A DNA stretch of 64,000 nt from Bacteroidaceae bacterium. Its GTDB lineage: Bacteria; Bacteroidota; Bacteroidia; Bacteroidales; Bacteroidaceae. Positions within the stretch are counted from its first letter, which is position 1; every line of letters starts with the position of its first letter. The translations under genes were made by a program, and so were the position numbers. The notes below the pieces were generated by a model. It was not told the DNA's origin and did no database searches. It saw only the letters and a program-made list of their open reading frames with translations. The stretch lies in assembly GCA_017536765.1 (NCBI GenBank), contig JAFXGV010000048.1, positions 3,615 through 67,614 of the forward strand, given 5' to 3'. This document shows, piece by piece, positions 1-64,000 of this stretch.

Positions 1-292
1 CCTCTTCCTTTATGCAGCCGGGGTGGGTTCTGTTGAGCAGGCTTATGAGCTGTTCAAAGGCTTTTTTCACCTCTTTATATTCGGTGGTGGATGAGATGGT
101 GCATTGCTTGAAGTCGGCCGCAAAATAGTTTTTTGTGTCGCCGGTGCCGTCTTCTCGTTCTTTCTTGAACTCTTGTTCGAGCAAGCAGAGTATTTTGTCG
201 TATGTTACGGCCTCGCGCTTCATCAATTCGCGGTAGATTATTCGCACTGCACGTGGTTTTATACCATTTCCCGAAAATATACTTTTTGACAT
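1..292 (-). CDS. hypothetical protein, N-terminal 97 codons only (gene runs off the left edge)
   Basis: Hand translation of the reverse strand from the ATG (complement of 290-292) gives MSKSIFSGNGIKPRAVRIIYRELMKREAVTYDKILCLLEQEFKKERED..., open to position 1. It is absent from the ORF track because it is edge-truncated. No family recognised. Confidence 0.4.
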   Translation of the reverse strand, partial: MSKSIFSGNGIKPRAVRIIYRELMKREAVTYDKILCLLEQEFKKEREDGTGDTKNYFAADFKQCTISSTTEYKEVKKAFEQLISLLNRTHPGCIKEE

Positions 293-372
293 AATTGTGT
301 ATGTGGCGTGTATAAGTGATTCGTAAAAATAGTATCTTTTTTTTGTTGAAACAAAATGTTTTTTGATTTTTA

Positions 373-404
373 CCACAATAGCCGCCCTCGGGCGGCTATT
401 GTGG
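373..404. terminator. GC-rich hairpin between two minus-strand genes
   Basis: ccacaatagccgcc / ggcggctattgtgg forms a 14-bp perfect stem with a 4-nt loop, about 70 nt downstream of the stop of the 474-836 gene. No clear U-tract on either strand. Confidence 0.4.
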
Positions 405-473
405 TAAAAAAGAGTGTTAGCGGTTCTATTGTTCCGGGGCTTACCCCCCCGAGGCTCACCGCCAAGGCTGGCG

Positions 474-836
474 TTAGTCGAACCACTCGGCCAGCTTTTC
501 TTTGGCTTGGCGTTTTACATCATCGTCCACGCAGGTGAGCAGTTTGATGACAGCTATGAGCACAGCTAAGTCGTCGCTGTAACCAACTACGGGGATTACA
601 TCGGGTATCAGGTCTATGGGCAGAATAAAGTAGCCCAATGCTCCAATAATCACTGCTTTCTCCTTTGCCGACACTTGGTCCGACTGCAAGGCGTAGTAAA
701 GCAACAACACGTTGTAGATAACCTCTTTACCGGCATTCTTTGCAAAATTCTTTATTTTATCCCAAAGCTTGGGCTCGGAATAATGTTTTTCATACTTTTG
801 CAACTGCACATCTTTTGCATCAAATTTTTCGCTCAT
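474..836 (-). CDS. DUF1232 (YkvA-like) membrane protein
   Basis: 120 aa. The motif ILPIDLIPDVIPVVGYSDDLAVL matches the DUF1232 signature (IPDxIPxxGxxDD) as I remember it. Confidence 0.75.
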   Translation of the reverse strand: MSEKFDAKDVQLQKYEKHYSEPKLWDKIKNFAKNAGKEVIYNVLLLYYALQSDQVSAKEKAVIIGALGYFILPIDLIPDVIPVVGYSDDLAVLIAVIKLLTCVDDDVKRQAKEKLAEWFD

Positions 837-870
837 AGTAGTTCTGTGTTTAATGATTAATAATGATTAA

Positions 871-1497
871 TTAGGTATTTTCGTTGAACATCTTTTTTGC
901 CCATTTTGCGTAGTAGTGCACTTCGGTATAATTCCAAGCACCACCTAAAATTCCTCCCACAATAGGTATTGCCTTACCGACATTTATAACTCCTTTACTT
1001 CCACCCTTTGTGATGAGCCTGAAACCGATGGCTTTATTGATTTTTAATATCAGTTCTTTTGATAATAACGGCAGAAGCTTCTTTGCGGCTAAACTCTGAG
1101 CTGTTTTTATACCTACGTTTTTGATTACGTCGCCTACTGCATTTCCCGCCAAACATAAAAATACAAGAGTCTTTACTTCATCGTCTTTTATTTTATATCC
1201 ACGTAAACACGCAATAGATGCAATCATACGCACTTCCATAAACAACGAACTTGTTAAATCCATAGGCAATGTAACGGGCAGTGTTATTAAACCGCCCAAT
1301 CCTGTCAAGAAACCCGTTGTTGAACATTTTAGTTTTTGCGCATTTACCATCTTATTGATAGCTTTTTCGGTTCTACCATATTTGTCAATGTAGGATTGAA
1401 CAAATTCTTCAAGTGGTTCCGAGACCATAGGTATACCATTCAATGCGGTTTCGTATGCCCAATCGAGAACCGCGATACTTTTTTCTTTGTTTTCCAT
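871..1497 (-). CDS. EcsC family protein
   Basis: 208 aa. The layout TGFLTGLGGLITLPVTLPMDL...EVRMIASIACLRGY is typical of EcsC-family proteins (recognition from memory). Confidence 0.7.
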   Translation of the reverse strand: MENKEKSIAVLDWAYETALNGIPMVSEPLEEFVQSYIDKYGRTEKAINKMVNAQKLKCSTTGFLTGLGGLITLPVTLPMDLTSSLFMEVRMIASIACLRGYKIKDDEVKTLVFLCLAGNAVGDVIKNVGIKTAQSLAAKKLLPLLSKELILKINKAIGFRLITKGGSKGVINVGKAIPIVGGILGGAWNYTEVHYYAKWAKKMFNENT

Positions 1498-1514
1498 TGC
1501 TTTTATTATATAAT

Positions 1515-1736
1515 TTATCCTATTCTCACTACATCCAAATAGACCGTACTCAATGCGCCCAAGCGTTTCATATCCACGCCATAGATGCGCATAAAAGCAT
1601 CGGCAACGGCTTGCCCGCCGTTCACGGTGAGTGGGTTGCTCATACTGTTTGTTACCACATCTGCCTGCATACCGCGCTCTATGCGCAGCCCGCCCGATAA
1701 TTTCGATTGCTTTACTGTTACTCTGAATAGTGGCAT
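1515..1736 (-). CDS. small conserved Bacteroidales protein (DUF6140-like)
   Basis: 73 aa (MPLFRVTVKQSKLSGGLRIERGMQADVVTNSMSNPLTVNGGQAVADAFMRIYGVDMKRLGALS...). It resembles the small DUF6140 proteins of Bacteroides as I recall them. Confidence 0.6.
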   Translation of the reverse strand: MPLFRVTVKQSKLSGGLRIERGMQADVVTNSMSNPLTVNGGQAVADAFMRIYGVDMKRLGALSTVYLDVVRIG

Positions 1737-1743
1737 AATAGTT

Positions 1744-2202
1744 TTATTTACGTTTTTTTATCCCTGTCTGAAATTTTGGCAAACGCACCTCCCCACAGGG
1801 TACAAAGAAAGGCGCGAGCCTTGCATCACACTCTATCGCCGAAACGGGTATCTGGAAAAACCTGCAAGAAACGATTGAATAGAATACAATACACCCACGC
1901 CTGATGATTATGTACGTGGGCAAGGCACAATACCTGCCGTGTGACATAAACAAAAGGAGAGCGTCATATTCCTTTATCTTTCTCGCGGTTAAAAATTTTC
2001 CAGATTTTGTTTCCGAGATAAAGTAAAATGCGTCAATATGTGCGGAACAGTGCTCGTGGCAGCGGTTCCTTGTTGCAAATATATACATTTTTTTAATATG
2101 ACGCTCCGGGTGGGGCTCTTTTTTGTGATAAAGATAAATCATTGCTTTTTTTCGCGATAATAAAAAATAATCTATTTTTGCGGTAAATATGAATTGTCCC
2201 AC
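1744..2202 (-). CDS. doubtful ORF (Cys/His-rich, no family)
   Basis: 152-aa ORF filling an otherwise empty gap of about 490 bp. Its composition is odd. Its 5' end overlaps a promoter-like box for the divergent gene at 2232, and a minus-strand TAtaTTTG box lies inside it (complement of 2076-2083). Kept only as a possibility. Confidence 0.2.
   Translation of the reverse strand: MGQFIFTAKIDYFLLSRKKAMIYLYHKKEPHPERHIKKMYIFATRNRCHEHCSAHIDAFYFISETKSGKFLTARKIKEYDALLLFMSHGRYCALPTYIIIRRGCIVFYSIVSCRFFQIPVSAIECDARLAPFFVPCGEVRLPKFQTGIKKRK
2173..2180 (+). promoter_or_regulatory. Bacteroides-type -7 box candidate (TAttTTTG)
   Basis: tatttttg lies about 50 nt upstream of the ATG at 2232 and matches the TAnnTTTG consensus of Bacteroides primary-sigma promoters. 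The motif is short and chance matches are expected. Confidence 0.3.
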
Positions 2203-2231
2203 AACAGGGCGTTTTTTGGTACAGATTTATT

Positions 2232-3653
2232 ATGAGCATAGAGAGTGAAGCATTGAGCTGCCTTTTAATGAGGAACGTGTTTGCACCGTCGGTATCGACA
2301 CTTGCAAAAAGAATCACCTGCTGTGGCAGAAACACGCTTTACCGCATAAGAGACGGGGTGGCCGGCGATGATGCCGTGGCCGATGTGTGGCGTGAACTTA
2401 TGGGTATGTATAGGCTGGCTGATGCCGAGATATATCTGCTCTATGCCATATTTGACTCTTTTTACGCCTATCTGCCCGATTACAAGGAGTACTGTGGTAT
2501 TGGCGATTCTGCGCGTTGGAAAGACTCTTTTATGGCATTATGTAAAGAGGAGTACGATGGCTTGCCCAAGCGGTTCAGGAGCGGGGTGTTACAGGAACTG
2601 TTGCAACTGAAATCGAGCGACACGTTGGTCTATTACGGCAACTTGGTGCTGTTCTATATTTATGCAAACGGAGCAGATGTAAACACAAAGGGGTTTGTAA
2701 ATAAATTTCGCACACATATACAGGCTTTGTGCAGCCTGTTCGAGGAGTGTTTTCCAAGCGGGCTTTCTTCAAAGGAGATTGCCAATGAATTGCTCGATTA
2801 CGATTTTATGAACCATCTGTACCCCTGCACGCTTACTATTTTTTTATATAGTATGAGGGTGGTGCGCTCTTATCTCGATGCCGATTTCTTGGATGAATTT
2901 CTTAAGCTTGGTGTACTGTTCAATATGGGCGAATTCTCATATTGGCACGCTGTGGATGAGCCTTACCGCGAGGGTGCCGCATTGTGGTTTTTCGAAGAGA
3001 ATCCCTCGTCGTCGCCATTCAATGGCTCTTACAGGGTGAGCCGTCTTGTGATGGGCAAAACCGTGGGTTCATATAGTGTGGAGGAGCATTTTGTCTTTTT
3101 CTTCAAAGCGGCGTGTGACGATGGGTGGCAGCTGCCTATGGTGGAAATAACATCCTTCGGCAGTATGAAATACATACAGGCTTCGTATGAACTTGACAGG
3201 GAGAGTGGCCGTCTTAAATTGCACTTTGACCGTGGCGACGATTGTGTATGTTGGTTGCCCCGTGAATTTGCTTTCATCAATATTAAATCCCCCGCGGGCA
3301 AGGAGGAAAAAGTGTGGGCAAGGGTGGTGAATGATTTTATTGCCAATGATAAAATGGCAATAAGGAGTGCCTTTGACAATAGTGTGTTGATGAAGGAGTA
3401 CGAGGATGTGAGCAACAATTACAAGGTGAATGACGTCGCGATGAATCGTAAAGAATTTTCTATATACTTGTCGGGACCCGAGGGTGATTGCCGTTATACA
3501 TTGCACAACGACCGTTGCGATTTTATAACCGACATAAACGCCTTGTCCCGGATTGTGGTGCTGCGCCATCGCACGAGTGGCGAACTATTGTTTTTCTGGA
3601 ACGAGGCCGGTAAGTATCTCCCATTCTCGGCCTTTGAGGTGGAGGAGTGTTAG
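2232..3653 (+). CDS. hypothetical protein (473 aa, no recognisable family)
   Basis: Long uninterrupted ORF with composition similar to neighbouring genes. No signal peptide and no motif I can name. Confidence 0.65.
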   Translation: MSIESEALSCLLMRNVFAPSVSTLAKRITCCGRNTLYRIRDGVAGDDAVADVWRELMGMYRLADAEIYLLYAIFDSFYAYLPDYKEYCGIGDSARWKDSFMALCKEEYDGLPKRFRSGVLQELLQLKSSDTLVYYGNLVLFYIYANGADVNTKGFVNKFRTHIQALCSLFEECFPSGLSSKEIANELLDYDFMNHLYPCTLTIFLYSMRVVRSYLDADFLDEFLKLGVLFNMGEFSYWHAVDEPYREGAALWFFEENPSSSPFNGSYRVSRLVMGKTVGSYSVEEHFVFFFKAACDDGWQLPMVEITSFGSMKYIQASYELDRESGRLKLHFDRGDDCVCWLPREFAFINIKSPAGKEEKVWARVVNDFIANDKMAIRSAFDNSVLMKEYEDVSNNYKVNDVAMNRKEFSIYLSGPEGDCRYTLHNDRCDFITDINALSRIVVLRHRTSGELLFFWNEAGKYLPFSAFEVEEC

Positions 3654-3825
3654 CCGGTTTTTCTCTTGTTTTCGGCCGTTTTACCACGGATTTCAACTTT
3701 TACGCCCGTTATTATAATATAAATATTAAATTTTATTTGTATCTTCGCGCAAAATTACGCGGGCGTGCGCCGTTATATCGTGGTGCGGTGCCTGTGTTTA
3801 AGGAAAGAAAAGAAGAAAACAAGAT

Positions 3826-5607
3826 ATGGATAAAATCAGGAATTTTTGTATTATAGCACACATCGACCACGGTAAATCTACCTTGGCCGACCGTTTGTTG
3901 GAAACCACCAAGACCATAAACATCACCGAGGGGCAGATGCTCGACAATATGGACCTGGAGAAGGAGCGCGGTATCACCATCAAGAGCCACGCCATTCAAA
4001 TGGAGTATATGTACGAGGGTGAGAAATATACGCTCAATCTCATCGATACTCCGGGGCACGTGGACTTTTCGTACGAGGTGTCGCGCTCTATCGCTGCCTG
4101 CGAGGGTGCTTTGCTGGTGGTTGATGCCACACAGGGTGTGCAAGCGCAGACAATTTCCAACCTTTATATGGCTGTGGACCAGGGACTGGAAATTATCCCT
4201 GTGATTAACAAGTGTGATATGATAAACGCAATGCCCGAGGAGGTGAAAGACGAGATTGTTGATTTGATAGGCTGCGACCGCGACGAGATTATAGAGGCCA
4301 GCGGAAAGACCGGTATGGGCGTGGAGGAGATTCTGCGTGCGGTGGTGGAGCGCATCCCTGCTCCCGTGGGCGACGAAGAGGCTCCCTTGCAGGCGCTCAT
4401 CTTCGACTCGGTGTTCAACTCGTTCCGCGGCATTATTGCATATTTCAAAATCACTAACGGCGTGCTGCGCAAGGGCGACAAGGTGAAGTTCTTCAACACG
4501 GGCAAGGAGTACGATGCCGACGAAATTGGTGTATTGAAGATGGAGTTGTCGCCGCGTCAGGAACTGCGCACGGGCGATGTGGGTTACATTATTTCGGGTA
4601 TAAAGACATCGCGCGAGGTGAAGGTGGGCGACACCATCACACACATTGCAAAGCCCTGTTCTTCGGCCATTGCGGGATTCGAGGAGGTGAAGCCTATGGT
4701 GTTCGCCGGTGTATACCCCATTGAGGCCGAGGACTACGAGGACCTGCGTGCTTCGCTTGAAAAACTGCAACTGAACGATGCCTCGCTCACATTCACACCC
4801 GAGTCGTCGGCAGCGTTAGGCTTTGGCTTCCGTTGCGGTTTCTTGGGCCTGTTGCATATGGAGATTGTGCAGGAGCGTTTGGACCGCGAGTTCGATATGA
4901 GCGTTATCACCACCGTGCCCAACGTGTCGTATATGGTGTATGACAAGCAGGGTAATGTGCAGGAGGTGCACAACCCCGGCGGTATGCCCGACCAAACTTT
5001 GATTGACCACATTGAGGAGCCATACATAAATGCAAGCATAATAACCCGCGCAGAGTACATAGGCCCCATTATGACCTTGTGCCTGTCGAAGCGTGGCGAG
5101 CTGCAGAAACAGGAGTTCATCACCGGCAACCGCGTGGATATACGTTTCCTGTTGCCGCTTGGCGAGATTGTGATAGATTTCTACGACAAGCTGAAGAGTA
5201 TTTCAAAGGGATACGCATCGTTCGACTATCACCCTGCGGGCTTCCGCACTTCGAAACTCATAAAGCTCGATATATTGCTCAACGGCGAGCCTGTCGATGC
5301 GCTCTCCACACTCACCCACGTGGACAACGCCTACGGGCTTGGCCGCCAGATGTGCGAGAAACTGCGCGACCTTATTCCCCGCCAGCAGTTCGACATTGCT
5401 CTGCAGGCTGCCATTGGTACAAAGATTATTGCCCGCGAGACTATAAAGCAGGTGCGCAAGGATGTGACTGCAAAGTGTTACGGTGGTGACGTGTCGCGTA
5501 AACGTAAGCTGTTAGAGAAGCAGAAGAAGGGTAAAAAGCGTATGAAGCAGATTGGTAACGTGGAGGTGCCACAGAAGGCCTTCCTTGCCGTTCTAAAGCT
5601 CGACTAA
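3826..5607 (+). CDS. lepA: elongation factor 4 (LepA)
   Basis: 593 aa. N-terminus [25 protein letters not shown] carries GTPase G1. DTPGHVDF (G3), NKCD (G4) and the LepA-specific C-terminal region are present. Confidence 0.97.
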
Positions 5608-5628
5608 AGATTTGTTGCGGGCGCTTGT

Positions 5629-5657
5629 GAGATTTCTCACATACGTTCGAAATGACA
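5629..5657. repeat. REP-like half-element
   Basis: gagatttctcacatacgttcgaaatgaca differs at 2 positions from the reverse complement of 19023-19051. Confidence 0.6.
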
Positions 5658-5791
5658 ATTTGCTGTGCCGTTGTTGCTTAATAACAAGGTCATTGACTCG
5701 CTTTTCTTTTCGCAACCCACGCGGCAACATTTACAACGATGCTACGCATGACTATAGCTGAAAAGTTCGCCGATGACAGAACTTGAGGTTA

Positions 5792-5868
5792 TGTCATTCC
5801 GATGGAGCGCTGCGACGAGGAATCTAAAAAGCACTATTGGAGATTTCTCACACAGGTTCGAAATGATA
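5792..5868. repeat. REP-like palindromic element (two inverted half-sites)
   Basis: tgtcattccgatgg...gaggaatct (5792-5825) and gagatttctcacacaggttcgaaatgata (5840-5868) are imperfect inverted copies of the same half-site. Confidence 0.55.
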
Positions 5869-5965
5869 GTAAATGCAGGGGGTAACCCCCAAACAAAATA
5901 ATGAAAACTAAATTCTTTGCCCCGTTTTGCAGAGGCAAGGAATTTGCATAAAACTTAAAAAGAAT

Positions 5966-6919
5966 ATGGGAATATTCAGTTTTTTTACAAAAGAGAAAAA
6001 AGAGGTTCTTGACAAGGGATTGTCCAAGACCAAGGAGAGCGTGTTTGGAAAAATTGCACGCGCAATAGTAGGAAAGACCGAGATTGACGACGAGGTGCTC
6101 GACAATCTCGAGGAGATACTCATAACATCTGACGTGGGTGTGGAAACCACGCTGAAGATTGTGGAGCGTGTGCAGGCACGTGCCGCCCGCGACAAGTATA
6201 TGGGCACAGCCGAGCTCAATGCGCTGTTGAAGGACGAGATTGCAGCCCTGCTTATGGAGAACAACACCGAGGACAACGGCTCATTCGACTTCCCCACAAC
6301 ACCCGGGCAGCCCTATGTGATAATGGTTGTGGGTGTGAACGGTGTGGGCAAGACTACCACCATTGGCAAGCTGGCACACCAGTTCAAGAAGGCAGGTAAG
6401 AAGGTCTATCTTGGTGCTGCCGACACCTTCCGCGCAGCTGCCGTGGAGCAGCTTGTGGAGTGGGGGCATCGTGCCGATGTTCCTGTAATTAAGCAGGGAA
6501 TGGGCAGCGATCCCGCATCGGTGGCATACGACACGCTGTCGTCGGCCGTGGCTAACGGTGCCGACGTGGTGATTATCGACACCGCGGGCCGTTTGCACAA
6601 CAAGGTGGGCCTTATGAACGAGCTCACAAAGATAAAGAATGTGATGAAGAAGATTCTGCCCGATGCTCCCAACGATGTGCTTCTTGTGCTCGACGGCTCC
6701 ACAGGGCAGAACGCCTTTGAGCAGGCAAAGCAGTTTACAAAGGCCACCGAGGTGAGCTCGCTTGCAATAACAAAGCTCGACGGCACCGCTAAGGGTGGCG
6801 TGGTCATTGGTATAAGCGACCAGTTCAAGATACCGGTGAAATACATTGGTCTGGGCGAGGGCATAGACCACTTGCAGATATTCAACAGAGCGGAGTTTGT
6901 GGATTCTCTTTTCGGATAA
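5966..6919 (+). CDS. ftsY: signal recognition particle receptor FtsY
   Basis: Contains GVNGVGKTTTIGKLA (P-loop), DTAGR and TKLDGTAKGG. Start moved to the internal ATG at 5966 (MGIFSFFTKEKK), because the track's upstream extension has no homology logic. Confidence 0.95.
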   Translation: MGIFSFFTKEKKEVLDKGLSKTKESVFGKIARAIVGKTEIDDEVLDNLEEILITSDVGVETTLKIVERVQARAARDKYMGTAELNALLKDEIAALLMENNTEDNGSFDFPTTPGQPYVIMVVGVNGVGKTTTIGKLAHQFKKAGKKVYLGAADTFRAAAVEQLVEWGHRADVPVIKQGMGSDPASVAYDTLSSAVANGADVVIIDTAGRLHNKVGLMNELTKIKNVMKKILPDAPNDVLLVLDGSTGQNAFEQAKQFTKATEVSSLAITKLDGTAKGGVVIGISDQFKIPVKYIGLGEGIDHLQIFNRAEFVDSLFG

Positions 6920-6929
6920 ACACCAAGGA

Positions 6930-8231
6930 ATGAAGAAGAATTGTGTTGATGTGATTACTATGGGCTGTTCCAAGAATCTTGTGGATTCGGAACAGCTTAT
7001 GCGCCAATTAAAGGAGTGTGGTTACGAGGTTACTCACGATAGTGAGGAGCCTTGTGGCAGCATAGCCGTTATAAACACTTGCGGCTTCATAGGTGATGCA
7101 AAGCAGGAGTCGATAAATATGATTCTTGAGTTTTGCGAACGCAAGGATCAGGGCAACCTGGAGAAACTCTATGTGATGGGCTGCCTGTCCGAGCGTTACC
7201 TCACCGAGCTGCGCGAGGAGATTACACAGGTTGATAAATTCTATGGCAAGTTCAACTGGAAGGAGCTGATTGCCGACCTCGAAAAGGAGTATAAGCCCTG
7301 TATTGCACACGAAAGGGTGCTATCGACACCACCGCATTATGCTTTCCTTAAAATATCAGAGGGCTGCAACCGCCGTTGTGCCTATTGCGCAATACCCATA
7401 ATAACCGGAGCACACGTGTCGCGCCCCATAGAGGAGATTCTCGACGAGGTGCGTTACCTTGTGGCGCAGGGGGTGAAGGAGTTCCAGATTATAGCACAGG
7501 AGCTCACATATTACGGCATAGACATATACAAGAAACAGGCTATTGCCGAGTTGGTGGAGCGCATTGCCGACATTGAAGGGGTGGAGTGGATACGCCTGCA
7601 CTATGCATACCCGTTGCATTTCCCCGAGGAACTTTTGCGCGTGATGCGCGAGAGAAAGAATGTGTGCAAATACCTCGACATAGCCCTGCAGCACGTGAGC
7701 ACAAAGATTCTGAAGAAGATGCAGCGCCACGTAACCAAAGAGGATACATACGCGCTCATTGAGAAGATGCGCCGCGAGGTGCCCGGCATATGCATACGCA
7801 CCACAATGATGGTGGGCTTCCCGGGGGAGACCGACAAGGACTTTGAAGAGCTTATGGATTTTGTGAAATGGGCAAAATTCGACCGCCTGGGAGCGTTTGC
7901 ATACAGTGAAGAGGATGGCACATACGCTGCCGAGAACTACCGCGACAATGTGTCGAAGAAGAAGAGACAGGAGCGCCTCGACCGTCTTATGGAGGTACAG
8001 CAGAGGATTTCCACCCGTTTGAACGAGGAGAAGGTGGGCAAGGTGTTCAAGACGATTATAGACCGTGTGGAGGGAGATTACTACATAGGCCGCACGGAGT
8101 TCGACTCGCCCGACGTGGATACCGAGGTGCTTATACACACCGGCGAGGGCGAAATGAAGATAGGGGAGTTCTACGATGTGCTCATTACCGATGCCACCGA
8201 GTTCGACCTTATGGGAAGAGTGAGTAAATAA
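6930..8231 (+). CDS. rimO: ribosomal protein S12 methylthiotransferase RimO
   Basis: Radical-SAM motif CNRRCAYC, an N-terminal MTTase cysteine pattern (GCSKN...NTCGF) and a C-terminal TRAM-like region. Start taken at 6930 (MKKNCVDVITMGCSKN). Confidence 0.94.
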   Translation: MKKNCVDVITMGCSKNLVDSEQLMRQLKECGYEVTHDSEEPCGSIAVINTCGFIGDAKQESINMILEFCERKDQGNLEKLYVMGCLSERYLTELREEITQVDKFYGKFNWKELIADLEKEYKPCIAHERVLSTPPHYAFLKISEGCNRRCAYCAIPIITGAHVSRPIEEILDEVRYLVAQGVKEFQIIAQELTYYGIDIYKKQAIAELVERIADIEGVEWIRLHYAYPLHFPEELLRVMRERKNVCKYLDIALQHVSTKILKKMQRHVTKEDTYALIEKMRREVPGICIRTTMMVGFPGETDKDFEELMDFVKWAKFDRLGAFAYSEEDGTYAAENYRDNVSKKKRQERLDRLMEVQQRISTRLNEEKVGKVFKTIIDRVEGDYYIGRTEFDSPDVDTEVLIHTGEGEMKIGEFYDVLITDATEFDLMGRVSK

Positions 8232-8243
8232 CAAATAACCAAT

Positions 8244-8519
8244 ATGAACAATAAAGAATTTATCAGCAAGCTGGCTAAACGATGCGGCATAGCAGCCGCA
8301 GAGGCCGCGGCAGGTGTTGACTCGTTTGTGGCGGTGATGACTGAGCGGTTGAAGGAGAACGACCAACTGAACGTGTCGGGCTTTGGAGTGTTTGAAGTGA
8401 AGATGCGCAAGGAGCGGGTTTCGGTTAATCCCAAGACCGGACAGCGCTTTTTAGTGCCGCCCAAAATTGTGCCCTCATTCCGCCCAAGCAGTAAACTCAA
8501 AGATAAATTCAACGAATAA
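8244..8519 (+). CDS. hup: HU family DNA-binding protein
   Basis: 91 aa. The HU arm motif is present (GFGVFEVKMRKERVSVNPKTGQRFLVPPKIVPSFRPS). Confidence 0.9.
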   Translation: MNNKEFISKLAKRCGIAAAEAAAGVDSFVAVMTERLKENDQLNVSGFGVFEVKMRKERVSVNPKTGQRFLVPPKIVPSFRPSSKLKDKFNE

Positions 8520-8530
8520 AACGCAGAGCT

Positions 8531-9766
8531 ATGGATGCAAAACTGAATCATTCGGACCTGTCGGCTCTGCTGGCCAAGCAAGCTGAAATATCGGGTGCAA
8601 AAGCCGAGGCCTTTACAAAGGCATTCTTCGATATTATATTGGAGGGGCTGGAGCAAGACGGTATGGTAAAAATCAATGGCTTGGGAACATTCAAGGTGAC
8701 AGATGTTGCCAGCCGCAGCAGCGTGGATGTGAACACGGGCGAAAAGATAGAGATTAAAGGGCATAAAAAGCTCACATTCCTCCCTGCCGATTCGCTAAAA
8801 GAGAAGGTGAACCAGCCGTTTGCAATGTTCGAACCCGTGGAGATAGACGAGGGTTATGTGGATGACAGCGACGAACCCGCAGCAAACGAAACTGAGGGGG
8901 CACAAGAGGATGCGCCCACGGTGGAAGATACCCCCGTGACTACCCGCGACGAGGAGCCTGCAACGGTTGAAGAAACCACAGCAACTGAGGCGGCGGCTCC
9001 CCAAGAGGCTGTGGAGATACCCGCCATAAAAGAAGAGGAAGAAGAGAAGAAAGAGGAGGAAATGCCTGCTGAGGTGCCCGCTGTTATGGAAACAGCAACA
9101 GAAGAAAAAGAAAAGGAGCCGAAAGAGGTGACTGCCGAAGAGGCACCGGCTACAGCAGAAAGCGAGGAACAAGCAAAAGAAGCAACCGCCGAGTCTGTTG
9201 CAGAAGAAAACACCGCAAGCGAGCAGCCTGCGCACAAAGAGGTAAAGAACAGTTACCCAATTACCGAGCCTGCACCCACAGCAGCAGAACCCGCAGCAAA
9301 GAAAAAAACAGGTATTATATACACCTTATTTATAATTGCAGCAATATTGGTTGCGGTGGTAATCTATTTGCGCCCGCAATTGTTTGGTATTGTGGAAACC
9401 GGTAAAGAAACTGTTACAACGGTAAAAACCACTCCCACAAAAGTGGTGGAAGCTGCAAAACCCGATAGCGTGGAGGTTGTTGCAGAGCAGCCTGCCGAGG
9501 AACCATATACATTTGCTTTGGTCGACGAGCTTGCGGCCAAGAGTGTGGGGGCAATCACACGTGGCGACACATTGCTCTATGTTGCCGATGACACCATTGC
9601 CACACACACCGTGGCTGCCGACGAAACGCTGGTGCGCATATCGCTTAAATATTATGGCGACAAAAGGCTGTGGCCCTACATTGTGCAGTATAACAAACTC
9701 CACAATCCCAATGGGCTGAGCAAGGGTATGGAGCTGCTTATACCTCGTTTGCAGCCTGCAAAATAG
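8531..9766 (+). CDS. HU-like domain / acidic linker / TM helix / LysM domain protein
   Basis: The N-terminal 95 aa are HU-like (GLGTFKVTDVASRSSVDVNTGEKIEIKGHKKLTFLP). An E/A/T/P-rich linker of about 150 aa follows, then a hydrophobic helix (IIYTLFIIAAILVAVVIYL). The C-terminus is LysM-like (HTVAADETLVRISLKYYGDKRLWPYIVQYNKL...GMELLIP). Confidence 0.85.
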   Translation: MDAKLNHSDLSALLAKQAEISGAKAEAFTKAFFDIILEGLEQDGMVKINGLGTFKVTDVASRSSVDVNTGEKIEIKGHKKLTFLPADSLKEKVNQPFAMFEPVEIDEGYVDDSDEPAANETEGAQEDAPTVEDTPVTTRDEEPATVEETTATEAAAPQEAVEIPAIKEEEEEKKEEEMPAEVPAVMETATEEKEKEPKEVTAEEAPATAESEEQAKEATAESVAEENTASEQPAHKEVKNSYPITEPAPTAAEPAAKKKTGIIYTLFIIAAILVAVVIYLRPQLFGIVETGKETVTTVKTTPTKVVEAAKPDSVEVVAEQPAEEPYTFALVDELAAKSVGAITRGDTLLYVADDTIATHTVAADETLVRISLKYYGDKRLWPYIVQYNKLHNPNGLSKGMELLIPRLQPAK

Positions 9767-9849
9767 CTTGTGTGCGTTAAAGTTTCTTTAATGTAACAGT
9801 GCTTAAAGCTCTTTTAACAATATTAACATTAAAGATTAACTTAATGGCG

Positions 9850-9857
9850 TAAATTTG
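9850..9857 (+). promoter_or_regulatory. -7 box candidate (TAaaTTTG) for the bat operon
   Basis: taaatttg lies 32 nt upstream of the moxR ATG at 9889, in a 122-nt AT-rich intergenic region. Confidence 0.35.
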
Positions 9858-9888
9858 GAAAAGAAACAAACAATAAAACAATAGAATT

Positions 9889-10884
9889 ATGAATGGTGCA
9901 ATGGACATCAGAGAACTTAATGAAATGATTGAAAAGCAGAGTGGCTTTGTAACCAATCTGCAAACAGGTATGGACCAGGTGATTGTGGGGCAGAAGCATC
10001 TTGTGGAGTCGCTCCTCATTGGTCTTTTGGCCGATGGTCACATATTGCTCGAAGGCCTCCCCGGTTTGGCAAAAACTTTGGCTATCAAAACTTTGTCGCA
10101 ACTGATTGATGCCGATTTCAGTCGCATACAGTTTACCCCCGACCTCTTGCCTGCCGACGTTATAGGTACAATGGTTTACAGCCAGAAGGATGAGGATTTC
10201 AAGGCAAAGAAGGGCCCCGTTTTTGCAAATTTCGTGCTTGCCGACGAGATTAACCGTGCCCCCGCAAAGGTGCAGAGCGCGTTGCTCGAGGCTATGCAGG
10301 AGCGCCAGGTTACAATAGGCAAGGAGACATTCACACTGCCTTCGCCCTTCCTTGTACTTGCCACACAAAACCCCATAGAGCAAGAGGGTACATATCCGTT
10401 GCCCGAGGCACAGGTGGACCGTTTTATGCTTAAGGTGGTTATCGGCTACCCCGACCTCTCCGAGGAGAAGAAGATTATAAGACAGAACATAAGCGGCGAG
10501 AAGATTACCGTGAAGCCCCTTTTGAAGCCCGAGGAAATTATTGAGGCACGCAAGGTGGTGCGCCAGGTTTATCTCGACGAGAAGATTGAGCAGTACATTG
10601 CCGACATTGTGTTTGCCACACGTTACCCCGACAAGTATGGTATGAAGGATTTGAAGGAGATGATCTCCTTTGGCGGTTCACCCCGTGCATCCATCAATCT
10701 TGCTCTTGCTGCCCGTGCCTATGCGTTCATCAAACGTCGCGGATATGTAATCCCCGAGGATGTGCGTGCCGTGGCACACGACGTGTTGCGCCACCGCATT
10801 GGTTTGAGCTACGAGGCCGAGGCAAGCAACATTTCGGCCGACGAGATTGTAAGCCGCATTTTGAACAATGTTGAAGTACCCTAA
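9889..10884 (+). CDS. MoxR-family AAA+ ATPase
   Basis: Walker A LLEGLPGLAKT, Walker B FVLADEINRA, and the typical MoxR length (331 aa). First gene of the Bat operon. Confidence 0.93.
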   Translation: MNGAMDIRELNEMIEKQSGFVTNLQTGMDQVIVGQKHLVESLLIGLLADGHILLEGLPGLAKTLAIKTLSQLIDADFSRIQFTPDLLPADVIGTMVYSQKDEDFKAKKGPVFANFVLADEINRAPAKVQSALLEAMQERQVTIGKETFTLPSPFLVLATQNPIEQEGTYPLPEAQVDRFMLKVVIGYPDLSEEKKIIRQNISGEKITVKPLLKPEEIIEARKVVRQVYLDEKIEQYIADIVFATRYPDKYGMKDLKEMISFGGSPRASINLALAARAYAFIKRRGYVIPEDVRAVAHDVLRHRIGLSYEAEASNISADEIVSRILNNVEVP

Positions 10885-10893
10885 CAGTATAGT

Positions 10894-11763
10894 ATGGAGA
10901 CGAGTGAACTTATAAAAAAGGTTCGCAAGATTGAGATTAAGACACGCGGCTTGTCTCACAATATCTTTGCCGGACAGTACCATTCGGCCTTCAAAGGGCG
11001 TGGTATGTCGTTCAGCGAGGTGAGGGAGTACCAATATGGCGACGATGTGCGCGACATCGATTGGAACGTTACGGCACGTTTCAACAAACCCTTCGTAAAG
11101 GTGTTTGAGGAGGAGCGCGAGCTCACAGTTATGCTTATGGTGGATGTGTCGCAGAGCCTTGATTTCGGTACCGCAAAGCAGATGAAGCGCGATATGGTTA
11201 CCGAGATTGCCGCTACACTTGCATTTGCAGCAATACAGAACAACGACAAAATTGGTGTCATCTTTTTCTCGGATGTGGTGGAAAAATTCATTCCGCCGCA
11301 GAAGGGCCGACAGCATATTTTGTATATAATAAGGGAGCTCATAAACTTTGAACCGGCAAGCAAGAAAACCGATATAAAGGTGCCGTTGCAGTTCCTCACA
11401 AATGCCATCAAGAAAAGATGCACGGCGTTTATGCTCAGCGACTTTATTGCCGAGCACGACTACAGGAACGCGCTCACCATTGCCAACCGCAAGCACGATG
11501 TTGTGGCCATACGCGTGTATGACCGCCGTTTGATGGAGCTGCCGCAGATAGGTCTTATGAAGATAACAGATGCCGAAAGCGGGCAGGAGATGTACATAGA
11601 CACCTCATCGAGCAAGGTGCAGAAAGCACAGCGCGAGTGGTGGAACGGACACACCGCTGCTATGGAGGAGATTTTCAAGAAGAGCCGTGTGGATTCGGTA
11701 TCGGTGCGCACCGATCAGGATTATGTGAAGGCGTTGATGTCGCTGTTTGCGATGCGTGCCTAA
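10894..11763 (+). CDS. DUF58 domain protein
   Basis: The motif REYQYGDDVRDIDWNVTAR is the DUF58 signature. It follows moxR as in all MoxR-VWA operons. Confidence 0.9.
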   Translation: METSELIKKVRKIEIKTRGLSHNIFAGQYHSAFKGRGMSFSEVREYQYGDDVRDIDWNVTARFNKPFVKVFEEERELTVMLMVDVSQSLDFGTAKQMKRDMVTEIAATLAFAAIQNNDKIGVIFFSDVVEKFIPPQKGRQHILYIIRELINFEPASKKTDIKVPLQFLTNAIKKRCTAFMLSDFIAEHDYRNALTIANRKHDVVAIRVYDRRLMELPQIGLMKITDAESGQEMYIDTSSSKVQKAQREWWNGHTAAMEEIFKKSRVDSVSVRTDQDYVKALMSLFAMRA

Positions 11764-11784
11764 TGCGTAAATATAAATAGGAGA

Positions 11785-12864
11785 ATGAAGAAAACTATAT
11801 TTATAATATCCCTGCTGCTCACAATGTGGGCAGGCGTGGCTGTGGCGCAAGGCAATGTTTCGGTGAATGCCGAAATAGATTCTTGCCAGCGCCTCATAGG
11901 CGAGCAGGCAAGAATTAAACTTAAGGTGGGTGTGGATGCCAACCGCAGAACATTGCTGCCGCAATTCCAAAAGGAGATAGTGGATGGCGTGGAGATTGTG
12001 GAGAAACTGCCCAACGACACACAGCTGCTCAACGATGGAAAGCGCCTGCTTATTACCGAGGAGTATGTGGTGACGTCGTTCGACAGTGCTCTATACGTGA
12101 TTCCCGCATTCGAGGTGTTGGTAGATGGCGAGCCTTTCTATTCGGAGGAGCTTGCTCTTGCCGTGTATATGATGCCGGTGGATACCACAAACCTCGACCA
12201 ATTCTTTCCGCCAAAGGAGATATGGCCTGTGGAACTCACTTGGGACGACTACAAAGCCCCGGTGGGATACTCTGTTTTGTTTATCCTTTTGGCAGCTGTT
12301 CTTGCGTGGGTAACTATAAGATACATAAACAACAAGCCTATAATACGTATAGTAAAGGTTAAACCTAAACTGCCGGCACACGTGGTGGCTTTGAACGAGA
12401 TTCAACGCATAAAGAGCGACGACAGCTGGCGCACAGCAGGCAGCAGCAAGGATTACTACACAGCACTCACCGATGCTTTGCGCGAGTATATGAACGAACG
12501 CTTTGCCTTCAATGCAACCGAGATGACCAGCGCCGAGATTGTGGAGCAGCTGCTTAAGATAAAGGAGAAAGAGAGCTTGCGCGAATTGCGCGAGATACTG
12601 GAAACGGCCGATCTTGTAAAATTTGCGAAATTCAACCCGCCGATGAACGAGAACGACCGCAACCTGCTGAACGCAATAGATTTTGTCAACGAAACCAAGA
12701 TTGCCGACAGCGAGGTGGTGCAGCAACCCACCGAAAAGAGGGTGGTGAACCAGCGCTCCGTGCGCGAGAAAAGGCTGCTCCTGTTATCGGTTGTTCTGCT
12801 ATCGTTGGCAACAGCCACCGTGCTTGCACTGCTCATTTGCGAACTCTATTATTTGTTAAGCTAA
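11785..12864 (+). CDS. membrane protein of the Bat operon (BatD-like N-terminus, DUF4381-like C-terminus)
   Basis: Signal peptide, a mid-protein TM helix (VLFILLAAVLAWVTI) and a C-terminal TM helix. It occupies the position of the unnamed third gene of Bacteroides bat operons. Confidence 0.75.
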   Translation: MKKTIFIISLLLTMWAGVAVAQGNVSVNAEIDSCQRLIGEQARIKLKVGVDANRRTLLPQFQKEIVDGVEIVEKLPNDTQLLNDGKRLLITEEYVVTSFDSALYVIPAFEVLVDGEPFYSEELALAVYMMPVDTTNLDQFFPPKEIWPVELTWDDYKAPVGYSVLFILLAAVLAWVTIRYINNKPIIRIVKVKPKLPAHVVALNEIQRIKSDDSWRTAGSSKDYYTALTDALREYMNERFAFNATEMTSAEIVEQLLKIKEKESLRELREILETADLVKFAKFNPPMNENDRNLLNAIDFVNETKIADSEVVQQPTEKRVVNQRSVREKRLLLLSVVLLSLATATVLALLICELYYLLS

Positions 12865-12877
12865 CAGTGATTGTATT

Positions 12878-13867
12878 ATGTTTTTCTCTAAAATAGGATA
12901 TCTGCTTCTTTTCATACCGCTTGCCGCATACGTGGTGTGGTATGTGCTGAAAGGGCGCAAACTGGAGCCTTCGATGAAGGTTTCCACCGCAGCTCCCTTT
13001 CTCAAGAAGAGTGTAAAAAGCTATAAGAACTATATCATAGACCTGCCGTTTGTGTTGCGTGTCGTTACATTGTCGATGGTAATATTTATGCTTGCACGCC
13101 CGCAAAGCACAAACCGTTGGGAGAATACCGAAGTTGAGGGTATAGATATTATGCTGGCTATGGACGTGTCTACAAGTATGCTTGCAATGGATCTCACGCC
13201 CAACCGCTTAGAGGCCGCCAAGCAGGTGGCTGCCGAGTTTGTGAACAGCCGCCCCAACGACAATATGGGATTGACAATCTTTGCAGGCGAGAGCTTTACA
13301 CAGTGCCCGCTTACGATAGACCACACCGTTATGCTCAATATGCTCAACTCGGTGAAGTGCGACATTGCAGCGCAGGGAATAATTGAGGATGGTACAGCCA
13401 TTGGTATGGGTATCGCAAATGCCGTGAGCCGTTTGAAGGAGAGCAAGGCAAAGTCCAAAGTTATAATTCTGCTCACCGACGGCGCCAACAACCGTGGCGA
13501 AATTTCGCCCGAGGCCGCAGCGGAGATTGCCAAGAAGTTCGGCATAAGAATATACACAATCGGCGTGGGAACAAACGGCACAGCCCCTTATCCCTATGGC
13601 GGCAGAGTGGTGAACGTGCCTGTGGAAATTGACGAAACAACGCTTAACAAAATAGCTACAATAACCGACGGAAACTACTACCGAGCCACCAGCAACTCCA
13701 AACTGAAGGAGGTTTATGAGAAAATCGACAAGCTCGAGCGCACTAAACTGAACGTCAAGGAGTTCAGCACACGCGAAGAGGAGTTCCAGATTTTTGCCAT
13801 AATAGCATTCGTCGCGTTGCTGATGGAAATACTGTTGCGTAATACCATATTAAAGAAGATACCCTGA
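12878..13867 (+). CDS. batA: VWA domain protein BatA
   Basis: N-terminal TM helices, a VWA MIDAS motif (DIMLAMDVSTSM) and a C-terminal TM helix. Operon position supports the call. Confidence 0.9.
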   Translation: MFFSKIGYLLLFIPLAAYVVWYVLKGRKLEPSMKVSTAAPFLKKSVKSYKNYIIDLPFVLRVVTLSMVIFMLARPQSTNRWENTEVEGIDIMLAMDVSTSMLAMDLTPNRLEAAKQVAAEFVNSRPNDNMGLTIFAGESFTQCPLTIDHTVMLNMLNSVKCDIAAQGIIEDGTAIGMGIANAVSRLKESKAKSKVIILLTDGANNRGEISPEAAAEIAKKFGIRIYTIGVGTNGTAPYPYGGRVVNVPVEIDETTLNKIATITDGNYYRATSNSKLKEVYEKIDKLERTKLNVKEFSTREEEFQIFAIIAFVALLMEILLRNTILKKIP

Positions 13868-13880
13868 AACGTATTTGAAT

Positions 13881-14900
13881 ATGAAATTTGCAAGTCCCGA
13901 ATATCTCTATCTGCTGATACTGCTACCCGTGATATTGGCAGTGTATATATACTCAAATTACAGAAGGAACAGGAATTTGAGGCTCTATGGCGATGTGCAG
14001 TTGCTCAAAAGCCTTATGCCCGATGTGTCGGTATATCGCCCGGGGGTGAAATTCTGGCTCTCGTTTGTGGCATTGGCACTTATTGTGGTGGCACTTGCAC
14101 GCCCGCAATTCGGTTCAAAGAAGGAGACAATCACAAGGCAAGGCATTGAGGCTGTGATAGCGCTGGACATTTCGAACTCTATGATGGCGCAGGACATAGC
14201 CCCCAACCGCCTGGAAAAGGCAAAAAAAATAATTTCGCGCCTTATAGACAAGTTTGAGAACGACAAGGTGGGGCTCATTGTGTTTGCAGGCGATGCGTTT
14301 GTGCAGTTGCCCATAACCAACGATTTCATATCGGCAAAAATGTTCCTCGAAACCATTTCGCCTGCGCTTATATCACGCCAGGGAACGGATATCGGCGGAG
14401 CAATAAGCCTTGCAATGAAGAGCTTTACCAACACCGAGGGAGTGGGCAAAGCCATAATACTCATTACCGACGGCGAGAACCACGAGGGTGGTGCCGAAGA
14501 GGCAGCCAAGCTGGCGGCCGACAAGGGTATGAATGTGTATGTGCTGGGAATAGGTTCGTTGGAGGGTGCTCCCATACTTGCCGACGACAGCAACGATTAC
14601 CGCCGCGACAAGGAGGGCAATGTGGTTGTGACCAAGCTGAACGAGCAGATGGCGCAAGCCGTGGCACAGGCCGGCAATGGCGCATATATAAGGGTTGACA
14701 ACACCAATAACGCACAGAAGATTTTGGAGAGTGAGGTGAACAAACTTGCTAAGGCCGATGTGACCACCGAGGTATATACCGAATTCAACGAACAGTTCGA
14801 GTTCATTGCGTGGATTGCCTTTATTCTGCTTGTGATTGAGGCACTTATACTCACAGGAAAGAGCCGCTTTACACGTGGATTCAAGTTGTTTGACAAATAA
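13881..14900 (+). CDS. batB: VWA domain protein BatB
   Basis: MIDAS motif IALDISNSM plus flanking TM helices. Start taken at ATG 13881 (MKFASPEYLYL) rather than the TTG at 13875. Confidence 0.9.
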   Translation: MKFASPEYLYLLILLPVILAVYIYSNYRRNRNLRLYGDVQLLKSLMPDVSVYRPGVKFWLSFVALALIVVALARPQFGSKKETITRQGIEAVIALDISNSMMAQDIAPNRLEKAKKIISRLIDKFENDKVGLIVFAGDAFVQLPITNDFISAKMFLETISPALISRQGTDIGGAISLAMKSFTNTEGVGKAIILITDGENHEGGAEEAAKLAADKGMNVYVLGIGSLEGAPILADDSNDYRRDKEGNVVVTKLNEQMAQAVAQAGNGAYIRVDNTNNAQKILESEVNKLAKADVTTEVYTEFNEQFEFIAWIAFILLVIEALILTGKSRFTRGFKLFDK

Positions 14901-14910
14901 TGTGCACTAT

Positions 14911-15612
14911 ATGACAAAGACAAAATACATATTACTGCTTATTGCAACGCTTATGTGCGTGGGCGCTTCGGCACAGAAAAGCTACCGCGAGCACCTGAGA
15001 AGCGGCAATAAATTTTATGCCGACAGCCTTTACGACAAGGCCGAGGTGGAGTACCGCAAAGCGGTGGAGATTGATCCCAACGGCAGCGAAGCGCTTTACA
15101 ACTTAGGCAACGCGCTTTTGCGCCAGGAGAAAGCGCAGGAGGCTATGGACCAGTTTACTATGGCCGAGAAACGCACCACCGACAAGAAGAACCTTGCAGA
15201 AGTACATCACAATATGGGTGTAATATGCCAGGCATCAAAGGATTATGCCCGTGCCGTGGAGTATTACAAGCAAGCGTTGCGCGAGAATTCCACCGACCAC
15301 GAAACCCGTTACAACCTTGCCGTGGCTATGAAGCAGTTGCAAAACCAGCAGCAACAGCAACAGAACGAGCAGCAGAACGAGAATAAGGAACAGGAGCAGC
15401 AAGAGCAACAACAAGAACAGCAACAAAACCAGCAGGAGCAACAGGAACAACAACAGCAAGAGCAACAGCAGGCTCAGGAAAACGAAGACGAAATGTCCAA
15501 AGAAAATGCCGAACAGTTGTTGGAATCGGCTATGCAAGACGAGAAAGAGGTTCAGGAGAAGGTGAAGAAGATGATGCAGATACGAGGCAAAAAGCTCGAC
15601 AAGGATTGGTAA
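14911..15612 (+). CDS. batC: TPR protein BatC
   Basis: Signal peptide MTKTKYILLLIATLMCVGASAQ, TPR repeats and a Q/E-rich tail. Start moved to 14911, because the track's start lies inside batB. Confidence 0.85.
   Translation: MTKTKYILLLIATLMCVGASAQKSYREHLRSGNKFYADSLYDKAEVEYRKAVEIDPNGSEALYNLGNALLRQEKAQEAMDQFTMAEKRTTDKKNLAEVHHNMGVICQASKDYARAVEYYKQALRENSTDHETRYNLAVAMKQLQNQQQQQQNEQQNENKEQEQQEQQQEQQQNQQEQQEQQQQEQQQAQENEDEMSKENAEQLLESAMQDEKEVQEKVKKMMQIRGKKLDKDW
15334..15492 (+). repeat. CAG/CAA/GAG/GAA trinucleotide low-complexity tract (poly-Q/E in BatC)
   Basis: Encodes QLQNQQQQQQNEQQNENKEQEQQEQQQEQQQNQQEQQEQQQQEQQQAQENEDE. The antisense frame gives the poly-Leu ORF 15235-15537. Confidence 0.9.
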
Positions 15613-15665
15613 CCCACCCTCTGTATTAAATGGGAAAACAGGTAAAAATTGAAACGAATATATAG

Positions 15666-17495
15666 ATGAAGAAATTAGTTCTTACAATATCGATATTGCT
15701 TTTGGCAGTGCCGGCCCTTTTTGCCGACGATGTTACATTTGAAGCAACCGCTCCCAAGGCTGTGGTTGTGAACCAGCAATTCCAACTCAAATATATCATA
15801 AATACGCACAAAGCAAAGGAGCCCCGCCTGCCGGCAATTGAGGGCTTCTCAATTATTGCGGGCCCTTTCCGTTCGCAGCAATCGAGCACACAAATCATAA
15901 ACGGGCAGGTGACCTCGAGCAACACCTTGGTGTTTACATATACGCTCACTGCCGACAAAGAGGGTGAATATAAGATTGCGGGTGCCACAGCCAACATAAA
16001 CGGCAAGGACTACACATCGAACCCTGTAACAATAAAGGTTCTGCCACCCGACCAGGCAAGTGCCGCACAGAGCAGTGCACGCAGGCAACGTGGCAGCCGC
16101 TCGAGCCGTGCGGCCGATCCCACAAACATTGCTGCCGACGACCTCTTTATGACCGCTACGCTGAACAAGACCAAGGTGTTCGAGCAAGAGGCCGTTCTCC
16201 TTTCGTTCAAGGTCTATTCGGCTGTGAACCTCACATCGCTCAACGGAAAAATTCCCGACCTCAAAGGGTTCCAGATACAGGAGGTGGAGTTGCCGCACAA
16301 CAAGGAGTGGGGCCTGGAGCACTACAAAGGACGTAATTATCGCACCATATTGTGGCAGCAATATGTGCTGTTCCCGCAACAGAGTGGCGAAATAGAGATA
16401 CCATCGGCCGCATTTGAGGGCACGGTGGCAGTGCAGACACGCTCATACGATCCGTTCGATTTCTTTGGCGGTGGCGGTTATGTGGATGTGAAAAAGGAGT
16501 TGCGCACCCCCAAACTCAAACTCAATGTACAGAAGTTGCCCGATGGCAAGCCCTCCGATTTTTCGGGTGGCGTGGGCAGTTTCAAGCTCACATCATCGTT
16601 GAGCAGCAGCGACATTAAGGCCAACGAGGCTGTTACCTTGCGCCTTGTGATTTCGGGAACAGGTAATATGAAACTGATAAAGACACCCGAGGTATCGTTC
16701 CCCGAGGATTTCGAGGTGTATGATCCCAAGGTGGAGAACAAAATATCGTTGCGCACCGACGGATTTTCGGGCAACAAGGTTATAGAGTATCTTGTCATTC
16801 CCCGTTTTGGTGGCGAATATACCATACCGGCCGTTAAATTCTCCTATTTCGACATAGCGAGCAAACAGTACAAAACCCTTGAAACCCAAAGCTACACTTT
16901 GAGCGTGGAGAAGGGCAAAGAGAGTGCCGGCGGCGCAGTGGCGGCGTATGTGAGCAAAGAGGAACTGAAGCTGTTGGGGCAGGACATACACTACATAAAG
17001 CGAGGCGACGTAACCACTAACCCCGCAGGCAGCTACCTGTTTGCATCCCTCACATATTGGTTGTGGTACATTGTACCGCTGTTGCTGTTTATAGCCTATA
17101 TTATCATTTACCACAAACAGATGCGTGAGAACGCCAACATTGCGGCTATGCGCACAAAGAAAGCCAACAAGGTGGCCGTGAAACGCCTGAAGGTGGCAAG
17201 CAAACTGCTGAAGGAGAACAAGAAGAATGAGTTCTACGACGAGATTCTGAAAACCCTTTGGGGATATATGAGCGACAAGTTGAGCATCCCCGTGTCGCAG
17301 CTGTCCAAGGAGAACATAGCAGCCGAGCTTGAGGAAAAGGGCGTGGGCGAGGAACTTGTAAAGGAGCTTCACGACGTGCTGAACGAAGGCGAGTTTGCAC
17401 GCTACGCACCCGGTGATGCCGGTGCAGCTATGGACAAGGTCTATAATATGGCCATTGAGATTATAAGTAAAATGGAGAACTCTATAAAAAGATAA
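15666..17495 (+). CDS. batD: BatD (oxygen tolerance) protein
   Basis: 609 aa, with a signal peptide, repeated beta-rich BatD-type domains and a TM helix near residue 470 (YWLWYIVPLLLFIAYIII). Operon position supports the call. Confidence 0.87.
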   Translation: MKKLVLTISILLLAVPALFADDVTFEATAPKAVVVNQQFQLKYIINTHKAKEPRLPAIEGFSIIAGPFRSQQSSTQIINGQVTSSNTLVFTYTLTADKEGEYKIAGATANINGKDYTSNPVTIKVLPPDQASAAQSSARRQRGSRSSRAADPTNIAADDLFMTATLNKTKVFEQEAVLLSFKVYSAVNLTSLNGKIPDLKGFQIQEVELPHNKEWGLEHYKGRNYRTILWQQYVLFPQQSGEIEIPSAAFEGTVAVQTRSYDPFDFFGGGGYVDVKKELRTPKLKLNVQKLPDGKPSDFSGGVGSFKLTSSLSSSDIKANEAVTLRLVISGTGNMKLIKTPEVSFPEDFEVYDPKVENKISLRTDGFSGNKVIEYLVIPRFGGEYTIPAVKFSYFDIASKQYKTLETQSYTLSVEKGKESAGGAVAAYVSKEELKLLGQDIHYIKRGDVTTNPAGSYLFASLTYWLWYIVPLLLFIAYIIIYHKQMRENANIAAMRTKKANKVAVKRLKVASKLLKENKKNEFYDEILKTLWGYMSDKLSIPVSQLSKENIAAELEEKGVGEELVKELHDVLNEGEFARYAPGDAGAAMDKVYNMAIEIISKMENSIKR

Positions 17496-17499
17496 TTAT

Positions 17500-18267
17500 A
17501 TGAGAGTAGTAACCTATATATTGTTATTTATTCTTCCTTGCCTTGCCGTGGCACAGGGCAGCGAAGCTGTTATAGCACATACCAAAGCGGCAGGCGACAG
17601 CCTATACATAAGCAACGACTATGCCGGTGCAATAACGGCATATGAGCATATAATTGCAACAGAGGGCGAGGCGGCCGATATCTACTACAACTTAGGTAAC
17701 GCCTATTACAAGAGCGACGAGATAGCCAAAGCCATCCTCAACTACGAAAGAGCGCTTTTGCTTGCCCCCAACGATGAGGATATAAAATTCAACCTCGCGC
17801 TTGCACAGTCGAAGATTGTGGACAAGGTATCGGTGCCTTATAGAATTTTCTTTGCAGTGTGGGTTGAGAATATCATAAACCTTTTTGCAATGGGCACTTG
17901 GGCTGTTGTTGCAATTGCCACGTTCGTGCTTTTGTTGCTTGCGGTGCTGCTCTTTTTGTTCAGCAACAGGATTGGGGCAAGAAAAACAGGCTTCATATTT
18001 GCCGTTCTTATGTTTGTGATTACTATATTTGCAAATGTTGCAGCCTGGCACCACTACGACAAGATGACCAACCGCACCGGAGCCATTATTATGCAACCGA
18101 GCGTGACGGCAAAGAGCACACCCGACAATTCGGGAACCGACCTGTTTGTAATACACGAGGGGCGCAAGGTGAACATAACCGACGACACTATGAAGGGGTG
18201 GAAGGAAATTGAACTCGAAGACGGAACAATGGGGTGGGTGCCCGCAGCTGTTTTGGAAAAGATATAA
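17500..18267 (+). CDS. batE: BatE (TPR plus SH3-like C-terminus)
   Basis: TPR segment (YYNLGNAYYKSDEIAKAILNYERALLLAPND), two TM helices and an SH3b-like end (GWKEIELEDGTMGWVPAAVLEKI). Confidence 0.85.
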   Translation: MRVVTYILLFILPCLAVAQGSEAVIAHTKAAGDSLYISNDYAGAITAYEHIIATEGEAADIYYNLGNAYYKSDEIAKAILNYERALLLAPNDEDIKFNLALAQSKIVDKVSVPYRIFFAVWVENIINLFAMGTWAVVAIATFVLLLLAVLLFLFSNRIGARKTGFIFAVLMFVITIFANVAAWHHYDKMTNRTGAIIMQPSVTAKSTPDNSGTDLFVIHEGRKVNITDDTMKGWKEIELEDGTMGWVPAAVLEKI

Positions 18268-18273
18268 ACTGCA

Positions 18274-18969
18274 ATGTACAGAATACAGGATATAATAGAC
18301 CTCGACAAGCATCTGTTGCTTTCGATGAACGGTGGCGAATCGCTCTTCATCGACGGCTGCATCGGAGTATTCACAATGCCGGTGGTGTGGTTGCCTATGC
18401 TGTTGACCATCCTGTATGTACTCATCAAGAACAACAGCGCAAAGGATTTCCTCTCCATTGTGTGTTTTATGGCAGCTATGCTTGGCGTGGCATTTTCTAT
18501 AACGGAATATGCATTGCAACCACTCTTTGATTACCTGCGCACGCTTTATGGCACCGACAGCCTTAACCTGCTGAATGCGATGAACGAGTATCGCGCCACC
18601 AACGGTTTCCTACTTACACACGCGACATTGGCATTCTCTATGGCCCTGTTCCTGTCGTTGCTCATACGCCACAAGGTGCTCACTTTCTCGCTGTTGCTGT
18701 GGGCGTTGATAGGGTGCTATACAGGGCTTTATATGGCAGTGAACTATCCGTGGGATATACTCACGGGGGCACTGTTGGGCATAATATGCGCTTTCATTAC
18801 ATACAGGCTGTATATGTATATGCAGAGCAAGCAGCGCCGCAGCCGCCGCGACTGGATAAGCGACCGCTTTACCAAAAGCGGTTACGAGGTGCCCGATGTA
18901 TATCGCTTGCTGGTGGTTATGTATGCCACCTTTGCCGCCATCCCTGTAATATCTTTCTTTTTAATATAA
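18274..18969 (+). CDS. PAP2-fold membrane protein, apparently degenerate
   Basis: Polytopic. The segment TGLYMAVNYPWDILTGALLG aligns by eye to the PAP2 motif SRvylgvHYPsDVlaG, but with R to G and H to N. LLTHATLAF is reminiscent of PSGH. Confidence 0.65.
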   Translation: MYRIQDIIDLDKHLLLSMNGGESLFIDGCIGVFTMPVVWLPMLLTILYVLIKNNSAKDFLSIVCFMAAMLGVAFSITEYALQPLFDYLRTLYGTDSLNLLNAMNEYRATNGFLLTHATLAFSMALFLSLLIRHKVLTFSLLLWALIGCYTGLYMAVNYPWDILTGALLGIICAFITYRLYMYMQSKQRRSRRDWISDRFTKSGYEVPDVYRLLVVMYATFAAIPVISFFLI

Positions 18970-19022
18970 CCTGTGTTCGATATAATATTTTCACTGTAAA
19001 TTGGTGTGTTTGGCATAGCTTT

Positions 19023-19096
19023 TGTCATATCGAACGTATGTGAGATATCTCAAGTTTCGTAATGATTTGAGATTCCTCACAAGGTTCGGAATGACA
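19023..19096. repeat. REP-like palindromic element, copy 1
   Basis: tgtcatatcgaacgtatgtgagatatctcaa...ttgagattcctcacaaggttcggaatgaca. The two arms are imperfect reverse complements. Confidence 0.8.
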
Positions 19097-19116
19097 GGTA
19101 CTGCAATGATATTCAG

Positions 19117-19190
19117 TGTCATATCGAACGTAAGTGAGATATCTCAAGTTTCGTAATGATTTGAGATTCCTCACAAAGTTCGGAATGACA
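19117..19190. repeat. REP-like palindromic element, copy 2
   Basis: Near-identical direct copy of 19023-19096, 94 nt downstream. The differences I saw are gtatg/gtaag and aagg/aaag. Confidence 0.8.
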
Positions 19191-19199
19191 GATACTGCA

Positions 19200-19694
19200 T
19201 TAATATAATTCGATGAATTCGTAGCTGTTGCCCACCATTGAGAGGTAACGCATAAACTGCTGTTGCGATATCACCACCGTGGCACGGTTGTCGTTGGGAT
19301 GGAAACTCAACGATTCCTCTTTCTTTAGATTCTCGTCTATAAACAGGTGAACGTGGTTTTCGGTATCATTTATAAGCCCGAAAGGAGATACCGAGCCGGG
19401 GCACAGTCCTAAATATTGCTCCATACGACGAGGCGATGCGAATGTGAGTTTCCCCTGGTGCAGGCGCTGTTCCAGGTCGTGAATGTGCAGGTCGCGTTCG
19501 CAATCGAGCACCACAAGATAGTGGCGGTTGCCCTTGTGGTTCCTGAAAAAGAGATTCTTGCAGTGCTTTGAGCCGTCGGCACGCCATTGGGTGCGCGCTA
19601 TCTCTATTGTGGGGGCCTCGTCGTGGGTGTACCACGAATACTCTATGTTGTTGCTTGTCAAATAATCCAACACCGTTTTTATACGTTCTTCCAT
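19200..19694 (-). CDS. YbaK / prolyl-tRNA synthetase-associated domain protein
   Basis: 164 aa. KHCKNLFFRNHKGNRHYLVV...GSVSPFGL follows the pattern of the YbaK/ProX aminoacyl-tRNA deacylase family. Confidence 0.82.
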   Translation of the reverse strand: MEERIKTVLDYLTSNNIEYSWYTHDEAPTIEIARTQWRADGSKHCKNLFFRNHKGNRHYLVVLDCERDLHIHDLEQRLHQGKLTFASPRRMEQYLGLCPGSVSPFGLINDTENHVHLFIDENLKKEESLSFHPNDNRATVVISQQQFMRYLSMVGNSYEFIELY

Positions 19695-19878
19695 ATTCTC
19701 GTTTTCTTTTCCGTGAGCTAAGATAGCTATAAATAACGTTCGTAGTATAGGGGCCGGGCTGTTTATGTAGTAAAATATTCTTAATTTTATATAAATAAAC
19801 AGATGCGTAGCCTATCAACCGAATTTAAATGAGTATCTTCGCATAATATTACTATAAAATTACTAACAAATAATTTAT

Positions 19879-22692
19879 ATGAAAAGCAAATTTGGAAAAT
19901 TACTGTTGCTGTTAGTGGTAATCTGCCTGATTACACCCGCAATGGCACAGAAAGCAGGCGAGAGCCTCCCGCTGGACCCTGCCGTGAGGATGGGTAAACT
20001 GAAGAACGGGCTTACATACTACATCCGTCACAACGCCGAGCCCGAGAAGAAAGTGAATTTTTACATTGCACAGAAGGTGGGCTCCATTCAGGAGGAGGAC
20101 AACCAGCGCGGTCTTGCGCATTTTCTGGAGCATATGTGCTTCAACGGTACAGAGCATTTCCCGGGCAAAAGCCTTATCAACTACTTAGAGAGCATTGGCG
20201 TGAAATTCGGTGCCGACCTTAATGCCTATACCTCTATCGAGGAAACTGTTTACAACATAAACAATGTGCCTGTGGAGAGAGCGGGTGCCATAGATTCCTG
20301 TCTATGGATATTGCGCGACTGGGCCGACGGCCTCACACTCGATGCTGAGGAGATAGACAAAGAGCGTGGCGTTATTCACGAGGAGTGGCGCCAGCGCACC
20401 ACAGCAATGTCGCGTATGCTCGACCAGGTACTGCCCATTGCATACCAGGGCGAGAAATATGCCTATCGTATGCCCATTGGTACAATGGAGGTTGTGGATA
20501 ATTTCCCACACCAGGCCTTGCGCGACTATTACGAGAAATGGTACCGCCCCGACCTGCAAGGTATCATCGTTGTGGGCGACATTGACGTGGATGACGTGGA
20601 GAAGAAGATAAAAAAGATATTCAAAGGCATAAAGAAGCAGAAAAACGCTGCCGAGCGCATATATTACCCCGTGTCGGACAACGAGGAGATGATTTTTGCA
20701 CAGGGAACAGACAAGGAGCAGAAAAACTATGCATTGCAGCTTTACTTCAAGCACGATGCAACACCACGCGAGCTTGCAAATACCAAAGAGGAGGTTTACA
20801 AAAATTTTGTAAGAGGCGTGGCAATGTCTTTGCTCAACAACCGCTTTACCGAGATTGCCGTTAAGGGCAATCCTCCCTTCCTGGGCGCATCGGCAGCAAC
20901 CGGTTCTTTCATATTGTCGAGCACAAAGAATGCCTTCTCAGTATCGGTTACGTGCAAGACCGACAAGATAAACGAGGCGCTTCCCTTTGCCTTCTGCGAG
21001 GTGGAGCGCGCACGTCGTTTCGGCTTCACCGAGAGCGAGCTTAACCGCCGCAAGGCATCTATGCTTGCAGGCACCGAAAAACGATATGCCGAAAGAAAGA
21101 AGATAAGCAACGACGAGTATGTGGATGATTATGTGGGCCATTTCCTCAACAACACAAGCGCTATGTCGCCCGAATATGAGTATGAGTTCTCAAAGGAGAT
21201 GATGAATCGCATAACCCTTGAAGAGGTAAACGCCGTGATACCCGCTCTTTATACCAAGAACAACAGGGTGGCAGTGTCGCTTGCGCCTGCAAACGATTCC
21301 ATAACATACCCCGGCAAAGAGCAGATTGAGATGTTGCTTGCAGCAATAGAGGCAGCACCCCTCTCTCCTTATGTGGATGACACTAACGATGCTCCTTTGC
21401 TCAAAACACTTCCCGAGGGCGGCAAGGTAATTGCTACCGAAGAGGGTATGTGGGGCTCTACCGTATGGACCTTGTCGAACGACATAAAGGTAATTGTGAA
21501 GCCCACAGACTACAAGGCCGACGAGATAACAATGACAGGAATAAGCTATGGCGGAACCAGCCGTTACCCCGACAGCGACCGTGTCAACCTGTCGATGTTT
21601 GGCGCAGTTGTATCTCTTGGCGGTGCAGGTTCATTCGACCTTATGCAGCTGAGCAAGAAACTTGCAGGAAGCACAGCCGCCGCGAGCGTAAGCGCCAGTG
21701 CATTCCACGACAGAATTTCCGGTTCTTGCTCACCCAAGGATTTGGAGGAGATGTTCCAGTTGATGTATTTGAAATACACATCGCCCCGCAAGGATACCGC
21801 GGCATTGGCAAGTTTCATCTCACGTCAGAAGAGCGCATTGCGCACCCGCAACATAGACCCCAACACTGCACTTGGCGACAGTATAAACATAGCGCTCTAC
21901 AGCGGCCACCCGCGTATGCGCCCCATTTTAGAGGCCGACATCGACAGTATGAACTACGACCGCATCATCGAAATCTACAAGGACCGCACAAGCGATGCAA
22001 GCGATTTCACATTTGTCTTTGTAGGCAATATTGACTTGGAGGTATTGAAACCCCTTGTTGAAAAATACATTGGCGGCCTACCTGCTAACGGAAGGAAAGA
22101 GGAGTTGTATGACAACAAGATAACCACTCGCAAGGGCGTTTACCGAAACAATTTCGCAAGAAAGATGGAAACCCCCACAGGTACCGAGGTAATCTTCTAT
22201 TCAGGCGATATAGAGGCCAACCAGCGCAACGCCATACTTATGAGCTTTGTGCAGCAGATTATGGATATGGTATATCTTACCGAGGTGCGTGAGAAAGAGG
22301 GTGGTACTTATGGTGTAGGTGTGCAGGGTAGCATAGACCATCTGCCTCGCGGCAAATTCAGTTTGGCCATCCAGTTTAATATGTCGCCCGAACGTCGCGA
22401 GGAGCTCACTGCCATAGTCATTCGCGAACTCGAAAAGGTTGCCAAAGAGGGCCCGCTCGAGGAGCACGTTGAAAAGGTGCGCAGCTATATGCTCAAGAGT
22501 TTCGACGAACAGGTGAAAGCAAATGCAGCCTGGAGCAACTGGCTTATGCAGTACTATTTCTACGGCAAGGATTATTACAGCGACAATATCGAAATTCTCA
22601 AAAGCATAACAAAAGAGGAGATAAGAGATTTCCTTGCAGGGCTTTTGAAACAGGGTAACTTCATTGAGGTGAGTATGGTGCCCGAACAGTAA
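19879..22692 (+). CDS. M16 family zinc peptidase (two-half pitrilysin-like)
   Basis: 937 aa, signal peptide, inverted zinc motif HFLEHMCFNGTEHF (HxxEH) with a downstream E, and a second inactive M16 half. Confidence 0.92.
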   Translation: MKSKFGKLLLLLVVICLITPAMAQKAGESLPLDPAVRMGKLKNGLTYYIRHNAEPEKKVNFYIAQKVGSIQEEDNQRGLAHFLEHMCFNGTEHFPGKSLINYLESIGVKFGADLNAYTSIEETVYNINNVPVERAGAIDSCLWILRDWADGLTLDAEEIDKERGVIHEEWRQRTTAMSRMLDQVLPIAYQGEKYAYRMPIGTMEVVDNFPHQALRDYYEKWYRPDLQGIIVVGDIDVDDVEKKIKKIFKGIKKQKNAAERIYYPVSDNEEMIFAQGTDKEQKNYALQLYFKHDATPRELANTKEEVYKNFVRGVAMSLLNNRFTEIAVKGNPPFLGASAATGSFILSSTKNAFSVSVTCKTDKINEALPFAFCEVERARRFGFTESELNRRKASMLAGTEKRYAERKKISNDEYVDDYVGHFLNNTSAMSPEYEYEFSKEMMNRITLEEVNAVIPALYTKNNRVAVSLAPANDSITYPGKEQIEMLLAAIEAAPLSPYVDDTNDAPLLKTLPEGGKVIATEEGMWGSTVWTLSNDIKVIVKPTDYKADEITMTGISYGGTSRYPDSDRVNLSMFGAVVSLGGAGSFDLMQLSKKLAGSTAAASVSASAFHDRISGSCSPKDLEEMFQLMYLKYTSPRKDTAALASFISRQKSALRTRNIDPNTALGDSINIALYSGHPRMRPILEADIDSMNYDRIIEIYKDRTSDASDFTFVFVGNIDLEVLKPLVEKYIGGLPANGRKEELYDNKITTRKGVYRNNFARKMETPTGTEVIFYSGDIEANQRNAILMSFVQQIMDMVYLTEVREKEGGTYGVGVQGSIDHLPRGKFSLAIQFNMSPERREELTAIVIRELEKVAKEGPLEEHVEKVRSYMLKSFDEQVKANAAWSNWLMQYYFYGKDYYSDNIEILKSITKEEIRDFLAGLLKQGNFIEVSMVPEQ

Positions 22693-22708
22693 ATAGATAT
22701 ATTTTCAA

Positions 22709-22750
22709 TAACAGTAGCGGCAGAATATCGATATTCTGCCGCTACTGTTA
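22709..22750. terminator. bidirectional hairpin between convergent genes
   Basis: taacagtagcggcagaatat cg atattctgccgctactgtta is a perfect palindrome of about 19-20 bp. It lies between the stops at 22692 (+) and 22753 (-). Confidence 0.65.
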
Positions 22751-22752
22751 TA

Positions 22753-23373
22753 TTAAAACGCAAGACCAAACCTCAAACCAAAGTTGTTTAAGTTGCTTTG
22801 ATCGTAGCTCATTATACTGCACTTGTTTGTTGCAAAGCTATAGTACATTGCAAAGTGAAAACCGATGCTGTTGGCCCAGGGGTAAAAATTGAAGCCAACC
22901 TCGGGTTGCATATAGAAGCCCCATTTCTTTTCGCGGCTCATAAAGATATAGTAGTAATTACTGAATTCGGCATAGCAGGCACCCAATTTCATACCTACAT
23001 AGGGCTGGAAATCCTCCTCGACAAAACGATAGCGGGCAAGCACTCCAAACGGCAGAGTGAACATCTGGTGCTGCTGGTCGGTGTTTATCGCCTGATTGCC
23101 ACCGAGGTTTATTGTGCGGCGCGACAGATACTCGTTGTTGGTGTGGAAGTTTAAGAAACCGCCCACCGCAATATCCGGTGTTATGTAGTACCCGCCTTCG
23201 AAGTTCATACCCCAACCGCTTGCTACGTTTGAAAAGTGGTTGCTTATGGGGATGTTAAACTGCCAATCGACATTGTAATAGGTGTCGAGCGATAGCTGTG
23301 CTTTGCTTGTGGAAGGCACTCCAAGCAGAAGAGCTACAGCGGCAGCAATGAATAATTTACTAATCCGTTTCAT
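22753..23373 (-). CDS. small outer-membrane beta-barrel protein
   Basis: 206 aa, signal peptide ending STSKAQ, alternating beta-strand pattern, aromatic-rich, C-terminal ...FGLRFGLAF. Confidence 0.8.
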   Translation of the reverse strand: MKRISKLFIAAAVALLLGVPSTSKAQLSLDTYYNVDWQFNIPISNHFSNVASGWGMNFEGGYYITPDIAVGGFLNFHTNNEYLSRRTINLGGNQAINTDQQHQMFTLPFGVLARYRFVEEDFQPYVGMKLGACYAEFSNYYYIFMSREKKWGFYMQPEVGFNFYPWANSIGFHFAMYYSFATNKCSIMSYDQSNLNNFGLRFGLAF

Positions 23374-23396
23374 ACTGGTAAAGTTTTAGAAAGTGG

Positions 23397-24014
23397 CTAT
23401 TTCTTCAGATAGGGCGACTGCTCAAAGGCTTGGTTTATGGCAGCTATAGTGCGCGAATAACTCAAATTGTTTCCGTTGAGCAGGCCGCATATATAGGCGT
23501 TCCATACAATAGTGAGCTTGTCGCTGCCATACGGCGCTTTTGTATTTACCAATTCGCCTATTATGGAGCCGGTGCTGTAGGCATAATAGAAGCTGAAAGG
23601 GTAATACCAGCCCCAACCGCCCCAATTCCAGTAGCCGGGATAGCTATTCCACCACGGTCCCACACTGTTATTGAAATAGTAGGTGGTATTTATATAGCTC
23701 AACTGAAATACCACATCGGCCTCTTCACTTGACGCTGCCTGAGTATAACCGCAGGAGATGAAGTTGTCGTTGTAGGCATTTACAATCTGTTGCGAGTTAT
23801 TGTTCTTCCAATATTTAGGCTTATCGGTCTGGTTATCTATTATGAGTATGCTGTCTATTACATAGAAGCTGTTTATCTCAGAGAAATTGGTATTACTGTC
23901 GTAATTGGTGAGCACAAGATAATCGTTATCGAGTTTGTCCGTATCGGGATCCTTCTCACAGGAGGATAACAGTGCCACGAGGACAAACAGGGGAAGCATT
24001 ATAAACTTTTTCAT
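23397..24014 (-). CDS. lipoprotein with a W/Y/G-rich segment (possibly DUF4136-like)
   Basis: Lipobox LLSSC. Contains the aromatic run GPWWNSYPGYWNWGGWGWYYPFSFYYAY. The family assignment is only a guess. Confidence 0.7.
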   Translation of the reverse strand: MKKFIMLPLFVLVALLSSCEKDPDTDKLDNDYLVLTNYDSNTNFSEINSFYVIDSILIIDNQTDKPKYWKNNNSQQIVNAYNDNFISCGYTQAASSEEADVVFQLSYINTTYYFNNSVGPWWNSYPGYWNWGGWGWYYPFSFYYAYSTGSIIGELVNTKAPYGSDKLTIVWNAYICGLLNGNNLSYSRTIAAINQAFEQSPYLKK

Positions 24015-24038
24015 AACTCGAAAGTTTTAAGGGGTTAG

Positions 24039-24527
24039 TTACTGTTTTTTTGGAACAAGTTTGTGGGCGGGGTTCACCGATGCCGGCTTCATCTTGCTAT
24101 CGAGTTTCACAAGGGAACTGTCGGGCGAGAGCATTAAGTTCATCTTGGGATTCCCGTTGGCCGATATTAGTTCGTAGATGACCGCAGTGCTGTCGGTGGG
24201 CATACCAATCATTACCAGAACCTCGCCATTGTCGGTTTCGTCGGCAAGTGCTTCGTTCACATAGTCGGTAGTGATGGTGTATGTGCCATCCTCGTTAAGG
24301 CTCACGGTTTGTATGGTGAGCAGTACATCGCCAATGTTGCCGTTGGTCATCGGGAGTGTTCCTTCGTAGATGAAGGTTTGTGCATCGGCAATGGTGGAGT
24401 CGTTAACCATATAAAGGCTGTCACTCTCAATCATAATGCCTTGCGGCTTGTTACAGCTGCCACACGAATTACACGATGCGAATAGCAGCGTTGCTGCCAC
24501 CGCGATAAATGGAATTACCTTTTTCAT
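24039..24527 (-). CDS. lipoprotein, NlpE-N-terminal-like
   Basis: Lipobox LFASC followed by CNSCGSCNKP. YEGTLP resembles the NlpE N-domain motif. Start taken at MKKVIPFIAV (24527). Confidence 0.65.
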   Translation of the reverse strand: MKKVIPFIAVAATLLFASCNSCGSCNKPQGIMIESDSLYMVNDSTIADAQTFIYEGTLPMTNGNIGDVLLTIQTVSLNEDGTYTITTDYVNEALADETDNGEVLVMIGMPTDSTAVIYELISANGNPKMNLMLSPDSSLVKLDSKMKPASVNPAHKLVPKKQ

Positions 24528-24632
24528 TGTTTTTTGGTTTTTAGGGTTGTTTGGCAAATTAACACGTGGCAGGGCAGGGTGGTTGTCTGTTTTTAGTTTA
24601 AGTATTGAAATAAATGTTTATATATGAAAAAA

Positions 24633-24658
24633 GCGAGTATGGCAGGTGCCATACTCGC
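24633..24658 (-). terminator. rho-independent terminator after the S41-like gene
   Basis: gcgagtatgg caggtg ccatactcgc forms a 10-bp stem. On the minus strand it is followed by TTTTTT (plus-strand aaaaaa at 24627-24632). Confidence 0.6.
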
Positions 24659-24685
24659 ATATGTTTATATTCTATACCGTCTATT

Positions 24686-25921
24686 TTATAAATCATCGGC
24701 CGGTAAAGTACCGTTTGCTATAATATATGCAATGTTATATAATAGATACTCCTGTTTGTTCCCAAGCGGATATATGTGTCTGTTGTCGCCATATTCGCTC
24801 AACACATAATCGGGAACTGTGGAGGCGAGTATCTCCCCGTTTGCATCGGCAACGATTGCCGTGGCTGGGTTTATCGTGAAATTGTAAGGAGATTCAATGC
24901 TTTCGGTGGCAATGTTTATGACTCCGGCCGTTTGCCCCACAATCCTTAAATTTGCAGTGCCGCGAGCCAAACGCAAGGACTTTACAAATGCACTTGCCAT
25001 TCCTGTGGTTTTGGCTGTGGTTATTATGTACAGCGGTCTGTTGGCAACGTTTATTGTTGTTTGCGGAAAAAGGACATTCTCTTTAGTCTCAAATTTCAAA
25101 TCCTTATAGAGTGTACAGAAAACTGCACCCTGCTTATCGGCCGGCACAAAGGCCGATGCAACAGCCGCCGCATTGCTTATCGATGTGCCATTGAAATAGC
25201 GTAGGTCGAGCACTATGTTTGTTACGCCCTCGGTATCAAATTGCGACAGGGTATTGAACAACTCATCGACTGTGGCATCTTCGTCGAAACTATTGCATAG
25301 GATATATCCCATTTTGCCTGAATTGTCGCTTATAACGCTTGTTATAGGCAGGGGCGAGGTGGTGGTTACCGTGGCTGCCTGCATCTCAATGACCGACAGT
25401 TCGGCCCACACATAGGCCTCTGTTTCATCGTCATAATCTATGGCATTCACACCTAAGGTAACGGCATCGCCGCTCCTAAGAGCGCTGCCCGTTCCCATAT
25501 TTATGTTTCTGCCGTTTATGGTAGAAATCCACATACCGCGCTCAAGACCGGCAGCCGCAGCCACCGAGGATGGCTCCACATACTCCACAAGTGCATATAC
25601 CTTGGCAGGCTCAATGCCAAGAGGATCGCGCATAAGGGAGAAACTGAAACCATACGTGGTTGAGTTGTCAATGCTGCTTATAAATGAAGCGTTGTCGCTT
25701 TTGTATAGCAGGTTATCGAAGAATTTCGACGGAGTGGCGAAATAGTCGCGTTGGTTCAAGGACTTTATGGAGTCGGCCCACAAATAGGCCTCCTTCATCG
25801 TGTTGTATGTCCATTGATTCTCTTTGGTGAGTTCATAGAACTCGTGTGAACGGTCCTCACCGCAACTGCACATTGCAACTGCCGCAATGGCTATGAGGTA
25901 TGTTTTTATTGCTCTTTTCAT
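24686..25921 (-). CDS. S41 (C-terminal processing peptidase)-like lipoprotein with a PDZ region
   Basis: Lipobox AMCSC. Overall layout matches Bacteroides S41 proteins (N-domain WTYNTMKEAYLW, PDZ-like VEPSSVAAAAGLERGMWISTING, LDLRYFNG core). Start taken at MKRAIKTYL (25921). Confidence 0.78.
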   Translation of the reverse strand: MKRAIKTYLIAIAAVAMCSCGEDRSHEFYELTKENQWTYNTMKEAYLWADSIKSLNQRDYFATPSKFFDNLLYKSDNASFISSIDNSTTYGFSFSLMRDPLGIEPAKVYALVEYVEPSSVAAAAGLERGMWISTINGRNINMGTGSALRSGDAVTLGVNAIDYDDETEAYVWAELSVIEMQAATVTTTSPLPITSVISDNSGKMGYILCNSFDEDATVDELFNTLSQFDTEGVTNIVLDLRYFNGTSISNAAAVASAFVPADKQGAVFCTLYKDLKFETKENVLFPQTTINVANRPLYIITTAKTTGMASAFVKSLRLARGTANLRIVGQTAGVINIATESIESPYNFTINPATAIVADANGEILASTVPDYVLSEYGDNRHIYPLGNKQEYLLYNIAYIIANGTLPADDL

Positions 25922-25988
25922 AATGGGCAAAATTACTCCTTTTAATATTAAATACAAAGAGGTGGCGCGCTTTTTTAATTATAAAAGA

Positions 25989-26017
25989 AAAGCAGGCAAC
26001 CGTGGGTTGCCTGCTTT
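25989..26017 (-). terminator. rho-independent terminator of rpsP
   Basis: aaagcaggcaacc gtg ggttgcctgcttt forms a 13-bp stem. A T-rich run follows on the minus strand. Confidence 0.65.
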
Positions 26018-26044
26018 ATCTTGAGCATTACTGCCAAAAGGGGA

Positions 26045-26605
26045 TTATGCCTCTGCGGGAGCCTCTGTTGCTTCAGCGGGTGCTTCTGTTGCCTCTGCGC
26101 TCTCGGCAGCTGCAGCAGCCTCAGCCTCTGCTTTGGCAAGAGCCTCGGCAGCTTTCTTGTCGGCTACCTTCTTGGCAATTGCTGCGTTAACCTCTTTCTC
26201 AGCCTCCAAACGTGCCTTCTTGGCATCACGTTTAGCCTGCTCCTCGGCGCTCTTAATACCGTTGAGAGTATTTGTCTTGGCAGCCTTCCAAGCCTCGAAT
26301 TTAGCTTGTGCTGTAGCCTCGTCAAATGCACCCTTCTTAACACCGCCCTGCAAGTGCTTCATCATATAAACGCCCTGTGAAGACAAGATGTTGCGTACAG
26401 TGTCGGTGGGAGTAGCACCGTTGTTTACCCACCACAAAGCTCTCTCGAAATTGATGTCGATAGTAGCGGGGTTGGTGTTGGGGTTGTAGGTACCGATTTT
26501 CTCGGTGAACTTTCCATCGCGTGGAGCTCTCGAATCTGCAATCACGATAGAGTAGAATGCGTAGTGTTTACGACCTCTTCTCTGCAATCTGATTTTTGTT
26601 GCCAT
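26045..26605 (-). CDS. rpsP: 30S ribosomal protein S16 with a long A/E/K-rich C-terminal extension
   Basis: [42 protein letters not shown] is the canonical S16 N-terminus. The tail ends in [17 protein letters not shown]. Confidence 0.95.
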
Positions 26606-26663
26606 TTTTTGTAAAATTTATTAGTTAAAGATTTGAGTTATCCGATATCTCGTATCGGCGGTG

Positions 26664-26671
26664 CAAAAGTA
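26664..26671 (-). promoter_or_regulatory. -7 box candidate (TActTTTG) for rpsP
   Basis: The complement of caaaagta lies about 60 nt upstream of the rpsP ATG. Confidence 0.3.
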
Positions 26672-26814
26672 CTGCTTTTTTACTTATTACACAAGTATTT
26701 TACGCTTTTTATAGGGTTGTTTTGTGCACAAATAACCTCGGATGGCAAAAAACAACGCTTCATATGCAGTGCCATTGGCAATTTTGTAGTACTTTAGCAA
26801 AAATTAGAATAATA

Positions 26815-27603
26815 ATGAAGGAGATAACAGGCGAAGAGCTCAAGAAGATACAGGTGGAGATTCTCGATGACGTGGTAATGTTTTGCCAACGTCACGAACT
26901 GCGATACTTCCTTGCGTATGGCACCCTTCTGGGGGCTGTGCGCCACAACGGATATATCCCCTGGGACGACGACATAGACATACATATGCCGCGCCCCGAC
27001 TATGAAAAGTTTATTGAAATGTACAACAAGGAGCAGGCAAGAAACCGTGTGGTGTCGCCCGAAATTGACAAGCGCTACCGCACGGCATTTGCCAAAGTGT
27101 ATCGCAAGGGAACCGTTGTGCGCGAGTTTCACTTCAAGCCCGATGTGTTCGGCGTATATATCGACATATTCCCGCTCGACGGGCTCAAGAACCGTGAACA
27201 GGCAAAAAAGTGTGGCGAAATACGCCGCTTTATGCACGTGAAGAACTCAGTTTTCACAAGCGGAATGCCGCTGCTGCGCAAATTGCGCCTCGCAGTAACA
27301 AAAACCATTCTGCTGCCGTTCTCTATAAACGCGTTGCAAAGGAGAATAAAGTCCATAGCCACCGAAGAGAACTACAACGAATGCGAATATGTGTATAGCA
27401 GCTATTCCCGTCTGGCGGTAAAGGAAAAATTCCCGCGCGAGATGTTCGACAATTACAGAATGGTTGTGTTCGAAGGGAAGGAGTACCGTGCACCGCTGGA
27501 TTACGACCTCTATCTGCACACACTTTATGGCGACTATATGAAACTGCCACCCGAGGATAAACGTGTATCAACCCACAATTCACAAGCCTACTATGTGGAT
27601 TAG
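26815..27603 (+). CDS. licD: LicD family phosphotransferase
   Basis: YFLAYGTLLGAVRHNGYIPWDDDIDIHMPRPDY is the LicD signature. Start taken at MKEITGEELKK (26815). Confidence 0.88.
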   Translation: MKEITGEELKKIQVEILDDVVMFCQRHELRYFLAYGTLLGAVRHNGYIPWDDDIDIHMPRPDYEKFIEMYNKEQARNRVVSPEIDKRYRTAFAKVYRKGTVVREFHFKPDVFGVYIDIFPLDGLKNREQAKKCGEIRRFMHVKNSVFTSGMPLLRKLRLAVTKTILLPFSINALQRRIKSIATEENYNECEYVYSSYSRLAVKEKFPREMFDNYRMVVFEGKEYRAPLDYDLYLHTLYGDYMKLPPEDKRVSTHNSQAYYVD

Positions 27604-27645
27604 TCCGTGGCATGGCAATATGTAATAAATAAAAGAGTATAAGTT

Positions 27646-29469
27646 ATGCAAGCAATAATATTGGCCGCAGGGATGGGCAAGCGCCTGGGCGAATTTACCA
27701 AAGAAAATACCAAATGTATGGTGCAGGTTAATGGCGAGTGCATCATTGACCGCCTGCTCAAGCAACTATCAAAAATAGCTCTCAAGCGTATAATAATTGT
27801 GGTTGGTTACAAAGGCGAGGCCCTTGTAAACCACATAGGCAACCGCTATGCCGGTTTGAATATCGAGTATATCGAAAACCCTGTTTACGACAAGACAAAC
27901 AACATATATTCCCTCTCGCTTGCCAAGGAGCAGTTGCAGCAAGACGACACGTTGCTCCTGGAGTCGGATTTGGTGATAGACGAGCAGATGCTGCAACTGC
28001 TCACCAATGACAGCCGCCCCAACCTTGCACTTGTTGCCAAATATGAAAAGTGGATGGACGGTACAATGGTGTGCATTGACAACGACTGCAACATTGTGAA
28101 CTTCATTACCAAGGCGGCATTCTGCTTCGACGATGTGGACAAATATTACAAAACCATAAACATATATAAATTCTCAAAGGAGTTCTGCCGCACCAAATAT
28201 GTGCCTTTCCTCGAGGCCTATACAAAGGCAATAGGCAACAACGAATATTACGAGAACGTGCTACGCATTTTAACGCTGCTCGATGGTTGCGAGCTTAAGG
28301 CACTGCCCATAACAAACGAAAAATGGTACGAAATAGACGACAAGCAGGACCTTGACATTGCCGAAGCCCTATTTGCCGAGGAAAAGGATATTTTGCGAAA
28401 GTATTATGGCCGTTATGGTGGTTTCTGGCGGTTCCCCAAGATGCTCGACTACTGCTATCTTGTAAATCCCTATTTTGGAGAATCAAAGATACTCGATGAG
28501 ATGCAGGCCAATTTCCGCACCCTCGTTATGGAGTATCCGTCGGGATTGAAGGTAAACACCCTGTTGGCAAGCAAATGTTGGGGTATAAAAGAGGAGTATA
28601 TAGTACCGGGTAACGGTGCTGCCGAGCTCATAAAGGCACTTATGGAGCAGTTGCCCGGTAAATTGGGAATAATACGCCCCACATTCGAAGAGTATCCCAA
28701 CCGCCGCGACAAGAGCACGCTTGTCACATACATACCGCAAAACAGCGATTACCGCTATGGGGCCCGCGACATAATAGAATTCTTTGCCGCCAATCCCGTG
28801 CAAAACATACTGCTCATAAACCCCGACAACCCCACGGGTAACTTCATTCCCATCGACGATGTGAAGAGGCTTGCAGAGTGGTGCGAGGCGCAGGGCATAA
28901 GGCTTGTGGTAGATGAGAGTTTTGTCGATTTCAGCAAGGGATGGAGAGAGAACACTCTGCTGCACAACAATGTGCTTGAAAAATTCCCCCATATGATTGT
29001 CATAAAGTCCATAAGCAAGAGCTACGGTGTGCCGGGAATAAGATTAGGTATAATGTGCTCGGCCGACAAGGATATTATCTCGGGCATAAAACGCGATGTA
29101 AGCATCTGGAACATAAACTCATTTGCCGAGTACTTTATGCAGATATATACAAAGTACGAAGCCGATTACGGGCTTGCCTGCGACAAATTCATAGAGGAGA
29201 GGGACAGGTTCGAAGAGAGGTTGCGCAAGATTTCGTTCCTGCGTGTGATGCCATCCGAGGCCAATTTCTTCCTTGTGGAGGTGTTGCCCCCCTTCACAGC
29301 CAACAGGCTTGTTCTCACAATGCTCAAGCGGTTCAACATACTGCTGCGCGACTGTAGTTCCAAAGAGGGGCTCGACAACAAGCAATATATGCGCATAGCC
29401 GTACGCGGATATAACGACAACAACAGGCTGCTCCAAGCCCTTGAACAGACAGATGCCGAAAATGAATAG
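27646..29469 (+). CDS. fusion: sugar/alcohol-phosphate nucleotidyltransferase (N-terminus) plus class I/II aminotransferase-fold PLP enzyme (C-terminus, HisC/CobD-like)
   Basis: The N-terminus MQAIILAAGMGKRLG is the NTP-transferase signature. The C-terminal half has SISKSYGVPGIRLG, the PLP-lysine motif of the HisC/CobD group. Confidence 0.88.
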   Translation: MQAIILAAGMGKRLGEFTKENTKCMVQVNGECIIDRLLKQLSKIALKRIIIVVGYKGEALVNHIGNRYAGLNIEYIENPVYDKTNNIYSLSLAKEQLQQDDTLLLESDLVIDEQMLQLLTNDSRPNLALVAKYEKWMDGTMVCIDNDCNIVNFITKAAFCFDDVDKYYKTINIYKFSKEFCRTKYVPFLEAYTKAIGNNEYYENVLRILTLLDGCELKALPITNEKWYEIDDKQDLDIAEALFAEEKDILRKYYGRYGGFWRFPKMLDYCYLVNPYFGESKILDEMQANFRTLVMEYPSGLKVNTLLASKCWGIKEEYIVPGNGAAELIKALMEQLPGKLGIIRPTFEEYPNRRDKSTLVTYIPQNSDYRYGARDIIEFFAANPVQNILLINPDNPTGNFIPIDDVKRLAEWCEAQGIRLVVDESFVDFSKGWRENTLLHNNVLEKFPHMIVIKSISKSYGVPGIRLGIMCSADKDIISGIKRDVSIWNINSFAEYFMQIYTKYEADYGLACDKFIEERDRFEERLRKISFLRVMPSEANFFLVEVLPPFTANRLVLTMLKRFNILLRDCSSKEGLDNKQYMRIAVRGYNDNNRLLQALEQTDAENE

Positions 29470-30484
29470 AATATGTATATGTGGCGGCGGCTCTTTGGGG
29501 CACGTGACAGCCGGTTATATTGCGGGCAAAAAGAGTGTGCCGGTAGATATACTCACCCGCAACCCGGGCAGATGGTCACCGCAGCTCACCATAAACACCC
29601 CCGAAGGCGATGATTTCACTGCCTGCATAAGCCGCATAAGCGACGATGCCGCAATAGTGAGCGATGCCGACATAGTGCTGCTATGCCTGCCGGGCTATGC
29701 CATAAAAGGCGAATTGCAAAGAATAGCACCACACATAAAGCCCGGTACATTTGTGGGTAGCATATTCTCGTCAACCGGTTTCTTCTTTGAAGCCTTAGAG
29801 ATACTGCCCACCGACGTTCCTTTGTGGGGCTTCCAAAGAGTGCCTTTCATAGCGCGCACGCAAGAGTATGGGCATAGTGCAAATATACTTGGCTACAAGC
29901 CAAGCTACAACATTGCAGCAGTAAGGTGCAACGACGAGGAGAGAGAGTATTTCAGAAAAACCGTGGAATATCTTTTCGGTGCTCCCACCCGTATGCTCAA
30001 CAGCCATTACGAGGCGAGTTTCACAAACAGCAACCCCATACTGCACCCATCAAGGCTATACACGTTATTCGCCGACTGGAACGAAAATATTTTCTATGAC
30101 CACCAATTCCTCTTCTATGAGGAGTGGAACGATGCAGCCTCGCAACTGCTCATAGAACTCGACAAAGAGTTCTTCGGCATCCTTGCCAAGCTACCCGTGG
30201 CAAGCGACTATCTGCCCACCATACTCGACTACTATGAAAGCAGCGATGCACAAAGCCTTACACGCAAAATATCTTCCATAGAGGGGTTCAAGGGTATTAA
30301 AACACCTATGATTGAAACCGAGAAAGGATGGCAACCCGACCTCTCGAGCCGCTATTTTCAAGAAGATTTCATCTGTGGTCTGCGATTCATCTACGAAACC
30401 GCACACAAATTAGGTATTTCGACCCCCACGATAGACCGCGTATATACCTGGGGCTTCAAGCTTGCCCAAAAGGGTAGGGGGTAA
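29462..30484 (+). CDS. NAD(P)-dependent opine (octopine/nopaline) dehydrogenase-family protein
   Basis: Rossmann motif ICICGGGSLGHV at the N-terminus. Length and C-terminal helical domain fit the opine dehydrogenase family. The ATG at 29462 overlaps the upstream stop by 8 nt. Confidence 0.8.
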   Translation: MNRICICGGGSLGHVTAGYIAGKKSVPVDILTRNPGRWSPQLTINTPEGDDFTACISRISDDAAIVSDADIVLLCLPGYAIKGELQRIAPHIKPGTFVGSIFSSTGFFFEALEILPTDVPLWGFQRVPFIARTQEYGHSANILGYKPSYNIAAVRCNDEEREYFRKTVEYLFGAPTRMLNSHYEASFTNSNPILHPSRLYTLFADWNENIFYDHQFLFYEEWNDAASQLLIELDKEFFGILAKLPVASDYLPTILDYYESSDAQSLTRKISSIEGFKGIKTPMIETEKGWQPDLSSRYFQEDFICGLRFIYETAHKLGISTPTIDRVYTWGFKLAQKGRG

Positions 30485-30520
30485 TCGGCCTGCACCTGTG
30501 CTCCCCTGTATGTCTTAGAT

Positions 30521-30551
30521 TTTGGAAATCATTATTTTTAACGTATCTTTG
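30521..30551 (+). promoter_or_regulatory. candidate promoter TTTG-N19-TAtcTTTG
   Basis: TTTG at 30521-30524 and tatctttg at 30544-30551 match the remembered Bacteroides -33/-7 architecture. It would give a leader of about 280 nt before the ATG at 30843. A second -7-like box (tatatttg) sits at 30705-30712. Confidence 0.35.
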
Positions 30552-30842
30552 CAATTTGCAGATAAAAATTCCCATTTATATAGTTAATTATTTATAGATA
30601 CAAGTCCCTATTATTTCTGCACAATGATAAATGGGATGAAAAATAATAAACCTGAATAATTAACATAATTTAACAATGGGGAGGTGAAAGAAGCAAAAAG
30701 AACATATATTTGCCAAAAATTTGAGTTTTTTTGCGAAAATTATTGTAAATAAACACATTTAGGAAATTATATACAATAATCATAAAAAATTAAACATACT
30801 CGGAATAGAGAGATAGTGAAATTATAGTCGTATAAAATTATT

Positions 30843-32639
30843 ATGCAAAACATAAAGCAAGCTGTTATTTCAGCTATTTTGTTGTTTATCTCCATTCATA
30901 CAATTGCCGACGAGAAAACAAAGTCAAAAGAGCGTTGGGGATTTCACACAAATGTCATAGAATGGGTGATGACCACGCCAAACATTGGCGTGGAGTACGA
31001 TGTGGTGCATCGCGATACACGCAAAACATCTATTATGTTGTCTGGTAAATATAATTGGAATCTCGACCACGAATATAATGCATCCAACTCCAATCGCTAC
31101 ATATACAACAACTTGGGTTTGAAGGCTGAGTTGCGTTTCTACTTCAGAACAAGAGAGAAAGAGGGCTGGGAAGATATGTTGTTGAGAAACAAGAGCATAA
31201 ACGGTATTGGTAATAAGTTGTACATACGCAAAGGATTGCTTTTATCAAAAGACAAGCCCAGAACATATCGTGCCTATTACATTGCCCCCTACGTCAGCTA
31301 CGACAAGTATTCGATTAAGTTCGGCGACACGGGAAAGCAGGGAACTGCAATGTCGGCAGGTGTGTCATTCGGTTACAACACCCCTCTTTATCAATATAAC
31401 AACGGGCACGCAATAGACCTTGAGTTGGGTGCGAGCCTGGGTTTTGTTTATACAGGTTACGATAAGTTCAAATATAACAAGGAGGATGCTTGCTACACGT
31501 TAGCATCGGAAGAGCGGGGGCATCTTGTGCCTTTTCCCCTCATTACCGGTGTGCGTATGGGCTTTGTCTATCGTTACAAGTCCATTAGAAAACAACTTAA
31601 TACATATGACCGCACTTCGCTTGAATTGCTCCATAATATGTATGAGCTTAATAACGAGTACAACGAAGCCATTCCTAAATATTTCGATCCCACAACCAAT
31701 TATTACATCTCGCCCGACAGCGTGGCTGCTTGGAACAAGCACGTAAAAGAGCATAATGCTGTAGTACAAAAATTCCACCAGACATATGCAAATGCCGATT
31801 CCGCAGCTCTCCCCGTTGAACTTGTGCAAGCATATGGATATATCGACATCCCCAAAAACGGTCTCTCTAAATTTATAAGAAAGAGCCTGCCTAATAAGAA
31901 TATCACATCAATATCTGAACTTGATAACGATTATCTCAACAGTATTGTAAAAAAATATTCGGGTATCAAGGACGAGAACAGCAACAAGGATAGAGAAAAC
32001 TTTAACGAAAACATCGAGTCTGTAGAAACCGCTCTTATAACGGCCTATAAAAGTGAAAAAGAAAGAATATACACCAATACCGGCGATTCCACGCTTGCCA
32101 TCCCTATGCTGCAATACCTTATTAAAGCCATTAGTCGTGTAAACGATTGGTCGATAAGGTCTCATAACAAGAAGTATTTCATAAGTAAAAAGGGATACAA
32201 CGAGAGTGTTATTGCAAAAATCGTGCGTATCAAAAACACTGCAGATGACACTCCTAAGAGGAACAGTGCAATAAGTTTTCTTGCGCGCAAAGATACTCTT
32301 TATATGAAACGCAGCAATGGATACGAGCTCAAAGGTATGAATGCCGAGATAGAGATGTTCAATAAAATAAAGATGATGCAACTGCAAAACAGCACCATAT
32401 CGCCCGTAGCTGCGCCGGATAATGGGAATGGTGAACAAAAGGCCGGTGATGAAGCCAAGCCCACCGACGCCACTAACATTGAAACAGCCGTAACAGCAGA
32501 AAACAAGAACACCGGCGACGAGAATACCCCAAAAAGCGATGCCATCGAGGAGAATGCCAATGCCGAGGCCGTTGCCGAGAACACGGAACAAAACGGCAAC
32601 GAAGGGAGCGAGAACACAAAAGAAGCACCCAAGCAATAA
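30843..32639 (+). CDS. DUF3575-like outer-membrane domain with a C-terminal extension of about 350 aa
   Basis: Signal peptide. GFHTNVIEWVMTTPNIGVEYDV...LKAELRFYF...YYIAPYVSYDKY...GVSFGYNT...DLELGASLGFVYTGYDKF...GVRMGFVYRY matches the DUF3575 pattern. A helical region and an acidic N/E/A/T-rich tail follow. Confidence 0.8.
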   Translation: MQNIKQAVISAILLFISIHTIADEKTKSKERWGFHTNVIEWVMTTPNIGVEYDVVHRDTRKTSIMLSGKYNWNLDHEYNASNSNRYIYNNLGLKAELRFYFRTREKEGWEDMLLRNKSINGIGNKLYIRKGLLLSKDKPRTYRAYYIAPYVSYDKYSIKFGDTGKQGTAMSAGVSFGYNTPLYQYNNGHAIDLELGASLGFVYTGYDKFKYNKEDACYTLASEERGHLVPFPLITGVRMGFVYRYKSIRKQLNTYDRTSLELLHNMYELNNEYNEAIPKYFDPTTNYYISPDSVAAWNKHVKEHNAVVQKFHQTYANADSAALPVELVQAYGYIDIPKNGLSKFIRKSLPNKNITSISELDNDYLNSIVKKYSGIKDENSNKDRENFNENIESVETALITAYKSEKERIYTNTGDSTLAIPMLQYLIKAISRVNDWSIRSHNKKYFISKKGYNESVIAKIVRIKNTADDTPKRNSAISFLARKDTLYMKRSNGYELKGMNAEIEMFNKIKMMQLQNSTISPVAAPDNGNGEQKAGDEAKPTDATNIETAVTAENKNTGDENTPKSDAIEENANAEAVAENTEQNGNEGSENTKEAPKQ

Positions 32640-32678
32640 AGCAGATATTTATAATAAAGCAACAAGAATATTCATCTT

Positions 32679-33968
32679 ATGTTACGTTCATACATAAAAA
32701 ATATAATGCTATTATTTGTTGCAGCCCTTGCTGTAGTGGGTTGCGGCGATATTGAAGTGGAGCTGTGCCAATCGGACACCCACCCACACCTTGCTCCCGT
32801 GAATGTAGAATTTGTGTGGAACGAGAGTGCCGAATCGTTCAACCACGAACTCCCCGATTCTATGTACATACTAAGCTATCGCATAATAGATGCTTGGAAA
32901 AGCGGATATGTAACTACCGCCAACGCCACCGACAACAAAGGCCGATATGTATTCAACAACCCTATGGACGAAGTTGTGAAAAACGAAAGCAGTGGCAACG
33001 AGGCAACAGATGGCACAGACACACCCACCGACGACAATGAAACCTCTGACGGCACACCCGCCGACGGCGGTGATGCAACCGGCGAGGATAACAATTCCGG
33101 AGAAAATAACACCACTACAGAAGAGGCAGAGCCCTTTAATTTGAAACGTGGCGACTATCGTTTCATTGCATTGAACTATAGCGAGAATAACAGCACATTT
33201 GAATATCTTGGTTTTTCGCCCGATGCTATCAACGAGGCAATATCGAATAAAGAGTTTATAATAAAGTATCGCTCCTACAAACTGCACGATATCAATATAG
33301 ACAAGTTCGATAACGAATGGACCGATTTTAACAGATACTCGGATTATGTGCTGAGTAATGTGTCGTCGGTATATTATTGCTACACCGATGTTTACGAAAT
33401 ATCACCTAATGCCACCAATACCATTCAGATAACTCCCCAAAGCATTACGCAGGATATTGAAATACGTTTCACCGTGGAACGTCAATCGGTGGTCATCGAC
33501 AAGGTAATGGGCGAAATATCGGGTATTGCAAACAGCCTGAACGTATATACAGGCGAGGCCGATGCTTCGAAAACATACAAAATGTTGATACAACCGGTTG
33601 AGATAAACACAACCGCAACCGACGAAATGAACGGAGTGAACGAATATAGCGCAAAATTCTCGGTAACGGCTCTCGTGCGCAGCGAATCGCCCGATTTCAT
33701 CACAGGTGCGGGCATTATGCAACTTGCCATATACACACATACCATAGCCGACGACGGCAGCAAGAAAGAAAAAGTGCTTAATGTGGGCATAAACCTATAT
33801 AACACCATAAACGAGTATGGTAGAATCATATACAGGTACGAAAAGCCCATTCTGCTGAACATAGACAACATACTCACCATAAGCAGAGATAAAATACTTG
33901 AAAAAGCAGAAAGCAGCGACAACCTCGATTATTGGATTAATTACGAAGATATTGATATAGACCTATGA
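32679..33968 (+). CDS. lipoprotein, FimB/Mfa2-like (type V pilus anchor-like)
   Basis: Lipobox AVVGC, then CGDIEVELCQSDTHPHLAPVNVEFVW, resembling the start of Mfa2-family proteins. Carries an acidic D/E/T/G/N insertion of about 50 aa. Family call from memory only. Confidence 0.6.
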   Translation: MLRSYIKNIMLLFVAALAVVGCGDIEVELCQSDTHPHLAPVNVEFVWNESAESFNHELPDSMYILSYRIIDAWKSGYVTTANATDNKGRYVFNNPMDEVVKNESSGNEATDGTDTPTDDNETSDGTPADGGDATGEDNNSGENNTTTEEAEPFNLKRGDYRFIALNYSENNSTFEYLGFSPDAINEAISNKEFIIKYRSYKLHDINIDKFDNEWTDFNRYSDYVLSNVSSVYYCYTDVYEISPNATNTIQITPQSITQDIEIRFTVERQSVVIDKVMGEISGIANSLNVYTGEADASKTYKMLIQPVEINTTATDEMNGVNEYSAKFSVTALVRSESPDFITGAGIMQLAIYTHTIADDGSKKEKVLNVGINLYNTINEYGRIIYRYEKPILLNIDNILTISRDKILEKAESSDNLDYWINYEDIDIDL

Positions 33969-35275
33969 TGTTTGGAATTCTAAAAAGAGCGGCAACATTA
34001 TCACTTGTCGCAACACTTTTCGCTTGTAGCGAAAAATTTGAATCGGTGGACTACGATCCGGGATACAAAGACGAGCACCAATACGAAACCACGTATGACA
34101 AGGTGCCGGTTTTGTTGGCAATGAACAACCCCTATTACACTATGATAAGCCGTGGTGCCGGAGCCATTACGCCCGAGAACGGTTGGGTAAAACAGGAACT
34201 TACATACTATGTTTACTCATTCCTCACCAACAATTACATATACGATGGCCCCATCGACTATACGCAGAAGTGCACGCCGGATGCCGAAGAGAACCCCGAC
34301 CAACCCATACAGTGCCTTATGGACGATCCCGAGACAGGGCGTGGTGTAGCCTTCAAACTGCTGGACAACGAGATGCTTGACCAAATAGACAAGAATACCG
34401 AATATTTTTACAGCCAGTCCAACCAGTATTGCAAATACAATTTCTTTGCCTATGCAATAGACGATGCAAAGGTATTGAGTGAGGTTACACGCAATGTGGA
34501 TAATGTGCACTTCGACATTGAGATAGACGGAACACAGGATGTGATAACAGCTGTTGGCAAACCAATAGAGGAACAAATAGCCCAAATCAGTCCCACATCC
34601 GACAAGTTGCTATACTCAAACATCATTAACGGCGAGCTTGTATTCAGCACAGCCACAGGTCACCGTGGTATGTTTCCCAAGCTCGATGGCAAGCACTGTC
34701 TTTCTTTATTCCAATTTAACATAGTGGGCGAGGATGCATTAAGCGACAAAATATACATCGAGGAGATTTATGTGATGGCACACAAGCAGTGGCGTTTCAC
34801 CGTGGCTGCCGACGACCACACGAAACTTGGCCTCTCTATGCCCGAAGAAAAGAGCGAGAAGTTGGAGAAAATGGTTCTGCAGGAGATGACCGAGGAGCGC
34901 AACCCCGCAAGCGTGAAACCCTTGGCAAAGGGTGTATATCACGTAAAGAAAGATGAGAGGATAGACAACCTGGGTATGGGCCTGCTGTTGCCACCCCGCG
35001 ATAGTTACGACCTGTATGTACGTTGTCGTTATCCATCGCTCAACAGCGAAGGTAAAGAGGTAAACCGCTATTACACCGCCCGCTACAACCTTGCACACAG
35101 AGTGGTAGACGACAATGGCGTAATAGAAACCACTCCATTTGAGGCCGGTTCGCAGTACGATGTAACAATGCACATTTACGGCTATCAGCCCATACAAATG
35201 AGTATCGGTGGCCTTGCCTGGAGCGAGCCCATTGAAATTATCCTCGACGAGGACGACATAACCAACTACGAATAA
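33965..35275 (+). CDS. lipoprotein, fimbrillin (type V pilin)-like
   Basis: Lipobox TLFAC. SRGAGAI about 45 aa after the Cys resembles the pilin propeptide/first-strand region. The start overlaps the upstream stop (ATGA). Confidence 0.6.
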   Translation: MMFGILKRAATLSLVATLFACSEKFESVDYDPGYKDEHQYETTYDKVPVLLAMNNPYYTMISRGAGAITPENGWVKQELTYYVYSFLTNNYIYDGPIDYTQKCTPDAEENPDQPIQCLMDDPETGRGVAFKLLDNEMLDQIDKNTEYFYSQSNQYCKYNFFAYAIDDAKVLSEVTRNVDNVHFDIEIDGTQDVITAVGKPIEEQIAQISPTSDKLLYSNIINGELVFSTATGHRGMFPKLDGKHCLSLFQFNIVGEDALSDKIYIEEIYVMAHKQWRFTVAADDHTKLGLSMPEEKSEKLEKMVLQEMTEERNPASVKPLAKGVYHVKKDERIDNLGMGLLLPPRDSYDLYVRCRYPSLNSEGKEVNRYYTARYNLAHRVVDDNGVIETTPFEAGSQYDVTMHIYGYQPIQMSIGGLAWSEPIEIILDEDDITNYE

Positions 35276-35308
35276 GAGTATTTTAATTATTATTTTAATT
35301 TATCAATT

Positions 35309-36502
35309 ATGAAAAAGTTTTTTATTATTGCTTCGTGCATCGCAGTAGCCGGCTTCACAGCTTGCTCAAGCGATGATGACATTGCGAACAACGGTGCCAT
35401 AAGTGCCGATGAAAACAGCAATGTGCCCATTATGCTCAGTATGAGCAAGGGTATGGTAGATGTAACCACAAGAGGTACAGGCGCTGTGGGTGAGGACAAC
35501 AACAGCTGGCGTGGCGAGAAGATGAATGTTTATATGCTCGACCGTGCCACATTTGAACTTGCTACAGGTTACAACGACGAGCCTATCTTTGAGAACACCG
35601 TGGTAAATGCTCCCGCATCGACCGACCAGAACAACATTTATGCCGACTATGGTATTTCGAGATACTATCCAATGTCGGGTAACTACGATTTCTTTATGTA
35701 TCACGCCGATGATGCAGCTACAGCCACACCCAAAAAGAATGCCGAGGGTACCCAGTATGTTCTTCCTGTCACAATCGATGGTTCACAAGACCTTATGATT
35801 GCAAAGGCCGACCTGACAAATGCCGAAAAGACAGCCTTAAAGGAGTATGACGAAACCGTTTCGCGTTACTACAGCGCATTTTCGGCACGCAAAGGTGTTC
35901 AGCCTCACTTCAACCTGCAACATATGCTTGCACGCCTTGTCTTCTTCATTGAACCTGTTAACAAAAAGGTTTCGGACAAGAATGTCGATGGCGCAAACTA
36001 CTATGGTGTAACTATAGAGTCTATCAAGATTAAGAATGTGAATACATCGGCCGAGTTTATTGTTGCCTGGAACGAGAATGCTCCTGTAAACCACATTGTA
36101 AACGAAGGCAATCCCACCGAGGTAAGCCTCAAAGAACTTGTTGCTAATGAGACCGAGGCCCACAAATTGGCTCCTTTCACTCCTGTGAAACCCGAATGGG
36201 ACGATGTGGCCGACAAAGCCGTTTCGAAACGAGTAGGTGAGAGCTTGATGCTTTTCCCCGCCGATGAGTATGAACTTGAGATAAATATGACTCAGCAGCC
36301 TGCTGCCGATCGTCAGGTTATTCCCTTCACACATCGTCAGATACTAAAGGTTCCTACAGTTGATGGTAAATTCGAGGCCGGCAAGCAGTACAATGTAAAA
36401 TTTGTTGTTTACGGTGCCGAAAAGATAGACCTCTCTCTTGAGCTCACAAAGTGGGAGGAGAAAGGCAACATCACTGCCGATTTCGATACAAAAATAGACT
36501 AA
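35309..36502 (+). CDS. fimbrillin family (type V pilin) lipoprotein
   Basis: Lipobox GFTAC. VDVTTRGTGAVGED is the typical TRG-type segment of Bacteroidales fimbrillin-family proteins. Beta-rich, 397 aa. Confidence 0.7.
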   Translation: MKKFFIIASCIAVAGFTACSSDDDIANNGAISADENSNVPIMLSMSKGMVDVTTRGTGAVGEDNNSWRGEKMNVYMLDRATFELATGYNDEPIFENTVVNAPASTDQNNIYADYGISRYYPMSGNYDFFMYHADDAATATPKKNAEGTQYVLPVTIDGSQDLMIAKADLTNAEKTALKEYDETVSRYYSAFSARKGVQPHFNLQHMLARLVFFIEPVNKKVSDKNVDGANYYGVTIESIKIKNVNTSAEFIVAWNENAPVNHIVNEGNPTEVSLKELVANETEAHKLAPFTPVKPEWDDVADKAVSKRVGESLMLFPADEYELEINMTQQPAADRQVIPFTHRQILKVPTVDGKFEAGKQYNVKFVVYGAEKIDLSLELTKWEEKGNITADFDTKID

Positions 36503-36538
36503 TCACATCTCTTTTTTAGAAAGTGTGATAACAAACAA

Positions 36539-36574
36539 TCTATCTGCAAGCTCGTGCACGAGCTTGCAGATAGA
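36539..36574 (+). terminator. perfect 36-nt palindrome (hairpin) splitting the locus
   Basis: tctatctgcaagctcgtg / cacgagcttgcagataga lies 37 nt after the stop at 36502. No U-tract follows, so it may be a terminator, attenuator or processing site. Confidence 0.45.
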
Positions 36575-36664
36575 GATATAAAACAAAAAGTAATGCATTG
36601 CGGGGGCGAGATATGGCCCACGCTGTAAAATAAAAGATGAAAATCAATTTAATGCTGTTGCGTT

Positions 36665-37204
36665 GTGATTAAAAGAATTTTCATAATAGGAATTTTATTA
36701 TTGTCGGTCTCATTTACGAGGGCACAGATGCTTGCCGTAAAATGCGATTTGGCAAAAGGAGTGGCAATGGCTCCAAATCTTGGTGTTGATTTTGTTGTTG
36801 GTGAAAAAACCACATTTGGTGTAGATATCTTTGGCGTGAAACAGCCCTGGGGCAAGGAAGCAAAGATGTTTGCAATTTCTCCCGATATTCGTTATTGGTT
36901 TGGCGGACGTGCGCTCATACGTCATTATGTGGAGCTCTCTGCCGTAGTTGCCAATTACGATATCCACCACAAGAATAAGATACGTGACGGTAACACCGTT
37001 GGTGCCGGCATTATGTTCGGCCGTGCATACAAGATAACATCGCACTTGAATTTTGAAATTTCGGGTGGTCTTGTTATGCTCAAATATAACCAGAAAGAGT
37101 ATTACAAAGGCGACATATACGAGGATTATGGTGAGCGCACAAACAGCAAAGGCTCGCTAATGCTTCCTCAAATAGAGGCCTCAATATCATATATAATAAG
37201 ATAA
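36665..37204 (+). CDS. DUF3575 domain outer-membrane protein (canonical size)
   Basis: 179 aa, signal peptide. LAVKCDLAKGVAMAPNLGVDFVVGEK...ISPDIRYWF...GAGIMFGRAYKI... fits DUF3575. Apparent GTG start at 36665. Confidence 0.82.
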   Translation: MIKRIFIIGILLLSVSFTRAQMLAVKCDLAKGVAMAPNLGVDFVVGEKTTFGVDIFGVKQPWGKEAKMFAISPDIRYWFGGRALIRHYVELSAVVANYDIHHKNKIRDGNTVGAGIMFGRAYKITSHLNFEISGGLVMLKYNQKEYYKGDIYEDYGERTNSKGSLMLPQIEASISYIIR

Positions 37205-37222
37205 TTTTACTATTTGTCACTT

Positions 37223-40012
37223 ATGCGCTTGCGTCTATTTTACATATTGTTTGCATTTTTAGCCGTTGCCAATATAGGTGTTGCACAGGCACAAAACACC
37301 ATTGACTATTCTGCCTCGGTGGAATATGATGTGTGGCCCGATAATGCTGACCCCACAAATCCTTATAAGGATGTAAAGATTTATGCCTATCCCGGTGAGG
37401 CCGATGCTCGGGCTGCACTCGATGATTTGAAGAAAGGAATTGAGCCTAAATTAAAAATGAGTGCACCTATAAACATAACAGGTGATTTCACCGTAAGAGT
37501 TCTTGACGACAAGAATTCTGTAGTGCTCATATATGCTATGGGGTATGAGGCACAGATAATCAAGCGCGCCGAGTTTGGCAGTAAAAGGCAAATCACGCTC
37601 AAGAAAGACGAAAAGATAGTGAAAGAGGTTGAGGTTGTCGAAGATAGAATAAGAAAAGGCTTGAACGCGGAATTTGATGGTGCAGAACACCCGGGTGGCC
37701 CAATGACACGCATTGCCAATTTTATTATTCCTTATAGGCTAACCTCCAATATGCGCATTGTGGCACAGCCTGTGTTTTATGACAGAATAGACATCACCGA
37801 CAACGAGCTCGACACGGTATTTGCCTATCGCAGCGTTGTGTACAACGACAACAGCGAGTACAAGATATCGCAAGCACGCAGAATGGATTTCCACCCCGAA
37901 AAGTACGATTCTCTTCAATACTGCTATAGTATGAACAATGTGTACATTAAATACGATTCGGTATATGACGAAGAGGCACACAAAAAGGTATGTCGAGAAA
38001 TAGATAAATCCAGAATAGATGTTTTTACAGGAAAAGACACTATATATGTCCATCTCATAGATACAGTGAGCGGATGCGACCCCAACACAGCACACCCATA
38101 CCCATTGGCGGCTATAGTCAATGTTGTAGATTACAACACAGTACTCTACACCGAAACCCAAAGAGACGAAGGCGAACGTTATGCCCCCCTTAAATTCCTT
38201 GATTTTGAATTTGCCGAATTCAAACCCGATTCAATGGCTTTTTACGAAGAGCCAGAGGTGGTGAATGTGCCGCACAATGGTGAGATGCGCCTAAACTTTG
38301 AGGTGGGCAAATGGCATTTGTCGCTCGAGGATTCAGTCAATTATAAGTTGATGAAAGAGCTTACCGAGTCGTTGCAGGAGATTGAGAACGACAGCGAGAA
38401 CCGCACCCTCGACTATGTTTGCATATATGGTATGGCCTCTCCCGACGGAAACCTGCAACAGAACATAGAACTTGCAAAAAAGCGTGCCAGGGAGCTTAAA
38501 AGCAAAATACGCACAAAAACGCATATAACAGACGGGAAGCCTATAGTTGCTTCTTGGGAACAAGTAGCCGACTCGCTCGAACGCGACGGCTACACCACCG
38601 TGGCAAATGAGATTAGAGAATTTGTTGTTACAAATAAAAGAGGGATATCAAGCATACCATCGTACAACAAGGAACTGATGGAGACCTACCTCAATAAGTT
38701 CCGTTCGGTACATTATAAGTATGAGGAAACAAGAAGGGAGAAGAAAAACCCCGCCCTTATTCTAAAGGATTATAAGAAGGATCCCGAGACTGTGTATAAA
38801 TCGGGCTATTGGATTCTTTTCAACCACTTGACAGATAAAAAGCAATTGCGAGAGGTAGCCCGCAACGCATTGAAGGTAACACGATTCGATGAAAACAGGA
38901 ACAACCCCGACAAGCACTACGGTTATTGGCCATATGCCGCAAGTATTTTGGCACACTCTTGCGTGGCAACAGATACAATAGATTATACCATTCTCGATCC
39001 TTTCCTCGATCTTGAGCTTTACAAAGACTCTGTTGATGGCAAGATGAAATTACCGGCCTTCGATAGTTCCAAAGGCTTTGGCTCCACCAAAATAGAGCGC
39101 TATTTCAATGCACCCGAGAATGCAGCCAATCAATTAATTATGACTCTGAAGGGGCAAAGTAGCACCCGCAAGGGTAAAATTGAACATCTTGAAATAATAG
39201 CGAGTGCCGGTGGCGAGGCTAAATACGACACCTTGATTGCATTTTCAAGATGTATGCGCGGGAAATACTTGAATGATAGTGTTGCAAGAAATATGGTGGC
39301 ATCGACTTCGCCCACAAATGGTGTGGTTATGAACCTTGTTATGCACCATTATACACAAGATACCACATACCTGGCCGCAGCTGCCGAGGATACATTGCAC
39401 TTGCCCGACAATGCAGTGAGCAACTATTTGAAATCCATTCTATGTTTGCGCAAAAAGGCTTTTGATTCATCAAAAATGAATCTTGCCAGCTCATTCTGCA
39501 AGGATATAAAAATGATTGCCCTGGCCAATAACGACAAGGATCTAAAATCGGAAGACGAGCATATGATTGTGGATGCTATAGGGTATTGGCGCAAAATGAT
39601 GCCCGACTCTATAAAAAAGCAGAACAGGAAAGAAAAGATTGTGTATGAAATGCCGCAGGCAACGATAGCCGATGTTGTAGCCGATTCACTTTCGGCAGAC
39701 TCTTTGTCACTAAGCGAAGTGGCTGCAGCGCTCCCCACAGATAGCGTGGCCCCTGTGAAGAGGGTGGTTTATGAGGAGATGAGTGATGAGGAGTATCGCA
39801 AGCACCCCTTTATAATGTTCAACGAGGCATATGAAATACTCACCGACAAAAAACAAAATAACGATGCAGTTGCCATAGATAATCTATATAAAGCATTTGA
39901 CTGCGACAAAGAGTATATCAACGTATTCAATGTATTGCTTGTGCGTGATAAAAACGTGAACAAGGACAAAGAATTGCTAAAGAGACTCAGAGAGATAAGG
40001 GATAGATATTAA
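37223..40012 (+). CDS. large exported protein, DUF3868-like N-terminal part with an OmpA-C-like core and a long helical C-terminal half
   Basis: Signal peptide MRLRLFYILFAFLAVANIGVAQAQ. RLNFEVGKWHLS...IYGMASPDGNLQQNIELAKKRARELKSKI is the OmpA-like/DUF3868-protein motif (G.ASPEG...N..La..RA). It follows a DUF3575 gene, as DUF3868 genes usually do. ATG 37223 preferred over TTG 37214. Confidence 0.72.
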   Translation: MRLRLFYILFAFLAVANIGVAQAQNTIDYSASVEYDVWPDNADPTNPYKDVKIYAYPGEADARAALDDLKKGIEPKLKMSAPINITGDFTVRVLDDKNSVVLIYAMGYEAQIIKRAEFGSKRQITLKKDEKIVKEVEVVEDRIRKGLNAEFDGAEHPGGPMTRIANFIIPYRLTSNMRIVAQPVFYDRIDITDNELDTVFAYRSVVYNDNSEYKISQARRMDFHPEKYDSLQYCYSMNNVYIKYDSVYDEEAHKKVCREIDKSRIDVFTGKDTIYVHLIDTVSGCDPNTAHPYPLAAIVNVVDYNTVLYTETQRDEGERYAPLKFLDFEFAEFKPDSMAFYEEPEVVNVPHNGEMRLNFEVGKWHLSLEDSVNYKLMKELTESLQEIENDSENRTLDYVCIYGMASPDGNLQQNIELAKKRARELKSKIRTKTHITDGKPIVASWEQVADSLERDGYTTVANEIREFVVTNKRGISSIPSYNKELMETYLNKFRSVHYKYEETRREKKNPALILKDYKKDPETVYKSGYWILFNHLTDKKQLREVARNALKVTRFDENRNNPDKHYGYWPYAASILAHSCVATDTIDYTILDPFLDLELYKDSVDGKMKLPAFDSSKGFGSTKIERYFNAPENAANQLIMTLKGQSSTRKGKIEHLEIIASAGGEAKYDTLIAFSRCMRGKYLNDSVARNMVASTSPTNGVVMNLVMHHYTQDTTYLAAAAEDTLHLPDNAVSNYLKSILCLRKKAFDSSKMNLASSFCKDIKMIALANNDKDLKSEDEHMIVDAIGYWRKMMPDSIKKQNRKEKIVYEMPQATIADVVADSLSADSLSLSEVAAALPTDSVAPVKRVVYEEMSDEEYRKHPFIMFNEAYEILTDKKQNNDAVAIDNLYKAFDCDKEYINVFNVLLVRDKNVNKDKELLKRLREIRDRY

Positions 40013-40040
40013 AAGGCTGAATAAGAGATTTTCATTCAAG

Positions 40041-43000
40041 ATGATAAATGCAAGAATAAGACAGATAATACTGTGTTGTTGTATGCTGTTTGCAGTGCCA
40101 TATGCTGCCACGTATGCCTCTGATGCAAGGATAGCCGTGGCAGGTGTACCGGCCGACAGCGTGAAGAAAAGCAAAAATGCAACAGGCGAGGGACATTACG
40201 CGGCAGGATATAAAGGATACAATGCATTGAAATACTCAATGCAGAAAAGACACCGTTACCCCGACCGTGTAAAGTTCTCCAACACCTCAATTTTGTCGCA
40301 TCTATATACGGGTGTATTATTGTCGTATGACCAAATTGCAAAGCAAAAGGATTTAGAGTTCTCGTCGGCAGTTTCGTATGGTCTGCTCGTGGGAAAAGAT
40401 ATTTCAAAGACTCACTCATTGAGTTTGCAGTTCCTTTATGGCAACACTCCGTTGAAACGTGTGAAGCGTGAACAGAATGCCGAACTTACCAAAATGTCGG
40501 CGCAGCTAAATCACCATTTCAATTTCACACGTTACTATCTGGGGCACGACGCTTACCGTATTTACGAGATTGCATCTACATTAGGTGTAGGCTATCAGTC
40601 TTTGGAGTTGTTTAACAAGAAAGACAATTCCTCGTACTTTTTGGTGGGATTGAGAAACTCGTTCCGCATTGGCCCCGATGCCATTCTGCTCATAGAGCCT
40701 CACGTTGCATATGCAAGCAAGAGCTACGATGTGTCGAAGATTGATTATACCTCGAACAAATACAACGTCTCTTATGGTGTGAGCACAGCTTTGTTGTATG
40801 AATTCAGGAACGAACTGGCAGGGGTGGAAAGAGCCAAAGACGAATTCCTCTTCCCACGAAACTATTTTTTTACAGGTGGCGGCTTGCAGTATCTCGATAC
40901 CGATGTGTTGCTTGTCGATGGTGTAGGTCCTAACTTTGTTTTTGGCTATGGTCGTTGGATTGCCCGCCATTTTGCAATGCAATTCTCAGCCGGCTACACT
41001 TCCGGCATATGGAGGAATAAAGAAATTCTGCCCGACATAAAGAAGAATATTGCAGGCAATACTGCATATGCACGTAGCCAACAGGCTTTTGCACGTGCCG
41101 AATTGTTGTATAACATCTATACAACGGTAAAGAGCAGAAACGCTATAAAAAACGACCTTTCAGTTAATATTTTTGGTGGTTACGAATATGGTATGCTATG
41201 GAAATATTATCCCACAGTGAAAAACCAGGAAAACTGCTATTATGGCGGCTTCACCTCGGGTGTAAACCTCAAGTACCACATTGATAACAGCACTGCGCTC
41301 TTTTTTGAGCCACGCATCACGTTTATAAGCTACAACACACCATACAATGCACCATATGACTATGTGAAGGTTGCCGAAAAGTACAAACGTTACAGCATTG
41401 CTATGGGTATGGAACTTGCGGCCGACAAGCAAACCGTGAAGACTTCCAAGGCCGAGGATGGATTTACACCCGAGTACTCTTTCTCGCTTTTTGGCGGCGC
41501 AAACTATCTCATTGAACGTACCGGATATTATGGAGATAATACCGGCGACTATAGCTTTGGCCTCCTTATCGACCACCAACCACATCGTCTGTATGGCTAC
41601 CGCGTGATGGCCGATTATTCAAAGTACAACCTTGCCAATGTACTTAACTACAATTACACAACGGGCGACAAAACCACATCGAGCACAGGCCGCTGGGATT
41701 ATAGCTACAATATACTCTCGGTGGGATTGAACTTGAAGTTCGACATAACCAATGCCTTTTTTGGGCACAATGCATCGAGGCGTTGGCGTAGTGCCTTGTA
41801 TGTAGGCCCCCTTGCAAGCAAGATAATAGGTATGGATAAATCGTTGGCACCTCACGAGCCCCTGCCTGGCGATAGGGTAGCAAAGATAAACAAGAAATAT
41901 AATGATGAAATAAATTTGGGTGTATATGCGGGTATAAACTACCGCTACTATATGAACCGAGCTTGGAGCGTCTTTGCCGAAGGTGGTATGCGCGTATATA
42001 AAAATGAGTTTATACCCCACGAGTCGCTCGACTACAACCCCGTGAAGATGATGAACTTTATGGCCGGTGTCAGCTACAACCATCAGAGCGACATCAATGC
42101 CATAAAGAGCAGATATCTATTCCCTCGCAATTATCTTTTCCAGGGGGTAGGCTTGCAATACGTAAACTCCGACGTGGAATTTCTCGATGGTCTTGGGCCA
42201 CAACTCTCTTTGGGTTACGGTCGTTGGCTCTGTCGCCGGCTTGCGTTGCAGATGTCGATGAATTATGCATCGAGTAACAGTAGCAAAAAGAAACAGCCTG
42301 CAAACATTAAAGAAGGACACCCCGCATATATGGGCTATGGAAAAACTCAATCACTGGCACTGCGTGGCGAGGTTGTTTACAATTTCCTCACAACCATAAA
42401 AGACCGCAATGCCATAAAGAACGACTTTTCTTTAAATGCAATTTTGGGTTATGAAATAGGTGCCCGTTGGGATTATGCAGCACTAAAAGATGAGAATATG
42501 AGTGGTAGTTATACGGGCGTTACCGGCGCTTTGAATTTCAAGTACCACATAGACGATTCATATGCGCTGTTTATAGAGCCGCGAACCACAATGTCTAAAT
42601 ATTCAAAAAAATATAACAAGGAGAATGGTGAGGTTTCATACAACCACAGTCTTATGGCCGGTATTGAACTTCCCTTTGACAGAGGTAATTTCAAATTCTA
42701 CAAAAAGGAGCAGAATGAGTTTGTCCCCGAATACACATTCTCGGTATTTGCGGGAGTGAACCATCTGTTCAGGAAAAAGAGCAACGAGGGATACGATGAC
42801 TACGACACCAACTTAGGTGTTGCCATCGGTTATCAACCGCATCCGCTTTTTGGCTATAGAATGATGTTTAATTATGCAAAATATAATTTCAATGACATAA
42901 GCCAATATACCGAGCGCTTAAACGGAAAAACTTATTCATACCAAGGCTTGTGGAACTACAAATATCACCTGCTTACATTGGGTGCAGACATTAAATTCGA

Positions 43001-45761
43001 CGTCACTAACGCACTCTATGGTTACACCCCCAATAGAAAATGGAAGAGTTCGCTCTATGTGGGCCCGGTGGCTGCGCAAATCGTTAAACTCGAATCGAAG
43101 ATTGCACCCAACGTATTGACTTTTGAAGGAAGTACTGTAAAATTAAACAAGAAATATAACGACAAATTGCAAATTGGTTTACACGCAGCATACAACGCAA
43201 GCTATACATTCTATAAAGGTTTTGATATCTTTGCCGAAGTGGGCTTGAAAATGTTCAAAGATGCTATGATGCCCGGCGAAGATTTGCACTACAAACCCAT
43301 AAAGATGATGGATTTTAATCTTGGTATGAATTACAGATTAAAAGAGAAGACCGGTGTTGCAAACGAGGGTGATTTCTTCCGTCGCAATTACATCTTCAAT
43401 GGTGTGGGTATTCAATACACAAACACAGATGTTCCTTTGGTCGATGGTGTGGGCCCGCAATTTGCATTTGGTTATGGCCGCTGGCTATTGAAACGCACTG
43501 CCATCCAAGTGGCGCTTGGCTACTCTGCCGGAAACGGCCAGCAAAAGCTGGTGCACGCAACAAAAACCAATCCCAAATATTTGGCATTTGGCAATATGCA
43601 GTATGCCTTTATGCGTAGCGAGATTGTTAACAATGTTTACACTACAATAAATGACCGCAATGCTGTAAATAACGATTTTTCTGTAAATGTATTGGCCGGT
43701 ATTGAGTTGGGGCATCGTTGGAAATATCATTCTTTAGGCGGCCAGGTGGATAAAGGCTATACCGCCCCTACAATAGGCGTAAATTTGAAATATCACCCCA
43801 ATTCAAACTATGCATTATTCGTGGAGCCCCGCTTTGCATACATCGAAGGCCTGAGCCGCTATAATATAAACGTGGGTGTAGAGTATTCTATGGACAAAGA
43901 GACTCTTGCCAACAGGAACCATTCCACGAAATATGAGCCGCAGGTGGCTGTTGCTTTGAATGGGGGAGTAAACTACATTGTCAAGCGCACCGGTTACAAC
44001 GGCAAAAGCAATGCAAACACATCGTTTGGCGCATCTATTGAGTATCAGCCATACAAATTGTTTGGTGTACGTGCGTTGTTCGATTACTCAACAATCGGTT
44101 TCAATCACATTTACAAATACACTCAGAATGTTGATGGTGTGACGAATGAAAAGAAAGGGTTGTGGAACAAGACTTATCATATTGCATCACTCGGTATTGA
44201 TGGCAAATTCGATGTTACAAATGCACTTTATGGTTACAACCCCGATAGAAAGTGGAACAGTGCAATATATCTTGGTCCTGTGATATCTACCATCGTTAAA
44301 CTCGACTCCAAGATTAGTGCTGATGAAAAGTTCGAGGGCAAGGCAAGCATTAAAAAGAGATATAAAGATGGCGCCAACATAGGGTTGCACGCAGCATTTA
44401 ACACAAGCTATTATATAACACCTTTGTTCGGTATTTTTGGGGAAGTTGGTATTAGGGCATATAAAAACACATTTATCCTCGGTGAAGACCTCGACTATAA
44501 TCCCATTAAGATGCTTAACTTCAACCTTGGTGTAAGCTACAGAATGAAGAATAGCGGACTGGGCTCTAAAGAGAACGAGGCACCATACAACAGCTATTTC
44601 TTCAGTGGTGCAGGCCTGCAATACACAAACACCGACGTTCCTTTGGTCGACGGTGTGGGCCCGCAGGTGGCATTTGGTTACGGACGTTGGCTATCCAACC
44701 GCGTGGCATTGCAGATGACTCTCGGATATTCGGCCGGCAATTCACATCAGAGATATATTTCGGCCACCAAAACACATCCGAAATATATAGCATACGGCAA
44801 CACACAGTATATGTTTATGCGTGGCGAATTGGTAACAAACCTCTTCTCTACAATAAGCGATAAGGGAGCTGCATCAAATGATTTTTCCGTGAATCTTGCA
44901 ACCGGCCTCGAACTTGGCGGCCGTTGGAAATACGTGGCAGCCTCGAAGAGCCAGAACGATGGCAGCTATGTGGCACCCACAGTGGGCATAAACCTCAAAT
45001 ATCACCCCAACGAGAGCTATGCACTCTTTGTGGAGCCTCGTGCCGCATTCATCAAGGGGTTAGCGCGCTACAATGTGAATGTAGGTGTTGAATGTGCGAT
45101 GGATAAGGATGTATACAAGAAAGGCGGTTCCGATGAATTTGAGCCACAATACTCATTATCGGTAATGGGCGGAACGAACTATCTTATCAAACGCACAAGC
45201 TACAAGGGCAAGAAGAATGCCAACACATCATTTGGCATTGCAGCGGAGTATCAGCCTGTTAAATCCTTTGGCGTACGCGCATTGTTCGATTATTCGAGCT
45301 ACGGTTTCAACGACGTATGCAGATATACCGAAAGAACAGATGGTGCGTTACGCAATGATAAAGGCTTATGGAATTACAGCTACAAGATGCTCTCTTTGGC
45401 TGTAGATGCAAAATATGACCTCACAAACGCCATAAAGGGTTACGATGCCGACAGACGTTGGAGAAATGCCCTCTATGTAGGCCCTGTGTTCACAAAGATA
45501 ACCAAGCTCGATGCCGAAATTTCATCGGCCGAGAAGATAAAAGGCGGCAGCCTCGCAATAGGCAAGAAATATGACGATGGCCTGCATATAGGTTTGCACG
45601 CTGCATACAATACCACATACTCGCTCACACCATCGCTGAACCTGTTTGGCGAGGTGGGAGTGAAACTCTACAAGAACGAGTTGTTTATGAGCGAAAGCCT
45701 CGATTACAACCCTGTGAAAGCGTTCAGTTTCCAACTTGGTATAAGCTATAATATTAAATAA
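40041..45761 (+). CDS. 1906-aa exported protein of tandem beta-barrel-like modules (no named family)
   Basis: Signal peptide MINARIRQIILCCCMLFAVPYAATYA. Four tandem repeats share DG(V/L)GPxxxxGYGRW, DFS(V/L)N, NLKYH, F(V/I)EPR, GLWNY.Y, KFD(V/I)TNA, LYVGP, LDYNP(V/I)KM and a ...G(I/V)SY..K end. Alternating hydrophobic strands run throughout. Confidence 0.85.
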   Translation: MINARIRQIILCCCMLFAVPYAATYASDARIAVAGVPADSVKKSKNATGEGHYAAGYKGYNALKYSMQKRHRYPDRVKFSNTSILSHLYTGVLLSYDQIAKQKDLEFSSAVSYGLLVGKDISKTHSLSLQFLYGNTPLKRVKREQNAELTKMSAQLNHHFNFTRYYLGHDAYRIYEIASTLGVGYQSLELFNKKDNSSYFLVGLRNSFRIGPDAILLIEPHVAYASKSYDVSKIDYTSNKYNVSYGVSTALLYEFRNELAGVERAKDEFLFPRNYFFTGGGLQYLDTDVLLVDGVGPNFVFGYGRWIARHFAMQFSAGYTSGIWRNKEILPDIKKNIAGNTAYARSQQAFARAELLYNIYTTVKSRNAIKNDLSVNIFGGYEYGMLWKYYPTVKNQENCYYGGFTSGVNLKYHIDNSTALFFEPRITFISYNTPYNAPYDYVKVAEKYKRYSIAMGMELAADKQTVKTSKAEDGFTPEYSFSLFGGANYLIERTGYYGDNTGDYSFGLLIDHQPHRLYGYRVMADYSKYNLANVLNYNYTTGDKTTSSTGRWDYSYNILSVGLNLKFDITNAFFGHNASRRWRSALYVGPLASKIIGMDKSLAPHEPLPGDRVAKINKKYNDEINLGVYAGINYRYYMNRAWSVFAEGGMRVYKNEFIPHESLDYNPVKMMNFMAGVSYNHQSDINAIKSRYLFPRNYLFQGVGLQYVNSDVEFLDGLGPQLSLGYGRWLCRRLALQMSMNYASSNSSKKKQPANIKEGHPAYMGYGKTQSLALRGEVVYNFLTTIKDRNAIKNDFSLNAILGYEIGARWDYAALKDENMSGSYTGVTGALNFKYHIDDSYALFIEPRTTMSKYSKKYNKENGEVSYNHSLMAGIELPFDRGNFKFYKKEQNEFVPEYTFSVFAGVNHLFRKKSNEGYDDYDTNLGVAIGYQPHPLFGYRMMFNYAKYNFNDISQYTERLNGKTYSYQGLWNYKYHLLTLGADIKFDVTNALYGYTPNRKWKSSLYVGPVAAQIVKLESKIAPNVLTFEGSTVKLNKKYNDKLQIGLHAAYNASYTFYKGFDIFAEVGLKMFKDAMMPGEDLHYKPIKMMDFNLGMNYRLKEKTGVANEGDFFRRNYIFNGVGIQYTNTDVPLVDGVGPQFAFGYGRWLLKRTAIQVALGYSAGNGQQKLVHATKTNPKYLAFGNMQYAFMRSEIVNNVYTTINDRNAVNNDFSVNVLAGIELGHRWKYHSLGGQVDKGYTAPTIGVNLKYHPNSNYALFVEPRFAYIEGLSRYNINVGVEYSMDKETLANRNHSTKYEPQVAVALNGGVNYIVKRTGYNGKSNANTSFGASIEYQPYKLFGVRALFDYSTIGFNHIYKYTQNVDGVTNEKKGLWNKTYHIASLGIDGKFDVTNALYGYNPDRKWNSAIYLGPVISTIVKLDSKISADEKFEGKASIKKRYKDGANIGLHAAFNTSYYITPLFGIFGEVGIRAYKNTFILGEDLDYNPIKMLNFNLGVSYRMKNSGLGSKENEAPYNSYFFSGAGLQYTNTDVPLVDGVGPQVAFGYGRWLSNRVALQMTLGYSAGNSHQRYISATKTHPKYIAYGNTQYMFMRGELVTNLFSTISDKGAASNDFSVNLATGLELGGRWKYVAASKSQNDGSYVAPTVGINLKYHPNESYALFVEPRAAFIKGLARYNVNVGVECAMDKDVYKKGGSDEFEPQYSLSVMGGTNYLIKRTSYKGKKNANTSFGIAAEYQPVKSFGVRALFDYSSYGFNDVCRYTERTDGALRNDKGLWNYSYKMLSLAVDAKYDLTNAIKGYDADRRWRNALYVGPVFTKITKLDAEISSAEKIKGGSLAIGKKYDDGLHIGLHAAYNTTYSLTPSLNLFGEVGVKLYKNELFMSESLDYNPVKAFSFQLGISYNIK
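40842..42110 (+). repeat. intragenic repeat R1 (about 423 codons)
   Basis: Starts EFLFPRNYFFTGGGLQYLDTDVLLVDGVGPNFVFGYGRW. The GYGRW codons begin at 40944. Confidence 0.8.
42111..43370 (+). repeat. intragenic repeat R2 (about 419 codons)
   Basis: Starts RYLFPRNYLFQGVGLQYVNSDVEFLDGLGPQLSLGYGRW. The GYGRW codons begin at 42213 (offset 1269 nt from R1). Confidence 0.8.
43371..44580 (+). repeat. intragenic repeat R3 (about 402 codons)
   Basis: Starts DFFRRNYIFNGVGIQYTNTDVPLVDGVGPQFAFGYGRW. The GYGRW codons begin at 43470 (offset 1257 nt from R2). Confidence 0.8.
44581..45758 (+). repeat. intragenic repeat R4
   Basis: Starts APYNSYFFSGAGLQYTNTDVPLVDGVGPQVAFGYGRW. The GYGRW codons begin at 44676 (offset 1206 nt from R3). 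It runs to the stop codon. Confidence 0.8.
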
Positions 45762-45768
45762 GTTATAT

Positions 45769-47562
45769 ATGATAAAAAGAATTGTTATATCAATATTTGC
45801 AATTGTGGCGTTTGTTAACCCACACAATGCGGCAAATGCAATAAACATTATAAAAATGTGCAGGCAGGATAGCATTGCGCAAACAGCCGACAGCATCGCC
45901 ACCATAGAGGCTGTGGCAGCAGATAGCACGACTGTTGTTCTGGCGGCAGACAGTGCAAATCACACGCCCGAAGTAGCTGAAGAGAAGCCTGCTGTTATGG
46001 ACACGCTTGAAATATTAAACCCTTATATATTAGAGGTGAGAGGCAAACGCCGACACTTTATAACAGAAGCCCTGCCGGCTGATGAGTATAACACCTGCTA
46101 TAAATTCTACAAGGAACATTTGGAACAAGGTGAACTATTCATAGCTTATGATTCCTGGAGAAAGGTATTCTGCAGCAGCGAAGAGAGAAGCATCGCACTA
46201 TTCAATGATGGTGTGCCCATCATTATGGGCAAGTTTGCAAATGACACAGCTATGCAAGTATATGACAATATTAAAAAATATCGCGAGGAGGTTGAGGAAC
46301 TATATGAAATTGCAATAGAAAACATAGACAAGCTAAACGAACAGATTGATTACAGCCGTGGCGGTAAACCCATAACAACAGCCGAGTTGCGCTCGCAGCA
46401 ATTGTTCCACTACGACAATATGCTTGTGATAGACTCTATATTCAGCCACAATTACCACAATAACTACAACAACGACGAAGATAGAAAATATTGGACCGAG
46501 GCAATCTTCAAGGATAGCGCCGAGGTTTATAAGCATTATGCGTGGCTCAAGGAGATGATTTTCTCGGAGGATAAAATGAATATTAAACAGTTGGTGGATT
46601 TTTCGGTTATTCTCAATGCTAAAATGAACAACGACGTCAAACGTCTTAACCTTAAAGAGAATATCGAACTTGCGCGTTTCATTGCCGGCCAAATGCAGCC
46701 CGAAAAGGAGAGGTGCATTGAGAAGATGAACGAGTTGTATGACGATGTGAATTACGGCCCACATTCAAAAACTATGCACGCCAATTTGGCTGCGGCCGAA
46801 GAATTTGTTGTGGACGATCCCGTAAAGCTCGAGGCTATGTATCGCAAAACAATAGCCGAGGGTGGATACACACAGGAGATCCTAACAAAAATTCTAAACA
46901 GTGCTCAATTGAAGAATGCCGGCAGCCCGCTCTATTTGGAGGCTTTGGAACAAAAGTACCAAAAGGAGCCTACATACGCATTGGCATTGGCTTTGTCCGA
47001 TGGTTATTTGAAACTTGCCAACAAAGCGAAATCAAATAATGATAAGAAGGAAAAGGCTAATAAAGCACTCATATATTATCAGAAGATTTTTGATTTCCCC
47101 GAGTTCGAGGCAAAAAGCAATTACGATAAAGCACGTAGCTATGTGCAACTTGCCAAGTTGTTAATCTCGCCTAATCTTAATAAAAGAGCAGATGCTTATA
47201 AGAGTTGTGAAAAGGCAATAAGTTTGGCACCGGAATATCCTATGTCTTATTTTGTTATAGCTCAGATGGTAGCAGAATATCCATTGACAAACCGTGAACA
47301 GGTAGCTTTTTATGCACGTTTCATTGTGGCCTATGAATATAGCCAAAAGGCCATAGCAAAAATTGCAGAACTGAAAAACTCGGGTAGTGATGCTAAAATT
47401 GATATAGATGAAAACTTGTTGAGACAGACTTCAGCATCGTATAGAAAAAATTTCTTGCCAATAGATTTTGCATTCAACCGTGGTATAAAGGATGGTGACG
47501 ATTATACTTTACCTTTACCATTTCATAAATTCCCAATAAAATTGCGTATAGCAAATGAATAA
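45769..47562 (+). CDS. exported helical protein with a TPR-like C-terminal region
   Basis: Signal peptide MIKRIVISIFAIVAFVNPHNAANA. Mostly helical composition. TPR-like segment ALIYYQKIFDF...ARSYVQLAKLLI...AYKSCEKAISLAPEYPMSYF. Starts 7 nt after the giant gene's stop. Confidence 0.72.
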   Translation: MIKRIVISIFAIVAFVNPHNAANAINIIKMCRQDSIAQTADSIATIEAVAADSTTVVLAADSANHTPEVAEEKPAVMDTLEILNPYILEVRGKRRHFITEALPADEYNTCYKFYKEHLEQGELFIAYDSWRKVFCSSEERSIALFNDGVPIIMGKFANDTAMQVYDNIKKYREEVEELYEIAIENIDKLNEQIDYSRGGKPITTAELRSQQLFHYDNMLVIDSIFSHNYHNNYNNDEDRKYWTEAIFKDSAEVYKHYAWLKEMIFSEDKMNIKQLVDFSVILNAKMNNDVKRLNLKENIELARFIAGQMQPEKERCIEKMNELYDDVNYGPHSKTMHANLAAAEEFVVDDPVKLEAMYRKTIAEGGYTQEILTKILNSAQLKNAGSPLYLEALEQKYQKEPTYALALALSDGYLKLANKAKSNNDKKEKANKALIYYQKIFDFPEFEAKSNYDKARSYVQLAKLLISPNLNKRADAYKSCEKAISLAPEYPMSYFVIAQMVAEYPLTNREQVAFYARFIVAYEYSQKAIAKIAELKNSGSDAKIDIDENLLRQTSASYRKNFLPIDFAFNRGIKDGDDYTLPLPFHKFPIKLRIANE

Positions 47563-47567
47563 TTTAT

Positions 47568-47613
47568 AAGTACGACCAACGGCTTGCAAAATTGCAAGCC
47601 GTTGGTCGTACTT
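47568..47613. terminator. bidirectional terminator hairpin
   Basis: aagtacgaccaacggcttgc aaaatt gcaagccgttggtcgtactt forms a 20-bp perfect stem between convergent stops at 47562 (+) and 47617 (-). Confidence 0.75.
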
Positions 47614-47616
47614 ATA

Positions 47617-48189
47617 TCATTCTGCAAGCAGACTGTCGATGCAATTTACAAGGTTGCGGAACTCCTGTTCCTTGAACGAACGTGTGAGCATAACTATGCG
47701 GCCATCGGGGCCCACAAGCACGTTACGCGTGATGCCGGAGTTGCGCACTGCATACGATGAAAATACATTGCCCGCAGTATCCAAAGCCATAGGGTAGGTG
47801 GTTCCCACTTTTGCCGTGTATTCATCCACAACCTCTTTGCCCTCCTGCCTGTCGACACCTACAAGCACAAACAGCTCGTTGTCCTTGTGACGTTGCCATA
47901 TCTCCTTTTCTATATGCGGCATTTCGCGGCGGCACACCCCGCACCAGCTTGCAGTGAATTGCAGCATAACAAACTTGCCGCGCTGTTGCGACAACGTGAA
48001 TGTGGTGCCGTCGGTAAGCGGCAGGGTGAAGTCGGGGGCCGTGTCACCCACCTTTACAAGGTACTCGTTTTCGTACACAACAGGCTGTGATGCAATAGAA
48101 TCGGCTACAGTGGCACACTCGGTAGCGCTTTGCTTGTTGCCACAGGATATAAGGGTGGCAACAACAGCTGATAATAATAGGTATTTCAT
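47617..48189 (-). CDS. TlpA-family thiol:disulfide oxidoreductase lipoprotein
   Basis: Lipobox TLISC and the thioredoxin-fold motif FTASWCGVCRREMP. Confidence 0.88.
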   Translation of the reverse strand: MKYLLLSAVVATLISCGNKQSATECATVADSIASQPVVYENEYLVKVGDTAPDFTLPLTDGTTFTLSQQRGKFVMLQFTASWCGVCRREMPHIEKEIWQRHKDNELFVLVGVDRQEGKEVVDEYTAKVGTTYPMALDTAGNVFSSYAVRNSGITRNVLVGPDGRIVMLTRSFKEQEFRNLVNCIDSLLAE

Positions 48190-48225
48190 ATATGTGTTAT
48201 TTTTATTGCGAATATAGGCAGGGAA

Positions 48226-49155
48226 TCAATAATTTGCAAGTGCTGTGTTCACTGCCTGCATATATTTTTCCACCGTGTTCGATTTTACGATTGCTTTGCG
48301 ATAACGTTTTTCCATTTCGGGCAGCAGATATTCCCAATAGGGTTTCAGCTTGCCAAGCAGCTGGGTGTTGCCTTGCAAACGGGGTGACAATGCTTGGTAC
48401 AGAGCATCGTGCATAGCCTGTATGCGCACGCATAACTCTTTGTTTGACAAAGCATTGCCTTGTTTATATTCAAGCCCTAATGCAGGGTTGGCAAGCAAGC
48501 CTCGCCCTATCATTATGCCGTGGAGGGTGGGGAAGCGGGCCTCCATCTGCTCAATGTCGTGGAGTGTGAGAATATCGCCGTTATATATCAAAGGATGGCG
48601 ACAGTCGGCTGCAAATGCCGCGAATGCCTCTACATCGGCCGGTTGCTTGTACTGCTCGCATCCCAAACGGGGATGCATTGTAATGTGCGTGAGCGGTGCA
48701 TCGTTCAAAATGGTAAGCAATGCACGCCACTCGGATTTACATTCCCAACCTAAACGCATTTTCACCGAGAAACGCATTGAGGGATAATCATTTAACGCAC
48801 CCATAAGTTCTGCAACCATTTGAGGATGTGGCAAGATGCCTGCTCCGTGCTTCTTGCGTGCCTGCAAGGGGAAGGAGCATCCCATATTTATGTCAACCTC
48901 ACTGTAGCCCTCATTTTGCAACAAGGCCATCAGAGGGTGCATCTCCTGCGGCGTGGCTGCGATAATTTGAGGCACAAGGTGCTGCACCGTGTTGTTCTTG
49001 CGCTCCACATCGCGTATATCCTTGCTGCGTATCTCGTTGTGTTCGTAGCGTATAAATGGGGTAAAATAGCCGTCGATGCCACCGAATATGTTGCTGTGTA
49101 TGTTTCGCCACACAGCCTCGGTGAATCCTTGCAATGGCGCCGAATATATTTTCAT
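48226..49155 (-). CDS. tRNA-dihydrouridine synthase family protein
   Basis: MKIYSAPLQGFTE..., DINMGCSFP (catalytic Cys region) and a TIM-barrel Dus layout. 309 aa. Confidence 0.88.
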   Translation of the reverse strand: MKIYSAPLQGFTEAVWRNIHSNIFGGIDGYFTPFIRYEHNEIRSKDIRDVERKNNTVQHLVPQIIAATPQEMHPLMALLQNEGYSEVDINMGCSFPLQARKKHGAGILPHPQMVAELMGALNDYPSMRFSVKMRLGWECKSEWRALLTILNDAPLTHITMHPRLGCEQYKQPADVEAFAAFAADCRHPLIYNGDILTLHDIEQMEARFPTLHGIMIGRGLLANPALGLEYKQGNALSNKELCVRIQAMHDALYQALSPRLQGNTQLLGKLKPYWEYLLPEMEKRYRKAIVKSNTVEKYMQAVNTALANY

Positions 49156-49191
49156 CGTTTATTTCGTTTTTGGCGGTTATTTACGATAATT

Positions 49192-49225
49192 GAGATTTTT
49201 CCTCCCGTAGGTCGTCAAAATGACA
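49192..49225. repeat. degenerate REP-like half-element
   Basis: gagatttttcctcccgtaggtcgtcaaaatgaca shares the gagattt...aaatgaca ends with the elements at 5.6 and 19.0 kb. Confidence 0.35.
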
Positions 49226-49576
49226 AAATTGTGTAAATTGCTATATAATACCTTCGTTTTGTGTAAAGATAGTGATATTTGTTGTAATACTAAAATTGTA
49301 AAGTAATAGCGTAGAAATCTTCGATGTGATACCTTGTATAGGAAGAAGACATATTGCAGTTATCATTTTATCGTCAGTATCATATATGAAACCAATGTTG
49401 TAATTGTAGTCGGATTGCTGTAGTCGGGGCGCATCGGTTTTTTGGGTGGAAAACAAAAGGGAATACCTATTTATCGAAATGCTATTAAACATAATATTTA
49501 TTATCAACGAATAGTGGTATAAGATTGGGAAACGGAATTTTTGGTAATTTATACTTATAAATAAGGATTTTTTTAA

Positions 49577-49584
49577 TAAATTTG
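49577..49584 (+). promoter_or_regulatory. -7 box candidate (TAaaTTTG)
   Basis: taaatttg lies 28 nt upstream of the ATG at 49612. Confidence 0.35.
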
Positions 49585-49611
49585 CGGCTCGTAAACGAAA
49601 CAAAAAAAATT

Positions 49612-50811
49612 ATGCCTGAATTATCGGAAAGAGCTATACTTATGCCATCGTCGCCAATCAGGAAATTGGCACCTTATGCAAATGAGGCAAAAGCACGTGG
49701 CATTAAAGTTTATCATTTGAACATTGGACAGCCCGACTTGGATTCTCCCGAAGTTGCCATTGAGGCCATCAAAAAGATAGACCGCAAAATTCTTGAATAC
49801 AGTCCCAGCGATGGTTTCCTGTCATTGCGCGAAAAACTTGTGGGTTATTACGACCAGTACCAAATAAAACTGAAGGCCGACGATATCATCGTAACCACCG
49901 GTGGTTCCGAGGCTGTGCTTTTTGCATTTATGTCCTGCTTGAACCCGGGCGACGAAATTATTGTTCCCGAGCCTGCTTATGCCAACTATATGGCATTCGC
50001 AATATCGGCCGGTGCAGTCATAAGGCCCATACGTTCAACCATCGAGGAATCGTTTGCATTGCCTCCTATGGAGCGCTTTGAGGAACTTATAAACGAACGC
50101 ACACGCGGTATTCTTATATGCAACCCCAACAACCCCACGGGTTATCTTTATACACGCAGCGAGATGAACCGCATTCGCGACCTTGTGAAAAAACACGACC
50201 TATTCCTTTTCTCCGACGAGGTTTACCGCGAATTCATCTACACAGGCTCGCCCTATATTTCGGCCTGCCACCTGGAAGGAATTGAAGAAAATGTAGTGCT
50301 TATAGACTCTGTATCAAAGCGTTACTCCGAATGCGGCTTGCGTATCGGTGCCCTCATAACCAAGAACAAGACCTTGCGTGCAGCCGTTATGAAGTTTTGC
50401 CAGGCACGTTTGAGCCCCCCGCTTTTGGGCCAGATTGCTGCCGAAGCATCGCTCGATGCTCCCCGCTCATATGCAATAAACACATACGAGAAATATATAG
50501 AACGCCGCAACTGCCTCATTGACGAACTTAACAAACTTCCCGGGGTGTACTCCCCTATCCCTATGGGCGCATTCTACACCGTAGCCCGCCTGCCTATAGA
50601 CGACAGCGACAAGTTCTGCCAATGGTGCCTCACCGATTTTGAGTATGAAGGCGAGACTATTATGATGGCTCCGGCATCGGGCTTCTATTCAGATGAGGGT
50701 TATGGAAAGAACGAGGTGCGCATTGCCTATGCGATTGACAAAGCAGACTTAAAGCGTGCAATATTCATTTTGGGAAAAGCGCTTGAGCTGTATCCCGGCC
50801 GCACAGAATAA
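49612..50811 (+). CDS. PLP-dependent aminotransferase, class I (aspartate aminotransferase-like)
   Basis: PSSPIRKLAPYANEAKARGIKVYHLNIGQPD, NPNNPTG and SVSKRYSECGLRIG (PLP lysine). Start taken at ATG 49612 rather than the TTG at 49582. Confidence 0.92.
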   Translation: MPELSERAILMPSSPIRKLAPYANEAKARGIKVYHLNIGQPDLDSPEVAIEAIKKIDRKILEYSPSDGFLSLREKLVGYYDQYQIKLKADDIIVTTGGSEAVLFAFMSCLNPGDEIIVPEPAYANYMAFAISAGAVIRPIRSTIEESFALPPMERFEELINERTRGILICNPNNPTGYLYTRSEMNRIRDLVKKHDLFLFSDEVYREFIYTGSPYISACHLEGIEENVVLIDSVSKRYSECGLRIGALITKNKTLRAAVMKFCQARLSPPLLGQIAAEASLDAPRSYAINTYEKYIERRNCLIDELNKLPGVYSPIPMGAFYTVARLPIDDSDKFCQWCLTDFEYEGETIMMAPASGFYSDEGYGKNEVRIAYAIDKADLKRAIFILGKALELYPGRTE

Positions 50812-50846
50812 ATTTTCGTAAAATATACATTTAAGATACAAATATG

Positions 50847-50876
50847 GGGGAGTATTCCGTAAATGGAACACTCCCC
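50847..50876. terminator. imperfect hairpin between convergent transcription units
   Basis: ggggagt a ttcc gtaaat ggaa c actcccc forms an 11-bp stem with one mismatch, between the stops at 50811 (+) and 50902 (-). Confidence 0.4.
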
Positions 50877-50901
50877 TATCTGTATTATAAAGAACTATCT
50901 A

Positions 50902-51066
50902 CTATTCGTCTCCCCAAATATTTTCCCAAGAACCGCTATATTCATTAGCGTCCCATTTATCGGTTTTTCCTTTAGAAACGATAGAAATTATATCTCCCAG
51001 AATAACATTGTCGGGCAGATATTCTATTCTATCGCTAATAGGAGGTATATATTTTCTTTTTATCAT
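50902..51066 (-). CDS. possible small ORF (54 aa) downstream of the LRR gene
   Basis: Hand translation gives MIKRKYIPPISDRIEYLPDNVILGDIISIVSKGKTDKWDANEYSGSWENIWGDE. Its ATG is 17 nt after the LRR gene stop and it lies upstream of the hairpin at 50847-50876. It is below the ORF-track size cutoff. No family recognised. Confidence 0.3.
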   Translation of the reverse strand: MIKRKYIPPISDRIEYLPDNVILGDIISIVSKGKTDKWDANEYSGSWENIWGDE

Positions 51067-51083
51067 TATTATTTTCTTAGTTG

Positions 51084-52793
51084 TTATCTGTTTTTGTTGT
51101 GATAAATTTTCTCCCCTTTGTAAATGTATATTCCGCTTTTAATAGGGTAATCAAAAGCACGTCCGTGAATGTCGTAATATTTATCATCGCATTCCAATGT
51201 GGAGTTTATTTCGGGAATAGACGTAGTATTTGAATCTTGAAATTTACCAAACTTAAATTTCATTGACACATTGGCAACGGAGGGTGTTATTGAAAGGTAC
51301 CAGCGGTATGCACCAAGCATTACATCATCATCTGTCGCCTGCATAAGTGCCCCACCCGACATTGCATATATATCGGTAGCACCGTCCTCGACAGCAATGG
51401 CCCCCGCTGTGCGCTTTGTGTATTGGCCCACAAGGTTGTATCGGTTACCGTTGCTCGATGTAAGTACCATCGTTCTTGTTTCAGCAGGCTCAAGAATGCG
51501 TGCAGAATTACCGCTGTCAACACCCTTGAATAGGTCTATATCTCGTCCTACACCGGCGGCGTTTGCAGAGATAGTACGTACTACGCAAGGTGTGTGAGCC
51601 GGTATCTCATCACCCGGATCAAGAACTTCGGCTGTGAGATAAAACCAGGTAATATTGTTATCGGCATCTAAATACTCTGTCACACTTTTTATTTCGGCAA
51701 CCTCAAGCATATCGGTACGGTAATCGCCGTACTTAATGATGAATGGAGCATATAAAGCCTGCCAATTGTTGTTATAGAATGTACGCTCGTATGTAACGGC
51801 CGATGAATAATATATATCTATTATTGTATTTTTGCCATCCTGTGTGGTTGTTCTTCTTATCTCGCTACCCACCTCGTGTTCCTCGGTTCTTGTATAATTC
51901 TCGCTGTCGTACAAAAAGATTTTTTCGATGTGGGGAACATAGGAAGTTGTGCCTTCTTCATTCTCTTCGCCACCCCCGGTATCAGGCAGTTCAAATTCTG
52001 TAATATATGGTTCCAGGTCGCTCCAACGAGGCTTTGATACATATGTTGCTTTTGTTCCTGCCGGAACCTGTATTCTTATAGGTGTTCCATTTGCATTTAC
52101 AAGGCCCATATCATATAAACCGTGCGACGTGTTACCGCCGTTGACAGTGGGTGGTGTTCCCAAAAGTGTCAAAGACGATAACTTTGTATCGGTAAATGCA
52201 TATTGGTCTATGTCTGTTACCGTCGCCGGTATTACAACTGCCATAATATTACTGCAACCATCGAAGGCTGATGCACCGATTTGGGTGGTTCCCTCGAGAA
52301 TGGTCACGTTTGTCTTTGCACCGGGGACAGCAACCAATTTATATCCGCCCGAGCTCAATCGCTCATATACAACACCATCGTGGTCGAAATATTTTTCGTT
52401 TGCATCATCTACATATATATTCTGCAAATAGATGCAATCGGCAAATGCTGCATTTTCTATGTTTGTTAAAGATGCCGGTAAAGTCGCTGTGGTTATATAA
52501 GAATATTGAAATGTTCCAACTGGACTCCAATCCGATCCATAGCCCTGCTGCAACGATGTCTTACCTTCGGGTACAACAATATCTCCGCAATACTTGTTAC
52601 TGCCAATGCTATCCTTTGAACCGCCATTATGTGTAACGTTATTACGATAAAACCAACTTGTTACCAAATCATCTCCGGTTTGATAACCGGCAGCAATGAG
52701 TGCCTCTTCGTCATACCCCGTGATTTGCGCCAATGCAGGCAGTGCAACACCGGCCAATAGCAGTGTTGCAACAAATATTTGCAGCCTTTTCAT
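51084..52793 (-). CDS. BspA-type leucine-rich-repeat surface protein with a possible T9SS-like C-terminal tail
   Basis: Signal peptide. LRR_5-type repeats (LPASLTNIENAAFADCIYLQNIYV...ILEGTTQIGASAFDGCSNIMAVVIPATVTDIDQYAFTDT). The C-terminal YDIHGRAFDYPIKSGIYIYKGEKIY resembles the last strands of T9SS sorting domains. Confidence 0.82.
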   Translation of the reverse strand: MKRLQIFVATLLLAGVALPALAQITGYDEEALIAAGYQTGDDLVTSWFYRNNVTHNGGSKDSIGSNKYCGDIVVPEGKTSLQQGYGSDWSPVGTFQYSYITTATLPASLTNIENAAFADCIYLQNIYVDDANEKYFDHDGVVYERLSSGGYKLVAVPGAKTNVTILEGTTQIGASAFDGCSNIMAVVIPATVTDIDQYAFTDTKLSSLTLLGTPPTVNGGNTSHGLYDMGLVNANGTPIRIQVPAGTKATYVSKPRWSDLEPYITEFELPDTGGGEENEEGTTSYVPHIEKIFLYDSENYTRTEEHEVGSEIRRTTTQDGKNTIIDIYYSSAVTYERTFYNNNWQALYAPFIIKYGDYRTDMLEVAEIKSVTEYLDADNNITWFYLTAEVLDPGDEIPAHTPCVVRTISANAAGVGRDIDLFKGVDSGNSARILEPAETRTMVLTSSNGNRYNLVGQYTKRTAGAIAVEDGATDIYAMSGGALMQATDDDVMLGAYRWYLSITPSVANVSMKFKFGKFQDSNTTSIPEINSTLECDDKYYDIHGRAFDYPIKSGIYIYKGEKIYHNKNR

Positions 52794-52837
52794 AGTTGTT
52801 TATAGCTTTAAAATGTAATTTTTTCCAAATAGAGCCG

Positions 52838-52845
52838 CAAAACTA
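52838..52845 (-). promoter_or_regulatory. -7 box candidate (TAgtTTTG)
   Basis: The complement of caaaacta lies about 45 nt upstream of the ATG at 52793. Confidence 0.3.
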
Positions 52846-52970
52846 CTAATAAAAACCCGCAATCACCCCCCGATTGTTAAATATTGTTAATATATGTGTT
52901 ACGATATCAGTTATATTAAAAGTATATCAAATAGCATATAATAGAGGTTGATAATTAATGAAAAACAAAA

Positions 52971-53000
52971 AAAATAGTGCGAGCAAACTCGCACTATTTT
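52971..53000 (-). terminator. rho-independent terminator of galE
   Basis: aaaatagtgcgag caaa ctcgcactatttt forms a 13-bp stem. On the minus strand it is followed by TTTTTTTGTTTTT. Confidence 0.7.
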
Positions 53001-53026
53001 AATAAGATATGTAATATATACACAAA

Positions 53027-54043
53027 TTACTCCTCAAAACCGTTGGGGTTGTTCTTCTGCCAGTTCCAGCTGTCGCGGCACATATCCTCAATGCCGAATT
53101 GAGCCTTCCAACCAAGCTCGGCCTCGGCCTTTGCGGGGTTGCAATAGCAGGTGGCGATATCGCCCGGGCGACGGGGTTTGATAGCATAGGGAACGGGAAC
53201 GCCGTTGGCCTTCTCGAACGCCTTTACAACATCAAGCACTGAATAACCGTGGCCTGTACCAATGTTGTAGATGGCAATACCCTTGTTGGCAACAATGGCC
53301 TTGAGTGCTGCTACGTGAGCACGGGCAAGATCTACTACGTGAATGTAGTCGCGCACACCTGTACCATCGTGTGTGTCATAGTCGTTACCAAACACGCCAA
53401 GCTCGGCACGCTTGCCCACTGCGGTTTGTGTAATGTAGGGCATAAGGTTGTTGGGAATACCATTGGGGTTCTCGCCTATTGTACCGCTCTTGTGTGCACC
53501 AATGGGGTTGAAATAGCGGAGCAATACTATGTTCCACTCGTTATCGGCCTTCTGAATATCCATAAGAACCTCTTCGAGCATAGACTTTGTCTGGCCATAG
53601 GGGTTGGTGCAGTGACCTTTGGGGCACTCCTCGGTAATGGGGATAATGGCGGGGTCGCCATAAACGGTGGCACTTGAAGAGAAAATCATATTCTTGCAAC
53701 CGTTCTTGCGCATAACATCTACAAGCACGAATGTACCGTTCATATTGTTCTCATAGTACTCAAGAGGCTTTGCACAGCTCTCGCCCACTGCCTTAAGACC
53801 GGCAAAGTGAATACAGGCATCGAACTTGTGCTCGTCAAACACCTTCTGCAAGCCCTCGCGGTCGCGGATATCTACCTTGTAGAAGGGTACCTCTTTACCA
53901 ATGATTTTGGCAACGCGCTTCAATGAGATGGGAGACGAGTTGTCGAGATTGTCAACTACTACAGCCTCGTGACCGGCTTCTGTGAGTTCAATCAAGGTGT
54001 GGCTTCCAATGAAACCGGCACCACCAGTTAATAGGATTTTCAT
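53027..54043 (-). CDS. galE: UDP-glucose 4-epimerase
   Basis: MKILLTGGAGFIGSH (Rossmann motif), YGQTK (YxxxK) and full-length GalE similarity. 338 aa. Confidence 0.95.
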   Translation of the reverse strand: MKILLTGGAGFIGSHTLIELTEAGHEAVVVDNLDNSSPISLKRVAKIIGKEVPFYKVDIRDREGLQKVFDEHKFDACIHFAGLKAVGESCAKPLEYYENNMNGTFVLVDVMRKNGCKNMIFSSSATVYGDPAIIPITEECPKGHCTNPYGQTKSMLEEVLMDIQKADNEWNIVLLRYFNPIGAHKSGTIGENPNGIPNNLMPYITQTAVGKRAELGVFGNDYDTHDGTGVRDYIHVVDLARAHVAALKAIVANKGIAIYNIGTGHGYSVLDVVKAFEKANGVPVPYAIKPRRPGDIATCYCNPAKAEAELGWKAQFGIEDMCRDSWNWQKNNPNGFEE

Positions 54044-54147
54044 TTTATTTGTATTTTGTTTGGTGAACTCGGGTTGTAACCGGGTTCTTGGTTAGTAAAT
54101 AATTTCAAGCAGCCACCTATGTTAAAATAGGTATATTCCGTAGGTCA

Positions 54148-54155
54148 CAAAGTTA
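54148..54155 (-). promoter_or_regulatory. -7 box candidate (TAacTTTG) for galE
   Basis: The complement of caaagtta lies about 105 nt upstream of the galE ATG. Confidence 0.25.
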
Positions 54156-54232
54156 AATATTCTTTTCAAGAATACAAATTCTTTCCATTCTTTTTGCCAC
54201 AGTAATGGATATTTTACACCTTGTGCACCGCA

Positions 54233-54895
54233 CTATTGCTCGTTTTTATCTATTTTCAGATGTTTTATGCGGGAAATTATGGCACCGCGTTTGCGTTGGA
54301 AATGGTCGGCAATGTCGTCATACGACAACTGCTCGGCTACAAAATCGCGCAATGCGGCATCCTCGGCCTCTTCCCAGGGTTTGAAGGCGTTGGGACATTC
54401 TGCCCGTGCAGCCTCTTGCGAATATACCTGTTCGCCATTCAAGCGCTTGTATGCCTTAAGATAGCGTTTGAGGCGTTTTACGTCTTTGTCCGAAAGGTAT
54501 GGCAGGCGACGTATGTCCATATTGTCGGTGAGGTCGTTCAGTTTCACGGCCGTTGCCAACGGGTTCTTTTTTACACGCGCAATGAATTTGTCGTATGGTT
54601 CACCCTCTTTCTTTGTTATGTGACGAAGGGCCGCAATAATGTGCGGCGGGAATCCTTCGGCAGCAAGCATCTCAAAGGTCAAGTCGGTGTCCTCCACCAC
54701 GTCGTGCAGAACAGCCACTATCTTTTCGTCTATCGTTTGACAGGCAGCCATCACACGCATAGGGTGCTCGATATATGCCGCACCCGCTTTGTCCACCTGC
54801 CCCCGGTGTGCTTGCGTTGCAATGTCGATGGCCTTTTGCAACAGTGTATTGTCGTTTGCGTCCGTCAGCATAGCGGCATATTTACTTTTTGACAC
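54233..54895 (-). CDS. HD-domain (RelA/SpoT-type hydrolase-like) protein with a C-terminal HTH-like tail
   Basis: AHRGQVDKAGAAYIEHPMRV...VAVLHDVVEDT...NDLTDN is the HD hydrolase pattern. The last 60 aa or so (PWEEAEDAALRDFVAEQLSYDDIADHFQRKRGAIISRIKHL) look like a GcrA-N/Myb-like HTH. The track start at 54895 is a GTG; the ATG at 54871 (MLTDAND) is an alternative. Confidence 0.82.
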   Translation of the reverse strand: MSKSKYAAMLTDANDNTLLQKAIDIATQAHRGQVDKAGAAYIEHPMRVMAACQTIDEKIVAVLHDVVEDTDLTFEMLAAEGFPPHIIAALRHITKKEGEPYDKFIARVKKNPLATAVKLNDLTDNMDIRRLPYLSDKDVKRLKRYLKAYKRLNGEQVYSQEAARAECPNAFKPWEEAEDAALRDFVAEQLSYDDIADHFQRKRGAIISRIKHLKIDKNEQ

Positions 54896-55440
54896 ACATA
54901 GCCCAAACGCAGCAACTCCATACTTGCACCCAAACGGAACATAATGGTGAGCACGCGCGAATAGGCGTAGAATGCCGCACGGCTTTGCGGCTCTATCTTT
55001 TCGCGGCGCATAAGCGTGAGTGCCTGCTGCGCAAGGCGGCGCATCATAGCCTCAATGTCGGCTGCTTCGGGCGAATCGAGCGGCAGGCGAAGAATATGTT
55101 CCACCACATTCTCGTCGAGGTCGTCAAACCCTTGCTTGCCGTAGAATTCCTTATATGTGCGGCCTTTCAAGAGTTCCCAATCGTCGTCCCAGTCGTGTGC
55201 CACAGCCATACCCAAATAGCCGGCCCACGCAATGGACACCATAGGGTAATCGCTTATGAGCGGCACGGCATCCACCATATATTCTGGAGCAAGGTCGGGC
55301 CACCGCTTTTCCACGTCCTGTGACGATGGCAACACTCCATCGACCTTCACATACGACTTAAAAAGTTTTACAAGCTCTGCGTTTACTTTGTTTTCAAAGT
55401 GAGCAAGATAATCCGATACTTCTTTAGGAAGAGAACTCAT
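54865..55440 (-). CDS. hypothetical protein (191 aa)
   Basis: Clean ORF whose 3' end overlaps the downstream HD gene (7 or 31 nt depending on start choice). Acidic, W/D-rich centre (HDWDDDWELL). No family recognised. Confidence 0.65.
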   Translation of the reverse strand: MSSLPKEVSDYLAHFENKVNAELVKLFKSYVKVDGVLPSSQDVEKRWPDLAPEYMVDAVPLISDYPMVSIAWAGYLGMAVAHDWDDDWELLKGRTYKEFYGKQGFDDLDENVVEHILRLPLDSPEAADIEAMMRRLAQQALTLMRREKIEPQSRAAFYAYSRVLTIMFRLGASMELLRLGYVCQKVNMPLC

Positions 55441-55449
55441 TATTTTTTA

Positions 55450-55605
55450 TTATTTTACTTTGTTCAAAATCACAAGAGCGGCTATCACACCGGGAATCCA
55501 ACCACAAAGAGTGAGAAGGAATACAATGAGGACTGAACCGCAACCCTGGTCGGCAACTGCCAAAGGAGGGAAGATAATTGCTAAAAGAACTCTTAAAAGT
55601 GACAT
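55450..55605 (-). CDS. YqaE/Pmp3 (UPF0057) small membrane proteolipid
   Basis: Hand translation gives MSLLRVLLAIIFPPLAVADQGCGSVLIVFLLTLCGWIPGVIAALVILNKVK (51 aa), which matches the Pmp3 pattern (PPLAV...LLT..G.IPG.I.A). It is below the ORF-track cutoff. Confidence 0.7.
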   Translation of the reverse strand: MSLLRVLLAIIFPPLAVADQGCGSVLIVFLLTLCGWIPGVIAALVILNKVK

Positions 55606-55691
55606 AATGTTTTATTTTTTTAGTTGTGCATAAATAATGCGAATTGATTTTGTGTAAAGGTAATAATTATATGGCAATAATACAAAATATA

Positions 55692-56603
55692 TTACCGTTG
55701 CTTTGCCGCACGGCTGTAATTTACAAGCACAACACCCGCAAACACGGTAGCTGCGGCAAGCACCTTTTTCCACCCTAACGTGTCCATTCCTATGTATATG
55801 CTAATGGCTGTGGCCACAATGGGTTGCATATATGAATACATACTCACCAACGTGGGGCGCAGTTGCTTCTGCCCTATGGGGATGAGGAAATAGGAGATGA
55901 ACGTCGCAAAAACTATGGCATAAAATATCTCTGCCACAAATTTAAGCGACAATGCGGAATAATTGACCTGAGCAAGTTCAGCGCCTGCAAACGGCAGCGA
56001 AAGGATTGAGGAAAAGAGGAATATCCACTTCATAAATGTAACCACCGAATAGCGCATAATGAGTGGTTTGAACACTCCTAAATAGACCGAGAAACAGAAG
56101 CCGTTGAGGAAGATAAACAGCACACCTATGGGTTTTGTTTCAGCAGCGCCACCACCCGACGACACACTGTTGAATATAAGGAACAGCACCCCTAAGAAAC
56201 TGAGCAGCACACCACCCACCTTTTTGAATGTAATGGGCTCCTTCAACACCATTGCTGCAATGAACATAGTGTAAATGGGCGACAATGAGGTCATTATGGA
56301 GCAATCCATTGGGGTGATGTCGGATATACCTATGAGGAATGTTATTTGTGTGAGGAAAAAGCCGGTGAACGATGCTGCAAAAATCTTCATATAGTCGGCC
56401 GGCAGAATCTTCTCGGCAGGCAACGTTAGCGATGTTATCCAAAACAGGAGGCCGGCACCAAGCGAACGCAGGCAAAAAAGAGCCAGCGGCGATATCACAC
56501 CCACCGCCATAATATCTTTTGTCACAATGATATTGAGCCCGAAAATAACATAGGCCACAAAACAGGCTATGTGCCCCATCATTGTTGTATCACTGTTCTT
56601 CAT
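55692..56603 (-). CDS. DMT superfamily (EamA) transporter
   Basis: 303 aa and about ten hydrophobic helices in two similar halves, typical of EamA. Confidence 0.85.
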   Translation of the reverse strand: MKNSDTTMMGHIACFVAYVIFGLNIIVTKDIMAVGVISPLALFCLRSLGAGLLFWITSLTLPAEKILPADYMKIFAASFTGFFLTQITFLIGISDITPMDCSIMTSLSPIYTMFIAAMVLKEPITFKKVGGVLLSFLGVLFLIFNSVSSGGGAAETKPIGVLFIFLNGFCFSVYLGVFKPLIMRYSVVTFMKWIFLFSSILSLPFAGAELAQVNYSALSLKFVAEIFYAIVFATFISYFLIPIGQKQLRPTLVSMYSYMQPIVATAISIYIGMDTLGWKKVLAAATVFAGVVLVNYSRAAKQR

Positions 56604-56701
56604 ATAGCTTCACAAATTTTTCAATGCGCAAAAATACAAAAAAAACTGCGCCACAAAGCCGGTTGCGTGGTTTCTTTTGAAATGATTTCTGCATTCGATA
56701 A

Positions 56702-56739
56702 ACATAAGCGGGTGTACCTTTTGGCACACCCGCTTATGT
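56702..56739 (-). terminator. hairpin downstream of htrA
   Basis: acataagcgggtgt (10-nt loop) acacccgcttatgt forms a 14-bp stem, 17 nt after the stop at 56756. The U-tract is weak. Confidence 0.45.
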
Positions 56740-56755
56740 TTATCTGTAAAAAGGT

Positions 56756-58237
56756 CTATTGCAATGGAACCGAATAGAACACGCGCTTGCCTGCAGCGTT
56801 CATTCCCGAAATAAAGAGTACCGGTTCGGTAGAGCTGTTGGCCTGCTTCACAACCTTTTGCAGGTCGTCGATGGAGCGCATTGCAACGCCGTTTACCTTT
56901 TGCAGCACCACGCCTTTCTTCACTCCGTGCTGTGCAAAAAGCCCATCACCCACGTTTGTTACTTTAAGACCGTATGTGGTTTTGAAGAACTGTTTGTCCT
57001 TCTCGTCGAGGGGCTTGAACTCGGCGCCGAGAATGTCGAGGTCAACATTTTTCACCACGTTGGTATCACCTTGTATGTTCACAAGCAACACATCGAATGT
57101 TTTCTCTTTTTTGCCACGGAGTACCTTTACCTCTACCTCGGTACCCGGCACGGTTTTGGCAAGTGTCTCCTGCAGCTCGGCCATAGTCTTTATGGGCTTG
57201 CCATTGAAACCAATGATTACATCGCCCTTCTCTATGCCGGCCTTCTTGGCAGCGCCATCCTCAACCACATCGGACACATAAACACCATCCACGGTGCCAA
57301 GTTCCTCCTTCTCGGCAAGTTCGCTTGTTACTGTGCCGCCTACAATACCCAACACAGCACGCTGCACGGTTCCGAACTCCTTGAGGTCGCTCACCACCTT
57401 TGTCATAATGGAGGTGGGAATGGCAAAGCCATAGCCTGCATACGAGCCTGTGGGCGACGAAAGTACGGCGTTAATGCCCACCAACTCGCCATTGGCATTT
57501 ACAAGAGCACCGCCGCTGTTGCCCTGGTTAATGGCAGCATCGGTTTGTATAAAGGATTCAATACCACCGTTATATACACCCAACGAACGAGCCTTGGCAC
57601 TCACGATACCCGCAGTGACTGTCGATGTGAGATTGAAGGGGTTGCCCACGGCAAGCACCCACTCGCCCACTTTGAGATTGTCGCTGTCGCCCACCACAAG
57701 AAACGGAAGTTTGTCGTCGGCCTCTATTTTCACAAGCGCAAGGTCGGTGTTCTCGTCGGCACCTACAAGGCGGGCCGGGTATGTGCGGTTATCGTTCAGT
57801 GTTACGGTTATCTCATCGGCGCCATCAATAACGTGGTTGTTTGTGACAATGTAACCATCATCGCTTAAAATAACTCCCGAACCGAAGCCCACGCGCGGCT
57901 GTGTCTGCACACGTTGCTGGCGCCCCATTCCATCGCCAAAGAAGAAATCATAAATATCGGGGGCGCGGCGTATAACTGCGGTTTTGCTCTTTTCGGTAGA
58001 TTTTATGTGTACCACAGCGTGCACCGACTTGTCGGCAGCATCGGTCAAATCTACACGTTGCAGACCGTCGGGTGCTGCTAATGATGCTTGTGTGAGGAAC
58101 GATGCGGGTGTCGTGTCGTTCGCAGCAAGCGTTTCGCTGTTGTTTGCAAAAATCTTATAGGTGGTATATCCTGCCACCACTCCACTTGTTGCAACAACAA
58201 GTGTTCCTAAAAACAAAAACTTGAATACTCTTTTCAT
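56756..58237 (-). CDS. htrA: Do/DegQ/HtrA family serine endoprotease with two PDZ domains
   Basis: Catalytic triad context: TNNHVIDGA, NTDLALVK and GNSGGALVN. Two PDZ-like regions. Start taken at MKRVFKFLFLG (58237). Confidence 0.93.
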   Translation of the reverse strand: MKRVFKFLFLGTLVVATSGVVAGYTTYKIFANNSETLAANDTTPASFLTQASLAAPDGLQRVDLTDAADKSVHAVVHIKSTEKSKTAVIRRAPDIYDFFFGDGMGRQQRVQTQPRVGFGSGVILSDDGYIVTNNHVIDGADEITVTLNDNRTYPARLVGADENTDLALVKIEADDKLPFLVVGDSDNLKVGEWVLAVGNPFNLTSTVTAGIVSAKARSLGVYNGGIESFIQTDAAINQGNSGGALVNANGELVGINAVLSSPTGSYAGYGFAIPTSIMTKVVSDLKEFGTVQRAVLGIVGGTVTSELAEKEELGTVDGVYVSDVVEDGAAKKAGIEKGDVIIGFNGKPIKTMAELQETLAKTVPGTEVEVKVLRGKKEKTFDVLLVNIQGDTNVVKNVDLDILGAEFKPLDEKDKQFFKTTYGLKVTNVGDGLFAQHGVKKGVVLQKVNGVAMRSIDDLQKVVKQANSSTEPVLFISGMNAAGKRVFYSVPLQ

Positions 58238-58636
58238 AATCTCATATACTATTTTTGTTAAATACTCACCATTTATTAACAAGCAGAAACAGAATTGCAA
58301 AATAGTTCTTATTGCAACAATCTTGCCCTTGTCGCAGGCAAATATATCAAATAAAATCCTTGAAAAAAGAATTTCCGCCCATCTTTTGGTTCTATTTAAC
58401 AGTGCAGCGCGGGTTTTAACAATAGTTTAATGTAGAAGGTGTTTATTTTACTTTTGTTAAACCTGTGAAATAAATTCACATTATCAATAGTTCTTTTTTT
58501 ATTTCAAATTTATTATTGCACGCAAAAATTTCCTCAATGGCATAAAAATCTGTATCTTTGGAATAAATCCCGAATATAGGAGGCACCTCGGCAAAAAAAA
58601 TCAAACAAGTTTGTTTTTTCTGCGCTCGGTTTTCAC

Positions 58637-58644
58637 TATATTTG
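58637..58644 (+). promoter_or_regulatory. -7 box candidate (TAtaTTTG) for rnpB
   Basis: tatatttg lies about 30 nt upstream of the predicted P1 stem of RNase P RNA. Confidence 0.35.
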
Positions 58645-58669
58645 CAGCGCGAAAATAGATGAAACAAAT

Positions 58670-59020
58670 CATACAGTCGGCCGGCTTGTCGCTGTTGCCG
58701 CAAGGCAAGAGAGGAAAGTCCGGGCAGCGCAGAGCACTCCACTTCCTAACAGAAAGCTGCCTGTGAAGGCGGAGTAACGCAGAAGAAAATAACCGCCCGC
58801 AAGGGTAAGGGTGAGAAGGTGGGGTAAGAGCCCACCGGCCGTGCAGCGATGTACGGGCCGTGTGTCTTGGAGGCTGCAAGTTCATGTAAACCGGTGTTTG
58901 AGGGTTGCTCGCCCGAGCCGGAGGGTAGAACGCTTTAACATTGTGGTGACACAATGTATAGATGAATGACAGGCACCCCCACAAGGGGTACAGAACCCGG
59001 CTTATAGGCCGACTGCAATT
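58670..59020 (+). ncRNA. rnpB: RNase P RNA (bacterial type A)
   Basis: Contains GAGGAAAGTCCGGGC (P4 5' strand), GGTAAGGGTGAGAAGGTGGGGTAAGAGCCCACC, TAGATGAATGAC and ACAGAACCCGGCTTA (P4 3' strand). P1 pairing is cagtcggcc (58674-) with ggccgactg (-59015). Ends are approximate to within +/-5 nt. Confidence 0.93.
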
Positions 59021-59052
59021 AAAAAGAGTATCATGGGCATGATACTCTTTTT
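59021..59052. terminator. bidirectional terminator
   Basis: aaaaagagtatcat gggc atgatactcttttt forms a 14-bp stem flanked by A and T runs. It lies between rnpB (+) and the convergent gene ending at 59104. Confidence 0.65.
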
Positions 59053-59103
59053 AATTGTGACTCCATAACCGGCGTTGCAGCGCAGTTGCCATACATCCAT
59101 TGC

Positions 59104-60240
59104 TTAATAATTCTGGTATTGAGTGAGTAGCGATTTTACATTAACTATGAATTTATGTAAAGTTTCATTATGCCAAGTATCATGTAACGCATAATCACCT
59201 TCGGCCAGTTCTATCTTGTATTGATATCTGCTAAAGTCGCTTATTGCTTCTATTGGTTCATAAGACATTCCTACACTGGTTTTAATGTATGGAAATAGTG
59301 AACGAAACGTACTAACGGGCATTTTGGCACCATTATCTTTTTCGTAATCGGAAAGCACCTTGCCAACTATACTATATACAACTTTCTCTGCCGAGGTATA
59401 GTATTCTCCATCGAACAGATATACATATTTATTGTCCAATATCTTGTTCCATTTTTCCAAGCCTGCCCAATCGGGATTGCCACTCGCGTATTTAAGCCAT
59501 TCCGCTTGCAATGTATGGTCCACTCCCTGGATTTTTGAATCAAAAACACTTCTGAAGTCCCAATATCCAACGTCTTCCATCAGCACGCCAAGGGCATACT
59601 CTGCCGGCTGTGATTGCATAAAATGTTTGGCATAGTCGTAAAAATCGCGGTGACCACAATCTTTAATTATCTTAAGAGTAATGGCATTTGCCATAGACTC
59701 CTCGCGCCAACGACCAAATATTGTGTGGTACGAGACCTTCTCCACACTACAACGATTATGCTCCCAATTGAATATATCTAACGCTGCGTGAGCCAATTCG
59801 TGTATTAAAACTTTTGTTACGAGCCATTTGAAATGTATATCGTTGTTTTGAGCTGCGCCATCAATATCTGTCAAATATAATTCAATATAAGGAGTATAAC
59901 CTTTTCGGTTTGAATGATATGCACCCATTACATCTATAATACTATCTTTTATAATACTATCTTCGCCTCTTATTTCTTTAGGTCTGGAATCGCAAAAATA
60001 AATGGGTATTGTATGCAATAGAGATATGATATTTTCATATCCCTCATTCTCAAATTTCCAAATTGGTAAAAGTGGAAGAGATTTGAAATGTGAATGGTGT
60101 GACCAAATAATTTGATCGTATAATGAATGATTATATATAAATTCTAAAGGTCGAACAACATCAAGTATAAAATCAAGAACCCTGGTAGCTTCAATTCTTT
60201 TTAAAAGATGCTTGGAGGCATTAATATTTGCAATTTTCAT
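59104..60240 (-). CDS. hypothetical protein with an HExxH zinc-metallopeptidase-like motif
   Basis: 378 aa. VLIHELAHAALD is followed 30 aa or so later by WREESMAN, a possible third ligand. The gene is AT-rich relative to its neighbours. No family recognised. Confidence 0.7.
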   Translation of the reverse strand: MKIANINASKHLLKRIEATRVLDFILDVVRPLEFIYNHSLYDQIIWSHHSHFKSLPLLPIWKFENEGYENIISLLHTIPIYFCDSRPKEIRGEDSIIKDSIIDVMGAYHSNRKGYTPYIELYLTDIDGAAQNNDIHFKWLVTKVLIHELAHAALDIFNWEHNRCSVEKVSYHTIFGRWREESMANAITLKIIKDCGHRDFYDYAKHFMQSQPAEYALGVLMEDVGYWDFRSVFDSKIQGVDHTLQAEWLKYASGNPDWAGLEKWNKILDNKYVYLFDGEYYTSAEKVVYSIVGKVLSDYEKDNGAKMPVSTFRSLFPYIKTSVGMSYEPIEAISDFSRYQYKIELAEGDYALHDTWHNETLHKFIVNVKSLLTQYQNY

Positions 60241-60283
60241 AGTTATTGGAATATTTGGTTAGATATATAATAAAGTTATTTTT

Positions 60284-60889
60284 TTACTCTATCCTTTTCT
60301 TATATACATACACCACAAAGGGTTCCTCGTTGTCGTATTTGGAAAAGGCTTTTTCATCTACAAGCTCAAAACCGTGGCGGGGGTAGTAGGTGTGGTTGCA
60401 GGTGATGTCGGTCCACAGGAGCATATTTTCATAGCCCCGGCTTTTGAGCAGGTTGCTCATTGCAGGCAGCAACAGGCTGCCGCACCCCTTTTGGGCACTG
60501 AGGAAGAAGGTGAGCATAACATCACTCTGCCCCATTTTGCAGGCAACCATATCCTCGTTGCCGTGTGACGAGGAGAGCACCATATCGAGTATCTCGTTCT
60601 GCTCCTTATCGGTGAAATTCTTGCGTGCCACAGAGTACCACTCATCGGCTGCGGGGTTGCCACCGTCGTTGGATGCAAAGATAAAGCCTTTCATCTCGCC
60701 ATCGGCAACAATCTTCAGGGCCAGCGATGGGTTCTGGTATTCGTAGCGCACGCTATACTCACACACCACACGGGCAATATCTTGGTCCCAGTCTTGCAAC
60801 GCTTCGCTCCACGCATCTACCGTGAGTTCCACTGCCGCGGGAATATCATCTTGAGTAAATGGTAATATTTGCAGATTGCTGTCGTTCAT
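60284..60889 (-). CDS. GNAT family N-acetyltransferase
   Basis: 201 aa. FFLSAQKGCGSLLL resembles the acetyl-CoA-binding Q/RxxGxG/A motif. The overall GNAT length fits. Confidence 0.8.
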   Translation of the reverse strand: MNDSNLQILPFTQDDIPAAVELTVDAWSEALQDWDQDIARVVCEYSVRYEYQNPSLALKIVADGEMKGFIFASNDGGNPAADEWYSVARKNFTDKEQNEILDMVLSSSHGNEDMVACKMGQSDVMLTFFLSAQKGCGSLLLPAMSNLLKSRGYENMLLWTDITCNHTYYPRHGFELVDEKAFSKYDNEEPFVVYVYKKRIE

Positions 60890-60895
60890 ACAAAA

Positions 60896-61435
60896 TCAGT
60901 ATTTCTCGAATGAAACCACCTTGCTCCACTCTTTGCGTATCTTCTTTCGTTTGGGCTTGGCGGCATAGCCCAATGCCACAATGAGCATAAGGCGTTTCTT
61001 TTCGGGGATTCCTGTAAGTTGCTTTATCTTCTTCTCGTCGAACCAGCCAAGTATGCAACTGCCAATGCCTTCGTCTTCTGCTGCAAGGGTAATGTAGGCC
61101 GATGCTATCCCCAAATCCATCATTGGGAAATCTTTGTCTTTAATGCCGCAACCCAATTTCGATGTTATGTTTGTGGGTTCGTGTGTTATGAGCACAAGGG
61201 CCGCCGCATCTTTTACAAATCTGTTCATTCCAAGGCTCGAGGTGGCCTTGCCCACCTGCGGCAGCAGTTCGCTGTCGGTTACCACGGTAAAATGCCACGG
61301 CTGCCCGTTGCAAGCCGAGGGGGCAAGCCTGCCCGCTTCCACAATGCGCTCGAGCACATCGCGTTCTATGGTGCGCCCGGGCTCAAAGGAGCGGTCGCTC
61401 TGGCGGGCCTGCGCAAGTTCCAAAAAGCTTTTCAT
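60896..61435 (-). CDS. nitroreductase family protein
   Basis: RQSDRSFEPGRTIERDVLERIVEAGRLAPSACNGQPWHFTVV is the classic nitroreductase N-terminus. Confidence 0.9.
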   Translation of the reverse strand: MKSFLELAQARQSDRSFEPGRTIERDVLERIVEAGRLAPSACNGQPWHFTVVTDSELLPQVGKATSSLGMNRFVKDAAALVLITHEPTNITSKLGCGIKDKDFPMMDLGIASAYITLAAEDEGIGSCILGWFDEKKIKQLTGIPEKKRLMLIVALGYAAKPKRKKIRKEWSKVVSFEKY

Positions 61436-61444
61436 AGCACCGGG

Positions 61445-62044
61445 TTATTTGTTTATCATACGGGCAATGTACTTGCCTATGATGTCGAACTCTATGTTCA
61501 CTTTTGTACCCACCTTGATGGTGTGGAAATTGGTGTGCTCGTATGTATAAGGGATTATCGCCACCTTGAAGGAGTCGTCGGTGGGCTCGCACACGGTGAG
61601 GCTCACACCGTTCACCGTTACCGAACCTTTATCCACTGTAAGGTAGCCCTTTGCTGCCATTTCGGCATCGTGCTTGTAATGGAATGTATAGTACCAGCTG
61701 CCGTCGGCATCCTTTATGTCGGTGCACTCGGCGGTCTGGTCCACGTGTCCCTGTACTATGTGGCCGTCGAGACGGCCGTTCATCATCATACTGCGCTCCA
61801 CGTTCACCTTGTCGCCCACCTCCAAAAGACCTATGTTTGAACGCTCAAGCGTTTCGCTCATTGCGGTAACGGTATATTCGTCGCCCTCTATGTTCACCAC
61901 CGTGAGGCACACTCCGTTGTGCGACACACTCTGGTCTATCTTTAGTTCGTTTGTGAACGAGCAGGTGAGCGTGAGGTGCAGGTTACCCTGCTCACGCACC
62001 AATTTTGTTACTGTTGCAAATTCTTCTACTATTCCTGAAAACAT
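61445..62044 (-). CDS. ribE: riboflavin synthase
   Basis: MFSGIVEE..., a duplicated lumazine-binding repeat (SVSHNGVCLTV / GSVTVNGVSLTV). 199 aa. Confidence 0.95.
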   Translation of the reverse strand: MFSGIVEEFATVTKLVREQGNLHLTLTCSFTNELKIDQSVSHNGVCLTVVNIEGDEYTVTAMSETLERSNIGLLEVGDKVNVERSMMMNGRLDGHIVQGHVDQTAECTDIKDADGSWYYTFHYKHDAEMAAKGYLTVDKGSVTVNGVSLTVCEPTDDSFKVAIIPYTYEHTNFHTIKVGTKVNIEFDIIGKYIARMINK

Positions 62045-62110
62045 ATCTTTCTGTTGTTTTAATTGTTTGCGAATATATGAATTTATCTTTTAAAGCAATG
62101 TTACAAAAAG

Positions 62111-63409
62111 TTAATCATTGCACCGCGGTATGCGGAATATGATGGAGAGCAGCACCATTATGCCAATGAGCGCGGGGTAATACAGGTGTGGTATGATGGC
62201 AACGGGTGACACCGCGGCAAGCCCCGATGCCATAAGCAGCTGCGCACCATATGGGATAACTCCCTGCACAAAGCAGGATGTGGTGTCCATAATACTTGCC
62301 GAGCGACGGGGGGCAATGTCGAAGGTGCGCGATATGTCGCGCACAATATCTCCGGTGGAGAGGATGGCTATGGTATTGTTAGCCGTGCACAAGTTGGAGA
62401 GCGCGGTGAGAACGGCAATGGAGAACTCGGCAGCACGCTGCGAACGCACCTTGTATGTTACGGCACGTATGAGAAACTCCAAGCCACCGTTCACCTTTAC
62501 AATCTCCAAAAGGCCGCCGGCAAGCATTGTCACTATTATGAGCTCGCCCATAGAGGCTATGCCCGCACCAAGCGAGGAGAATATATCCACCACACCTATG
62601 GACGCCGTGCACACACCTATGATTGCCGATATCAGAATACCTGTTACAAGTACCACAAGCACGTTTATGCCACACAGTGCGGTGATTATAACCACAAGAT
62701 AGGGAAGAATCTTCACACAGTCGATAGCTGTAAACGCTATGGGCTCGGCAATAGTTGCTGCTGTGCCGCTGAACAGGTATATAATTGTTGTTATAACCGC
62801 AGCGGGCATAACAAGCAGAAAGTTTGTTTTGAACTTATCGCGCATAGAGCAACCTTGCGATTGTGTTGCGGCAATTGTGGTATCGGAAATAAACGATAGG
62901 TTGTCGCCAAAGAATGCGCCACCCACCACTATTGCCACAATCCACGCTACCTCGCAACCAATCTGTGCGGCCAGGGCGGTGACCACGGGGGTGAGTGCTA
63001 CAATGGTGCCCACCGATGTACCTATGGACATAGATATAAAACAGGCGGCAATGAATATACCGGCAGGCAAAAAATGTTGCGGGATGAGATGCAGCGTAAG
63101 CGCAACGGTGGAATCCACGGCACCCATACTCTTTGCGAGGGCGGCAAAGGCACCGGCAAGCACAAAAATCCACACCATAAGCATAACGCGCGAGTTGGCT
63201 GCACCGCGGGAGAAGGTTTTTATTCTCTCCTCCAATGTGTTACTGCCACGCATAACTGCAATGGCATATATTGCCGCCACCACAAAGGCTGCGGTTATAG
63301 GTATTTTATAAAAATCGCCGGCTATGATGGAGCCTGCAAGATAAACCGTGAGCAACAGGGCTATGGGCGAAAGCGCCACCACACCCTTCACAATATTTTT
63401 TACATTCAT
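62111..63409 (-). CDS. nhaC: Na+/H+ antiporter NhaC-family membrane protein
   Basis: 432 aa, polytopic, with composition and layout like NhaC-family transporters. This is the weakest of the transporter family calls. Confidence 0.75.
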   Translation of the reverse strand: MNVKNIVKGVVALSPIALLLTVYLAGSIIAGDFYKIPITAAFVVAAIYAIAVMRGSNTLEERIKTFSRGAANSRVMLMVWIFVLAGAFAALAKSMGAVDSTVALTLHLIPQHFLPAGIFIAACFISMSIGTSVGTIVALTPVVTALAAQIGCEVAWIVAIVVGGAFFGDNLSFISDTTIAATQSQGCSMRDKFKTNFLLVMPAAVITTIIYLFSGTAATIAEPIAFTAIDCVKILPYLVVIITALCGINVLVVLVTGILISAIIGVCTASIGVVDIFSSLGAGIASMGELIIVTMLAGGLLEIVKVNGGLEFLIRAVTYKVRSQRAAEFSIAVLTALSNLCTANNTIAILSTGDIVRDISRTFDIAPRRSASIMDTTSCFVQGVIPYGAQLLMASGLAAVSPVAIIPHLYYPALIGIMVLLSIIFRIPRCND

Positions 63410-63606
63410 CTTTTTGCAAAATTAAATGCGAAGATAAGCCAAAATTGCCAAACGAACAATTTGCGATATAAATATTGTTAAAATAACTCTTTCAAATATA
63501 TACTTATATCATTTTTAGATAATTTTGCATATAAAGGATTAAACCTTTCGGCTCTTTCATTATCAAATAAAACGATATTTACCTGTTATATATTAGATAC
63601 AAAGAT

Positions 63607-64000
63607 ATGTTAAGGAGATTTTTTACGATTGCAATGCTCACACTTGCTGCGGGAAGCCTTGCTGCGCAAACAGCCCGACAGTGGAGCTTGAAGGATTGCA
63701 TAGACTACTCCATTGAGCACAACATACAGCTGAAGATGGAGAAACTGTCGCTTGACGAGAGCGAGATAAACGTGAAAAGCGCCACGGCTGCGCTCTTTCC
63801 TTCACTCTCGCTGAGTACAAGCCAAAACGGGCGTTACCAACCCTATTTCGACAACGCAGGCAGCTCGTTCGTGACATCGGACGGCTCGGGAGGCAGCCGT
63901 GTGAGTTCCTCACAAGACCACTTCAGCTACTCGGGCAGCTATGGAGTGAACGCCCGTGTAACCCTGTTCAATGGCGGACAGAACATTAACAACATAAAGC
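63607..64000 (+). CDS. TolC-family outer-membrane efflux protein (5' part; runs off the right edge)
   Basis: Hand translation from the ATG at 63607 gives MLRRFFTIAMLTLAAGSLAAQTARQWSLKDCIDYSIEHNIQLKMEKLSLDESEINVKSATAALFPSLSLS..., the typical N-terminus of Bacteroidetes TolC-like proteins. It is open to the window end. Confidence 0.8.
   Translation, partial: MLRRFFTIAMLTLAAGSLAAQTARQWSLKDCIDYSIEHNIQLKMEKLSLDESEINVKSATAALFPSLSLSTSQNGRYQPYFDNAGSSFVTSDGSGGSRVSSSQDHFSYSGSYGVNARVTLFNGGQNINNIK

Follow-up and report, generated by a model that had tools for sequence, protein, structure and literature searches.

A conserved gene cassette around a predicted poly-barrel outer-membrane protein in Prevotella-like Bacteroidales, with fimbrillin genes as an optional insert

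Proteins carrying several eight-stranded outer-membrane barrels in tandem on one chain were described computationally by Solan, Pereira, Lupas, Kolodny and Ben-Tal (PNAS 2021; PMC8346858) as the "poly-8" multibarrels of MB-superfamily 1. The class is reported from Bacteroidetes only, chiefly Prevotella and Bacteroides, and is derived from an 8-8-8 ancestor with later amplification; among its forms the paper names (8)9, and the published maximum is 11 barrels. A role in adhesion or avidity was suggested without invoking partners, and the paper contains no neighbourhood or partner analysis (PMC8346858). Another described system close to the locus reported here is the type V (Fim/Mfa) pilus, with loci of the form DUF3575-DUF3868-Mfa2-fimbrillin. 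In the searchable literature DUF3575 and DUF3868 appear in gene lists only, one of which, for B. thetaiotaomicron, has both close to an Mfa1-family fimbrillin, a few genes away. What is new here is the conserved gene context of a multibarrel protein, the protein class itself being already published, and this cassette gives the enigmatic class its first testable functional context.

We analysed a 64-kb stretch of DNA (the window) in which ORF calling identifies eight co-directional genes, g1 to g8, on the + strand between 30843 and 47562, all with products predicted to be exported. The source of the cassette is a Prevotella-like gut Bacteroidales, and the genes are chromosomal envelope genes. 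Intergenic distances from g1 to g8 are, in order, 39, -4, 33, 162, 9, 28 and 7 nt; the negative value is the ATGA overlap of g2 and g3 at 33965-33968, and the widest, between g4 and g5, holds a perfect 36-nt palindrome (36539-36574; 18+18 nt; RNA fold -28.1 kcal/mol, z = -9.8) 3' of the last fimbrillin gene. A basic n-region and hydrophobic core are present at 8/8 N-termini, judged by eye and by hydropathy, with a lipobox Cys in g2 (VVGC), g3 (LFAC) and g4 (FTAC). The leader 5' of g1 (358 nt, 26.5% GC) contains a promoter-like site at 30521-30551 (+ strand; TTTG-N19-TATCTTTG), which fits the Bacteroides-type consensus TTTG-N19-TAnnTTTG and is the sole + strand match of the locus, the consensus matching 6 times in the 64 kb against 1.6 expected. 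An earlier note on this DNA had listed this layout, including the gaps, the eight signal peptides with three lipobox Cys residues, the AT-rich leader with its promoter-like match and the palindrome that splits the locus, and all of it was recovered when ORFs and spacing were re-derived.

The largest product, g7 (40041-45761, + strand; 1906 aa), is a predicted poly-barrel outer-membrane protein on the basis of its repeats, AF2 modelling and Foldseek. It consists of an N-terminal domain of ~257 aa (residues 1-257) followed by four A-B modules of ~400 aa each (258-680, 681-1101, 1102-1503 and 1504-1906), with internal repeats that are 38-60% identical. In the AF2 model of module 3 (pLDDT 87.4) there are 8+8 strands, and a module model superposes in Foldseek on Ail, OmpX and OmpA (TMt 0.64-0.73), whereas large barrels reach just 0.2. 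Each module is thus predicted to form two 8-stranded OmpX/Ail/OmpA-type barrels, which would place ~9 barrels on one chain, in agreement with the name "poly-barrel" given to this protein in the earlier note. By fold and architecture g7 fits the poly-8 class (PMC8346858): tandem 8-stranded barrels share one chain in both, both are confined to Bacteroidetes with Prevotella and Bacteroides as their commonest sources, and the three-barrel basic form that is tandem-amplified, 8-8-8 there, would be N-A-B here, giving N-(A-B)4 for g7 beside the (8)9 form. One relative, P0019 (2889 aa), has ~15 predicted barrels and exceeds the published maximum. The family is sporadic: among 1.84 billion representatives it accounts for 444 clusters (50% identity).

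Directly upstream, g6 (37223-40012, + strand) encodes an exported protein of 929 aa from the ATG at 37223, or 932 aa from a TTG at 37214. Its AF2 model (pLDDT 79) comprises N-terminal alpha/beta and beta-sandwich domains, an OmpA-fold domain at ~346-505 and a TPR-like solenoid at ~510-928. In Foldseek, OmpA-like domains align with it at TMt 0.54-0.67 and TPR superhelices at 0.32-0.52; the middle domain superposes on the OmpA-like peptidoglycan-binding domains 3td5, 4erh, 1r1m and 5u1h. At the sequence level the OmpA-like domain scores 15-20 bits, under the Pfam cut-off of 27.2, but a weak Pfam OmpA match recurs in 6/6 orthologues and hhalign aligns it to the E. coli OmpA C-domain with E=7.8e-5. 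Besides this sub-threshold score it differs from that domain in the motif ASP[DE]G, where a Ser aligns, in the HMM alignment, to the Asp of the canonical peptidoglycan-binding Asp/Arg pair; peptidoglycan binding may therefore be altered or lost. The DUF3868 profile is silent on g6 up to E<=5, and g6 is not detectably a DUF3868 protein; of the earlier description "DUF3868/OmpA-like", only the second half stands, as borne out by AF2 and Foldseek. OmpA, itself among the closest described systems, joins an 8-stranded barrel and a periplasmic peptidoglycan-binding domain in one chain; here these parts would lie on two polypeptides, with the barrel multiplied ~ninefold.

Two DUF3575 genes accompany this pair. 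The short one, g5 (36665-37204, + strand; 179 aa with signal peptide), matches PF12099 over its full length at 94 bits, and the long one, g1 (30843-32639, + strand; 598 aa, exported), has a partial Pfam DUF3575 match of 59 bits (cut-off 21) in a predicted N-terminal DUF3575-type barrel domain that precedes a helical middle and a low-complexity N/A/E/T/K-rich tail; the assignment of both to DUF3575 had been anticipated. Homology between DUF3575 and the g7 barrels was not detectable (hhalign probability 17%). The last gene, g8 (45769-47562, + strand; 597 aa, exported), had been called helical/TPR-like, and the TPR part of that label is weak: its C-terminal part is weakly TPR-like, its profile matching TPR proteins only among PDB entries, at E 0.02-0.1. 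Its positional equivalents in four loci (L019, L023, L025 and L027) have TPR Pfam matches, although homology between g8 and its distant positional equivalents was not demonstrable.

Between g1 and g5 lie three lipoprotein genes. The first, g2 (32679-33968, + strand; 429 aa), is a Pfam DUF5119 lipoprotein with a conserved Cys...Cys..HPH motif past the lipobox; DUF5119 is matched in 9/12 of its orthologues, and a sequence search gave no Mfa2, FimB or PDB match, so that the previous label "Mfa2-like" is replaced by DUF5119. The two others were correctly recognised as fimbrillin-like: g4 (35309-36502, + strand; 397 aa; SSDDD after the FTAC lipobox) belongs to the Mfa_like_1 fimbrillin family (PF13149; 41 bits, cut-off 27), and g3 (33965-35275, + strand; 436 aa) has no Pfam match, but BLASTP pairs it at E=7e-24 with an Mfa_like_1 neighbour found in the related locus L002. 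The locus resembles type V pilus loci in its lipoprotein fimbrillins (g4, g3), in having DUF3575 at its head and in the OmpA-like g6, which fills the DUF3868 slot after the second DUF3575; it differs in that no Mfa2/FimB anchor is recognisable, g2 being DUF5119, and in that g6 has no DUF3868 match. In addition, the fimbrillins are dispensable across relatives, and multibarrel and TPR proteins are added.

Co-occurrence of these neighbours had been proposed as a test of the idea that the genes form one system, and comparison with relatives supports that idea. Counting the window, 22 distinct loci have a member of the g6 family as the immediate upstream neighbour of the barrel gene. They cover identities of 22-98%, barrel numbers of 3 to ~15 and four or more genomic settings (redoxin/Dus, NDK/M23, DcaP/PHO4 and MetRS); among more distant members of the family, context was examined for 10 of the 444 cluster representatives. 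Relatives keep the order g5-g6-g7. In 20/20 loci in which the position can be read, the window among them, the gene immediately before the g6 homologue is a g5 homologue; g1 orthologues precede the cassette wherever the flank is long enough, and those of the 22 loci with readable flanks all have both a short and a long DUF3575 gene. BLASTP and HMM searches identify g1, g2, g5, g6, g7 and g8 as orthologous across loci, and a DUF5119 lipoprotein and a downstream helical or TPR gene are usual in related loci. The g3 gene is missing from most of them, and fimbrillin genes altogether are missing in 14/21 loci (those readable throughout from the long DUF3575 gene to the barrel gene, the window among them). 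Hence g1, g5, g6 and g7 are the constant core, g2 and g8 are usual, and the fimbrillin genes g3 and g4 are optional, inserted between g2 and g5 where they occur. The earlier idea that the giant protein replaces pilins is not supported by this pattern, as it is the barrel cassette that stays constant.

From folds and synteny we tentatively read the locus as encoding a multi-barrel platform that is linked to peptidoglycan and tied to lipoproteins like those of type V pili, a reading we hold to be possible rather than established. All eight products would leave the cytoplasm through Sec, and g7 would insert into the outer membrane as a chain of ~9 OmpX/OmpA-type 8-stranded barrels with long hairpins projecting at the surface, joined in the membrane by g5 and the g1 barrel. 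In the periplasm, the OmpA-fold domain of g6 would tie this array to peptidoglycan and its TPR solenoid would tie it to partner proteins, so that g5/g7 plus g6 would in effect be a split, multivalent OmpA; g8 might be a second periplasmic scaffold or an assembly factor. Surface lipoproteins resembling those of type V pili (g2, together with g3/g4 in loci that have them) would be anchored or organised by the wall-tethered platform, whose size and valency could be tuned by amplifying the A-B barrel pair in tandem. The genes would form a single operon, in which the hairpin past the last fimbrillin gene sets differing transcript levels of the two parts. Strong hairpins, alike in structure but unrelated in sequence, occupy the same position behind the pilin genes of L001 and L024, L002 has a short 9+9 palindrome there, and none was found at this position in 3/3 pilin-less loci examined.

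The hairpin in the g4-g5 gap can also be taken to mark the end of a type V pilus-like operon g1-g4, next to an independent barrel/OmpA/TPR operon g5-g8 for a multivalent adhesin or envelope stabiliser, and the adhesion or avidity proposed by Solan et al. for poly-8 likewise invokes no partners. The hairpin is very stable and lies within the 162-nt gap. Fimbrillins are missing in most related loci, and a three-barrel variant (L021/L022) keeps g1-g2-pilins without g5, g6 or g8. Two independent units are nevertheless unlikely in our view: all readable loci, including pilin-less ones and the most distant (L019 and L026), have a g1-family gene upstream of g5, and this linkage persists in different genomic neighbourhoods; g2 is kept in most pilin-less loci, where only ~20-70 nt separate it from g5; and a scan of the g4-g5 gap finds no match to the Bacteroides-type promoter consensus. 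We regard as improbable a further proposal, in which the multibarrel and DUF3575 barrels form the outer-membrane export or assembly device of the lipoprotein pilins, an usher- or Slam-like translocon that brings g2-g4 to the surface, with g6 and g8 as periplasmic chaperones. TPR proteins often are periplasmic chaperones. Genes for fimbrillins or DUF5119 lipoproteins accompany the family, and how sorting brings type V pilins to the surface is described as unknown (PMC13655056). The fimbrillin genes are, however, wholly missing in most loci, and the family is sporadic at its 444 clusters. Barrels of the eight-stranded OmpX/OmpA type lack an open lumen, and the g7 model superposes on such small barrels only; to our knowledge, pili are assembled in P. 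gingivalis from the well-studied fim and mfa loci without genes of this kind. The wall-tethered platform is the reading we prefer.

The locus is AT-richer than its flanks, as had been noted (GC 0.434 against 0.471 in the rest of the window; the spot checks of 19/60 G+C at 43141-43200 and 40/60 in the lepA line 4321-4380 are exact). Foreign origin as a horizontally acquired genomic island, suggested earlier on this ground, would account for the AT-richness and for a GC3 of 0.43-0.57, ~10 points under most neighbours (mostly 0.55-0.68 elsewhere in the window), and the cassette does occupy different chromosomal sites in different clades. Some other window genes are, however, as AT-rich or more so, the window holds 0 tRNA genes, and the four flanking genes scanned carry ordinary metabolic or housekeeping domains and no integrase or transposase domains. 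The downstream junction (redoxin, Dus) is also shared with L001, in which flanking proteins are 70% and cassette proteins 44-72% identical, as vertical descent predicts. We therefore consider island acquisition improbable; AT-richer but syntenic with a diverged relative, the locus is probably not a recent island. Between g8 and the redoxin gene, which are convergent, lies a terminator-like closing hairpin, which had been reported with a 20-bp stem at 47568-47613; the hairpin is present but larger, with 25-nt perfect arms and a 24-25-bp stem at 47565-47616 (-42.8 kcal/mol, z = -11.7).

The eight plus-strand genes at 30843-47562 (g1 to g8) form a cassette that recurs around homologues of its largest member, the gene for the 1906-aa multibarrel protein g7. 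We assembled the neighbourhoods of these homologues from exact-protein look-ups, HMMs built here for each family, and a scan of GTDB species genomes with a full-length g7 alignment via the N-domain motif [HY]FNF[TS]RYY. In 22 distinct loci, the window included, the gene immediately 5' of the barrel gene belongs to the g6 family (a 929-aa protein in the window); a short DUF3575 gene (g5) precedes it in all 20 of these for which the position is readable. Every locus with sufficient flank also has the long DUF3575 gene (g1) further upstream, followed in most by the gene for a DUF5119 lipoprotein (g2), which is missing in L017, L019 and L026. On the 3' side of the barrel gene most loci carry a helical gene of 450-830 aa; in closer relatives this is a homologue of g8 (597 aa), and in L019, L023, L025 and L027 it has TPR Pfam matches. 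TPR proteins encoded 3' of distant genes of the three-barrel form (N-A-B) escaped the g8 HMMs, and we therefore claim only positional equivalence for these. The loci span barrel proteins 22% to 98% identical to g7, with from three barrels (L024, L027, L028) to about 15 (L023), and occupy at least four unrelated chromosomal neighbourhoods. The proposal of an earlier note that the eight genes form one system survives this comparison, with the exception of L021/L022, where a three-barrel gene stands right after g1, g2 and four fimbrillin genes, and g5, g6 and g8 are lacking. Its companion idea, that the giant protein replaces pilins, does not hold: across relatives the barrel cassette and g1, usually with g2, are constant and the pilins accessory, with zero to five fimbrillin-like genes per locus and none in 14 of the 21 loci (window counted) in which the stretch from the long DUF3575 gene to the barrel gene is fully readable. 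We consider it very probable that the cassette has been correctly identified and is conserved as reported here.

The g7 protein consists of an N domain of about 257 aa followed by four modules of approximately 400-420 aa that are pairwise 38-60% identical. An AlphaFold2 model of module 3, computed from an alignment of 27 modules (mean pLDDT 87.4, pTM 0.79), has eight strands, a short helix and eight more main strands, a number of which reach 18-25 residues. In Foldseek comparisons with the PDB this model superposes well only on the 8-stranded barrels Ail, OmpX and OmpA (TMt 0.64-0.73), in contrast to the large barrels FadL and OmpG (TM about 0.2, rmsd about 20 Å), a result on which we rejected a single 16-stranded barrel per module. 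Because only 8-stranded barrels fit, each module is predicted to comprise two small barrels, A and B, giving g7 a probable arrangement of N-(A-B)4 with about nine barrels; the modelled module thus bears out the earlier description of the giant protein as a multi-module poly-barrel. The N domain may also be a barrel: it is weakly similar to the modules, and in relatives it recurs as a repeat unit. We dropped a reading of g7 as a “poly-DUF3575”, as DUF3575 and the g7 barrels are not detectably homologous (hhalign probability 17%). Modules 3 and 4 (43344-45758) share 56-60% identity with each other but only about 40% with modules 1 and 2, and the g7 orthologue of L001, a diverged relative locus, is 55% identical and has only three modules. 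Together these observations point to a fairly recent duplication of the terminal A-B pair, making modules 3 and 4 a lineage-specific duplication.

Searched exhaustively with an HMM, 1.84 billion representatives gave 444 members of the g7 family at E ≤ 1e-3, of which 90 remain at E ≤ 1e-30. Among the best 150 of these 444, N-A-B is the commonest form (66 proteins); N-(A-B)2, N-(A-B)3, N-(A-B)4 and N-(A-B)7 account for 12, 12, 3 and 1 proteins respectively, and N-A-N-A variants also occur. The poly-8 superfamily as published is confined to Bacteroidetes, mainly Prevotella and Bacteroides, and contains proteins of 2-11 barrels that arose from an 8-8-8 ancestor by later amplification; the study includes no analysis of gene context (Solan et al. 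2021, PMC8346858). No later work on multibarrels or poly-8 proteins was found in the literature searched. Likewise, g7 is predicted to have several complete 8-stranded barrels on one chain, and its family is Bacteroidetes-restricted and amplified from a three-barrel form, the genome matches in the GTDB scan coming from Bacteroidaceae MAGs, an uncultured Prevotella sp. and Segatella. On the basis of the structural model, g7 is thus predicted to belong to the poly-8 class as published, and it is the conserved partner set that appears to be new.

Several family members extend the range of architectures. P0019 (L023:8453-17122), a 2889-aa protein within an equivalent cassette, has the form N-(A-B)7 with about 15 barrels, compared with the published poly-8 maximum of 11. 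Other repeat units, including N-A-N-A-N-A and N-N-N-N-N-A, are seen in P0044, P0057, P0070, P0122 and P0150, so the barrel pairs that were amplified differ between lineages; in L026, a locus of the N-A-N-A type, two DUF3575 genes and a g6 homologue are still present upstream. A distant g7 homologue of at least 1144 aa, reaching the contig edge and containing three A and three B barrels, lies at L020:1-3435 in Segatella maculosa DSM 19339, with a gene for a 962-aa Mfa_like_1 protein 6 kb downstream. This cultured type strain is a possible experimental entry point.

In the window g6, g7 and g8 have no Pfam or NCBIfam match at E ≤ 0.01. The earlier note had described g6 as a DUF3868/OmpA-like protein, and only the second half of that description stands. 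No Pfam model, DUF3868 included, reaches significance for g6, and DUF3868 (PF12984) matches none of six g6 orthologues even at E ≤ 5. The OmpA family PF00691 has weak matches in all six, scoring 15-20 bits where the cut-off is 27.2, and matches a distant g6 orthologue at E = 8.5e-4. An AlphaFold2 model of g6, built on 33 homologues (mean pLDDT 79.4), comprises N-terminal alpha/beta and beta-sandwich domains, a further alpha/beta domain (approximately residues 346-505) and a solenoid of helices (approximately 510-928). Foldseek matches the middle domain to OmpA-like peptidoglycan-binding domains, namely 3td5, 3td4, 4erh, 1r1m, 5u1h, 7rjj and 5nhx (TMt 0.54-0.67, probability 1.00) and the solenoid to TPR superhelices; in sequence, g6 aligns with the C-terminal domain of E. 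coli OmpA at an hhalign E of 7.8e-5. The conserved Asp/Arg pair of OmpA-like domains binds diaminopimelate. A motif at approximately residues 403-422 of g6, G-M-A-S-P-[DE]-G...N..LA..RA, is kept across the 33 homologues; R421 is invariant, and in the HMM alignment the canonical peptidoglycan-binding Asp aligns with the Ser of ASP[DE]G. With the Arg invariant and the Asp aligned with Ser, binding of peptidoglycan by g6 is no more than plausible.

Signal-peptide-like N-termini are present in all eight products, with a lipobox Cys in g2, g3 and g4, as had been noted for exported proteins. DUF3575 (PF12099), a family common in gut Bacteroidales, covers g5 over its full length (94.2 bits, cut-off 21.1) and g1 in part (59.3 bits), the latter continuing into a helical middle and a variable low-complexity tail; in the searchable literature the family appears only in gene lists. 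Searches of PDB sequences with g2 and g5 profiles returned nothing meaningful. The description of g2 as an Mfa2-like lipoprotein holds for the lipobox; no Mfa2 match was found in Pfam, NCBIfam or PDB sequences, and the sole family matched is DUF5119, to which 9 of 12 orthologues belong. The g4 protein matches PF13149 (Mfa_like_1) at 41 bits and has acidic residues after its lipidated Cys (C-SSDDD), which we take to resemble the Bacteroidetes lipoprotein surface-export signal; g3, with a lipobox and homology to Mfa_like_1 neighbours, is a divergent relative of g4. By sequence matches and lipoboxes, g3 and g4 are thus fimbrillin-fold subunits made as lipoproteins, as in type V pili. For g8 of the window there is no Pfam TPR match, and its profile finds TPR proteins only, weakly, in the PDB (E 0.02-0.1); the gene at that position in L019 plainly encodes a TPR protein.

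Taken together, the many OmpA/OmpX-type barrels, the extra single barrels and the OmpA-fold/TPR protein are best read as an OmpA-like platform, split and multivalent, that would be anchored to the cell wall and associated with type V pilus-like surface lipoproteins, its barrel number being tuned by tandem amplification. We put this mechanism forward tentatively, at slightly less than an even chance overall, and its OmpA-like manner of working is a proposal. As no Mfa2 anchor is recognised, the locus is better described as related to Fim/Mfa loci than as a demonstrated member. A stronger version, which we think improbable, is that two DUF3575 barrels and a pair of periplasmic TPR proteins, of which one has an OmpA fold, join the poly-8 multibarrel in a hitherto unrecognised Bacteroidales envelope machine, a peptidoglycan-tethered outer-membrane platform for assembling or anchoring lipoprotein-derived (type V-like) fibres. 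Such a machine would supply multibarrel OMPs, as well as the widespread DUF3575 family, with a first function, and would be relevant to how type V pili are sorted to the surface and anchored. Multibarrel OMPs were predicted in 2021 and, to our knowledge, have so far had no function, partner or experimental handle attached. The Bacteroidetes poly-8 proteins examined here share a fixed partner set made up of a pair of DUF3575 barrels, an OmpA-fold/TPR protein and, in most cases, a helical or TPR protein; this set is linked to type V pilus-like lipoprotein genes, which turns a structural curiosity into testable hypotheses on which proteins work together. It also raises the questions of how BAM inserts a single chain with as many as about 15 barrels, and of the large variation in barrel number between close relatives in dominant gut genera.

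The cluster might alternatively be two adjacent independent operons, divided at the 162-nt gap between g4 and g5. The eight ORFs, their spacing, the ATGA overlap (33965-33968), the 358-nt leader with its GC content of 26.5%, and the perfect 36-nt palindrome within this gap (36539-36574) were all re-found where first noted; the closing hairpin is also present but longer than had been described, with 25-nt perfect arms at 47565-47616. Relative to shuffled controls, the palindrome (-28.1 kcal/mol) has a z of about -10 and the closing hairpin (-42.8 kcal/mol) of about -12. The promoter-like site at 30521-30551 fits TTTG-N19-TAnnTTTG, which we take from the Bacteroides promoter literature as the consensus; this pattern has 6 matches in 64 kb against 1.6 expected, of which 30521-30551, ahead of the cluster, is the sole plus-strand match of the locus, and a pattern scan of the 162-nt gap found none. 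Scans for sigma-70 promoters (60 against 43 expected) and intrinsic terminators (22 against 19) are uninformative for a Bacteroidales genome. Hairpins 3' of the last fimbrillin gene in the window, in L001 (6491-6535; 20-nt arms, z = -9.5) and in L024 (6626-6659; 14-nt arms, z = -7.1) keep their position and stability and are unrelated in sequence. At this position L002 has a short 9+9-nt palindrome and L008 no hairpin, and in the three pilin-less loci examined (L003, L005, L023) the gaps are short and none contains one. We read the post-fimbrillin hairpin as a putative intra-operon attenuator or RNA-stabilising element, splitting highly expressed subunit genes from the cassette. As a further rival to the tethered platform, the cassette might be a lipoprotein translocon.

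A third rival is that the locus is a genomic island. Its claimed AT-richness is real (GC 0.434 versus 0.471, GC3 about 10 points lower), but the island reading drawn from it is not sustained: several other genes of the window are equally AT-rich or more so, the window contains no tRNA, and the four flanking genes scanned have metabolic or housekeeping domains and no integrase or transposase domain. The downstream junction with redoxin and Dus is syntenic with L001, where the flanking proteins share 70% identity and those of the cassette 44-72%. A recent island is unlikely; since cassette sites differ between clades, an older transfer between clades is possible. The most compositionally deviant gene of the window is a 378-aa minus-strand ORF at 59107-60240 (GC 0.36, GC3 0.31) with no Pfam match. 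The plus-strand gene at 8531-9763 encodes a protein of 411 aa in which an HU-type DNA-binding domain occupies residues 6-94 and the extension after it, about 300 aa long, matches no Pfam family. Genes for BspA-type leucine-rich-repeat (LRR_5) surface proteins are found near the cassette, 3.5 kb downstream in the window (51087-52793, minus strand, GC3 0.39) and directly upstream in L004 (1-1947) and L005 (211-2064).

Follow-up and report, generated by a model that had tools for sequence, protein, structure and literature searches.

Can a single polypeptide carry a whole row of small outer-membrane (OM) barrels? The question is raised by a gene of an uncultured gut Bacteroidaceae bacterium, located at 40041..45761 on the plus strand of the window, i.e. 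the whole stretch of 64,000 nucleotides that was analysed. As read from the list of open reading frames and its translation, it codes for a protein of 1906 aa, in which an original prediction, made from the sequence, had seen an exported chain of about nine eight-stranded barrels of the size of OmpA or OmpX. The same prediction took small OM barrels to be single-domain, which made a multibarrel chain unusual, and it recognised no named family. Both of these statements are outdated, as multibarrel chains, including a poly-8 superfamily found in Bacteroidetes only, have been described in a computational report (Solan, Pereira, Lupas, Kolodny and Ben-Tal, PNAS 2021; PMC8346858). According to the main text of that article, poly-8 chains comprise 2-11 barrels, occur mainly in Prevotella and Bacteroides, and vary in barrel number through lineage-specific amplification or deletion from an 8-8-8 ancestor, with linkers of tens of residues (median 22 +/- 13) in multibarrels. 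For the protein of the window, the most convincing answer is that it is probably a Sec-exported OM protein made of nine independent OmpA/OmpX-like barrels in the order N-(A-B)x4, belonging to a divergent poly-8 subfamily, for which we propose a role as a platform.

Repeat layout of the 1906-aa protein

The chain begins with a signal peptide (residues 1-26, 40041..40118, plus strand), putatively of the SPase-I type and read by eye as MINARIRQIILCCCMLFAVPYAATYA, with SD following the cleavage site; equivalent N-termini exist in homologues. A conserved segment follows (residues 27-87, 40119..40301), predicted to be unstructured by AlphaFold2, where pLDDT is below 50 over residues 1-72. Its alignment columns include the family-invariant positions A55, G59, Q68, R70, R72, D75, S80, N81 and H87. 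Further downstream, the original prediction described the sequence accurately. Within the frame, a unit of about 400-423 aa occurs four times in tandem, with GYGRW codons at 40944, 42213, 43470 and 44676 (residues 302, 725, 1144 and 1546; offsets of 423, 419 and 402), and every repeat carries the quoted motifs NLKYH/NFKYH, EPR, YQP/HQP, KFD/KYD and DYNP/HYKP. The C-terminal strings that it quoted are also correct, ...ISYIIR for the neighbouring DUF3575 protein, ...GVSYRMK for repeat 3 and ...GISYNIK for repeat 4. The repeats can be aligned end to end, with 40-43% identity to repeat 1 and 58% between repeats 3 and 4. A hidden Markov model built from them recovers all four, the domain E-values lying between 1e-209 and 1e-223, and the repetition is therefore far beyond chance.

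Each repeat has two unlike halves, as had been noticed: hhalign detects no relationship between half A and half B (probability 16% over 16 columns). The additional N-terminal module suspected at the outset exists as well, residues 94-249 being related to half A (hhalign probability 84%, E 7.8e-6) and forming eight strands in the AlphaFold2 model. It belongs to type A but has diverged, which makes the architecture N-(A-B)x4. A simpler layout, in which all nine modules would be copies of one barrel, was ruled out by hhalign, which separates two types, A and B, and places N with A.

Predicted fold of the modules

AlphaFold2 models were made of residues 1-1109, which comprise the five barrels N, A1, B1, A2 and B2, and of repeat 4 alone; the alignments were shallow, with 14 and 27 rows. 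Eight strands are predicted in all seven modules thus modelled, A3 and B3 being assigned by alignment. All on the plus strand, barrel N spans residues 88-254 (40302..40802) and ends in ...ALLYEF, A1, which carries the first GYGRW, residues 274-460 (40860..41420), B1 residues 478-681 (41472..42083), A2 residues 697-878 (42129..42674) and B2 residues 897-1101 (42729..43343). The bounds of A3 (residues 1117-1283, 43389..43889) and of B3 (residues 1301-1502, 43941..44546, ending in ...GVSYRM, followed by K) were carried over from A4 and B4. These last two barrels come from the single-repeat model and its Foldseek matches, A4 at residues 1519-1686 (44595..45098) and B4, with the last strand ...FQLGISYNIK, at residues 1703-1905 (45147..45755). 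The longer model shows five times eight strands with a pTM of 0.45 and low-confidence linkers at 263-265, 468-473, 683-689 and 882-891, and the model of repeat 4 shows 8+8 strands with a pLDDT of 87.3 and a pTM of 0.80. Inter-barrel linkers amount to 15-19 residues, with pLDDT below 50.

General traits of OM barrels accompany the signal peptide read by eye. About eight amphipathic stretches had been announced for each half; in repeat 4 all 16 strands are amphipathic, one face being hydrophobic (mean Kyte-Doolittle +1.19) and the other made of polar or small residues (-0.97), rich in G, S, N, Q, R, E and K. The terminal strands are beta-signal-like, with ...ALLYEF in N, ...G[MV]E[LY] in A and ...G[VI]SYx[IM]K in B. 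The C-terminal residue of the whole protein is K; proteobacterial beta-signals usually end in an aromatic residue. The hairpins between beta3 and beta4 are predicted to be long (19-25 residues). KFDxTNxxYGYxxxRRW, among the most conserved motifs, lies between beta4 and beta5, a periplasmic turn if the eight-strand topology holds. The AlphaFold2 training set is rich in OM barrels and may impose such a fold.

Sixteen consecutive amphipathic strands in every repeat, and a repeat pTM that indicates a fixed arrangement of A and B, would equally suit modules that fuse, each A-B pair making one 16-stranded barrel or even the whole chain one giant barrel, in the manner of the engineered OmpX tandem fusion. 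FadL and OmpG do lead the Foldseek matches of repeat 4 by E-value, and the main text of Solan et al. (PMC8346858) grants that barrel fusion is possible in principle. Superposition tells otherwise: the full-length repeat aligns with FadL, OmpG and OmpF at TM 0.18-0.30 and rmsd 15-24 A, against TMt 0.70 for the OmpA transmembrane domain (9fzc_A), 0.68 for OmpX (1qj9, rmsd 4.5) and 0.66 for Ail (3qrc), eight-stranded barrels being matched at rmsd 4.5-6.5 A, with 9-16% sequence identity to solved structures. The fold thus matched is eight- rather than 16-stranded, and closure of the barrels is inferred from these TM-scores rather than from contacts between strand 1 and strand 8. The single-repeat model was used for this purpose because the 1109-residue query is uninformative on closure, retrieving big barrels alone (TM <=0.29) through a generic up-down meander. 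Also against fusion, the linkers of 15-19 low-confidence residues differ from the 2-residue linker reported for the engineered protein (PMC8346858), and half B of a homologue (P0007, residues 1309-1512) spans by itself the whole OMP_b-brl profile of Pfam (positions 20-174 of 175, E 1.3e-11, 45.4 bits for a cut-off of 28.7). Copy number, finally, changes by whole A-B units beside an ever-present unpaired N, and we deem fusion of the modules very unlikely. An explanation that we find hardly credible at all is a secreted adhesin whose repeats would be soluble or surface-exposed beta-sandwiches or beta-barrels outside the membrane. To be sure, the protein is large, repetitive, exported and encoded beside fimbrillin-like genes, and it has no direct Pfam match to an OM family (0 Pfam families and 0 NCBIfam matches, PF13505 staying below its gathering threshold of 28.7 bits). 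By contrast, all the good top superpositions are integral OM barrels, the polar strand face is that of small OM barrel interiors, and Pfam and NCBIfam detect neither a T9SS C-terminal domain nor a lipobox nor an adhesin family. Relatives, furthermore, match OMP_b-brl (38.1 bits in Prevotella L015, 80.4 bits in Segatella maculosa L016), OMP_b-brl_2 (half A of the homologue P0005), DUF2490 and DUF6646.

A chain of independent eight-stranded barrels is the reading that these models and matches support, with a published precedent. The outcomes named beforehand as fatal to it did not materialise: neither a soluble beta-sandwich or propeller nor a characterised adhesin or porin family emerged. In such a chain, periplasmic linkers of 15-19 residues would connect the nine barrels, whose long beta3-beta4 hairpins would extend outwards as they do in OmpX and Ail. 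With an even strand count, every barrel would start and finish on the periplasmic side, so that the chain could be handed to BAM barrel by barrel; each module has a beta-signal-like last strand. The main text of Solan et al. (PMC8346858) likewise asks how several barrels of a single chain are inserted by BAM.

Kinship, copy number and known barrels

Kinship of the window protein to PF13505 is, as profiles tell it, indirect, running through its relatives. A sequence-profile search of the PDB with the repeat alignment returned CarO (4fuv) alone, at an E-value of 0.13 too weak for use. Kinship to DUF3575 (PF12099), entertained in the original prediction, is not supported: the multibarrel has no Pfam match to that family, and when the neighbouring DUF3575 protein was aligned with its orthologues (15 of them) and compared by hhalign, no relationship to N (probability 1.3%), A (28%) or B (3%) appeared. 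In size, neighbourhood and C-terminal strand (...ISYIIR and ...GISYNIK) the multibarrel nevertheless resembles the DUF3575 barrels of Bacteroidales fimbrial-type loci.

Close homologues are rare, 13 among 5.8 billion proteins, and this close subfamily is known from MAGs; a profile census, of the kind that had been called for, extends to 444 representative clusters (E<=1e-3). Among the architectures classified, in a set that includes near-identical cluster members, N-A-B is the commonest (72), followed by N(AB)3 (20), N(AB)2 (16), N(AB)4 (4) and N(AB)7 (4), giving a range of 3 to 15 barrels. Copy number shifts by whole A-B units, the unpaired A-type N is always there, and the order of N, A and B is kept in distant relatives. 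The pattern of orthology among the repeats points to whole A-B units having been duplicated, and the fourth A-B pair probably arose by duplication of the last one. In their source annotation, all the relatives are 'hypothetical protein'.

The likeness to poly-8 proteins, as the main text of Solan et al. presents them (PMC8346858), is extensive. Tandem eight-stranded OM barrels share one chain, with at least two that are full-length and non-overlapping, by prediction; in the predicted models they are separate, with substantial linkers and a TM of about 0.2 to large barrels of 14-16 strands. Relatives of the window protein are found in Prevotella and Segatella, and the 14 genome loci (14/14) all belong to Bacteroidetes, as Bacteroidaceae MAGs, Prevotella sp. 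or Segatella maculosa. Barrel number varies here too, by whole A-B duplications and around a commonest form, N-A-B, that has three barrels as the 8-8-8 ancestor does. Differences exist, however: the census reaches N-(A-B)7, hence 15 predicted barrels compared with a maximum of 11 in that text, and the window protein itself escapes Pfam, being assigned by shared features and not by the published family lists. We would see the subfamily as a divergent poly-8 branch living in uncultured Bacteroidaceae of animal guts.

Other barrels provide further terms of comparison. Like the N-terminal domain of OmpA, OmpX and Ail, each module is predicted to consist of eight amphipathic strands in antiparallel order around a polar interior, with long outward hairpins, and homologues exceed the PF13505 threshold. 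Those three are single eight-stranded barrels, in the Pfam clan of OMP_b-brl; here nine barrels of alternating types A and B, instead of one, are strung on one chain. Several OM barrels per chain are also known in PLA1-PLA1 (12-12), PagP-LptD (8-26) and YjbH/GfcD (12-12), but these differ in barrel size, in phylum (mainly Proteobacteria) and in context (LPS, capsule), and no sequence relationship of the multibarrel to them was found. In general, multibarrel OM proteins are, to our knowledge, known from computation only. In the literature searched, no poly-8 protein had a solved structure, a localisation study or an assigned function, and no follow-up work on poly-8 multibarrels or on DUF3575 function was found. 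The weight of the present case is limited: multibarrels had been described before, and the bacterium that it comes from has not been cultured. What the locus adds is a clean and highly regular example, whose nine barrels strictly follow the pattern N-(A-B)n, and relatives with up to 15. A better entry for experiments would be a member with the three barrels N-A-B, or the cultivable Segatella maculosa DSM 19339, which has three A-B units on contig NZ_KB908335.1.

Gene neighbourhood and possible role

The multibarrel gene is the third of a cassette of four, all on the plus strand. The first gene (36665..37204) codes for a single small DUF3575 barrel of 179 aa with a signal peptide (PF12099, E 7.6e-27), syntenic in L001, L003-L015, L019 and L020. 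The product of the second (37214..40012) is exported, has 932 aa and contains, in its central part, an OmpA_C-like motif (…GMASPDGNLQQNIELAKKRAREL…). It has no Pfam match and has homologues in L001 (E 8e-46) and in Prevotella L015 (E 2e-21), the latter with a weak Pfam OmpA match (8.5e-4). Downstream of the multibarrel, the fourth gene (45769..47562) codes for a 597-aa exported protein with a signal peptide, read as helical, with a homologue in L001 (E 1e-33) and TPR matches in its equivalents of L015, L020 and L021. The cassette adjoins an upstream conserved unit (30843..36502, plus strand), delineated by Pfam, lipoprotein-like N-termini and synteny, which consists of a 598-aa DUF3575 protein, a 429-aa DUF5119 lipoprotein and two Mfa-like lipoproteins of 436 and 397 aa. 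Searches of the PDB with the sequences of the 932-aa, 597-aa and 598-aa neighbours gave nothing useful. The order of the cassette, small DUF3575 barrel, OmpA_C-like protein of about 930 aa, multibarrel and helical or TPR-like protein, is kept in Bacteroidaceae and in Prevotella, with members of 3, 5, 7, 9 and 15 barrels; Solan et al. do not discuss it in their main text (PMC8346858). This conserved cassette beside Mfa-like lipoprotein genes is the first concrete functional lead.

Gene context suggests that the row of barrels would be an OM platform, associated with the DUF3575 barrel, the 932-aa protein, which probably binds peptidoglycan, and the TPR-like periplasmic protein. From gene order, a link between this platform and the Mfa-like (type V pilus-like) lipoproteins encoded next door is also probable; its task may be to anchor or organise a structure on the cell surface. 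The same architecture might instead be a stand-alone multivalent adhesin with no functional tie to its neighbours, a possibility that we take seriously and consider on balance unlikely. The hypothesis that many barrels raise avidity for repetitive gut glycans is put forward in the main text of Solan et al. (PMC8346858). The long hairpins between beta3 and beta4 are reminiscent of the sheets that protrude from OmpX and from Ail, itself an adhesin, and barrel number changes rapidly from one lineage to another (3 to 15), as is common in surface adhesins. Yet the cassette is conserved over this range of barrel numbers in Bacteroidaceae and Prevotella, which argues for a joint function, and the most conserved motifs of the multibarrel include stretches of the periplasmic turns. 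A more specific version of the platform, in which the multibarrel would be the OM core of a four-protein envelope apparatus serving the Mfa-like lipoproteins, the number of A-B units setting the platform size, appears distinctly doubtful to us. Such an apparatus might anchor type V pilus-like subunits or help them to reach the surface; we know of no machinery yet identified for this last step.

A scan for sigma-70 promoters was set aside, as such a scan is not meaningful for Bacteroidota. A strong hairpin, a 36-nt palindrome at 36539-36574, lies between the Mfa-like gene group and the cassette and counts against their link.

A chain of predicted eight-stranded barrels

The 1906-residue product of the ORF at 40041..45761 (+) of the window (ORF list, translation), hereafter the multibarrel, is shown by computation to be an exported string of independent, predicted 8-stranded OmpA/OmpX-like barrels joined by short linkers. 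By inspection, its N-terminus, MINARIRQIILCCCMLFAVPYAATYA followed by SD, reads as a SPase-I signal peptide. The motif GYGRW recurs at residues 302, 725, 1144 and 1546 (nt 40944, 42213, 43470 and 44676), a spacing of 423, 419 and 402 codons, and repeat alignment delimits four units on the + strand, R1 (residues 268-690), R2 (691-1109), R3 (1110-1511) and R4 (1514-1906). Aligned end to end, R2-R4 are 40-43% identical to R1, with 58% identity between R3 and R4, while a repeat HMM re-finds all four copies (domain E-values 1e-209 to 1e-223). Translation, alignment and HMM thus return the in-frame repeats, GYGRW positions and offsets exactly as the original prediction gave them, and all the motif and C-terminal strings that it quoted are found in the sequences. 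Because the two halves of each repeat, A and B, lack similarity in profile-profile comparison, while residues 94-249 match half A over 146 columns (probability 84%, E 7.8e-6), the architecture is signal peptide, conserved unstructured segment (27-87), N-terminal module (N) and (A-B)x4, that is, five A-type and four B-type modules. The segment at residues 27-87 (window 40119-40301), between signal peptide and first barrel, is strongly conserved, yet predicted disordered; A55, G59, Q68, R70, R72, D75, S80, N81 and H87 are invariant across the family, and it may act as a periplasmic interaction or plug segment.

An AlphaFold2 model of residues 1-1109, based on an alignment of 13 homologues (mean pLDDT 71.9, pTM 0.45), displays eight long strands in each of five modules, N (residues 88-254), A1 (274-460), B1 (478-681), A2 (697-878) and B2 (897-1101), all on the + strand, separated by linkers of 15-19 residues that contain low-confidence stretches. 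A second model, of R4 alone with 27 repeat sequences, has 8 + 8 strands (pLDDT 87.3, pTM 0.80); the bounds of A3 and B3 were carried over from R4 through alignment, not from a model of their own. All 16 strands of R4 are amphipathic. Their hydrophobic face has a mean Kyte-Doolittle value of +1.19, and the opposite face, polar or made of small residues (mean -0.97; rich in G, S, N, Q, R, E and K), resembles in residue make-up the interiors of small outer-membrane barrels.

Sixteen strands per repeat might instead close into a single large barrel, and Foldseek of the R4 model against the PDB was used to tell this option from 8 + 8. FadL, OmpG and OmpF/OmpC (14-16 strands) do yield whole-query alignments, with TM 0.15-0.30 and rmsd 15-24 A, which reflect a generic up-down meander. 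Unlike these, the 8-stranded OmpA transmembrane domain (9fzc_A, TMt 0.70), OmpX (1qj9, TMt 0.68, rmsd 4.5 A) and Ail (3qrc, TMt 0.66) superpose properly. From these TM-scores, rather than from coordinates or PAE, we infer that each R4 module would be a closed 8-stranded barrel. Owing to the same meander effect, Foldseek with the five-module model was of no use for this question.

Relatives and copy number

The chain of 8-stranded barrels proposed at the outset is, as far as predictions go, upheld by structure prediction, by comparison of folds and by family data. The accompanying premise that such chains were unknown is out of date: the study of Solan, Pereira, Lupas, Kolodny and Ben-Tal (PNAS 2021, PMC8346858) reports that multibarrels exist, that architectures with eight-stranded barrels prevail, tandem 8-stranded repeats being the commonest type, and that linkers measure 22 +/- 13 residues. 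Its first 'poly-8 MB-superfamily' groups 289 proteins into 28 families. They carry between two and 11 barrels and derive from an 8-8-8 ancestor through amplification as well as deletion, e.g. (8)6 from (8)7 and (8)9. The window protein agrees with poly-8 in all testable features (8-stranded modules, linker length, phylum), and the N-A-B base form with amplification in its family is also a poly-8 trait. It is a divergent member of this computationally described kind, placed there by these features. The accessible text of the study has no mention of DUF3575, fimbriae or the genomic context of poly-8 proteins, and a literature search found no later experimental work on them.

By sequence, the window protein has no match in Pfam or NCBIfam, and a sequence-profile search of the PDB gave CarO at E 0.13 and nothing else. 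Among its homologues, the last-repeat half B of P0007 (1309-1512) spans OMP_b-brl positions 20-174/175 (Pfam, E 1.3e-11; 45.4 bits, the cut-off being 28.7 bits), OMP_b-brl_2 is matched by P0005 through its half A, and others match DUF2490 and DUF6646. OMP_b-brl is also matched by relatives from Prevotella (L015, 2.2e-9) and Segatella maculosa (L016, 2.4e-22). According to N, A and B HMMs, distant relatives share the alternating module order, as N-A-B-A-B in the former and A-B x3 in the latter, where the ORF starts at base 1 of the contig stretch and the N-terminus is possibly missing. A suggested kinship of the modules with DUF3575 is not supported, with hhalign probability <=28% against the neighbouring DUF3575 barrel.

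Close homologues amount to only 13 proteins in a collection of 5.8 billion sequences; those with 4 repeats measure about 1890 aa, those with 3 about 1500 aa and those with 2 about 1060-1084 aa. Genome matches fall in MAGs of uncultured Bacteroidaceae, recovered for the most part from the hindgut of ruminants (yak, goat, water deer, buffalo), the distant ones in Prevotella and Segatella relatives. When the repeat profile was run with HMMER over all 1.84 billion representatives, 444 clusters passed E<=1e-3, of which 286 reached E<=1e-10 and 92 reached E<=1e-30. The architecture census with N, A and B HMMs covered 192 proteins (best 150 representatives, cluster members and close family), and, with some counts including near-identical cluster members, the main classes are 72 N-A-B (3 barrels), 20 N(AB)3 (7), 16 N(AB)2 (5), four N(AB)4 (9) and four N(AB)7 (15; 2889 aa). 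One of the longest, P0019 (L020 8453-17122, 2889 aa; Bacteroidaceae-type MAG GCA_054275255.1), is N-(A-B)7, and its 15 predicted eight-stranded barrels exceed the maximum of 11 given by Solan et al. (PMC8346858).

R1 and R2 of the window protein pair with R1 and R2 of three-repeat homologues (54-58% identity). Because R3 and R4 both pair with R3 of these homologues (52-56%), the fourth unit is a duplicate of the last A-B pair. P0013 underwent a separate recent duplication (R1/R2 80% identical).

Gene neighbourhood and possible working

The multibarrel gene is the third in a tight run of four, with gaps of 9, 28 and 7 nt. The first codes for a small DUF3575 barrel (179 aa, 36665-37204, Pfam E 7.6e-27), the second for an exported 932-aa protein (37214-40012) with an OmpA_C-like motif (...GMASPDGNLQQNIELAKKRAREL...), the fourth for an exported 597-aa protein that reads as helical; in relatives, its counterparts have TPR matches. 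A central OmpA_C-type peptidoglycan-binding motif (GMASPDGN...N..LA..RA) is recognisable in the 932-aa protein, which has no Pfam match and no PDB match by sequence; in Prevotella, its homologue matches Pfam OmpA weakly, and conserved homologues are present in every related locus. Upstream, a DUF3575 protein of 598 aa is followed by a DUF5119 lipoprotein and two Mfa-like lipoproteins; with these, the conserved cluster comprises eight genes, up to and including that for the 597-aa helical protein (window 30843-47562). A 162-nt gap, flanked by an Mfa-like lipoprotein gene on one side and by the small DUF3575 gene on the other, divides the Mfa-like group from the multibarrel group. Inside it lies a perfect 36-nt palindrome (36539-36574; 18-nt arms TCTATCTGCAAGCTCGTG/CACGAGCTTGCAGATAGA, no spacer) with a T-rich tail on the minus strand only, which may serve as a terminator or attenuator, or bind a protein, between the cluster's two halves. 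Gene order is conserved in all fetched loci reaching upstream of the multibarrel (L001, L003-L015) and recurs at L019, where the family member has three barrels (N-A-B), and at L020, where it has fifteen; at another three-barrel member (L021) the downstream TPR-like gene is likewise present.

Even-stranded barrel topology would leave both ends of each barrel in the periplasm, and therefore the linkers would be periplasmic and the barrels insertable in succession; BAM insertion is what Solan et al. (PMC8346858) name as the question that multibarrel chains pose. Each module has a beta-signal-like final strand: ...ALLYEF in N, ...G[MV]E[LY] in A, ...G[VI]SYx[IM]K in B. The hairpins between beta3 and beta4, long at 19-25 residues, would point outward, as in OmpX and Ail, and KFDxTNxxYGYxxxRRW, the most conserved B motif, would sit in a periplasmic turn. 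Synteny suggests that the row of barrels might build an envelope platform together with the products of the other three genes in the run (DUF3575 barrel, OmpA_C-like and TPR-like proteins), possibly serving the neighbouring Mfa-like lipoproteins. The main functional rival is a stand-alone multivalent adhesin, avidity-based adhesion being the role that Solan et al. propose for multibarrels (PMC8346858). The conserved cassette is a testable lead for a class known only through computation, though the multibarrel concept is already published and the host organism uncultured.

A BspA-type leucine-rich-repeat surface protein is encoded downstream (window 51084-52793, -). Upstream (26722-30484, +), genes for three products may constitute a surface-decoration pathway: a LicD-family protein, a fused nucleotidyltransferase/aminotransferase and an octopine-dehydrogenase-like protein.
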